From Synechococcus sp. (GTDB taxonomy: Bacteria; Cyanobacteriota; Cyanobacteriia; Thermostichales; PCC-7336): a stretch of 29,163 bases of DNA. This document shows, piece by piece, positions 1 to 29,163 of the stretch (within the stretch, counting starts at the first letter, position 1; each line of letters opens with the position of its first letter). The notes beneath the pieces were generated by a model. The model was not told the DNA's origin. It saw only the letters and a program-made list of their open reading frames with translations, and ran no database searches. The position numbers and the translations under genes are program-made. The stretch is taken from assembly GCA_051439605.1 (NCBI GenBank), contig JBFRWN010000143.1, forward strand, positions 1-29,163, written 5' to 3'.

Positions 1-104
1 ACGCCGAACCAACCTACGTAGATGCGGTTGTCGGTGCTGGTGACCCACTCGCAGAACTGCTCCCATACGCTGCTGCTTTCGCGGCGTTGTACTAGAGTTG
101 TCAT
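1..104 (-). CDS. psbA: Photosystem II D1 protein, N-terminal part (runs off the window edge)
   Basis: Not in the ORF track. Manual minus-strand translation from ATG at 104 gives [34 protein letters not shown], the diagnostic D1 N-terminus. Confidence 0.97.
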
Positions 105-141
105 TTGAAAATTCCTGGGAAAGAAAAAAGATGATGGTGTA

Positions 142-169
142 ATTATACCTATTTGTAACGGAATGTAAA
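142..169 (-). promoter_or_regulatory. psbA promoter: -35 TTTACA, -10 TATAAT and an overlapping HLR1 (RpaB) direct repeat
   Basis: The minus strand reads TTTACATT-CC-GTTACAAA-TAGG-TATAAT. Positions 152-169 match the HLR1 consensus (G/T)TTACA(T/A)(T/A)-N2-(G/T)TTACA(T/A)(T/A) perfectly. TATAAT is at 142-147, with a 16-nt spacer from TTTACA. Confidence 0.85.
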
Positions 170-326
170 GAGCCTGAGTAAACCTGTTTTGATGTCTCTT
201 TCCCGAAGGTAGCGATCTACTGCGTTTTGGGAGGCATGCTACACGAGCAGTCCAGAAAGCGGGATAGCCAGGAACAGTTCACTCAAAATAAAGCTGGCGG
301 TGCAGTTTCATGCGGGCAGAGTCGAC

Positions 327-611
327 TTATAACGATCGGGATGGCAGCCATTCTATTAAGGGAAATCGAGCCTTCTTAGCCAAGCCTGCAAGACAAAGCT
401 TGTTGCCTTGCTCTGCTGGCACCCAGTACCTTTTGTTTTTACAGAGTTCGAAGTATTCCCCAAACGCTGGGCCTCTTCGCGATCGCCCCCAGGCGCTGTA
501 GTCCTGAGCAGCCCCCCAAATTTCGGGCTCTAGCTTGATAGTTTGGACGGCCACAATCTTGACGTTGTCCTGAAAATAATTGCGGACGGAGTCGGGTTTC
601 AGGGGTTTCAT
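327..611 (-). CDS. Hypothetical protein (94 aa)
   Basis: ATG preceded by an AGGAG SD-like motif; co-oriented between crtW and psbA; no recognised motif. Confidence 0.55.
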   Translation of the reverse strand: MKPLKPDSVRNYFQDNVKIVAVQTIKLEPEIWGAAQDYSAWGRSRRGPAFGEYFELCKNKRYWVPAEQGNKLCLAGLAKKARFPLIEWLPSRSL

Positions 612-738
612 CGAAGCTCCTGTTGCATGAGTGCTAGTTGTATCTCGCGGCGCATTCTGACTAAAGAGAGAATTTTAAGTACGGCCGCACCGATTTATAG
701 AATTCTTAATTCAGTTTTATCTCGATCTCTTCGCGATC

Positions 739-1500
739 TTAAGTAGTGGATGTCACTTTAATTGAGCCGTGCCCCACGGCTTCAGGCAATCTGTACCAGG
801 GGAGGTAGGGGTAAGCATGGTGTTCCCAGTGATATCCGAAGTGATAGCAAGCTAGCATCGAAAAGATCCTTGGAAAGTAATAGCTTCGAGCTACATGAGG
901 ATTGTCGTGGTTGCTAATTGAATAATGGGGTAGGTAAGTCCCGAAAATAAATAGCTGTATCGAACTCAGGCACCACGGAACTATCCAAAACAAAACTAAA
1001 TGAGGCAAGCTAACCTTGGCCCCAGCCACGATTGCGAACGAGATAAGACCGATTCCCATCCCCGTCAGAATCAACTGACGAGAATTTATGTAGGTGGAAA
1101 CGAACAAGCAATACCATTTGACAGCATGCCAGAGGGGACTGCTGCCCGAATCAGCATGAAAATCAGGATCGCGCGCTTGGGCTGGATAACAATGGTGCCG
1201 CCAATGCAGCTTGCGACAGGGGCCATAGGGTAAGAACCCATACATCCCTAGCGCCAGACTGCCTATCCATCTATTTTCTCGTGGATGATTTGGAAGCACG
1301 TTGTTGTGCATTGCATCGTGGGCGATCGCGAATAGCCCCGTGTGCAGAAACGTTCTGACACAAACTCCTAGTGCCAAGGCTATTGCCGAACATTCGGCTA
1401 AATCCCACGAGAACAACCACACCAAACTAGATATCCAAGCCACCGCGATTGCAGAGGAGACTTGAACGCCAACCCAATAGGCTCGGTTCCCCTTCGACAT
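739..1500 (-). CDS. crtW: Beta-carotene ketolase (CrtW type, fatty-acid-desaturase superfamily)
   Basis: Three His boxes in CrtW context: TGLFAIAHDAMH, LHWRHH..PA...DPDFH and CYHFGYHWEHH.YP..PW; also QLFIFGTYLPH. Start uncertain: the ORF is open to 1605, and ATG 1500 gives a typical ~253 aa. Confidence 0.88.
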   Translation of the reverse strand: MSKGNRAYWVGVQVSSAIAVAWISSLVWLFSWDLAECSAIALALGVCVRTFLHTGLFAIAHDAMHNNVLPNHPRENRWIGSLALGMYGFLPYGPCRKLHWRHHCYPAQARDPDFHADSGSSPLWHAVKWYCLFVSTYINSRQLILTGMGIGLISFAIVAGAKVSLPHLVLFWIVPWCLSSIQLFIFGTYLPHYSISNHDNPHVARSYYFPRIFSMLACYHFGYHWEHHAYPYLPWYRLPEAVGHGSIKVTSTT

Positions 1501-1656
1501 TGACTGCCGAGACTGTTTACATAACTCAATATTAGCCATCAAGAAATCAACTTTTGTTGCGACGCATTCTTGTAAGTGGTGTGTGCAGAGGATGCTGGAT
1601 GTCATTCACAAACAACAGTCTTGGCTTGGTCTGACATCCGGCCAGTTTTTAGTAGC

Positions 1657-2184
1657 ATGCAAAATCGACTTTCACTGTCTCCGCGCTATTTCTTAGATGA
1701 CGAATCACCTTGGCTGGTTGGAATCGATCCTGTTCGCCGCTACTGGATTCGGGTTAATGGTGATTCGTCCCGAACTATAGCGGTACCGGGGCTGTCGATC
1801 GCTTCGCTAGATGAATTCAAAAAAGCGGTTCTAAGTTTTCGCTCCCTCGAGATCGGAGCAATCCTTGCTTTGCCTACCTTCACGACTGAACCCCTGGTGA
1901 TTCAGCATTTGGCCGATAACCTCTATGCAATATCCCACCCGGTAGAAGGAGCTAGTACTTGGCATTTGTTTGATCGGGAAACCGTAGAATCCTTTTTGCT
2001 AGCAGCCCATCCTGATTGGAAATCTTCCCAGCAAGACATTAGCTTGGGACGCGATCTAATCCTTCAGTCTTGGCACCAGCCCAGCGCTGAAAAACACATC
2101 TGCACTGACATCACAGGTTTTCAAGACGGGAGAAACTCGAGCAGTTCTTCCAAAGACGCTAAAAGATCGACGCGAACCGATTGA
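1657..2184 (+). CDS. Hypothetical protein, divergent from crtW
   Basis: Long ORF with globular-protein composition; ATG at 1657 avoids overlap with the crtW frame. Confidence 0.7.
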   Translation: MQNRLSLSPRYFLDDESPWLVGIDPVRRYWIRVNGDSSRTIAVPGLSIASLDEFKKAVLSFRSLEIGAILALPTFTTEPLVIQHLADNLYAISHPVEGASTWHLFDRETVESFLLAAHPDWKSSQQDISLGRDLILQSWHQPSAEKHICTDITGFQDGRNSSSSSKDAKRSTRTD

Positions 2185-2570
2185 GTCTGGTTTTGAGGAG
2201 TAAGGGTGAAACGCCAAGCAACGTTGACATTGAAGATAAGGGCAGCTAATTTACCCTCACATCAATTTTCGGCTGAATTAACCTCACCGTTTGCTCTTAA
2301 AATCACGCAATTTCGGCAGGACACCGATAAGCGGTTTGATTTGTAGAATTTCATCACCTCAAGTTTAATTAATGTAACATAAGATTGACGAATCACTTCT
2401 GTATCTATCTAAGAACCGTTCGTTTGTCCAATCGAGATGAAAAACTCCAGATCGGAGCGAAGCACTCAATGTTTGAATAGCAACGCTAGCAAGCGAGTGC
2501 TTCATCCATAGGAGTTGACTGGTTGGCACCGTTTTACCTTTACGATTGGAATTCAAGCTGGGAAAGAGGA

Positions 2571-2837
2571 GTGGCGAAAGTGGACGCAGATCGATCGCGC
2601 ATCGTAGAAATGGCCTGGGAGGATCGCACTCCCTTCGAAGCAATTGAGGAGCAGTTCGGTTTGAAAGAAGCCGATGTCATCCGACTCATGCGGCGAGTAC
2701 TTAAACCCTCTTCGTTCAAACTTTGGCGGCAACGTGTCAGCGGTCGCAAAACGAAACACCTTCAGTTGCGATCGCCCGACGTAACGCGAGCTTACTGTCC
2801 AACACAGAGCAAGCCTCGGTCTTCTCGTTCCCGGTAA
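2571..2837 (+). CDS. TIGR03643/DUF2805-family protein
   Basis: RIVEMAWEDRTPFEAIEEQFGL.EADVI.LMR..LKPSSFKLWR.RV.GRKTKH signature; GTG start preceded by GAAAGAGGA. Confidence 0.85.
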   Translation: MAKVDADRSRIVEMAWEDRTPFEAIEEQFGLKEADVIRLMRRVLKPSSFKLWRQRVSGRKTKHLQLRSPDVTRAYCPTQSKPRSSRSR

Positions 2838-2901
2838 CTCGGTCGTGGAAACCAAATTAGATGTTCGTTAAACCTGTAAACCAGCTCGTACGGAAATTTG
2901 C

Positions 2902-3681
2902 ATGGCTGTAATTGGAGAAGACAGTGCTCGGGTTGCGCTAGTGGTGGGGGCCAGTCGCGGCATAGGCTTGGAATTCGTGCGGCAATTGCTGACGATCCCG
3001 CAATTTGAGACGGTGTGGGCCACCTACCGCACGCGAGAATCGGCAACAGGACTCTTGGAGATGGCCCAGTCAGACATGGCTGAAGGAGATCGCCTGCAGT
3101 GCCTGTCGATGGATGTCACTGACGAAGGACAAATTGCTTCGGGGTTAGTCGAAATTAAACAACAGACCAAGCACCTGCACCTCGTCGTGAATTGCGTCGG
3201 TATCTTGCACGACGACACAATGCGTCCCGAGAAAGGTCTGCGCCAACTGGAGATGGAGCAACTGACCCGATATTTCCAAACCAACAGCATCCCCTCGGCG
3301 CTGCTCGCCAAACATCTTCTACCCCTGCTGAAGCACAGAGATCGCAGCGTCTTCGCCAGCATCTCGGCCAAAGTCGGTAGCATTGGCGATAACTTTTTAG
3401 GGGGATGGTATGGCTATCGAGCCTCGAAAGCTGCGCTGAATATGTTGATGCGCACGGCAGCGATCGAATACCGCCGCAAAAGCCCTGAAACCATTATCGT
3501 TACTCTCCACCCCGGCACCACCGACACCGATTTATCCAAACCGTTTCAAAGCAATGTCCCTCCCGAAAAGCTCTTTTCCACCGAGCGGACCGTCTCGCAG
3601 TTACTCGATGTCATTTCTGGATTGGAGTTGGAAGACAGCGGCCAGTTTTTCAATTGGGACGGTCAACCTTTGCCTTGGTAG
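2902..3681 (+). CDS. Short-chain dehydrogenase/reductase, C-factor (CsgA)-like
   Basis: GASRGIG nucleotide-binding motif, SAKVGSIGDN.LGGWYGYRASKAALN (YxxxK), LHPGTTDT.LS.PF, and C-terminal F.NWDG..LPW. Confidence 0.92.
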   Translation: MAVIGEDSARVALVVGASRGIGLEFVRQLLTIPQFETVWATYRTRESATGLLEMAQSDMAEGDRLQCLSMDVTDEGQIASGLVEIKQQTKHLHLVVNCVGILHDDTMRPEKGLRQLEMEQLTRYFQTNSIPSALLAKHLLPLLKHRDRSVFASISAKVGSIGDNFLGGWYGYRASKAALNMLMRTAAIEYRRKSPETIIVTLHPGTTDTDLSKPFQSNVPPEKLFSTERTVSQLLDVISGLELEDSGQFFNWDGQPLPW

Positions 3682-3683
3682 CT

Positions 3684-3737
3684 ATGCGGGCTTTCTTCTT
3701 ATGCGGGCTCTCTGATGCGGGCTCTTTGATGAGAGCT
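3684..3737. repeat. Short imperfect tandem repeat ATGCGGGCT between convergent genes
   Basis: Copies at 3684, 3701 and 3715, plus a degenerate ATGAGAGCT at 3729. Confidence 0.6.
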
Positions 3738-4579
3738 TAAGCAGGCTTGAGACGGTCTAAATCCAACTGCATGCTATCGACGACGGTGGCGTAGCATTCT
3801 TCGACGTAATCGCGATCGCGAGCGGCGTCGGGACCGTAGCGATCGAACGTAATGGGGGCGCAAACCCGAGTCAAGATTTGAGAAGGGACGGGTAAGTGGG
3901 GTAGAGGCCCGAAGGCTAAGCCCCACGGCAGGCCGAGATAGATGGGAAATACTTCTGGATCGACGCCAAACATCCAGGGGAGCAAACCGCGTTCGTTGAG
4001 AAATTGCATTTGTTTGTAGCAATCCTCCAGGACGATGAAGGTGTCGTGAGCCCCCCAAGAAATAATCGGAATAATAGGGACTTCTTCTCGGAGAGCGACT
4101 TTGATAAAGCCCATCTGCCTGGCTAGATGAATGCGTTGGCGCATTCGATGAGGGCGAAACATATCTCGTGCCCCTCCCGGATACACCAGTACACTTCCTC
4201 CCTGCTGCAGGGCGGAAAAAGCCATTTTGGGATGTGCTTGCACTGCCCCCAACCTGGAAGCGAGTTCCGCCATCGGTCGGGCTACCTGCCAGACTTTAGG
4301 GTGCATCAAGCCGTAGATCGCCCGCTCGAAACCAAACCGTTGAAACCAGTCCACCATAAACATGGGCAAATCGGGACTGGCGATGCCGCCATTGTGGGAT
4401 CCCACGAACAGAACTCGCTCTTGAGAGTCGGTGGGAATGTTTTCCCAACCATCCGACTGAACCCGGAAGTAATAGCGATAAAGCCATTTCCACACCGGCA
4501 TCCACGTTTGGATTGTTTTTGGATCGCGGGCCTCTAGAGACCAGCCACCAAAGGGATTTGTGCGTTGCGAAGCTGCCAT
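3737..4579 (-). CDS. Lysophospholipid/DGAT2-like acyltransferase family protein
   Basis: VGSHNGG..SPD, VLVYPGG..D, GFIKVAL...VPIIP motifs; ATG at 4579 preferred over TTG at 4672. Confidence 0.85.
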   Translation of the reverse strand: MAASQRTNPFGGWSLEARDPKTIQTWMPVWKWLYRYYFRVQSDGWENIPTDSQERVLFVGSHNGGIASPDLPMFMVDWFQRFGFERAIYGLMHPKVWQVARPMAELASRLGAVQAHPKMAFSALQQGGSVLVYPGGARDMFRPHRMRQRIHLARQMGFIKVALREEVPIIPIISWGAHDTFIVLEDCYKQMQFLNERGLLPWMFGVDPEVFPIYLGLPWGLAFGPLPHLPVPSQILTRVCAPITFDRYGPDAARDRDYVEECYATVVDSMQLDLDRLKPA

Positions 4580-4945
4580 GCGAAGAAATATGAAGAAATG
4601 CTTAAGATTTATCCTAGCGCAGCAATCCTGCTCATAGGCATTTGTTTTATAGCTAGCGAGTAGAACCCACAAACGGATGGATTCATCAATGTAGTGTTTT
4701 CTCTTACAGTGCGCTGTGATGGAAAGACCCGATCCTATTCAGATGCCGGGTCTAGAGACCTTAGGATGGTTGCACTTTTTTGAAGCGTCACTACCCATCC
4801 ATGCCAAATATTGAACTATCCCAGATAAAAGGTACGTTACCAATAATGATGGTGAGCGAGCATCATCGAGGATTCGTAGAGTGTTCAACAAACTCCGCAA
4901 CTACCATCCCATCGAGATCGGAACTTTTAGTTTGAGAAACTAAGT

Positions 4946-5608
4946 CTACAGGAGCCCTCTATATCTGATGAACAATAAAATCGCAGCCCACGACCCCAGC
5001 GTCACTTTAATGGCAACCAGAATATTTAACAGTGGAATCCAGCCTCCGCTCGCTAAGTTTCCGAGTTCTCCATGCGGTAATGCAAGACCCGATAGACTGA
5101 GCAAGGCAAAGAGTATGAAGACCAGTACCGATACTTTTTCCAATGTGGCAGCGTGCCACCGTTTGTAGATCGCCTGCATCCACTTGGATGAAGAGGTAAT
5201 CGCAATCAAACCAATTGCAGTACCGCCGGCAACACCTGCCGCAAATCCACCTCCCGGACTCAGATGGCCGCGAATTGCCAGTTCGATACCAATTAATGCA
5301 GCAATCGTAGCCCCCAAGCGGGCAAGGACAATCGAGGGGTGATCGTTAAATTGGTAGACCGTACCGTGGGGTTCTTCGTCAGCCAGCAAGTAGCTCACTC
5401 CCATAATGGAAATCGAAAACACCACCACCTCGAAAATGGTGTCGTAGAGTCGATTTCGAAAAATAATTCCCGAGACGGCATTAGACACCCCCGACTCTTG
5501 CACGATCGCCTCCACAACCCCCATGCCATCAAATTCAATTCCGAAATCGGAAATGACCACCATTTTAATGTAGAAGACAATTCCAGCCAGAATGTAAACC
5601 CATTTCAT
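4946..5608 (-). CDS. mrpB: Mrp/Mnh Na+/H+ antiporter subunit B
   Basis: NAVSGIIFRNRLYDTIFE and RGHLSPGGGFAAG motifs; last gene of an overlapping operon. Confidence 0.9.
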   Translation of the reverse strand: MKWVYILAGIVFYIKMVVISDFGIEFDGMGVVEAIVQESGVSNAVSGIIFRNRLYDTIFEVVVFSISIMGVSYLLADEEPHGTVYQFNDHPSIVLARLGATIAALIGIELAIRGHLSPGGGFAAGVAGGTAIGLIAITSSSKWMQAIYKRWHAATLEKVSVLVFILFALLSLSGLALPHGELGNLASGGWIPLLNILVAIKVTLGSWAAILLFIRYRGLL

Positions 5609-6252
5609 GATTGCTGTTCGACCTTGCTAGCTTCCGATTTATTAACTGTGGGGCGATCGCCATTAGCGGAATAAATGTCCGCAAGTAGTACTTGGGGTTT
5701 CTCTAATTGAGTTTCGAGAATGTCGTAGAGGCGAGGAACGCGAGTTTGAAACTGATATCTCAGCGGCGTACGATCGGAGAACTCTTCAGAATGAGATAAC
5801 TCGTCAGCATGTGGGGACAGAATGGCGTGCACTTCCTTCGTACTCAACGCTCGCTTTAGATCGCTAGCATCTGCATAGTAGACAGGCTCCAAGCGCATGT
5901 GGTGCTGGCTACACAGCTCCCGAATTTCCGCGATCGGCGATGGTGATAATTTCTTGTGCCCGTTGGTATCTGCGAACGCGGTTTCGTCCGCCTGACGCAC
6001 TCCCACCTTGATGCTCATCGACGATCGCACCGCGATCGCGTACAGAGTAATCGACAGCATGGTGCCTACCAATGCCTCCGTCAGAGCCACATCAGCAGCC
6101 CCCAACAAGGCATAGACTAGGGCAGCGATCGCCCCCACAATCCCGCGAATAACCAATGCCTGATAGGGATTGACCTGCAGCACCAACATGAGCGATGACA
6201 GGGGCAGCAACGCCACAATCGGAATCATGACAAACAAATCATTCACGAGCAT
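5605..6252 (-). CDS. DUF4040-domain Mrp-associated subunit (MnhB-related)
   Basis: LGAADVALTEALVG motif, hydrophobic N-terminal half, ATGA coupling to mrpB. Confidence 0.85.
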   Translation of the reverse strand: MLVNDLFVMIPIVALLPLSSLMLVLQVNPYQALVIRGIVGAIAALVYALLGAADVALTEALVGTMLSITLYAIAVRSSMSIKVGVRQADETAFADTNGHKKLSPSPIAEIRELCSQHHMRLEPVYYADASDLKRALSTKEVHAILSPHADELSHSEEFSDRTPLRYQFQTRVPRLYDILETQLEKPQVLLADIYSANGDRPTVNKSEASKVEQQS

Positions 6253-6520
6253 TGCCTCCAGAGGAGCAATAAGCCAATACGTAGCCTAAAACGGTATTCC
6301 AAATCGACAGAGAAACTAACGCCAGCAATAGCAGCGGCCATTCCCTAGGAATCTTGAGAAGCAGACCAACTACAACCAGCATCGAGCCCAACGTATCTGA
6401 AATCGACAGAAAGTGCAGTTTGTACAAAATCGACCGCTCCCCCAACAGCGGAACCGTTCCGTACATCCAAAACACTAGTCCAACGGCAATGCAAGACAAA
6501 CTCAAGTAATTCACAATCAT
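6239..6520 (-). CDS. mrpG: Mrp/Mnh subunit G
   Basis: KLH.LS.SDTLGS motif, three hydrophobic segments, operon position. Confidence 0.85.
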   Translation of the reverse strand: MIVNYLSLSCIAVGLVFWMYGTVPLLGERSILYKLHFLSISDTLGSMLVVVGLLLKIPREWPLLLLALVSLSIWNTVLGYVLAYCSSGGNARE

Positions 6521-6765
6521 GCGTTAACCCTCCGAATGATATGGGCTAACAGCATTAACGCCGCATTACCAACACTTAAAATCAACACCCCCACCACCCC
6601 AATCATCCAGTCATCGCGCAAAATTGAAACCAATAAAATCATGATGGATGTCTTGCTGGAAATACTGGAAAATGCCAGCATCCGCTGCCAAATATCCTCA
6701 TCTTGATACGCCTTAAACATCGGAATCAAGAGGATGGCAAACATGACGAGTAAAGCCCAGCTCAT
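6517..6765 (-). CDS. mrpF: Mrp/Mnh subunit F
   Basis: 82-aa protein with three hydrophobic segments (WQRMLAF), between E and G with overlapping start/stop codons. Confidence 0.75.
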   Translation of the reverse strand: MSWALLVMFAILLIPMFKAYQDEDIWQRMLAFSSISSKTSIMILLVSILRDDWMIGVVGVLILSVGNAALMLLAHIIRRVNA

Positions 6766-7151
6766 TAACCCTCATCCTCCTTTATTTGATGGACTTCGTA
6801 CCAGCCATCATTGTGGTATTTCAGCACAATTGTTTTTGGGGTAAACGTAATAATAAAGATATCTAGAAAGATTAATCCAGGAGTTCGCCTGGGCCTCACC
6901 CGTTGCAGCACAATGTCCTCATGCTTGTGAGGCTGGAACATGATTACAAGTGTCTCCCAATATGCTTGAGGAACGGCGATCGCAACTTCGTATAGGGCTC
7001 TCAGCCAGTCTTTGAGTTTTGAGGAAGCAGCAAAGCCAGTTGGAATCAGTAAAGTGACGGTGATGCCGATGATGATATTGGCCAAACTGACATCTGCCGT
7101 GAGTAGAAACCAAATGGCAATCCGGAGCAGGTAGTTGAGATATTTAATCAT
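6765..7151 (-). CDS. mrpE: Mrp/Mnh subunit E
   Basis: IWFLLT...S.ANI.IG and ITFTPKT motifs; ATG at 7151 overlaps the mrpD stop (ATGA). Confidence 0.85.
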   Translation of the reverse strand: MIKYLNYLLRIAIWFLLTADVSLANIIIGITVTLLIPTGFAASSKLKDWLRALYEVAIAVPQAYWETLVIMFQPHKHEDIVLQRVRPRRTPGLIFLDIFIITFTPKTIVLKYHNDGWYEVHQIKEDEG

Positions 7152-8590
7152 GCCAACACCATCCAAAAGAGCAACGTTAACATCAGGCTCATGCCCCCAA
7201 TCAGATGGTCAAGTTGTTCTAAAATCCTCGGCAGTTTGACTGCGGCTCGCTGGAAAATCAAAATGTATGCTAGCCAGCCTAAGGCAATAGTTGCCAGCGG
7301 CTTTACAGTATTAGCCAGGGTATATGCTTCGTAATACACCACATTGGCGGCAAACAATCCACCAAGTAACAGAATAATTGCTGCCCAAAAACCAGGCTTA
7401 ACTGACCCTTCACCCCCACGAGGTAGAAAGATAAATTTAGCAAACGAAATGGCAGTTCCCAAGGCTGCAAAATTCATCCCAATCACTTGCCAGGGCAGTA
7501 AATTTTTCATAGTTAAGACCTTTGCCCCAAACCCCGATAACAGAGGGAAGCCTGAAATGGAGAAGCTAGCAGTAACCAGAGCAATCCAGATTGGCGTTGC
7601 AATCGGTATTTGTTTGAGTGCTTTTAGATTGCGACTGGGAAGATTCCCGGCAATTAGAAACAAAGCCGATTTCACAAAGCCGTGGGTTAAAGCATAAAAG
7701 CCGCCAACTTCTGGAGCGGCCATTACAAAACCCAACTGGGACACAGTGTGAAATGCCAACATACGCTTAGTGTCTTTTTCGAAGACCGCGTAGCCAACAC
7801 CCAATAGTGCTGTCCCCACCCCAAAAAAACGGACGATAGGATCGATCTCTTCCACCATTAGCGCAAATCGCGCCAACGGGAAAACACCCGCTTTAACTAC
7901 TGCTCCCGATAGCATGGCCGAGACGGGAGTATCCGATTCAGAATGGGTTAAAGGCAACCATAATCCCGAAAAAAAGATACCTCCCTTGGTTAGAAGCCCC
8001 AGAAAAATGAGCGCGATCGCTTCAATCGGTGCTCCTTGTAACCCTGAGAAGGCAAAGGTTTGACTTGACTGATAGACCAGAATTGCTCCCACTAGGTAAA
8101 ACAGCATGGCCGTATTGCTAATAAACAAATATCTCAGCCCTACCCAGATGGACTGGTCGGTTCTGACATAGGTAATTAGCAAAAATGCCGCAATGGCGAC
8201 CACTTCTAGGGCGACATAGAGGCTGATGAAATCAGAACATACAAACACCGCGTTGCAGCTGCCATGCAAGATGATGGTTTGCATGTAAAAGAAAATCGTT
8301 TTTTGGCTGGGCCAGCAGTACAGCAATACCGCGAGCGTAACAATCGCATTGGTGAGAATGAAAAAGCCGCTGAGGGAGTCCAACGTAACGGTGACCCCAA
8401 AGCTATCGATCGGCTGAAAGGTTAGAGCATCCGAGCTAATCGCTGCGGTAACCCCCACAGCAAAAGACGACAGAGCAACGACCATCGCCAACATGCGATG
8501 GGTCTGAGGAATCAGATAGACTCCAAATCCGACCAAGAACGGTAGGAAGATCCATATATTGAGAATTTCAACATTGAGGATTTCAGTCAT
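7148..8590 (-). CDS. mrpD: Mrp/Mnh subunit D (NdhD5-like antiporter subunit)
   Basis: DFISLYVALE, LWLP.TH, SAMLSG.VVK.G, KRMLAFHTVSQLG and HG..K..LF motifs of proton-translocating antiporter subunits. Confidence 0.9.
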   Translation of the reverse strand: MTEILNVEILNIWIFLPFLVGFGVYLIPQTHRMLAMVVALSSFAVGVTAAISSDALTFQPIDSFGVTVTLDSLSGFFILTNAIVTLAVLLYCWPSQKTIFFYMQTIILHGSCNAVFVCSDFISLYVALEVVAIAAFLLITYVRTDQSIWVGLRYLFISNTAMLFYLVGAILVYQSSQTFAFSGLQGAPIEAIALIFLGLLTKGGIFFSGLWLPLTHSESDTPVSAMLSGAVVKAGVFPLARFALMVEEIDPIVRFFGVGTALLGVGYAVFEKDTKRMLAFHTVSQLGFVMAAPEVGGFYALTHGFVKSALFLIAGNLPSRNLKALKQIPIATPIWIALVTASFSISGFPLLSGFGAKVLTMKNLLPWQVIGMNFAALGTAISFAKFIFLPRGGEGSVKPGFWAAIILLLGGLFAANVVYYEAYTLANTVKPLATIALGWLAYILIFQRAAVKLPRILEQLDHLIGGMSLMLTLLFWMVLA

Positions 8591-8928
8591 TAGGAATATC
8601 GTTTTTCGATGGCCTCGGTCTCTAAGGTGGGATTATCTTTTGACAGCTTCATGACTCCCACCAGCATCAATGCCTGAATCGAAAACCCAATCACAATTGC
8701 GGTCAGAATAACGGCTTGGGGAACTGGGTCCGCGTAGGCAACAGTCCTACCGGCGGTAAAGATGGGGGTGAATAAGCCGCTTCTGGCTGAAATTAAAACA
8801 AATAGAGCAACAACGCCGGTACTCATGACGTCCATAGATATGATTTTCATGATCAGGTTTTTCTTAATCAACACCCCCAAAAATCCAATCAAAATTGTCA
8901 TTAGCACCAGAGATTTAAGAAGTATCAT
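8590..8928 (-). CDS. mrpC: Mrp/Mnh subunit C
   Basis: KKNL.MKI.SMD and DPVPQAVILTAIVIGF signature; alternative ATG at 8958. Confidence 0.92.
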   Translation of the reverse strand: MILLKSLVLMTILIGFLGVLIKKNLIMKIISMDVMSTGVVALFVLISARSGLFTPIFTAGRTVAYADPVPQAVILTAIVIGFSIQALMLVGVMKLSKDNPTLETEAIEKRYS

Positions 8929-9200
8929 TTCATCAATCCATGGTGAGACAGCAAACATCCAGTGTATAAGATTTGATATCGCGTCATTTGAATTCGGTCT
9001 AATTCCCCGTTACGTATTTCTCAATTAAGCATTCAGGTGTCTAGTGGTCTTTTACAATAGCAAACCGCTGTAAGGTCGAGAGTGACAGAAAGGCTCCAGC
9101 TCTTGCATGGCAAGGAAACAAAGTCTAGAAAACTGCCTAGCGGTTTGCCCACTGCCACGAACATATGAGAAAAGATAATACCTCTAAATTGAATAAGCAA

Positions 9201-9235
9201 TGATGGCGTGCCCCCGATCGACTGACACGCCATCA
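9201..9235 (-). terminator. Stem-loop downstream of bicA (weak terminator or mRNA stabiliser)
   Basis: Perfect 10-bp inverted repeat TGATGGCGTG / CACGCCATCA; weak U-tract. Confidence 0.5.
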
Positions 9236-9263
9236 AACCGTTCAGCTCGGTTTCTGAAAAGAG

Positions 9264-10961
9264 CTAGACTCTCGCCAATGTTCTAAGCCCGTCGCCCTTA
9301 AGCGATCGCTGGCTGACAATGCTAACAGCTCTACGAAGGGCTTCAGTGCGTCTTGAAACTTGATTCTCAGACGGCACGAACTTCAAAACACCGAGTTTTT
9401 CCAAACGGCGCTGTACTGACCCAGATGCACCGACAATGAAAACCTCTAAGCCCATCTCGATCGCCTGCTCGATGGTATTTTCAATCGCCAGGGAAGAGGT
9501 AACACCCATCATGGGAACGTCACTCAAATCAACTACTAAAACGTCTTTGCCTTCTAACGCGGACTGTTCTCGTTCAATCGCCTTAGCAACTCCAAAGATC
9601 ATGGGTCCATCCAGATGAAATAACAAGATGCGATTGTTTCCATGCCTCAACAGACGATTCTCTTCTTCGCTCAGGATGATTTCGTCGTCAGCATCCGAAA
9701 TAGCGCTGAAGGACTTCACCCGCAGCTCTGTCAGTCGTTCGATGGTCAGTACGTTTGCAACAAATACCCCTAATGCAACTGCAGTTATCAAGTCTCCAAA
9801 TACCGTGACTCCGATTGTGCTGTAGGTGATGGCGGCAGCCTTGGGGGAAACGATCAAAGAACGCTTCAAGAAACTCCAATCGACAATATCGATACCCACT
9901 TTGATGGCAATTCCGGCAAGGACGGCTCTGGGAATGGCTGCTGTGGCACCGGAGGCTAGTAAAACAACGGCTAGCAAAATGACTGCGCGAATCAAGCCCG
10001 ACAATACAGTACGCCCGCCCGTTTGGATGTTAACCACGGTCCCCATCGTGGCACCAGCACCTGGCAATCCACCAAACAGTCCGGATACGATGTTACCGAT
10101 ACCTTGTCCAATCAGTTCTTTGTTGGAATTGTGTTGGGTACGTGTCAAGCTATCTGCAACCACAGATGTCAGCAAGGAATCAATACAACCCAGCATCCCG
10201 AGAACAACTGAATCGAACAAAATGACTCGCGCTTGGGCAAACGTGAATGTTGGAACGGTTAATTGGGGAATGCCAACTTCAAACGCTCCAATTCGATTAA
10301 TGTCCATCCCTTGAAATGCCAATAGCGATAGCCCTGTGGCAATTATCAATGCGAGAAGCTGGGGAGGGGCGAGCTTCTTTAACTTGCGTGGAGTCAGAAA
10401 TAAAATCGCGATGGTGGTGGCCCCGAGAATAAATTCGGGAGCGTTGAAGGATCGTACAATCTCCGGCCAGGTTTGAATGGCCCCAAACACCCCCCCCGAA
10501 GCATTCTCAAACCCGAATAATGGTGCTAGCTGCAGAACAATGAGGAGAAAGCCGATGCCGGACATAAACCCAGAGATCACTGAGTAAGGCATCAGAGTGA
10601 CGTACTTTCCCAATCTGAGAGTCCCGAACGCGATTTGGAATACGCCAGCTAGCATGACTACGGTAAATGCCATGGCCATGCCGTTCTCAGGATCGGCGGC
10701 CACTAGCGACGACACAACGGCAGTCATGACAACTGTCATCGGACCAGTTGGCTCGGATATCAGAGTTGGCGTTCCTCCGAAAAGCGAGGCAAAAAAACCA
10801 ATCAATATGGCACCGTACAAGCCGGCAGCGGGTCCTGCACCTGAAGCGACGCCAAAAGCCAGCGCCATCGGCAAGGAAACAATCGCGGCCGCTAGACCGC
10901 CAAACAGATCGCCTCTAAAATTATTGAAGTGTATTCGATTGACAAAGCGAAAAGCATTCAT
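9264..10961 (-). CDS. bicA: SulP-family Na+-dependent bicarbonate transporter BicA
   Basis: N-terminus NRIHF.N.RGDLFGG, ISEPTGPMT, LGCIDSLLTSVVAD, GAGATMGTVVNI and a C-terminal STAS domain; Mrp operon downstream and CcmR-type box upstream. Confidence 0.88.
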   Translation of the reverse strand: MNAFRFVNRIHFNNFRGDLFGGLAAAIVSLPMALAFGVASGAGPAAGLYGAILIGFFASLFGGTPTLISEPTGPMTVVMTAVVSSLVAADPENGMAMAFTVVMLAGVFQIAFGTLRLGKYVTLMPYSVISGFMSGIGFLLIVLQLAPLFGFENASGGVFGAIQTWPEIVRSFNAPEFILGATTIAILFLTPRKLKKLAPPQLLALIIATGLSLLAFQGMDINRIGAFEVGIPQLTVPTFTFAQARVILFDSVVLGMLGCIDSLLTSVVADSLTRTQHNSNKELIGQGIGNIVSGLFGGLPGAGATMGTVVNIQTGGRTVLSGLIRAVILLAVVLLASGATAAIPRAVLAGIAIKVGIDIVDWSFLKRSLIVSPKAAAITYSTIGVTVFGDLITAVALGVFVANVLTIERLTELRVKSFSAISDADDEIILSEEENRLLRHGNNRILLFHLDGPMIFGVAKAIEREQSALEGKDVLVVDLSDVPMMGVTSSLAIENTIEQAIEMGLEVFIVGASGSVQRRLEKLGVLKFVPSENQVSRRTEALRRAVSIVSQRSLKGDGLRTLARV

Positions 10962-11030
10962 CGTCCTAGCATCCCCTTCATAGATTTTTCACTGTCCTCA
11001 CCACGCAGAATCAGAAATACTATGCAATAT

Positions 11031-11046
11031 ATAGATTTATATCTAT
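11031..11046. promoter_or_regulatory. CcmR/NdhR-type LysR operator ATAG-N8-CTAT
   Basis: ATAG-ATTTATAT-CTAT, 70 nt upstream of the bicA ATG. A one-mismatch copy (ATAG-N8-CTGT) lies at 10980-10995. Confidence 0.75.
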
Positions 11047-11752
11047 GGATGCATTAAATATTATTTTAAGGATTCTATGAATGGATACTAGCATTAACTA
11101 AAGAAATTGTGAACATGCACTAATTAGTTCTTCTTAAGGCCTTGAAAAGTCATGCTTACTGTCTAGCTAGCTCTATAACGAGATAGGTATGTGGTGACCT
11201 AAGTCGAGGGATCGCCCCCCGATTGAGTTTGTCGGGTACTGCGGAATCTTCGGGATCTTTTCTCACGTGCATCTGTAGATCGAGTTCTTTGCTCGATCGG
11301 TTCCTCTATCGTTCGTTCTGATACTGTAGTGGATTTTCGGTTGCTTGCCTTGAAATCATTGCTCGCTGCATGTTGGACATCCCCAGTTTTGGGCATCAAC
11401 CACTGGGTATTGCTCTTTGTCCTGATTCGAGTCAGTTTTACCTTAGACAATCTGTCAATACCGATCGCAATCTTTTAAGAGAGTCTCATTTTGTGACGCC
11501 ATACTTTTGACTTTGACATAACGTTCGATGGAAATAGCAAGTCGCTGAACCAGAAAGTCAGTCACGGTCTATCTCCATCGATCTATCCAAATTATTCGAA
11601 AGTAACGTCCCCTGTTATGCATTTGTTTTGTGACTCGGAATTGGAAGTCACGAACGGATTGAGTCGAACGCCTATTGACGTTCTTGAAGTTTTTTCTCTC
11701 GGCACGCAAATCTGATCCCTCTCAAACCTCTTGGTCCCAAGCTGGTCTCTCA

Positions 11753-13423
11753 TTAAAACAACTTCAGCTGAACTGAGCTGGCATGGTTGTCTTGAAGATT
11801 GTCGATCTGATTGAGGGACTTTGGGCGAAATCCCGGTTTCCGAGGCTTGATATCGAGATGGGCTACAAACCAAGTTCGCAGAGACTTGACCTGTTGCGGT
11901 CTTAACGTATCTAAGTCGAGATGGGGGGGGAATAAATCGAGCTCGGTAGTCTCTGCCCATTCAACGTCGCAGGAGTGCCGGTCAGCACCGAACGGTGTCA
12001 GCGATTCAGGCATTGGTGCTAAATGGGGCAACACGTTGCTTTGATTCAGGAAAGTTTGCCGTACTTTATCCAACTGACGGACCCGGCGTTGACGAACATT
12101 TTTATAATCCAGAATTGGCTTCGGATAATTCCCGAGCTTCGGAGGAAGCCCCAATTTTTCCGCAGGCAGGTGAGCCACTTCTGGCACCCACTGGCGAATG
12201 AAGGAGCCCTCCGGGTCGCAGCGATCGACGGCTAGTTGTTGTGGGTTGTAAATGCGCGTCCAAGTTTTGTTAATGCAGTGGGTCACCCCCGCCTGCATTG
12301 CCCACTGATAGTGATCGATGGGACAGTCGCCATCGATCAGGTGACGCATAAAGTGCAAGGCACCGTAGCGCCAATCCATACCCAGCAAGTTTGTCAGAAA
12401 ACTGGCATAGATGGCACGGCCTCGAAAGTTCAGCTGTTTCCAGCCTCCTGTCGCCTGCAGGCAACGGGCAGCAGCATCGATGAGGGGAAATCCTGTCTGA
12501 CCGTCCTGCCATGCCCGATATAGATTCTCGTTAAATGTCCACCCTTCCCGATCGAAGATGCTGTAAAGCGATCGCACCTCCAGTTGAGGTAGATAGCGGA
12601 ACCGTTGGGCGAAGCCACTCCCCCACCTCAGTCGAGAGATGAATTGCTTGCGGCTGCGCTGGATTCTTCGGTCGGTAGCATTCTCCAAGGTTTGCTGCGC
12701 TGTTTGATAGCATTCACGAACGGAGATTGCACCAAACTTGATGTAAGGGCTGAGACCGGAGGTGGCCTCAGCTCCCGGATAAGAGAGTTGCCAGTAGTAG
12801 CGATCGGTTTTTTCAGCTAGAAACTCCTGCAATAACTGCCGCGCGGGCTCGCTCCCTCCAGGGGGAATTGGCTTACCATCGGGTACAAGCCCCAGATCGG
12901 TGAGTGTTGGAATGGGCTGGCTTAATACGGCCAGGGGAACTGAAATGGTAGAAGGCGCAGGGATAAGGGGTTCCCGCATCTGGGTATACCAAAGTTTTCG
13001 ATAGTCGGGATAGGGAACCAGTTCGGGGGTTGTACCCGGAGGTTCAAACCAGCGAATCTTCATGCCCTCTTTCGCTAATGCTTGATTGAGTTTTGCATCG
13101 CGCACTCGCCCATAAATCCGTTCGAAGTCGATGTAGGAATAGATTCCCTCGGCCTTTATTTCTTTGACTAAGTTGGGTAAAACCGTTGCCGGATCGCCAT
13201 AGCGAACGATCAAACGGCCGCCACGATCGCTCAGAGCCCGATCGAGCGATCTCAGACAGTCCAGCATAAATGCCACGCGGGCAACTGCAGTTTCGGGGTG
13301 AAACAGCAAAGCCCGATCCAACACAAATACGGGAACAACGGTTCCCCGTCGTGCAGCACGATACAGGGGCCCGTGATCGAAAATCCGCAAGTCTCGCCGA
13401 AACCAGACAACTGTGCAATTCAT
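11753..13423 (-). CDS. Photolyase/cryptochrome family flavoprotein, atypical
   Basis: VWFRRDLR..D, TSGLSPY.KFG.IS, W..GQTGFP.IDAA.R.L..TG, LIDGD, RIYNP and DP.G.FIR.WVPE motifs. Confidence 0.93.
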   Translation of the reverse strand: MNCTVVWFRRDLRIFDHGPLYRAARRGTVVPVFVLDRALLFHPETAVARVAFMLDCLRSLDRALSDRGGRLIVRYGDPATVLPNLVKEIKAEGIYSYIDFERIYGRVRDAKLNQALAKEGMKIRWFEPPGTTPELVPYPDYRKLWYTQMREPLIPAPSTISVPLAVLSQPIPTLTDLGLVPDGKPIPPGGSEPARQLLQEFLAEKTDRYYWQLSYPGAEATSGLSPYIKFGAISVRECYQTAQQTLENATDRRIQRSRKQFISRLRWGSGFAQRFRYLPQLEVRSLYSIFDREGWTFNENLYRAWQDGQTGFPLIDAAARCLQATGGWKQLNFRGRAIYASFLTNLLGMDWRYGALHFMRHLIDGDCPIDHYQWAMQAGVTHCINKTWTRIYNPQQLAVDRCDPEGSFIRQWVPEVAHLPAEKLGLPPKLGNYPKPILDYKNVRQRRVRQLDKVRQTFLNQSNVLPHLAPMPESLTPFGADRHSCDVEWAETTELDLFPPHLDLDTLRPQQVKSLRTWFVAHLDIKPRKPGFRPKSLNQIDNLQDNHASSVQLKLF

Positions 13424-13704
13424 AGAAAATCTGGTGGATTGAGATAGGAATAATATTACTAAATTTAGTATTTACAGTACTGTAGGTAAGATTCCATTCA
13501 CTTTAAGTCTACTTTTTTACTCTAGATCTTAAATTTCTTAGCTAGGGCTATTCGTTTTTAAGTCAACCCGATCTCACTCAACTGACAATAATACATGGAT
13601 TCGTTTAGGGAATAGGAAATAAACTGCTTTGCCTTTTTGAGGCTTAACAATAGAGCTATTATGAGATGAGTCGATAGGCTATTTCGCATTTTGGTAATTT
13701 CGTA

Positions 13705-14244
13705 ATGAACGCTCCTGCATTCTTTAAGAGTATTCTCAAGTCTAATGTCAGTCCGGGATTTTGGTCTCAATGTGGTTGGGCTCTGTTAAGAGCTTTCCTT
13801 GGCATCATGATGGTTCATAACGGCATGGATAAATTATCTGATATCCAAGGATTCTCAAAAGCTTACGTTGAGGTGATTGGATTGCCGTTTCCTCTCTTTT
13901 TCAGCTACGTTGCAGCCTTAACAGAACTCGTTGGAGCACCTTTAGTCGCGATAGGACTTCTTACACGCCCGGCATCCCTGGCGCTATTTGGGACGATGTG
14001 TGTCGCCATGTATCACCACGTCTTAGTTTCTGGCTTCAATATTCCCTACCTAGAGTTATCCGCAGTCTATGCAGCTAGCTTTCTATTTTTCGCTGCCAAT
14101 GGCGCCGGTTTGTTCTCCTTTGATGCCTTGATACTCTCTAGACTAGATGCCAGCGCCCTATCGACAAGAGCAAGACAAGTCATGAGATTGGAAAGAGCCT
14201 TTTACTCTGAAAGCTCGGAACAAGCTAGCTCTCTGATGAAGTGA
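13705..14244 (+). CDS. DoxX-family membrane protein
   Basis: LLR...G.MM.H.G..K, ELVG..L.A.GLLTR.A and GAG.FS.D motifs. Confidence 0.88.
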   Translation: MNAPAFFKSILKSNVSPGFWSQCGWALLRAFLGIMMVHNGMDKLSDIQGFSKAYVEVIGLPFPLFFSYVAALTELVGAPLVAIGLLTRPASLALFGTMCVAMYHHVLVSGFNIPYLELSAVYAASFLFFAANGAGLFSFDALILSRLDASALSTRARQVMRLERAFYSESSEQASSLMK

Positions 14245-14251
14245 GATAGGA

Positions 14252-14290
14252 TTTCAACTCACAGGTGTATCAATTTCCTGTGAGTTGAAA
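14252..14290. terminator. Probable terminator hairpin between convergent genes
   Basis: Perfect 14-bp stem TTTCAACTCACAGG / CCTGTGAGTTGAAA just after the DoxX stop, followed by CTTTATT. Confidence 0.7.
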
Positions 14291-14405
14291 CTTTATTCAT
14301 ACGGGCCTTGATAAGAATATAATTTGGATACAAGAAATCGACATTGCTGGGAATTTCAGCTCATTCATCGCTTTGAAAAATGAATACTTCCAGTTTTAAA
14401 GAGCT

Positions 14406-15353
14406 TTAAACACGGACTGTAGGATGAATAAGGCTGAAACCAGTTACCTTTAGCTTCTGATTGCTGACACGCAGGCTACTGCGACGGGGCACGGTCACTT
14501 GGGATTTATCCCATCGAGCGCCAGGTAAGCTGTAGCGTGCACAGACCAGTTCGACGAGTTGGCGAATCGTTAATTGGCTGTCATCAACAAGGTTATAGAT
14601 TCCCTGAAGTTGGTTGGAGCGAGCAAATTCTATCCCCGCAACAATGTCGTCGAGGTGCGTCCAGTTGGTGATGCGATCGCCGCTTCCAGGCAATATCAGC
14701 CCTGAAAGCCCAGCAAACATATTCACCAATTCCCGGCCAGGCCCGTAAATTCCTCCGAGGCGTAAAATACAAGTTCTGTATTCAGTCCCAACAGTCCGTA
14801 GCAAAATATCTTCTGTCTCCTGCAAGACTTGACTTTGAGGATTGGAAGCGACTAGCGGCGTTGTCTCGTCCACCCAACGACCCTGTCGATCGCCGTATAC
14901 AGAGCAACTACTGAGGTAGATCAATTGTTTAACTCTGGGGGCCTGATTCAAGGCTTTAACCAGAGTTTTGGCTGTCGCGAGATACGTTTGAGCGTAGCTA
15001 TTCGCATCGACAGCTCGAGGACCCGTTGGAGCAACACTCACCACAACCGTATCTTGGTCCTGGATGAGTGTCTGCATCGCGTCCAGATCGTTCCCCGACA
15101 GTAGAGCTACGCGCGAAGTAACGGGTTGAAGTTCTGGGAAACGAATTGCACGGGTGGTCGTTCCCGTTACAACGTGTCCCCGCTGTTGCCAGTAATCAGC
15201 TAGAGCCGAACCCACATACCCACATCCGATAATGGCCATATTTTCATACAGCGGAGACCGTTCTGACTGCTGACGGATGAGTTCCTGTAGGTAAGCCATA
15301 TCCAGGTCTGGACTATGGCTGGAGGATTGATTGATATCAATTGGGTGAGTCAC
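14406..15353 (-). CDS. NAD(P)-dependent epimerase/dehydratase-type atypical SDR
   Basis: IIGCGYVG Rossmann motif, YLSS.SVYG, LRLGGIYGPGR, N..H.DD. Start uncertain (GTG 15353, ATG 15299 or ATG 15239). Confidence 0.88.
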   Translation of the reverse strand: MTHPIDINQSSSHSPDLDMAYLQELIRQQSERSPLYENMAIIGCGYVGSALADYWQQRGHVVTGTTTRAIRFPELQPVTSRVALLSGNDLDAMQTLIQDQDTVVVSVAPTGPRAVDANSYAQTYLATAKTLVKALNQAPRVKQLIYLSSCSVYGDRQGRWVDETTPLVASNPQSQVLQETEDILLRTVGTEYRTCILRLGGIYGPGRELVNMFAGLSGLILPGSGDRITNWTHLDDIVAGIEFARSNQLQGIYNLVDDSQLTIRQLVELVCARYSLPGARWDKSQVTVPRRSSLRVSNQKLKVTGFSLIHPTVRV

Positions 15354-15423
15354 GATCGGTAGGCCTAGTTGAGATCAGTAAAGGAGCTAGTGGAGAATTC
15401 GCAAAAGCCAGAGCGGCGTTGAT

Positions 15424-16002
15424 TTAGATTGCTGAATGACTCATAGGTCTATTGGCAGCTGGAATAAGCGCTGAAGACTTTGCGGTTGCCCAGCGACGAT
15501 AATCGCGAACAAGTTGGCGCTCCAGACGATTTTTGATGGTCAGTAGAATGCCATTCAGGAAGGCTGTTCCAGTACGGTCAAGGACAGCTGCGGGCACGAG
15601 CTTCAGGGGGGCGGGCACATCCACCTCCACGTTCAAATCTGCTTGTCCCACCAGCTCGGTGGCAGAACCCATCCGTTGGGGTGAAAGCCTTCCAGCCAGT
15701 TGGAGAGAGAGGGAATCTTGAAGGAATTCAGCCCCCTCGACTTCGCATCTCACAGATTTCAAGTGGATGGTGCCATTGTCCTGCGCCCAAATCTCAAGCT
15801 CGGCGACAGGTTGGAATTGCAGCATCATGAACTGCAGCGATCGCAATCTCAAACGAAAGCGGGATGGGTTGAGCTGTTCGACTCGACTTGAATCGGTAAT
15901 GGCCCCAACGAGCCGTTGAGGTTGGCGCAAGTAATGCTCGATCGGGATAGTCTCGTTGATGACATTCAACTGCAGGCGCTGGGATACGTAAAAACTTTGC
16001 AT
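15424..16002 (-). CDS. DUF1997-domain protein
   Basis: PIEHYLRQPQRLV....D.SR.EQL....FRL, G.ADL.V.V..P and IK.RL..QL..DY..W pattern. Confidence 0.8.
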   Translation of the reverse strand: MQSFYVSQRLQLNVINETIPIEHYLRQPQRLVGAITDSSRVEQLNPSRFRLRLRSLQFMMLQFQPVAELEIWAQDNGTIHLKSVRCEVEGAEFLQDSLSLQLAGRLSPQRMGSATELVGQADLNVEVDVPAPLKLVPAAVLDRTGTAFLNGILLTIKNRLERQLVRDYRRWATAKSSALIPAANRPMSHSAI

Positions 16003-16111
16003 GGGCTGTTCAATCCAAGGGAACTTGGAATGTCATTGGGTCAGTCAAAAAGAAATGCGTTGCTCAGGGCCAGTTTGAAATAGCAATTGCTGGCCCCGAG
16101 TCCGAGCTTCG

Positions 16112-18577
16112 CTAAGCAGGGCTAACACCGACGAGGGCAGGGGCTTGCTTTTTCAGGACTTGCACCCTGGCATCGCCATCAACATCGAGAATGGCAGTGT
16201 CACCAGACCGAATTCGCTCTGCCAGGATGGCCTCCGCTAGGGGATCTTCCACCAGTCGCGAGACCGCTCGTCTGAGGGGGCGAGCGCCGTAGGTTGGGTC
16301 GTACCCTTCGGCAACCAGCCGATCTTTGAACGCTTCGGTTACCTCGATGGCTATCTGCCGTTCGGCCAGGCGACTGGAAACATTCCGCAGCAGTAAATCG
16401 GCAATTTGTCGTACTTCATCCCGATTGAGCTGCCGGAAAACAACGATGTCATCTAGCCGGTTGATAAATTCCGGTCGGAAAGCCAGTTGTAATGCTGCTT
16501 TGACTTGGGCAGTCGTGCGGTTGTACCGGGCTGTGGCTTCATTGGTGTTGGAGATAGCGAAACCAAGACCGCTTCCACCTTTTTCAATTGCCTGCGCTCC
16601 TAGGTTGGAGGTCATAACAATCAATGTATTTTTGAAATTCACCACCCGACCCTGAGAATCGGTCAAGTGACCGTCCTCCAATAGTTGCAGGAGGAGGTTG
16701 AACACATCGGGATGGGCCTTCTCGATCTCGTCCAGCAGTAACAGAGAGTAGGGTTGGCGGCGAACTGCTTCTGTCAGCTGCCCGCCTTCGCCGTAGCCAA
16801 TGTAACCGGGAGGCGAGCCGATCAATTTGGAGACCGACTGCCGTTCCATGTACTCGGACATATCCAGACGAATCATGGATTCTTCCGAGCCGAAGACACT
16901 GGCAGCCAGTGCTTTGGTCAGTTCGGTTTTACCCACTCCCGTCGGACCGCAGAACATAAAGCTGGCAATGGGTCGGTTGGGATTTCCCAAGCCAACTCGA
17001 GCGCGTCGAATGGCGCGAGAGACCGCTTTGACCGCCTCTTCTTGACCGATGAGGCGCTCGTGCAATGTCCCTTCCAGATTCAACAGCCTGACCGATTCCG
17101 TTTCGGTCAATTGGTTAACCGGTATTTTGGTCCAGGCGGCGAGTACCTGAGCGATGTCTTCTGCTTCCACGACAATCTGGCTGCTTTGTAGTTCGCCATC
17201 GCTCGACTGTTGCAGTTGATGTTCGAGCTCGATTTCTCGATCGCGCAATTTGCTCGCTTGCTCGAAGTCTTGAGCTTGCACTGCAGCATTCTTTTCTGCA
17301 GCAATCTGACGCAGCTCTTGCCTAACAGAACGACTGGCAGACTGTTGGCTGTGGCGCAGGCGTACCCTCGAACCTGCCTCGTCAATCAAATCGATTGCTT
17401 TATCCGGCAGGTAGCGATCGCTGATGTAGCGAGCCGACAGAGTCGCAGCCGCTCGGAGAGCTTCATCGGAGAATGCGAGGCGATGGTGCTGCTCGTACTG
17501 TTGGCGAATTCCCAGCAGAATTTCAACGGTGTCCTCCACGCTGGGTTCGTCCACCATCACGGGCTGGAAACGACGCTCGAGCGCCGCATCCTTTTCGATG
17601 TACTGGCGGTATTCGTCCAGAGTCGTGGCTCCAATGCATTGCAATTCACCTCGGGCTAGTGCAGGCTTGAGCAGATTTGCAGCATCTGTACCGCCCCCTT
17701 GAGCGCCAGCTCCCACCAAGGTATGGATTTCATCTATAACCAAAATGACGTTGCCTGACTCCTGCACTTCAGCCACAATTTGCTTCAGGCGTTCTTCAAA
17801 CTCCCCCCGGAACTGTGTGCCTGCCAGCAGAGAGCCAACGTTCAAGCTGACAACTGACTTTCCGATCAGTGCTTCCGGGACGTCTTGATTGACGATGCGC
17901 TGTGCCAGTCCTTCGGCAAGAGCCGTTTTCCCTACCCCGGGGGGGCCGAGCAGAACGGGATTATTCTTGCTGCGGCGACCGAGGATTTGAACGACCCGCT
18001 CAATTTCTCGAGCTCGGCCCACGACCGGATCGATTTTGTTGTCGGCTGCCAGTTGAGTAAGGTCTGTTGCAAATTCGGCCAACACTCGATTTTGAGACGA
18101 TGCATCTCCAGCCCCGCGCCTATCTCCTGCCAAAACTGCCTGTTTCTCGGCCAGTGCTAGGACCATTTGCTTGCAAATTTCTTCCGGCATAACTCCTAGA
18201 TTGCGCAGAATGTTTGCTGCCGAGCCATCGGCATCTGTCAGCAAAGCCAAAAGCAAGTGCTCGGAACCGACAAAATCGTGGTCCCACTGACGAGACTGTT
18301 CCACAGCTCCTTCCAAAACGTATCTGATGTTAATAGCGAAGGGAATGTCAGACGGTGAGGAGCCCGAACCCTGCCCAATCGCCTCCTCAACTGCCTCCTG
18401 AACAACTCGCAGAGTCAGTCCCGAATTTCTCAGTACCTTGGTAGCAACGCTGTCCCCTTGGGCAACGATCCCCACTAGCAGTAATTCCTGACCGACAAAA
18501 CTTTGCTTTAGAAGTCGGGCTTCCTGCTGAGCAATGGCGATTGCCGCGATCACTTCTCTGTTGAATTTATCGAACAT
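16112..18577 (-). CDS. clpC: ATP-dependent Clp protease ATP-binding subunit, ClpC type (divergent N-domain)
   Basis: Two Clp-N repeats; AAA1 ([13 protein letters not shown]); UVR-type coiled coil; AAA2 ([21 protein letters not shown]); LGF ClpP-docking loop; GARPLRR. Confidence 0.9.
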
Positions 18578-18729
18578 AGGTGCCACCAATAGCTTTCAAA
18601 GAATCGATGTCGCGAGGCTCCTCGATAGAAGCCATGAGCACTACGATTGCAGATCGAATAGCAACAAATAACTACAAAACGGAACTGTCCATTTACTGTG
18701 ATTTCGAGCGATTCACCAACACTTCCGTA

Positions 18730-18747
18730 TTTGTTAATATTTGTAAC
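18730..18747 (-). promoter_or_regulatory. HLR1-like (RpaB) site upstream of clpC
   Basis: Minus strand GTTACAAA-TA-TTAACAAA, one mismatch to consensus. Confidence 0.6.
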
Positions 18748-18894
18748 TTCTATTATTAATCTATTGGTGTTTTTCTCTGAGAAACAGGGTGGATAACCGA
18801 ACTATTGAGCAAGCAATGTAAAAGGAATAACTATTTGTGAGTATCTACCTAGAGTCTGGCCGCTTCTGTAAATTCAGCTCAGAATAACTTCACT

Positions 18895-19220
18895 TTAATG
18901 ACTCAGGTGTTCTTGTAAATCTTCTGTATTGTTTTACAGGTTTTGAAACTCTGATCGGTCAATTTAATATGCGCAAGCGGCAGTTAGGTTGAGGAGAGCA
19001 GCAGATTTTCTACGAGTTAAATCGTTACTTTCATCTATTCCCTCAATCTCAGAGAGAGAATTTCTTTCTTGCCCTGTATTAGCCCTTCTAGCAACTACTT
19101 TACATCTACCTTCAGGCTGTCGCGAGTGGCAGATTCTTCAGTATAGGTGCCCGCATGTTCAATGCGCTGACTCAAATTGACCTCTTCATCTCCAACGGGA
19201 AACTTGAAAGAGAGCGTGCG
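18895..19220 (-). pseudogene. Decayed 3' fragment of a group 2 sigma factor gene (regions 3.2-4)
   Basis: Manual translation RTLSFKFPVGDEEVNLSQRIEHAGTYTEESATRDSLKVDVK*LLEGLIQGKKEILSLRL/frameshift/GIDESNDLTRRKSAALLNLTAACAY*IDRSEFQNL*NNTEDLQEHLSH* is collinear with the C-terminus of the adjacent sigma factor (19458-19781). Confidence 0.85.
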
Positions 19221-19229
19221 CTAGATAAG

Positions 19230-19373
19230 CTAGCTTTTTCTGCGCCGGCATCGTTCCGAGCAGTATTTGACTTCTTCCCAACAGCTCGCCCACTTCTTAC
19301 GCCAAGCAAACGGGCGATTGCAGACAGGGCAGATCTTGGATGGAAAATCTGACTTAAGACGCTGTCGTGCCAT
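19230..19373 (-). CDS. DUF2256-family small Cys-rich protein (47 aa)
   Basis: Below the ORF-track size range. [47 protein letters not shown] matches the P.K.C..C.RPF.WRKKW...W.EV.YCS.RCR signature. Confidence 0.92.
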
Positions 19374-19421
19374 TTATTTAGCAATGACCTACTCAATCAG
19401 GTAATTGGTAAAACGTAATTC

Positions 19422-19452
19422 GCGGCTAGAGTCAGTTGATTACTCTAGCCGC
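19422..19452 (-). terminator. Stem-loop immediately after the sigma factor stop
   Basis: Perfect 11-bp stem GCGGCTAGAGT / ACTCTAGCCGC. No strong U-tract on the minus strand, so possibly a stabiliser. Confidence 0.5.
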
Positions 19453-19457
19453 AGCTT

Positions 19458-20405
19458 TTAGCAAGCAATGTACTCTTGCAAATTTACACTGCTTTTGCGC
19501 AGCTTTTTCAGAGCCTGTCGCTCAATTTGGCGAACGCGCTCAGCACTCAAATTGAGAAGAGAAGCAACTTTTCTGAGAGTGAGTGCCTTAGCTCCATCCA
19601 TCCCAAATCTCAAAGACAAGACAGTCTTTTCTTTCTGAGTCAGCTCTAACATTAATTGTCTGATATCTGACTCGAGGCTGCTCTGAACAACGTAATCTTC
19701 TGCAGAGGGTCCCGTATCTTCTAGCAATTGTCCGAGGTTCGCCTCCCCATCGCCAACAGGGATATCTAGAGAGAGAGTACGGCGAAAATATTGAAGGCAA
19801 TTCCGAACATCTTTCACTTTCAATTGAGTTTCTTCAGCCAACTCTTCTACAGAGGCAGTTCGACCGAGTTTTTGGACCAGTGTACGCTGGGCTTTTTTAA
19901 GCTTGTTTAATTTCTCTCCAACGTGCACCGGCAAGCGAACAGTGCGACTGGTTTGGGAAATCGCGCGTGTAATGGCTTGGCGGATCCACCAGAAAGCATA
20001 GGTTGAAAAACGATAGCCTTTTCCTGGGTCGAATTTCTCGACTCCCCTCTGTAAACCGATGTTGCCCTCTTGGATTAAGTCGAGAAAATCAACATTGCGA
20101 TTAAGAAATTTCTTGGCAACCGATACAACCAAGCGTAGGTTGGCTTCCACCATCTTGCGCTTGGCCCGGCTCCCTCGGTTAAGGGCCTGCTGCAATTCGA
20201 CTGCTGAGATCCCGGCTTGCTGAGCCCATTCTTCTGGGGTCGGGTTGCGTTCCATTTCGCTAGCCAGTTCGGCTTCGATTGCTTTCAGCTGCATCAATCG
20301 CTGAACTTGATTGCCGTACTGAATTTCTTCCTCGTGGGTCAGCAATGGAATGCGACCGATTGCTTGGAGGTAATCCCTGACGGTATCTGCTTTAGGAGGT
20401 CTCAT
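19458..20405 (-). CDS. sigD: Group 2 RNA polymerase sigma factor, SigD-like
   Basis: No region 1.1; [68 protein letters not shown] and ERVRQIE motifs. The SigD subtype rests on recalled similarity and the upstream HLR1-like site. Confidence 0.8.
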
Positions 20406-20559
20406 ATCTCTTGCAAATTGAGAAGGTCAGTGTCGCAAGTCGCTCGGTTTTATAAACTCAACGACTTACTCGATAGAGAGAAACATAGGCTATGCAGCTT
20501 TATAGACTCGGTCTGGATTGCTGCTGCCTGACAATGCATGAATCAGATTACTTTTTCAT

Positions 20560-20577
20560 TATGTAACAAATCGTTAC
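20560..20577 (-). promoter_or_regulatory. HLR1-like site overlapping a CATAAT -10-like element upstream of the sigma gene
   Basis: Minus strand GTAACGAT-TT-GTTACATA(ATG); the second half-site is perfect and the first has two mismatches. Confidence 0.5.
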
Positions 20578-20895
20578 GTCGAATTAATCTTCTAGCTCAA
20601 GACTGCTCAATACCGAAGGAGTTTTTGCGATTCAAGAGACCTTAACCCCTGCAGAGATCGTCTAGTGAGCACATGTACTCACTTGGCTGCTTTGCCTGCC
20701 AATCGTTTGCTCAACAGGTAAACGGAAGACTTCCTTAGGGCAACTCCCACTCGGCGATCGCGGCACTTACGATAGGTCCAGTTCGCTGTTATACCGCTCC
20801 TGCCAGTGCATAAACGTAGCGGCATACATCGGATGAGGAGTTTTATCTGGAGGCTAGCGGCTCTACCAAACGGGTAGAGGTTGCTGTGAGTGCGT

Positions 20896-22044
20896 ATGAC
20901 AACAGATAGTGCAAAAGTAGCGGTCCTGCTGTGCGGCTACGGAGAAGTCGAAGAATACCAGGAGTTTGCAGATTACAACGAGCGGGCTCTGCGCTTGCTG
21001 GCATCCAAATTTATTAAATTTCCAGAGTTTTCCATCCCCTGGCTGGCGAAGGCATTGGAGTTTACCGATCGCCGCGAGTGGAGCAAGCAAAACCACTATC
21101 GCTCTCCCCATAACGAAATTTTCGAAGCGCAGCGAGCCGGTCTCGAAAAAGTGCTGCAGGAGCGATACGGCGATCGCGTGGCAGTGTTCAAAGCCTTTAA
21201 TTTCTGCGAGCCCTTTCTTCCCCATCAAGTGCTGCAGCAAATTCGCGAGCAAGGATATAACCGCTTGCTCATTTATCCGCTGCTAGTGGTGGATTCCATC
21301 TACACGAGCGGTTTAGCCCTGCAACAGATTAACGAGGCTTTGGATAACGAGCACGATTGGATAGCAGACCTGCTTTACTTACCCAGCTTTTTCGATCGCC
21401 CCGAATATCACCAACTCATGGCCAAACATATTGAAGGGCGGCTTCAAGACTTACAGGGCAGCTATGCTCGCTCGCAAATCGGCATCATTTTGCTCAACCA
21501 CGGTTGTCCGCTGGACTCCAAAGGATTTGAAAGCGGCATTCGCGAAAGCGAAGCGCTGTACGGCCATATCCGAGAGCGTCTGATCCATCGCTATCCCCTC
21601 GTAACCATTGGCTGGATGAATCACGACACCCCCGGCAAGTGGACCACCCCCGATATGGAGCAAGCAGCCACTAACCTGCTCACCATCGGGGCAAAAGCGT
21701 TAGTATTTGCCCCGATCGGCTTTGCTACCGAAAATCACGAGACGATGCTGGATGTGGGGTACGCCATCAAAAAGTTTCAGTCCAAAGCCGAGTGTCTCCA
21801 TCTCGATTGTTTGAACGACGATCCGGCGTTTTTGACGGTGGCAGCTAATTGGATCGATGGCTTGATTGCTGATTCTCTGGGGGAAGGACCGACTGCGCTG
21901 GATACGATGGTAAACCACATGGTCAGCGAGCACCGATCGCCCAATCGCAACCTTGAACTTCATAAGGTTCTCTCGGGCAACGGCCACCATCACCACTCTC
22001 ACGGACATTCTCACGGCAATGGAGGGCACCACCATCACCATTAA
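20896..22044 (+). CDS. Ferrochelatase-family protein with His-rich tail and no CAB domain
   Basis: VAVLL.GYGE, YRSP, L.IYPL....S..TSG, LLNHGCP (catalytic-His position), KW..P, PIGFATENHET..D motifs; ends in HHHHSHGHSHGNGGHHHHH. Confidence 0.82.
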   Translation: MTTDSAKVAVLLCGYGEVEEYQEFADYNERALRLLASKFIKFPEFSIPWLAKALEFTDRREWSKQNHYRSPHNEIFEAQRAGLEKVLQERYGDRVAVFKAFNFCEPFLPHQVLQQIREQGYNRLLIYPLLVVDSIYTSGLALQQINEALDNEHDWIADLLYLPSFFDRPEYHQLMAKHIEGRLQDLQGSYARSQIGIILLNHGCPLDSKGFESGIRESEALYGHIRERLIHRYPLVTIGWMNHDTPGKWTTPDMEQAATNLLTIGAKALVFAPIGFATENHETMLDVGYAIKKFQSKAECLHLDCLNDDPAFLTVAANWIDGLIADSLGEGPTALDTMVNHMVSEHRSPNRNLELHKVLSGNGHHHHSHGHSHGNGGHHHHH

Positions 22045-22074
22045 CCTAGTGAGATTCTTATTGCGGATTGTGCC

Positions 22075-22731
22075 TCAAACTAATCCTTCTAGGATTGCCC
22101 GAACCACCCGACTATCCGTGTCTGCGCGTAGTTTTTCTAAAGCTGCTTCAGCCTTTGGATCGTCAAAACTACGCAGTGTCCGGGCGGCTTGAGCTCTTAC
22201 AAATCCGTCCTCGTCATTTGTAGCTTCCAAAAGGATATCGAGGGCGTCCGATCCATACGGTGGATCGGACAATTTTTGTAGTAGAGCTACAGCAACATGT
22301 TTCACAACTCGGTCGTCCCCGTCGTACCCAGACCGACAGAGCTTGAGCAGAAGGTGCGGACAATCAAAATCCTCTAGAGCCGCGAAAATGCTCTGGCGAA
22401 CCAACCAATGGGGATGTTGCTCGAAGATTTGTTCCAGAAGCGGCAAAGCCCGATCGCCGTACTTCGCTAGGGAATTGGCAGCCTCTGCAATCACATTGCT
22501 ATCCGTTTCGCGTTCAACGATATTCAGTAGTGCCTCGAAACCTTCTTCGGTTTGTTTGTAGCCGAGACCCATGGCGACGAAAGACCGAATCAGAAACTCG
22601 GTATCAAACATTTTTTGCTTGAGTAAAGGGACCGCGTCTACTGGGGGATGGTTTCTGAGCTCGGTAATGCCTTTCATCCGCTGCTGAGGATCTGAGCTTT
22701 CCAAGAGTGTGGCAATTTGCTCTAAGTACAT
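22075..22731 (-). CDS. HEAT-repeat, phycobilin-lyase-like protein, NblB-like
   Basis: LLES.D...R..GI..LR, RSFVAMGLG.K, D.NV.AEAANSL and HWLVRQSI.AAL repeats. Confidence 0.8.
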   Translation of the reverse strand: MYLEQIATLLESSDPQQRMKGITELRNHPPVDAVPLLKQKMFDTEFLIRSFVAMGLGYKQTEEGFEALLNIVERETDSNVIAEAANSLAKYGDRALPLLEQIFEQHPHWLVRQSIFAALEDFDCPHLLLKLCRSGYDGDDRVVKHVAVALLQKLSDPPYGSDALDILLEATNDEDGFVRAQAARTLRSFDDPKAEAALEKLRADTDSRVVRAILEGLV

Positions 22732-23494
22732 CAAATAACCTCAAACGTTCTCATTTTCAGTTTACTTAACTTTACAGAAAGCCGCTGCTGGATCGACCTC
22801 AGGTAGTAGTTAGACGAGTTTTTCACCGGTCTTTCCTAGATTCTGTTAGCGAGATGCAGCCCTAGCCACTACCGTTGCCGCAGGGCTTGAATGTGCTGAA
22901 AACAAGCTAGAGAAGCACTGTTGAACTTGTCTGGCTCAGCAAACAAGGAGCAATTGAATAATTAAACATAAACCAGCTTTATGACTTTGATTAGTTTTAC
23001 TTATGCCAGTGTGAATAATAAGGAATGTTGCGCTAGCTTAAGTTTGTAAAAGGTTGTGAGGAGTTCGGACTCATACAGAAAGCGTAGGTAAGTAGCCTGC
23101 CGTTTCACAGCTCTACTCACGCAACTGACATACAAGTCCGAAAATATTAACACTCAATTAGCTTGGAGTGAATGGCTCTCAATTTACGAAACTGTAGCCT
23201 AGTCATTAGCTCAATTATCAGGCAATACTCCCTTTGGGATTGATGACGTAAACTTTTCAATTTATTTGCCAGCTTTATCATCTGGTAAAGATATCAGGTC
23301 GTAAACTGATTCGGATTCCTCGAGTGATTCATTTGCTTGAGATACCAACTATTCGTCGCACTTGATATATCTTTCCAGTTTGCATCTCAAAAAATTGAAT
23401 AGGTTTTGCCAGGGATCTCGAAAGGAATATCGAAGGCAGTTTCGTTGGGGTCGTTCAAATCCTTGTTGGACAAAGTCACGTAGTCGTTCAAGTG

Positions 23495-24334
23495 ATGGAA
23501 ATGTTGACAACAACACTGGGTGCCGCACCTTCTGTGCTCACTTCAGTACAGTTCGACCTTGTCTACAATGCCTTTTCGTTTTGCATTGCTGCTATGGCAG
23601 CAGCAGCGTTGTTCTTTTTCAATGCAAGAGCGCAAGTAGGGGAAAAGTACCGGCCTGCTTTGCTAGTCTCAGCCTTGGTTGTAAGCATCGCAGCCTACCA
23701 CTACTTTCGAATTTTCAATGCCTGGGATAGCGCGTATTCACTACAGGATGGCATCTACGCAGCAACGGGCATACCGTTCAACGATGCCTATCGCTATGCA
23801 GATTGGTTGTTGACCGTGCCTTTACTCTTAGTTGAGGCTGTCGCAGTCCTTGCTTTAGCCCCTAAGGTGTCGCGCTCGATGTTGCTTAGATTGTCTGCTG
23901 CCGCCATCCTCATGATTGTTACCGGATATCCCGGCGAGATTTCGGATAGCATCAGTGCCCGTCTGATTTGGGGAACGATCAGTACAATTCCCTTTGCCTA
24001 TATCCTCTACGTACTCTGGATTGAACTGAGCAGAGCAATCGAGCGCCAGCCGCAAGAAGTGAAAGGTCTAGTAAAGAGTCTTCGCCTGCTATTGCTGCTG
24101 TCATGGGGGGTGTACCCAATTGCCTACCTACTTCCGGTTCTGGGTGTTGCAGGTGCTTCTGCAACTGTTGGCTTACAGGTTGGGTACACGATCGCAGATA
24201 TTCTGGCTAAGCCTGTCTTTGGACTCTATATCTACGCAATTGCAGTAGCTAAAACCCAAGCAGATCGAGACATCGTGGCAAAGGATAGAGTTGCCATGGC
24301 ACAACCGACTCTTGAAACTGTTGCGAACAACTAA
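23495..24334 (+). CDS. Microbial rhodopsin, Gloeobacter-rhodopsin/xanthorhodopsin type, DTE proton pump
   Basis: Seven hydrophobic segments; YHYFRIF, FNDAYRYADWLLTVPLLLVE (D-T-E), TGYPGE, WGTISTIPF, WGVYPIAY and retinal-binding ADILAKP. Start at 23492, 23495 or 23501. Confidence 0.96.
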   Translation: MEMLTTTLGAAPSVLTSVQFDLVYNAFSFCIAAMAAAALFFFNARAQVGEKYRPALLVSALVVSIAAYHYFRIFNAWDSAYSLQDGIYAATGIPFNDAYRYADWLLTVPLLLVEAVAVLALAPKVSRSMLLRLSAAAILMIVTGYPGEISDSISARLIWGTISTIPFAYILYVLWIELSRAIERQPQEVKGLVKSLRLLLLLSWGVYPIAYLLPVLGVAGASATVGLQVGYTIADILAKPVFGLYIYAIAVAKTQADRDIVAKDRVAMAQPTLETVANN

Positions 24335-24340
24335 CTGGCT

Positions 24341-24375
24341 CGTCACTCCCTCGTCCCAACTACGAGGGGGTGACG
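24341..24375 (+). terminator. Strong stem-loop 3' of the rhodopsin gene
   Basis: 14-bp stem CGTCACTCCCTCGT / ACGAGGGGGTGACG (one G:U pair), 7-nt loop, weak U-tract. Confidence 0.6.
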
Positions 24376-24431
24376 TTCCATCTTCAGAAAAAGAATGTAT
24401 TGTGCCATCAAAAATGGTTGCAGGTAGAACT

Positions 24432-24962
24432 ATGAACGAAAAAGATACGAATTATCTGATTGCTGTAATGGCCAGTCGAGTTCAAGCTGAGGAAGCCTAT
24501 TTTGCTTTACGGAAAGCGGAACTGCCCATCGAGCAACTGGACATTTTAGGTCGTGGCTACAAGACGGCAGACGAGTATGGCTTGATTAACCCTAACGATG
24601 AAGCAGAAAAGCAGGTTAACGGACTTGCGTACTGGGTAATTCCTTTCGGGTTTGCAGCGGGTTTTCTCTTCAATCTCCTGACTGGGATTGAAATCTTCAG
24701 TTGGCTCGGCAATGTGGGTAACCATGTTTTAGGCGGGGTCCTCGGCGCTGCAGCAGGGGCTTTTGGCGCTTATGTTTCCGGCACTTTAACGGGTTGGACC
24801 GTTGGTAGCGGAGACGCGATCGCCTATCGGAACCGATTGAATGCTGGAAAATATCTCATCATTGCCAAAGGCGCTGATGCATTTGTCGAGCGAGCAACTC
24901 AGTTAATTCGACAGTACGACCCTGAAAATCTCCAAGGATACGTCGAGACTGCTAGTGCTTGA
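24432..24962 (+). CDS. Hypothetical membrane protein of a type seen in cyanobacteria (Gly-rich TM segments)
   Basis: NYLIAV...R.QAE.AY.AL, ILGRGYK.ADE.GLI.P and YRNRL.AGKYL pattern; ATG at 24432 avoids overlap with the rhodopsin gene. Confidence 0.8.
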   Translation: MNEKDTNYLIAVMASRVQAEEAYFALRKAELPIEQLDILGRGYKTADEYGLINPNDEAEKQVNGLAYWVIPFGFAAGFLFNLLTGIEIFSWLGNVGNHVLGGVLGAAAGAFGAYVSGTLTGWTVGSGDAIAYRNRLNAGKYLIIAKGADAFVERATQLIRQYDPENLQGYVETASA

Positions 24963-25021
24963 TTTGATGCGGTTGCCGAAAAGTCGCTGCAATAGTTGTG
25001 TTTTATCAGGGGGATGGTTCA

Positions 25022-25663
25022 GTGGAGCAGCTCTTTTCCTATGCAACGATAACGTTTTTAGCCTTGTTCCCAATTGCAAATCCCATTGGGGTTGTCCCCA
25101 CTTTCTACAGCCTGACTGTCAATAACACTCCCAGTCGTCGGGCTCGTCAGGCTCGCAAGGTCGCCATCAATGTCATCGTTGTCTTAACGGTTTTTTTGAT
25201 TGCGGGTCGGCTAATTCTTGACTTTTTTGGTCTGTCAATGGGGGTGCTGCAAGTTGCAGGTGGCCTGTTATTGGCCCATACTGCTTGGGAAATCGTGACA
25301 GCTTATCCATCCTCCACATCCGGAACTGAAGGGCCGGGTCAGGAGAGAGACATCACCTTAATACCGATGGCCGTTCCAATTATTAGCGGACCCGGTGCTA
25401 TCGGGATGGTGATTGGCTTAATTGCCAAAGATCCTCAACCGGCTAACTATGTTGGAAGCCTGATTGGAATCCTGGCTATTGGGGCACTCGTATATTTCTG
25501 TTTGGTTCTGGGGAAGCCGTTGGTCGATTTGCTAGGCCGAAGTGGGATCGATGCCTTCACTCGGATTCTTGGCGTTTTCATCCTGGCATTCTCTATCCAG
25601 TTAATCGTTGATGGCCTCTTCTCGATACTTAACGATCTTCCCCTTGCCGAACTTCTAATGTAA
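25022..25663 (+). CDS. MarC-family membrane protein
   Basis: LF.I.NPIG..P.F, AGG.LL, L.PMA.P.I.GPGAI and TRILG....A..IQ.I..G motifs; alternative GTG at 24998. Confidence 0.9.
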   Translation: MEQLFSYATITFLALFPIANPIGVVPTFYSLTVNNTPSRRARQARKVAINVIVVLTVFLIAGRLILDFFGLSMGVLQVAGGLLLAHTAWEIVTAYPSSTSGTEGPGQERDITLIPMAVPIISGPGAIGMVIGLIAKDPQPANYVGSLIGILAIGALVYFCLVLGKPLVDLLGRSGIDAFTRILGVFILAFSIQLIVDGLFSILNDLPLAELLM

Positions 25664-25785
25664 GTCCATCGTCTCTTAATTGTTGGCATCCAATAATACG
25701 GTCTACTCGCTAGAAACTATCGGCATTTGACAGCGATCTCCTCGATCGCTTCGGACTCGATAAATGAACGTGGAAACAATGCTCT

Positions 25786-26703
25786 ATGGTTTATCAACCC
25801 CCGTGTTTTACCCAAGGCGCTCTCTCAGTCCAATTGGGTTCAATGACGTACTACACCAACAACAAACAATTTTGGTTTGGGAGCAATGACGATAAAGTAG
25901 AGCATCCCACACTGATGTTCTTACACGGTTTCGGTGGCGGGTCGTCATCTTATGAATGGTCGAAAGTCTATCCTGCGTTTGCCAGTCAGTACCGCATCCT
26001 TGCTCCCGATTTGATGGGGTGGGGTAAATCCAGTCATCCCCCTCTTCAATACCAAGTCGATGACTACTTGAATAGCCTGACCGAGTTTATCGAGAAGACT
26101 TGCGATTCCCCAATCACGGTCATTGCATCCTCTCTCACCGCTGCTTTCACGGTTCGACTGGCGATCGCCCGTCCTAAGCTGTTTAAGTCGCTCATTTTAA
26201 TCGCACCCGCAGGTCTGAAGGATTTTGGACAAGAAGTCAGTCCTTTGGCTCAGATCTTTAGCATTCCGGTCCTAGATCGCCTGATTTACCAGGCAGCAAT
26301 CTCGAATGAATGGGCGATCGAAAGTTTTTTAAAGCAGCAAACCTTTGCTCGGCCAGAGCGGGTCTATCCAGAAATCGTCAATGCTTATCTGGATTCAGCC
26401 ATGCAGCCCAATGCTGAATATAGCGCTCTATCGTTTGTACGTGGGGATTTGAGCTTCGATCTGGCAACATACATGCCGCAGCTGGAAATCCCTACGGCGA
26501 TCCTGTGGGGATATGCAGCTAAATTCTCTCGCCCGGACGTCGGTCGTCGCTTGTCAGAGCTCAACCCAAAGGCGGTTAAAGTATTTCAAATTTTAGAAGA
26601 TGTCGGACTCACCCCCCAATTGGAATTACCTGCAGTTGTAGTTGGATTGATTCAGAGCTATCTGTTGCTGTTGAACGAAACTAGTGAACTGAAGGCTCAA
26701 TAG
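25786..26703 (+). CDS. Alpha/beta hydrolase fold protein
   Basis: FLHGFGGGSS.YEW, APDL.GWG.S, nucleophile elbow IASSLTAA, PTAILWG, VGLTPQLELP. Confidence 0.88.
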   Translation: MVYQPPCFTQGALSVQLGSMTYYTNNKQFWFGSNDDKVEHPTLMFLHGFGGGSSSYEWSKVYPAFASQYRILAPDLMGWGKSSHPPLQYQVDDYLNSLTEFIEKTCDSPITVIASSLTAAFTVRLAIARPKLFKSLILIAPAGLKDFGQEVSPLAQIFSIPVLDRLIYQAAISNEWAIESFLKQQTFARPERVYPEIVNAYLDSAMQPNAEYSALSFVRGDLSFDLATYMPQLEIPTAILWGYAAKFSRPDVGRRLSELNPKAVKVFQILEDVGLTPQLELPAVVVGLIQSYLLLLNETSELKAQ

Positions 26704-26747
26704 GAGATTTATTTTTGGTAGAAAGTTTGAGGGCTTTCTTTCAAATC

Positions 26748-26966
26748 CTAATCGCTTCTCAATATTTTTAATAATGTTGCGGTTTCCAAGTTTGACTCAT
26801 CATTAAGGCATCCGCCCTTTTTGGAGTACTGGCAGATCCGGGCGATACATTCCTCGCGATCGAACGGCCTGCCTACACTTGGGAAAAATAGCTTTCCATC
26901 AGTCGTAATTCCGCAGGCAGGACATGTCCGCTTGCTGGCCACTACTCGCGCTTCTTTGTTCGCCAT
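26748..26966 (-). CDS. Small Cys-rich hypothetical protein (72 aa)
   Basis: ATG start; CPAC...ARICQY....GCLN spacing suggests a metal-binding motif. Confidence 0.7.
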   Translation of the reverse strand: MANKEARVVASKRTCPACGITTDGKLFFPSVGRPFDREECIARICQYSKKGGCLNDESNLETATLLKILRSD

Positions 26967-27202
26967 AAGGTTTTATTAGTTTCTATCTTGGCCAATGCGA
27001 TCGAGCTTTGATGAAGCGCGCTTTCAACGTTGCCTGCCCCTCCTTCAACGCACGCCTCATATTTTCAAGCTGACTTTCGCTCATCTTGTTGGATTTGCAA
27101 GTTATAGAACTCTTTCCAAGCTCCTTGCTATTGACGCAAAAACTATACTCGCTTGGCGAATTTTATGTGCTTTTAGCTTGACGAGATTGAGCGATCCAGT
27201 TC

Positions 27203-27373
27203 TTAGGATACTGTGAAAGCTACCCACATAATGCCTCCTAGAAAAGCCACGGCAATCGCCCCAAAGAGCGCATACTGAATCATTTGCTTTTTTGTAGGGG
27301 GCTCAGCGATCTGTTCCTTGGTCTCAGTTGGAAAATTATTGATGATGCCGCGCTCGTCCTTTGTATATGGCAT
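27203..27373 (-). CDS. psb34: Photosystem II assembly factor Psb34 (Ssl1498 family)
   Basis: MPYTKDERGIINNFPTETKEQIAEPP followed by one C-terminal TM helix ending AF.VS; 56 aa from ATG 27373. Confidence 0.85.
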   Translation of the reverse strand: MPYTKDERGIINNFPTETKEQIAEPPTKKQMIQYALFGAIAVAFLGGIMWVAFTVS

Positions 27374-27564
27374 AAATGGTTCCAGACCTAACACTTGCCC
27401 CACAACTATACGGCATTGTTATCGTTACCGTCTTTCCGGAGATGGTAGAAGCTTCTAGCGAAGACACCAAGAGCTAGATAATGATGGTGTCAGGTGATTC
27501 AATCATTTGTAGCAAAGCAACAGTGCCGATTTCAGTGCAGCGTTCCTGGCAACATTCCGCTTTC

Positions 27565-27600
27565 AAAAAAGAGTGCTGCAAATATTTTTAGCAGCACTCT
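27565..27600 (-). terminator. Intrinsic terminator
   Basis: Minus strand AGAGTGCTGC-N11-GCAGCACTCT followed by a T run. Confidence 0.75.
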
Positions 27601-27635
27601 CAATTTATTGTTTCTGAAGTAAAATTTTTGTCGCC

Positions 27636-27797
27636 CTATCTGGCTACCAACGTCTTTTTGTCCTGTTTGGAACGATTGGGACGTTCCTCTGCAAGAGATT
27701 GAATGTTAGAGAGATAGGCTTTCAAGTCTTGACCGATGCGATTGCGATCGCCTTTTCCAAGTTGAGAGAGATTAATTTTGATTGCTTTTTTAGACAT
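27636..27797 (-). CDS. Putative small basic protein (53 aa)
   Basis: Manual translation MSKKAIKINLSQLGKGDRNRIGQDLKAYLSNIQSLAEERPNRSKQDKKTLVAR; AT-rich upstream region and a terminator 35 nt downstream. Confidence 0.5.
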   Translation of the reverse strand: MSKKAIKINLSQLGKGDRNRIGQDLKAYLSNIQSLAEERPNRSKQDKKTLVAR

Positions 27798-28274
27798 ACA
27801 GGCACAGTTAATATTTCTTCACTTAATATAACTGATTTAGGAGGCAGTTGCATTCCCCCATAACCGAAACTATCAATTATCTGAAATGTCTAATTCTTTT
27901 ACGCACCTCGAATACTGTGTAAATTTTCCTTCAGCTGACGCAGCCGCTACAGGTCATAGAATCGGTGTATATGTAATTTTATGAATTGGAGGTGACTATC
28001 TACTGTCACAGTCCACTATCAGCTGGTGTTGATGACAGTCTATGTCAGTGGACAGCCTCGCATTTCTCTCTTCGACCAATGGGGTTGATGCCACAGAGAA
28101 TTGAGAGAAGAGCGGGAATTACGAGAGGATCGGAGACTTTTCTCAGTAGGATCGAATAGGTTGAGATACCGATCGGTATTGAGTGTCCCATCTGAAACAA
28201 GCCTGTTGGCTGCGATCGGCAGCCCTATCTGTGAGAGGTTAGCAGGCGCGATCGCACGAGCTAAACAGTATTTA

Positions 28275-29163
28275 TTGAAACGAGTTTCTTCCGCTAGAGC
28301 TACATTTCCACTACCTGCTGTAGTGAACCAGGACCTCATCAAGTTGGGGTTGCTGATGTTGGCCGTCGACCCGCAGTTGGGAGGAGTGGCAATCGCAGGA
28401 CGTCGCGGCACAGCCAAGACCGTCTTAGCGAGAGGATTGCATGCGTTATTGCCCCATATTGAAGCGATCGAAGGTTCCTGCTGTAATTGCGATCCCAACA
28501 ATCCAGGGGAATGGGATGATGATACGGCTGGGCAGATGGCTCGATACAGATCGTCAACAGCCGATCGCCAGCTATCGCTCCCCATTGAGGTCAAGCCAAC
28601 CCCCTTCGTCCAGGTTCCGCTGGGAGTGACGGAGGATAGGCTGCTTGGGTCGGTGGATGTGGTTCGCTCTGTAGAACGGGGAGAAACTGTCTTCCAACCG
28701 GGTTTGTTAGCAGAAGCTCATCGCGGCGTACTCTACGTCGACGAACTGAATTTGCTAGAGGACAGCATTGCCAATCTGCTGCTGACAATTTTGACGGAGG
28801 GGCGAAATCGCATCGAGCGGGAAGGCATCAGCTTCGAACATCCATGCAAACCCTTATTCATTGCCACTTACAATCCCGCAGAAAAAGAGTTGCGCTCTCG
28901 CTTGTTCGACCTATTTGCCATTGGACTATCGGCAGATAGCACGCTGACAGTAGAACAACGGGTAGAAGGGGTAGAGCGTGCGATCGCCTACCAAAACAAT
29001 CCGCAATCATTTCTCGAACGGTACGCTACTGACATTGACGAACTCAAATTGCAAATTACCCTCGCCCGAGAGTTACTCCCTCTCGTAACGATCGCCCGGC
29101 ATCAGATCGTCTATCTGGTCTCGGAGGCCGAGCGAGCACAAGTGGAAGGTCACCGAGGGGAAT
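28275..29163 (+). CDS. chlD: Magnesium chelatase subunit D, N-terminal AAA+ part (runs off the window edge)
   Basis: Not in the ORF track. The frame is open from 28089 to the end: FPLPAVV.Q..IK..L...[67 protein letters not shown]. Only TTG starts precede the conserved part; 28275 is a guess. Confidence 0.9.

Follow-up and report, generated by a model that had tools for sequence, protein, structure and literature searches.

A probable lineage-variable photoprotection gene cluster with predicted RpaB-type sites in Synechococcus sp.

Gene content of the contig

The window analysed here, 29,163 nt of a Synechococcus sp. genome (G000), is an entire contig (C143). Its gene names (Table 1) were assigned by Pfam and NCBIfam scans of 39 ORFs, with DUF2256 scanned separately, and all 13 genes named in a first-pass annotation of the sequence were found, psbA and chlD being truncated by the contig ends. 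Four of the names, CrtW, NblB, HemH and SigD, are resemblances, to judge from scores under the curated cut-offs (216 of 350, 85 of 300, 72 of 125 and 463 of 524 bits, respectively). The annotation had not mentioned the 6-kb bicA–mrp operon, the acyltransferase, doxX, epimerase, DUF1997, marC, alpha/beta hydrolase and NblD-like genes, or three ORFs without a family. Neither an Rfam family nor a tRNA was found in the contig.

Table 1. Genes and predicted HLR1 sites of the window
Feature	Position	Strand	Observation
psbA, first 34 codons, remainder lost at contig end	3..104	-	Protein identical to full copy on C39
HLR1 upstream of psbA	142..169	-	Perfect match at 152-169, with a weaker one overlapping it at 142-159; 22.3 bits
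CrtW-like carotenoid ketolase, divergent second copy	739..1605	-	NF045690, 216 bits (cut-off 350); 60% to C131 copy
Conserved cyanobacterial protein, no family	1657..2184	+	Unnamed clusters only in Atlas
TIGR03643/DUF2805 protein	2523..2837	+	Profile scans; HLR1-like match at 2361 is weak (6.6 bits)
CsgA-like short-chain dehydrogenase (SDR)	2902..3681	+	Best model PRK09009, 259/330 bits, below cut-off
DAGAT/acyltransferase	3737..4672	-	Profile scan; unlinked to other window genes at any other locus
bicA and seven mrp (mnh) genes	4946..10961	-	Profile scans
Photolyase/cryptochrome-family protein	11753..13423	-	Without CPD-pocket residues; Asp at flavin-N5 position; aligned to 1owl
DoxX-family membrane protein	13705..14244	+	Profile scan; adjoins epimerase in G001, G009, G029
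NAD-dependent epimerase/SDR, N-terminal extension	14406..15353	-	Hub of shared sub-blocks
DUF1997 protein	15424..16002	-	Profile scan
Third ClpC paralog	16112..18577	-	Walker motifs and LGF loop intact
HLR1 upstream of clpC	18730..18747	-	14.9 bits; same place in G001
Decayed sigma-factor gene remnant	19044..19220	-	44% over 59 aa; further pieces also seen
DUF2256 protein	19230..19373	-	Profile scan
Second SigD-type group-2 sigma factor	19458..20405	-	70% to C97 copy
Overlapping HLR1 matches, both strands, between divergent sigD and hemH-like genes	20553..20577	.	13.3 bits; over -10-like TACATAAT
Ferrochelatase-like protein, His-rich tail	20896..22044	+	28% to canonical HemH; catalytic His202 and Glu282 kept
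HEAT-repeat, NblB-like lyase-family protein	22075..22731	-	NF045915, 85/300 bits
HLR1 30 nt upstream of HEAT gene	22761..22778	+	15.7 bits
Xanthorhodopsin	23492..24334	+	D104-T108-E115, H70, K240, fenestration G161
Membrane protein, no family	24432..24962	+	Accompanies rhodopsin and marC in G245, G081
MarC/NAAT-family membrane protein	24998..25663	+	Joins rhodopsin, clpC and epimerase sub-blocks
Alpha/beta hydrolase	25786..26703	+	Upstream of sigD in G009, G029
NblD-like small cysteine protein	26748..26966	-	NF053522, 38/80 bits, under cut-off
Second psb34	27203..27373	-	NF033486, above cut-off; 69% to C32 copy
Small conserved ORF, no family	27636..27797	-	66% to C13 copy; homologues in G001, G003
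Divergent chlD paralog, N-terminal half, contig end cuts rest	28272..29163	+	96% to C25 copy, 57% to canonical C17

The window is rich in spare copies: 14 of its 30 genes have a paralog at 40–99% identity, against 579 of 3981 (14.5%) genome-wide (P 3e-5), and it ranks second of 76 genome blocks for paralog content. Housekeeping copies of clpC, hemH, chlD, sigD-type, psb34 and psbA, which the annotation had proposed looking for, all lie elsewhere in the genome, and its view of the window genes as extra, divergent paralogs, clpC, ferrochelatase and chlD included, is borne out by identities, trees and the paralog share. The full psbA copy carries Glu130, which we take to mark the high-light form of D1. 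The N-domain of the third ClpC, a protein limited to few lineages, is 42% identical to that of the nearest ClpC in the genome. In quick trees, built for ClpC, ChlD and ferrochelatase, the window chlD groups with G001 and G009 (support 99), and its full-length G001 orthologue passes the ChlD model (691 bits, cut-off 500) with AAA and MIDAS motifs present. The ferrochelatase-like protein falls in a separate clade with Chloroflexota members, outside the canonical HemH model and clade; its gene has ordinary neighbours at 25 other loci, and no functional theme appeared among the neighbours of the family (54 of 118 ORFs scanned). The window sigma lies inside the SigD-type clade (98/96), passes the cut-off of a cyanobacterial RpoD-family model, and falls in one family clade (100/99), as a family-internal duplicate. 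The ORF at 1657..2184 is always divergent from crtW, the same pair occurring on C131 of this genome and in G003 and G005.

The photolyase-family protein lacks residues expected of a CPD photolyase: R232, E283, N349, M353, W392 and N386 of 1owl, which we take to form the lesion pocket and to provide the flavin-N5 Asn, align to L, R, F, A, M and D. The same ten residues are found in 17 of 17 homologues.

The rhodopsin is a xanthorhodopsin (XR) with the DTE motif, a His–Asp pair, the retinal lysine and the fenestration glycine; in motif, His–Asp pair, glycine and light-stress neighbours it is like GR and psXR (PDB 6nwd, 9wfa; PMC12779958). It is single-copy in the genome, is matched in none of 29 other genomes of the order, and was probably gained by transfer together with the two downstream genes. 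This rhodopsin–ORF–marC unit recurs in two other genomes (G245, G081), unlike the cyanobacterial XRs of the consulted part of PMC12779958, which found no operon and no carotenoid gene nearby; a homologue of the middle ORF adjoins the HEAT gene in G002, where the rhodopsin is absent. The earlier proposal of a retinal and carotenoid phototrophy module was not supported: retinal-type oxygenases are encoded outside the window, and linkage of the rhodopsin to a second window gene was seen in 4 of 21 genomes. The crtW gene lies within 4 kb of the xanthorhodopsin in G081 and G274, and 22 kb from it in the window; psXR, according to the same portion of PMC12779958, did not bind keto-carotenoid, so that a role for the CrtW product as rhodopsin antenna is not a given.

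Predicted HLR1 sites and transcriptional control

The best evidence concerning control comes from matches to HLR1, the motif bound by the high-light regulator RpaB, which the first-pass annotation had not seen. The contig has six, where shuffles give 0.47 and none of 100 reaches six, and it ranks first of 104 genome tiles. When 14 sites from outside the contig were used to train the matrix, a score of at least 12 bits was reached in 4 of 22 intergenic regions, with 0.32 expected (P 3e-4). These are the promoter regions of psbA, clpC, sigD/hemH and HEAT, their repressing or activating position being judged from -10-like boxes rather than mapped transcription starts. The site before HEAT homologues recurs in G001, G002, G003 and G005 and on C97 of this genome; in G001 the sigD/hemH-like intergenic region shows 75% conservation, but its match there, with two mismatches, scores under 11 bits. 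Other loci have HLR1 between the epimerase and hydrolase–sigD (G009, G029), near clpC–marC (G161), before a psb34-like gene upstream of the hemH-like gene (G002) and before a rhodopsin (L111). Elsewhere in this genome, strong matches precede genes identified by eye as psaA-, ftsH-, desaturase-, hli- and apcE-like. In the window, crtW, TIGR03643, photolyase-like, doxX, psb34 and chlD genes have no strong site, and the sole match for the rhodopsin has three mismatches and lies 450 nt upstream.

For Synechocystis, PMC6525291 (Tables S1, S3) lists psbA2/3, the sigD–DUF1997 transcript and the HEAT gene slr1687 as repressed through HLR1 and induced by high light, and the window resembles the PCC 6803 regulon in having HLR1 at or near the promoters of psbA, sigD (there with DUF1997) and a HEAT lyase-like gene. 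It differs in that the targets in those tables are single, scattered housekeeping genes, whereas the window packs second and third copies with a rhodopsin and an extra ClpC; the likeness of its DUF1997 gene to the one on the sigD transcript (Table S3) is by family only. Three observations count against a common high-light control: strong sites are confined to 4 of 22 intergenic regions; the excess is partly a matter of gene content, because psbA and HEAT carry HLR1 wherever they are located; and the Synechocystis table shows no high-light induction of psb34 (ssl1498) (PMC6525291). On balance, the predicted sites make shared high-light control of the HLR1-bearing genes probable.

The co-regulation proposed earlier is thereby retained in part; its other element, control of the cluster by its own sigma, gained no support: no second shared motif was found, and the sigma gene itself lies downstream of an HLR1 site. 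A spaced-dyad search of 15 intergenic regions gave a best P of 5e-6 for some 690,000 tests, from which nothing was kept, a sigma-70 scan of 18500–23600 returned fewer sites than in shuffles, and this low-power search of the intergenic regions yielded no private non-HLR1 motif for the window sigma and no sign of its dedication to the cluster. The helix that reads the -10 box is almost identical in both SigD copies. An ATAG-N8-CTAT palindrome at 11031, near bicA–mrp, is presumably of LysR/CcmR type.

Conservation, setting and competing explanations

No other genome searched has the complete arrangement. The congener G001 keeps an 11-kb colinear core with its promoters at ~83% protein identity (largest shared block, 6 genes), and a further 12 genomes and two metagenome contigs have reshuffled sub-blocks of 2–5 genes, 29 metagenome matches below 45% having been left out. 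The neighbourhood is partly conserved, in this core and the recurring sub-blocks and not as the full set. Across the 20 loci (13 genomes and 2 metagenome contigs) that hold at least two window families, 18 of 24 families are connected in one network, in a non-random sample fetched for holding one window gene. The bicA–mrp block is a separate module: it contains no HLR1 and is present without other window genes in G001, G002, G005 and G038.

Some members behave differently from the main reading, in that the photolyase-like gene is unlinked at its loci elsewhere (a second window family at 0 of 17; of 39 genomes having both this gene and the epimerase, 1 links them), the neighbours of the hemH-like gene are ordinary, and loci of the long epimerase are no richer in HLR1 than controls. 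The prediction that this epimerase marks HLR1-rich loci failed (0.31 per 10 kb versus 0.30 in short-type controls). A second window family is found at 6 of 15 long-type loci versus 2 of 13 controls, five of the six being known beforehand.

The region is probably chromosomal, with no sharp borders. A plasmid collection gave 52% as the best rhodopsin match, in two non-cyanobacterial plasmids, and no match to the epimerase, leaving room for an unsampled plasmid. Contigs of run X1, which may be the source, extend over the right-hand 20 kb at a flat depth of 29–36 (C115 at 34), which gives no copy number, and one of 8.3 kb spans sigD to the hydrolase; run X5 has no cover over 22520–25183, the rhodopsin unit, and no contig joining across. 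The content of C115 (psbA 3' end, HCP, MATE, UbiA-like, cryptochrome DASH) fits a continuation of the left end, but C117 is favoured as left neighbour by its psbA variant and by where TIGR03643 lies in G001 and G003.

We consider improbable the view first proposed, in which the window is a separate accessory island that travels whole, is transcribed by a sigma of its own and shifts the cell to photoprotection and rhodopsin phototrophy, much as FaRLiP serves far-red light. The confirmed extra paralogs, the third ClpC of few lineages and the SigD-type sigma, of patchy occurrence within the order (7 of 30 genomes, 6 of which place it in HEAT–sigD or hydrolase–sigD modules), would suit such an island, as would patchy presence among close relatives. 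Its GC of 48.9% against 51.3% genome-wide points the same way, but the core phycobiliprotein contig C141 is equally low (48.0%), which rules out low GC as a sign of foreign origin, and composition is otherwise unremarkable (tetranucleotide rank 41 of 176; HIP1 7.2 versus 8.6 per 10 kb). No integrase, transposase, tRNA or att-type repeat was found inside the contig, whose true borders lie beyond its ends, and a repeat search gave chance-level repeats only; the closest relatives of most genes are inside the family, and no shared motif other than HLR1 survives multiple testing. FaRLiP and LoLiP are clustered photosynthesis-related paralogs for one light regime. Like them, the window gathers paralogs of housekeeping genes; unlike them, it has no fixed gene set or order (the full set is in no other genome searched, and is scattered or missing in G002), no photosystem-core paralogs besides psbA and no phycobiliprotein paralogs, and it uses the motif of a host core regulator in place of a demonstrated photoreceptor-regulator cascade.

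A stronger competitor, though still an unlikely one, is a chance mosaic, a rearrangement-prone chromosomal stretch where duplicated and acquired genes lie together by accident, so that meaning attaches to the two- to five-gene operons alone and the 29 kb as a whole serve no common function. Across the taxonomic family, gene order is poorly conserved; in the complete congener G002, homologues lie at six places 0.1–1.6 Mb apart and eight window genes were not found with these queries; decayed copies of window modules lie on C44, C97 and C101 of this genome; and bicA–mrp, acyltransferase, psb34 and chlD are unlinked to other window families elsewhere. Chance would nonetheless have to account for the ranks in HLR1 and paralog content, for the core and promoters kept in G001, and for the reunion of the same families in new orders in other taxonomic families. 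Least credible, to the point of being very improbable, is a nutrient-starvation (chlorosis) module, in which ClpC and the NblB- and NblD-like proteins would take phycobilisomes apart when nitrogen is short, the rhodopsin meanwhile sustaining proton force and light being secondary. Bleaching under nitrogen starvation does involve NblD, and NblA acts by way of ClpC (PMC7865187, part consulted); the same idea was raised for XR–nblA pairs (PMC12779958, in part); and nblA is a neighbour of the epimerase in three genomes and, in G245 and G395, of the closest rhodopsins. However, nblA is absent from the window (three copies lie elsewhere), the NblB and NblD scores are under cut-off, and the motif found is HLR1.

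A probable patchwork of high-light modules

We lean, with some reserve, towards a patchwork of reshufflable modules, with many spare copies and HLR1 motifs, that is likely repressed by RpaB in low light and released in strong light; the contig is probably a real, lineage-variable photoprotection cluster derepressed in this way, as far as sequence can indicate. We infer the switching and the functions as follows. In strong light, RpaB would leave the HLR1 sites and the modules would be released together, giving fresh D1, an extra ClpC with HEAT and NblD-like partners for turnover of antenna and damaged proteins, a second SigD that may amplify the general high-light response with no private regulon, and a spare chelatase that might remove photosensitising porphyrin. 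The xanthorhodopsin would add a predicted proton pump using retinal made elsewhere, and bicA–mrp would be a neighbour under other control.

In favour of this reading, XR genes often adjoin hli and nblA (PMC12779958, in part). The patchwork also has partial parallels. Accessory phycocyanin and nblA genes on Acaryochloris pREB3 likewise bring HLR1 sites into the host RpaB network, but that is a plasmid-borne antenna gain, whereas the window bears no plasmid sign and its cargo is protective (PMC11633204, part consulted). The RpoE2–ChrR oxidative and photo-stress regulon of Shewanella oneidensis includes, under one stress control, a spare ferrochelatase, a photolyase-family gene and a CsgA-like SDR; it relies on an ECF sigma and anti-sigma, in contrast to the group-2 sigma here, with no anti-sigma found, and its ferrochelatase is of an unrelated family (PMC4336711, part consulted).

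A broader and distinctly tentative idea, which we think doubtful, is that cyanobacteria keep 'photoprotection islands' comparable to defence islands, where RpaB-wired modules from a mobile pool gather in variable order. The pool may include the third ClpC, the extra SigD, xanthorhodopsin–ORF–MarC, epimerase–DoxX–hydrolase, HCP–CrtW, nblA/nblD and hli, and the contig may be the fullest example found. If so, MarC, DoxX, the long epimerase, the hydrolase, DUF1997 and two unnamed ORFs would be new high-light genes, and a dedicated ClpC would strip antenna as the rhodopsin takes over.

Neither a recurring three-gene unit around a xanthorhodopsin nor a crtW close to one is described in the consulted part of a recent cyanobacterial XR survey (PMC12779958). 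Were the cluster not co-induced, it would be a gene-rich patch of ordinary operons. If it is co-induced, the usually scattered RpaB high-light response would be portable as clustered spare copies, and work on photoprotection would gain one accessory ClpC together with a short set of uncharacterised genes that can be tested.

Gene content and spare copies

Family scans recovered every gene named in the first-pass annotation (psbA, crtW, the photolyase, clpC, the sigma factor, the rhodopsin, chlD and the rest), and about half of the contig lay outside its list: an acyltransferase, bicA with seven mrp genes, doxX, an epimerase, a DUF1997 gene, marC, a hydrolase, an NblD-like gene and three unnamed ORFs. 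Of the three small family-less ORFs in the table, the one at 27636–27797 alone has homologues in the genomes read. Within the host assembly (4.9 Mb, 143 contigs, completeness 99.98%, contamination 4.1%) the window makes up the entire contig C143, which breaks inside repeated genes at both ends, a 34-codon psbA identical to the copy on C39 and a chlD 96% identical to that on C25. Besides the run that may be the source, four sequencing runs hold roughly half of the stretch searched, and these four come from metagenomes of marine sediment.

The proposal that these genes are extra paralogs was largely confirmed by trees and by tblastn of the window proteins against the genome. Canonical ClpC, HemH and chlD lie on C44, C123 and C17; C39 carries a second ClpC, and the window copy is the third, forming a clade (support 100) with G001, G005, G021 and G161. 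Its N-domain identity is 80% in the congener G001, 45% in G005 and at most 48% in all other matches listed, across 300 genomes. Second copies also exist for psb34, crtW and bicA. By our own crude gene calls, paralogs at 40–99% (one to three per gene) exist for 14 of the 30 window genes, compared with 579 of 3981 elsewhere, and one of the 75 other 30-gene blocks has more paralog-bearing genes. The rhodopsin, the epimerase, TIGR03643, DUF2256 and most mrp genes are single-copy. Broken copies on C44, C97 and C101 of several modules, one adjoining an IS1634 transposase, show that these modules turn over. Divergent chlD occurs as two 96%-identical copies and a broken one besides the canonical gene; C67, the continuation of the C25 copy, carries genes for a PaO-type oxygenase and a fibrillin, as well as two strong HLR1 sites.

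In the tree, the ferrochelatase-like protein and its C124 copy form a family separate from canonical HemH and found also in Chloroflexota, with His202 and Glu282 retained. This family, common to early-branching cyanobacteria and Chloroflexota/Acidimicrobiia, occurs in at most two copies alongside canonical HemH, and its best PDB matches reach only E 3e-7. At 353 aa, the open frame of the canonical C123 HemH (L163) is shorter than the 391 aa in the complete congener G002, so this protein may lack the C-terminal antenna-like extension. In the photolyase-family protein five lesion-pocket residues are replaced, the flavin-N5 position is Asp and the Trp chain is intact, a pattern invariant in 17/17 homologues of a family present in 96 of 300 cyanobacterial genomes. 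It is a candidate cryptochrome-type photoreceptor, for which a literature search returned nothing.

Features and their coordinates
Feature	Locus	Position
Small ORF	window	327–611
Photolyase-family gene	window	11753–13423
SigD-type sigma	window	19458–20405
Ferrochelatase-like gene	window	20896–22044
Small ORF	window	26983–27084
Small ORF	window	27636–27797
Divergent chlD	window	28272–29163
Further loci tied to the divergent chlD	L075; L162; L082	
SigD-type sigma	L081	3087–4037
psb34-like gene region	L047 (G002)	8238–9052
Beta-oxidation operon	L072 (own C141)	3384–11586
Long epimerase and flanking genes	L145; also L227, L228	7525–11322 (L145)

HLR1 sites and the second sigma factor

Using the HLR1 consensus of PMC11633204, the window holds six matches with at most two mismatches, compared with 0.47 in shuffles, and ranks first of 104 29-kb tiles; with four mismatches allowed this lead is lost (rank 8–9). 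With a matrix trained on 14 sites, none of them from the contig, four intergenic regions reach at least 12 bits where 0.32 are expected: upstream of psbA (site 152), clpC (18730) and the NblB-like HEAT gene (22761), and between the divergent sigD/hemH pair (20553). At 10 bits one other tile equals the window, and 18 of the 22 intergenic regions are free of a strong site. The site before clpC adjoins a -10-like box and is retained in G001; that of the HEAT gene is retained in four genomes (G001, G002, G003, G005) and also precedes the broken C97 copy of HEAT. For Synechocystis, PMC6525291 associates HLR1 sites near the start with low-light repression, and lists as so repressed psbA2/3, slr1687, and sigD together with a DUF1997 gene. 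bicA has an ATAG-N8-CTAT palindrome in place of HLR1. In G002, two perfect tandem HLR1 sites precede a psb34-like gene, itself upstream of a hemH-like gene.

The suggestion that the cluster obeys its own sigma factor fared less well. The window sigma and its C97 counterpart fall into a single family clade (100/99), indicating duplication within the family. The motif search found no further shared motif in the window beyond HLR1, and the -10-reading helix hardly differs between the SigD copies; by this weak test, nothing points to a private regulon. Among 30 genomes from the order, only 7 yielded SigD-type genes, and region 4.2 is altered (SRERVRQ to SAE/SPE/SVE) in all seven SigD-type sigmas of the host's family.

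Recurrence of sub-blocks and the rhodopsin

Parts of the cluster recur. G001 keeps the order photolyase-like, doxX, epimerase, clpC, sigD and hemH-like, its contig ending inside hemH, with hydrolase-nblD and bicA-mrp on separate contigs. In G009 and G029, from the order's other family, doxX-marC-epimerase is followed by an HLR1 site and next by hydrolase-sigD; G005 has epimerase-marC-clpC, plus HEAT-sigD...TIGR03643-HCP-NTF2-ORF-crtW; in G161 clpC and marC flank two HLR1 sites. Metagenome contig L111 carries clpC-epimerase-two HLR1 sites-rhodopsin, and L112 DUF1997-epimerase-HCP-nblD-like with three HLR1 sites. At least two of 24 window families occur together in 25 of the 271 loci examined; after removal of three that are the window itself, another that is an own contig, and a duplicate, the count is 20 loci, from 13 genomes and two metagenome contigs, connecting 18 families into one network. 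Other counts speak against conservation: photolyase-like gene and epimerase are linked in one of 39 genomes holding both, and the cluster was seen at none of 17 photolyase-like loci elsewhere and none of 25 hemH-like loci, two of which have a SigD-type gene 6–7 kb away. In three family-f5 genomes, the long epimerase sits among hli, nblA and an unnamed gene of 70 residues. In G002 (L048) canonical chlD directly adjoins bicA-mrp, and the window contig carries both gene types too.

Alignment of the rhodopsin with its Gloeobacter counterpart needs no gaps, and H70, D104, T108, E115, G161 and K240 are retained. Within the order none of 29 further genomes yielded it, and within the class 22 of 400 did. 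Among 21 of these loci read, several of them short, 4 hold a second window family, the share being 3 of the 5 closest (G245, G395, G081) and 1 of the 16 others. Rhodopsin-ORF-marC recurs in G245 and G081; in G002, HEAT adjoins the ORF without rhodopsin. According to PMC12779958, xanthorhodopsin contexts are diverse, with hli and nblA the commonest neighbours, and psXR binds no keto-carotenoid. A pairing of CrtW with the window rhodopsin is thus unproven. Two RPE65-type oxygenases lie on other contigs. Own contig C115 (L084) carries another light-stress group: a psbA 3′ end and HCP, MATE, UbiA-like, cryptochrome DASH and DUF2267 genes, accompanied by a strong HLR1 site. In G081 and G395, the closest rhodopsins likewise lie between or beside MATE and UbiA-like genes.

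Location and proposed role of the cluster

A discrete island is not what the contig resembles: tRNAs, mobility genes and border repeats are all absent, its GC of 48.9% is about that of the core phycobiliprotein contig, and its composition ranks 41 of 176. On whether it is plasmid or chromosome, in G001 and G003 TIGR03643 is syntenic with genes of C117, which together with the psbA variant suggests a chromosomal join to C117. Own C141 holds a full fatty-acid beta-oxidation operon (fadD, fadB, fadA, fadE), unusual in cyanobacteria, adjoining phycoerythrin genes. Nor does C143 belong to the FaRLiP type, to which it had been likened: in G002 the homologues are dispersed over six positions (~1.13, 1.29, 1.39, 3.01, 4.24 and 5.06 Mb), and eight window genes have no match there with these queries. 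A literature search, most subscription journals lying outside its coverage, found no paper on such a cluster.

The data establish the gene content, the paralogy, the surplus of HLR1 matches with their retention in relatives, and the return of sub-blocks elsewhere. The rhodopsin unit was probably acquired by transfer, and each product's role in the cluster is one that we infer. Strong light would release RpaB from the cluster's HLR1 sites, and C143 likely behaves as an accessory branch of the RpaB regulon gathered into one cluster.

Follow-up and report, generated by a model that had tools for sequence, protein, structure and literature searches.

We have found that the open reading frame at 11753..13423 (minus strand, ATG to TAA) encodes a 556-residue protein of the photolyase/cryptochrome family that belongs to a large clade matching the NewCRY subfamily, that carries an aspartate, D370, opposite the asparagine lying next to flavin N5 in photolyases, and that ends in QLKLF, a pentapeptide resembling a β-clamp-binding motif. 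The explanation we tentatively favour, and rate just short of probable, is that this is a predicted FAD-binding NewCRY protein that is tethered to the sliding clamp through QLKLF and acts light-dependently on damaged DNA at clamp-loaded sites, and is not a photoreceptor of the plant type. The preliminary description of the gene had proposed a prokaryotic blue-light receptor; what it had observed of the reading frame and its residues is, taken as a whole, confirmed.

The gene and its product

The product has an N-terminal α/β photolyase domain of the antenna type (residues 4-124, 13052..13414, minus strand; PF00875, 3.6e-30) followed by a FAD-binding helical domain (residues 261-451, 12071..12643, minus strand; PF03441, 8.8e-47), both matches lying far above the Pfam cut-offs. 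This is the canonical order of the superfamily, and the fold agrees with it: an AlphaFold2 model of the 556-residue protein (pLDDT 89.8 and pTM 0.89 overall, pLDDT 92-98 in the N-terminal domain) finds its top Foldseek matches in the A. nidulans class I photolyase structures 1qnf, 1owm and 1owl, with a target-normalised TM of 0.86-0.87 and 28-30% identity. The best sequence match is also A. nidulans class I photolyase (E 7e-61). Proteins of the NewPHL type, in which an N-terminal FAD domain precedes a Z-domain and there is no antenna domain, were considered as a counterpart and set aside because the domain order here is canonical. We note that the source annotations of most database records read ‘deoxyribodipyrimidine photo-lyase’.

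The FAD-binding residues TSGLS, D364/D366 and R336 are conserved, and we infer that the protein binds FAD. Seven of the 13 FAD contacts listed for A. nidulans photolyase are kept (Y, T, S, L, S, D, D) and five are changed (W280F, R287G, N349F, A385I and N386D), while T346 falls beside a gap and is unplaceable. A single metatranscriptome contig of 232 bases matches 12097-12324 but for 4 differences, leaving the remainder of the gene uncovered, and its presence could be due to DNA carry-over.

The flavin and lesion pockets

D370 (GAT, 12314..12316) lies within LIDGDCPIDHYQWAM (residues 362-376, 12296..12340), a segment that also holds the FAD-binding pair D364/D366, I369 at site 377, W374 and M376; these features, like all those that follow in this section, are on the minus strand. 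Every alignment sets D370 opposite the N5-proximal Asn, E. coli N378, as had been claimed: the HMMER pairwise alignments with the photolyases of A. nidulans (1owl/1tez, N386), S. tokodaii (2e0i) and E. coli (1dnp, the first N of LAANNGGWQW), a MAFFT alignment of 146 sequences, and a profile-profile alignment by hhalign against 40 class I-like proteins. Because DGDCPIDHYQWAMQ is found exactly in 118 of the 120 best homologs (the exact string being unmatched in P0013 and P0097), the site is not the product of chance. Aspartate is the residue that the literature gives for the flavin N5 site of plant cryptochromes, and Ile at site 377 is reported, in the available text of PMC9356274, to destabilise FADH- in three photolyases, FADH- being, according to the same text, the state that all known photolyases require. 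With I369 at site 377 and D370 at site 378, the flavin pocket thus reads as cryptochrome-like, in keeping with what had been proposed for it.

Three tryptophans, W295 (12539..12541), W351 (12371..12373) and W374 (12302..12304), stand opposite the distal, middle and proximal members of the A. nidulans triad (W314, W367 and W390) in the HMMER pairwise alignment; W295 is invariant among 18 close homologs and is Ser in two picocyanobacterial-type relatives. Past H371, however, the alignment is ambiguous. It is ungapped in hhalign, in MAFFT and against A. nidulans, which makes W374 the equivalent of E. coli W382 and M376 (12296..12298) that of E. coli W384, whereas HMMER opens a 2-residue gap against E. 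coli and S. tokodaii that pairs Y372 with W382 and W374 with W384. The gap-free alignment to E. coli described earlier is therefore what hhalign and MAFFT return but not what HMMER returns, and the intact triad holds against A. nidulans with the identity of its proximal Trp, like the reported replacement of W384 by Met, depending on the alignment chosen.

The remaining changes that had been reported in the pocket for cyclobutane pyrimidine dimers (CPDs) stand. R264 (CGA, 12632..12634) takes the place of the lesion-contacting Glu and, in the stretch F333-R334-G335-R336-A337 (12413..12427), F333 takes that of the Asn that contacts lesion and FAD and A337 that of a Met; HMMER, MAFFT and hhalign all place R264, F333 and A337 opposite A. 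nidulans E283, N349 and M353. We take E. coli E274, N341 and M345 to be the equivalents of these three. R264 is invariant in 56 NewCRY sequences, and F333, R334 and R336 are likewise invariant in NewCRY. G268 (GGG, 12620..12622) occupies the position of A. nidulans R287, one of the listed FAD contacts, and in the 146-sequence MAFFT alignment this position is Gly in the Asp-type cyanobacterial clade, Arg or His being what almost every other NewCRY row has there.

Membership of the NewCRY subfamily

NewCRY was named, and not characterised, in the text available to us of Emmerich et al. 2020 (NAR), where it makes up 8% of the sequences of a superfamily survey and is defined by loss of EcE274 and EcN341, both described as lesion contacts. 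R264 and F333 replace this Glu and Asn and are invariant in 56 clade members, which agrees with the published definition. The altered lesion pocket, presented earlier as a feature of this protein, is accordingly a hallmark of the whole subfamily. The phylogeny that had been suggested as a check points the same way: in a tree of 75 rows, built without plant sequences and without Npun_AR235, the protein falls within a 48-row NewCRY-type clade with an SH-aLRT value of 99, and 26 class I-like rows stand apart from it. That clade contains the Phr1-type protein at our locus L011, the sole record that exactly matches the published phr1 primer; what links it to strain RS9916 is this single match over 27 bases, and the title of the record names a Salipiger MAG. 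Table S2 of Haney et al. 2022 labels phr1, V. cholerae cry2 and Npun_AR235 of Nostoc punctiforme all as NewCRY, and Npun_AR235, which is of the Asp type, has the same motifs as the protein studied here. The earlier caveat that some motifs resemble a clade of ssDNA photolyases points to this group. Tardu et al. describe VcCry2 as a photolyase of ssDNA; the motifs of the genome’s true DASH paralog are different. Two other candidates were tried and rejected, Phr8 of Haney et al. being a DASH protein and the PhrSph98-like clade of bifunctional enzymes (Fernandez et al. 2022) being class II-like and having Asn at N5.

Most NewCRY members have His as the N5 residue, and a few have Asn or Asp; our protein sits in a tight cyanobacterial Asp clade, which turned up in 6 genomes when 300 others from the phylum were sampled. 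Curated NCBIfam cut-offs were reached by none of 14 relatives, so that no model in that collection names the clade. The kinship with plant cryptochromes suggested by the Asp was not borne out. The protein scores 161.4 bits against the plant-type model TIGR02766, whose cut-off is 603.85, and together with the separate bacterial clade this makes D370 most simply read as convergent with the Asp of plant cryptochromes. The same genome encodes class I, DASH (contig C115) and FeS-BCP paralogs, which we count as redundancy of canonical repair, and the DASH paralog keeps the pocket Glu and Asn that CPD binding needs.

The C-terminal extension and its terminal motif

The tail of about 100 residues noted before amounts to 105 residues beyond the Pfam FAD domain, some 70 of which are predicted by AlphaFold2 to be ordered. 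The ordered part (residues 452-520, 11864..12070, minus strand) has no Pfam match and contains helices at 440-458, 488-491 and 509-519 and an LRTWFVAH motif. It is followed by a basic linker (residues 521-551, 11771..11863, minus strand) that is poorly conserved and predicted to be disordered (pLDDT blocks of 50, 53 and 43; the model has residues 523-556 disordered), and then by QLKLF at the extreme C-terminus (residues 552-556, 11756..11770, minus strand). The mean majority fraction is 0.40 in the linker as against 0.83 in the last five residues. A search of the ESM Atlas with the tail gave a best score of 0.83, below the meaningful level, and the tail showed no similarity to known domains.

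The bacterial C-terminal β-clamp-binding consensus is given as QL(S/D)LF in the text available of PMC9690074. Among 120 close homologs, 109 have Q[LM]xL[LFW] within the last 15 residues, in 90 cases at most one residue from the end, and the remaining 11 have near-variants such as QFTLF and QLSLI. In the bodies of proteins the motif has a background of 0.0027 per window of 15 residues. Beyond the close homologs, a penta- or hexapeptide form occurs in the last 15 residues of 25 of 81 other NewCRY representatives (it is missing from the other 56, and Npun_AR235, of the Asp type, lacks it) and in none of the 55 class I-like proteins; the L011 Phr1-type protein ends in QLQLEL. Such a C-terminus is also rare within the genome, being found in just 7 of 3903 reading frames of at least 150 residues, the others including a PD-(D/E)XK nuclease and a DUF72 protein. 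The Y-family polymerase of the genome, taken as a control, has no C-terminal motif of this kind and is therefore uninformative as such. A complex prediction of the organism’s own DnaN with tail residues 500-556 scored 0.57 (runs 0.56-0.58, agreeing with one another in 51% of contacts or more; pLDDT of the partner 39 or higher), and the best of 3 controls scored 0.00, a pass that is graded as weak support. Solved complexes pass the mark for such predictions in 116 cases out of 157 and mismatched pairs in 2 out of 215, and passing scores of 0.60 or under came from only 18 of the 157 solved complexes and from both of the passing mismatches; clamp-peptide complexes have, moreover, already been solved, and the score may reflect likeness to known structures. 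QLKLF is predicted to hook the protein to the β sliding clamp, and its conservation points to a DNA-related role.

Genomic context

Base composition is even across the window (the whole 29,163-nt stretch of DNA that was analysed), which has no tRNAs and no Rfam matches. Neighbouring genes encode an Mrp antiporter, SulP/STAS, DoxX, a Clp-type AAA+ ATPase, a sigma-70 factor and a ferrochelatase; no DNA-repair genes were found among them, and no neighbour within ~1.5 kb is shared among 6 orthologous loci. A scan for promoters and terminators gave counts at the level of shuffled sequence (4 vs 3.7 and 4 vs 2.8). There is no sign of the genomic island in which the preliminary description had placed the gene.

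Possible functions

How might such a protein work? Light would drive electron transfer along W374-W351-W295, and D370 at N5 together with I369 at site 377 would favour oxidised or semiquinone flavin over stable FADH-. The disordered basic linker would bring QLKLF to DnaN and its hydrophobic cleft, and docking there would concentrate the protein where DNA has just been replicated or is gapped. It would there act on some UV-type lesion that is not the canonical duplex CPD; its pocket retains the stacking Trp, W267, with other residues in place of the Glu, Asn and Met by which a CPD is held. Support for light-dependent action on damaged DNA comes from Phr1 of marine Synechococcus. According to the text available of PMC9426592, disruption of phr1 lowers UV-C survival 6-fold, phr1 raises the UV-C survival of an E. 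coli lexA3 delta-phr strain 10-20-fold, this protection is 5-20 times less without white light, and Phr1 has no effect with UV-B. The primer-matched Phr1-type protein is, however, an H-type NewCRY with His at the N5 site and its proximal Trp lost, and does not belong to the Asp clade, so the Phr1 phenotypes transfer only loosely to it. Further points count against clamp-tethered repair: the clamp motif is short and is missing from the last 15 residues of 56 of the 81 other NewCRY representatives, no DNA-repair genes were found nearby, D370 and I369 predict that FADH- would be poorly stable, and the CPD-holding Glu and Asn are missing from the pocket.

The last two of these points are among those that would fit a signalling cryptochrome, a reading that we consider unlikely, albeit one to be taken seriously. 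It would be a soluble blue-light photoreceptor in which oxidised FAD is converted to the FADH radical with D370 as proton donor and in which the C-terminal extension changes conformation and binds an effector, QLxL[LF] being an effector-binding peptide that has nothing to do with the clamp. The cryptochrome-like Asp and Ile at sites 378 and 377, the Trp triad that is intact in the A. nidulans pairwise alignment, the loss of the CPD contacts (from which Emmerich et al. conclude that nothing but light-dependent signalling seems feasible for NewCRY) and a conserved, partly ordered C-terminal extension such as cryptochromes have would all fit, and repair is already covered by three photolyases in the genome. 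Against this, a V. cholerae cry1 cry2 phr triple knockout retained its blue-light transcriptome in the available text of PMC5241685; the light-dependent UV-C protection of E. coli by Phr1 is hard to obtain via a cyanobacterial partner; the 6 orthologous loci offer no conserved neighbour hinting at a partner; and the C-terminal motif is of the type found at a DNA-replication hub, absent from class I-like proteins and enriched across NewCRY. The same knockout, UV-C protection and clamp-like motif weaken the blue-light receptor first proposed for this gene, the residue mapping and cryptochrome-like pocket behind that proposal having stood. A reading that joins the pocket to the motif, and that we regard as improbable, would make the protein a cryptochrome with the replisome as its output: blue light would generate an Asp370-tuned flavin radical, the C-terminal extension would be released, and the exposed QLKLF would compete at the clamp cleft and so make replication, gap filling or translesion synthesis responsive to light or UV, the protein performing no repair of its own. 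The flexible tail behind an ordered extension is reminiscent of cryptochrome tails that light releases. For Drosophila CRY, an abstract listing describes release of the C-terminal tail upon illumination. The reading is nevertheless purely inferential, the motif lies in a disordered segment of the model with no sign of masking in the dark, and repair fits the Phr1 data more simply.

Two repair enzymes of known kind have also to be weighed. A photolyase like DASH, with CPDs in single-stranded DNA as its substrate, strikes us as quite improbable. Tardu et al. regard both V. cholerae CRYs as ssDNA photolyases, and the NFRGRA segment of our protein resembles the SNRGRQ of DASH, but the protein scores 154.1 bits against a cut-off of 317.05 with TIGR02765, lacks the CPD-binding Glu and Asn that the genome’s true DASH paralog keeps, has Asp and not Asn at the N5 site (378), and belongs to a group that Emmerich et al. 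and Haney et al. separate from DASH. An ordinary class I CPD photolyase, as the database annotation and the best structural and sequence matches would have it, is already contradicted by the sequence and is very improbable indeed: the protein misses every curated cut-off (TIGR03556, 253 vs 884.6; NF007955, 178.5 vs 506), five active-site positions are changed in the ungapped alignment, and the genome already has a canonical class I enzyme. We thus retain, tentatively, a clamp-tethered factor that acts light-dependently on damaged DNA.

Variation of the N5 residue inside NewCRY (His, Asn or Asp) goes unmentioned, as does the clamp motif, in the portions available of Emmerich et al. and Haney et al. 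The Asp clade, with its N5 Asp and intact Trp triad, would be a natural bacterial system for the study of how the N5 site tunes flavin redox chemistry. New here is a conserved C-terminal motif of the β-clamp type, which is over-represented throughout NewCRY and which the class I-like proteins lack. This motif predicts that the workplace of the protein is clamp-loaded DNA, and it could explain the light-dependent UV-C protection of E. coli by Phr1. The literature we searched holds no link between the photolyase family and the clamp (a 2024 review of the β-clamp has 0 occurrences of ‘photolyase’), and if clamp binding is true this would be, as far as that search found, the first member of the photolyase family to be connected with the replication clamp. 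On the broader form of the replisome reading, which we regard as improbable, the hook would be a recurrent and previously overlooked feature of the whole NewCRY subfamily; were the replisome output true, replication, gap filling or translesion synthesis would be coupled directly to light exposure.

Comparison with known systems

With the proteins that bear C-terminal β-clamp motifs (QL[S/D]LF) in bacterial replication and repair, the protein and its relatives share a pentapeptide, QLKLF or QLSLL, at the end of a flexible linker; those partners include no photolyase homolog named in the literature we found, and binding by our protein is a weakly supported prediction. With A. nidulans class I photolyase it has in common the fold, the TSGLS segment that binds the FAD phosphate, the Asp pair and the Arg, and it differs in that the lesion-contacting Glu and Met are replaced. 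Plant cryptochromes (Arabidopsis CRY1, with D396, and CRY2) share with it the N5 Asp, an intact Trp triad and an extension past the photolyase homology region; as judged by the TIGR02766 score and by a tree that holds no plant sequences they are not its relatives, and its own tail, unlike any known domain, has a clamp-binding-like end.

The closest likeness is to NewCRY itself, as represented by VcCry2 of Vibrio cholerae and Phr1 of marine Synechococcus. These proteins are bacterial, have the canonical two-domain order, have lost EcE274 and EcN341, were formerly annotated as CPD photolyases and, in the case of the Phr1-type protein, fall in one clade with ours. Most NewCRY members have His at N5 and no proximal Trp, whereas the Asp clade has Asp and the full triad, Gly at the position of A. 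nidulans R287, and an added extension of about 70 residues, predicted to be ordered, that precedes the linker and the motif.

Flavin site and lesion pocket

The query is encoded by a single ORF at 11753..13423 (minus strand; ATG to TAA, 556 aa). Residues 4-124 match DNA_photolyase (PF00875, E 3.6e-30), and residues 261-451 match the photolyase FAD-binding domain (PF03441, E 8.8e-47). The start codon is right, as the N-terminus, MN.T.VWFRRDLR, is common to 18 of 18 aligned homologs. Every NCBIfam photolyase/cryptochrome model matches the protein far under its curated cut-off: 253 versus 884.6 bits for 8-HDF class I, 178.5 versus 506 for the E. coli-type photolyase, 161.4 versus 603.85 for plant cryptochrome and 154.1 versus 317.05 for DASH.

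Among proteins of solved structure, class I photolyases from A. nidulans / S. elongatus come closest (1owl, 1tez; E ~1e-60). D370 (codon GAT, 12314-12316, minus strand) falls opposite N386 in the pairwise alignment to the A. nidulans enzyme, and HMMER places it likewise against E. coli 1dnp and S. tokodaii 2e0i, as do MAFFT on 146 sequences and hhalign of 56 clade members against 40 class I-like proteins. The Asp that the preliminary description put at the flavin N5 site, and equated with D396 of Arabidopsis CRY1, is thus opposite Asn in all alignments made. The altered lesion pocket is likewise borne out, with R264, F333 and A337 opposite E283, N349 and M353 of the A. nidulans photolyase. E. 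coli Asn378 contacts flavin N5, and plant cryptochromes have Asp there (PMC9356274). A further cryptochrome-like feature, absent from the preliminary list, is I369 at site 377, Ile being the residue there in 90% or more of the 56 clade members; Ile at this site is reported to lower FADH- stability in three photolyases (PMC9356274).

Past D370 the alignments diverge. W295, W351 and W374, described as an intact Trp triad, lie opposite W314, W367 and W390 of the A. nidulans photolyase, and hhalign, MAFFT and this pairwise alignment continue without gaps, so that W374 corresponds to E. coli W382 and M376 to W384. HMMER instead deletes two residues past H371 against both E. coli and S. tokodaii, placing Y372 at W382 and W374 at W384. 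The role of W374 as proximal Trp therefore depends on the alignment, as does the W384-to-Met change, which holds only when the alignment is ungapped. The invariant Q373 and a WQW pattern in some relatives favour the gapped alignment; a helix predicted to run unbroken over 367-377 favours the ungapped one, as does the profile comparison.

Membership of the NewCRY subfamily

An exhaustive phmmer search with the query gave 10561 relatives at E <= 0.001, identity falling to ~35% beyond a few close representatives. Among full-length hits aligned, Arg at the Glu site, Phe at the Asn site, Ala at the Met site and Met at 376 are common to a large group, which subdivides by N5 residue. We built a 75-row tree (IQ-TREE quick search, LG+G4), with the DASH paralog from the query's genome as root, from a hand-picked subset: every clade member not of the H-type (N5 His), plus the first 22 rows of the H-type and the first 24 of the class I-like set. 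The group forms one clade of 48 rows (SH-aLRT 99), separate from 26 class I-like rows; the query groups with cyanobacterial sequences in a clade of 9 rows (support 100), and the tree does not resolve the branching order among subclades.

The group matches NewCRY, named by Emmerich et al. 2020 from a sequence-similarity network: 8% of the superfamily, confined to bacteria and haloarchaea, previously annotated as CPD photolyases, without EcE274 and EcN341, and represented by the FAD-binding VcCry2. In the literature searched just one relevant paper uses the name, and none of 14 NewCRY-type members reached a curated NCBIfam cut-off.

Motif-based typing covered 147 sequences. The H-type (65/147), to which most NewCRY members belong, has the motif D[YF]EPGIH[YWF]xQxQMQ, a non-Trp residue at the W374 position in nearly all rows, and Glu for the second FAD-binding Asp; we did not find this flavin environment (N5 His, Glu, no proximal Trp) discussed in the literature consulted on NewCRY. 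Fifteen sequences are Asp-type, nine being the query's cyanobacterial clade, six are Asn-type, and four, all within the same tree clade, were assigned no type by motif. Class I-like sequences number 54 with Asn and two with Asp, one further row being mislabelled by the motif pattern; the representatives P0189 and P0204, class I-like with full GGWQW, have N5 Asp for Asn (..ASDNGGWQW and ..ANDNGGWQW).

Table S2 of Haney et al. 2022 (PMC9426592) lists V. cholerae cry2, Npun_AR235 and picocyanobacterial phr1 as NewCRY. The published phr1 primer matches exactly in only one record of the genome collection (L011), whose 509-aa ORF is H-type and placed in the H-type clade. This ORF (L011:1498-3027, plus strand) is a picocyanobacterial-type phr1, the primer match being exact to Synechococcus RS9916; the record is titled MAG: Salipiger bermudensis, its further long ORFs resemble cyanobacterial housekeeping genes, judged from translations alone, and the contig looks mis-binned in an alphaproteobacterial MAG. 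Npun_AR235, from Nostoc punctiforme plasmid pNPUN01, is Asp-type (YLVDGDLAIDNWQWQMQAG), so that two or more cyanobacterial NewCRY lineages have N5 Asp, as have seven other representatives (P0126, P0127, P0130, P0133, P0150, P0188 and P0236); P0130 cluster records are named Anaerolineae bacterium and Roseilinea. The plasmid is typed conjugative, an IS4 transposase adjoins the gene (L046:4010-5560, plus strand), and Npun_AR235 has N5 Asp yet is without the C-terminal motif described below. Relatives of the query lie on 165 plasmid records (E <= 1e-30).

A clamp-type motif at the C-terminus

An AlphaFold2 model from the 56-sequence alignment (pLDDT 89.8, pTM 0.89) is confident to residue ~520 and disordered from 523 to the end, so that residues 452-520 are predicted to form an ordered extension. 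Conservation in an 18-sequence alignment is 0.71 over 452-520, 0.40 over a basic linker (521-551) and 0.83 over the final QLKLF. The bacterial beta-clamp-binding consensus is given as a C-terminal QL(S/D)LF (PMC9690074). Of 120 close homologs, 109 have Q[LM]xL[LFW] among their final 15 residues, 90 of them at most one residue from the end, and the other 11 have near-variants. Its penta- or hexapeptide form ends 25 of 81 other clade representatives (last 15 residues), spanning H-, N- and D-type rows, versus 0 of 55 class I-like proteins, the chance expectation being ~0.2 hits per 81 from the pattern's rate in protein bodies.

When tail residues 500-556 were modelled with the organism's own DnaN, the complex scored 0.57; the highest-scoring of three controls gave 0.00. 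Of 157 solved complexes 116 pass the tool's mark, as do 2 of 215 mismatches, and passes at 0.60 or less came from just 18 of the 157 and from both of these mismatches. Contact agreement between runs was at least 51% and partner pLDDT at least 39. The tool rates the prediction as weak support, and the pass may reflect likeness to known structures, because clamp-peptide complexes are already solved. In the literature searched we found no paper linking a photolyase homolog to the beta clamp, and the word photolyase appears nowhere in a 2024 beta-clamp review.

Of the 3903 ORFs in the query's genome that are 150 aa or longer, 7 have a clamp-like C-terminus, the query's among them. A DUF72 protein (contig C17, minus strand, 332-aa ORF) ends QLSLF and a PD-(D/E)XK (Cas4-like) nuclease (contig C43, plus strand, 264-aa ORF) ends QLQLTLGF; these two are candidates for additional clamp partners. 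The remaining four appear spurious or unrelated.

Distribution and genomic context

The best 120 homologs range from 520 to 566 aa and share 67-88% identity with the query; those that carry a name belong to thin, filamentous cyanobacteria, for example Thermoleptolyngbya, Kovacikia, Stenomitos, Oculatellaceae and Elainellaceae. Of 300 other genomes sampled evenly across the phylum, 6 have an ortholog (E <= 1e-100), five 67-71% identical and one, from a 2.4-Mb genome, 52% identical. The query's own genome (99.98% complete) has four superfamily members: a canonical class I enzyme, DASH, FeS-BCP and the query. The Cry-DASH and FeS-BCP (PF04244) genes adjoin on opposite strands (contig C115, ~2877-5200; L002, L044), a possible photolyase gene pair.

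The suggestion that the gene belongs to an island found no support: base composition of the window is even, the gene's neighbours are housekeeping genes, tRNA and Rfam scans of the window found no element, and no neighbour within ~1.5 kb is common to the six orthologous loci. Genes for Mrp-type Na+/H+ antiporter subunits (MnhB, MbhD, MnhE, proton antiporter M, 4L-like; 4946-8958, minus strand) are followed by a SulP/STAS transporter gene (9264-10961). Between the start of the latter and the query's stop lies a gap of ~790 bases (10962-11752) without a convincing ORF or an Rfam match.

Possible function and relation to known systems

D370, I369 and the lost CPD contacts predict cryptochrome-like redox behaviour, as a signalling cryptochrome, the blue-light receptor first proposed, should have. 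Against that reading, which we consider possible but rather unlikely, a V. cholerae mutant lacking cry1, cry2 and phr is reported to keep its blue-light gene regulation unaltered (PMC5241685). The flavin pocket equally argues against a standard FADH- repair cycle, and we regard an ordinary CPD photolyase as highly improbable.

Other evidence pulls the opposite way: with its conserved clamp-type motif, the protein looks like one that works on DNA. Published results from two relatives argue likewise, the V. cholerae mutant and phr1, which gives light-dependent protection from UV-C in Synechococcus and in E. coli (PMC9426592); the phr1 data transfer loosely because their source is an H-type relative. 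The genome's three conventional photolyases likewise suggest that the query has another task. Our leading reading, held tentatively, is a clamp-tethered, light-dependent DNA-damage factor with a putative non-CPD substrate. A light-gated clamp ligand, to which the motif would also be suited, seems unlikely, and a DASH-like ssDNA photolyase, a class whose model the query matches far under cut-off, more doubtful still; the rest of the probability we reserve for readings outside these five.

We found no statement in print of an Asp-type cyanobacterial clade with an ordered extension, which the supplement of Emmerich et al. may list, nor of a recurrent C-terminal clamp-type motif in NewCRY. Both features lie within a subfamily that is already named in print and uncharacterised there.
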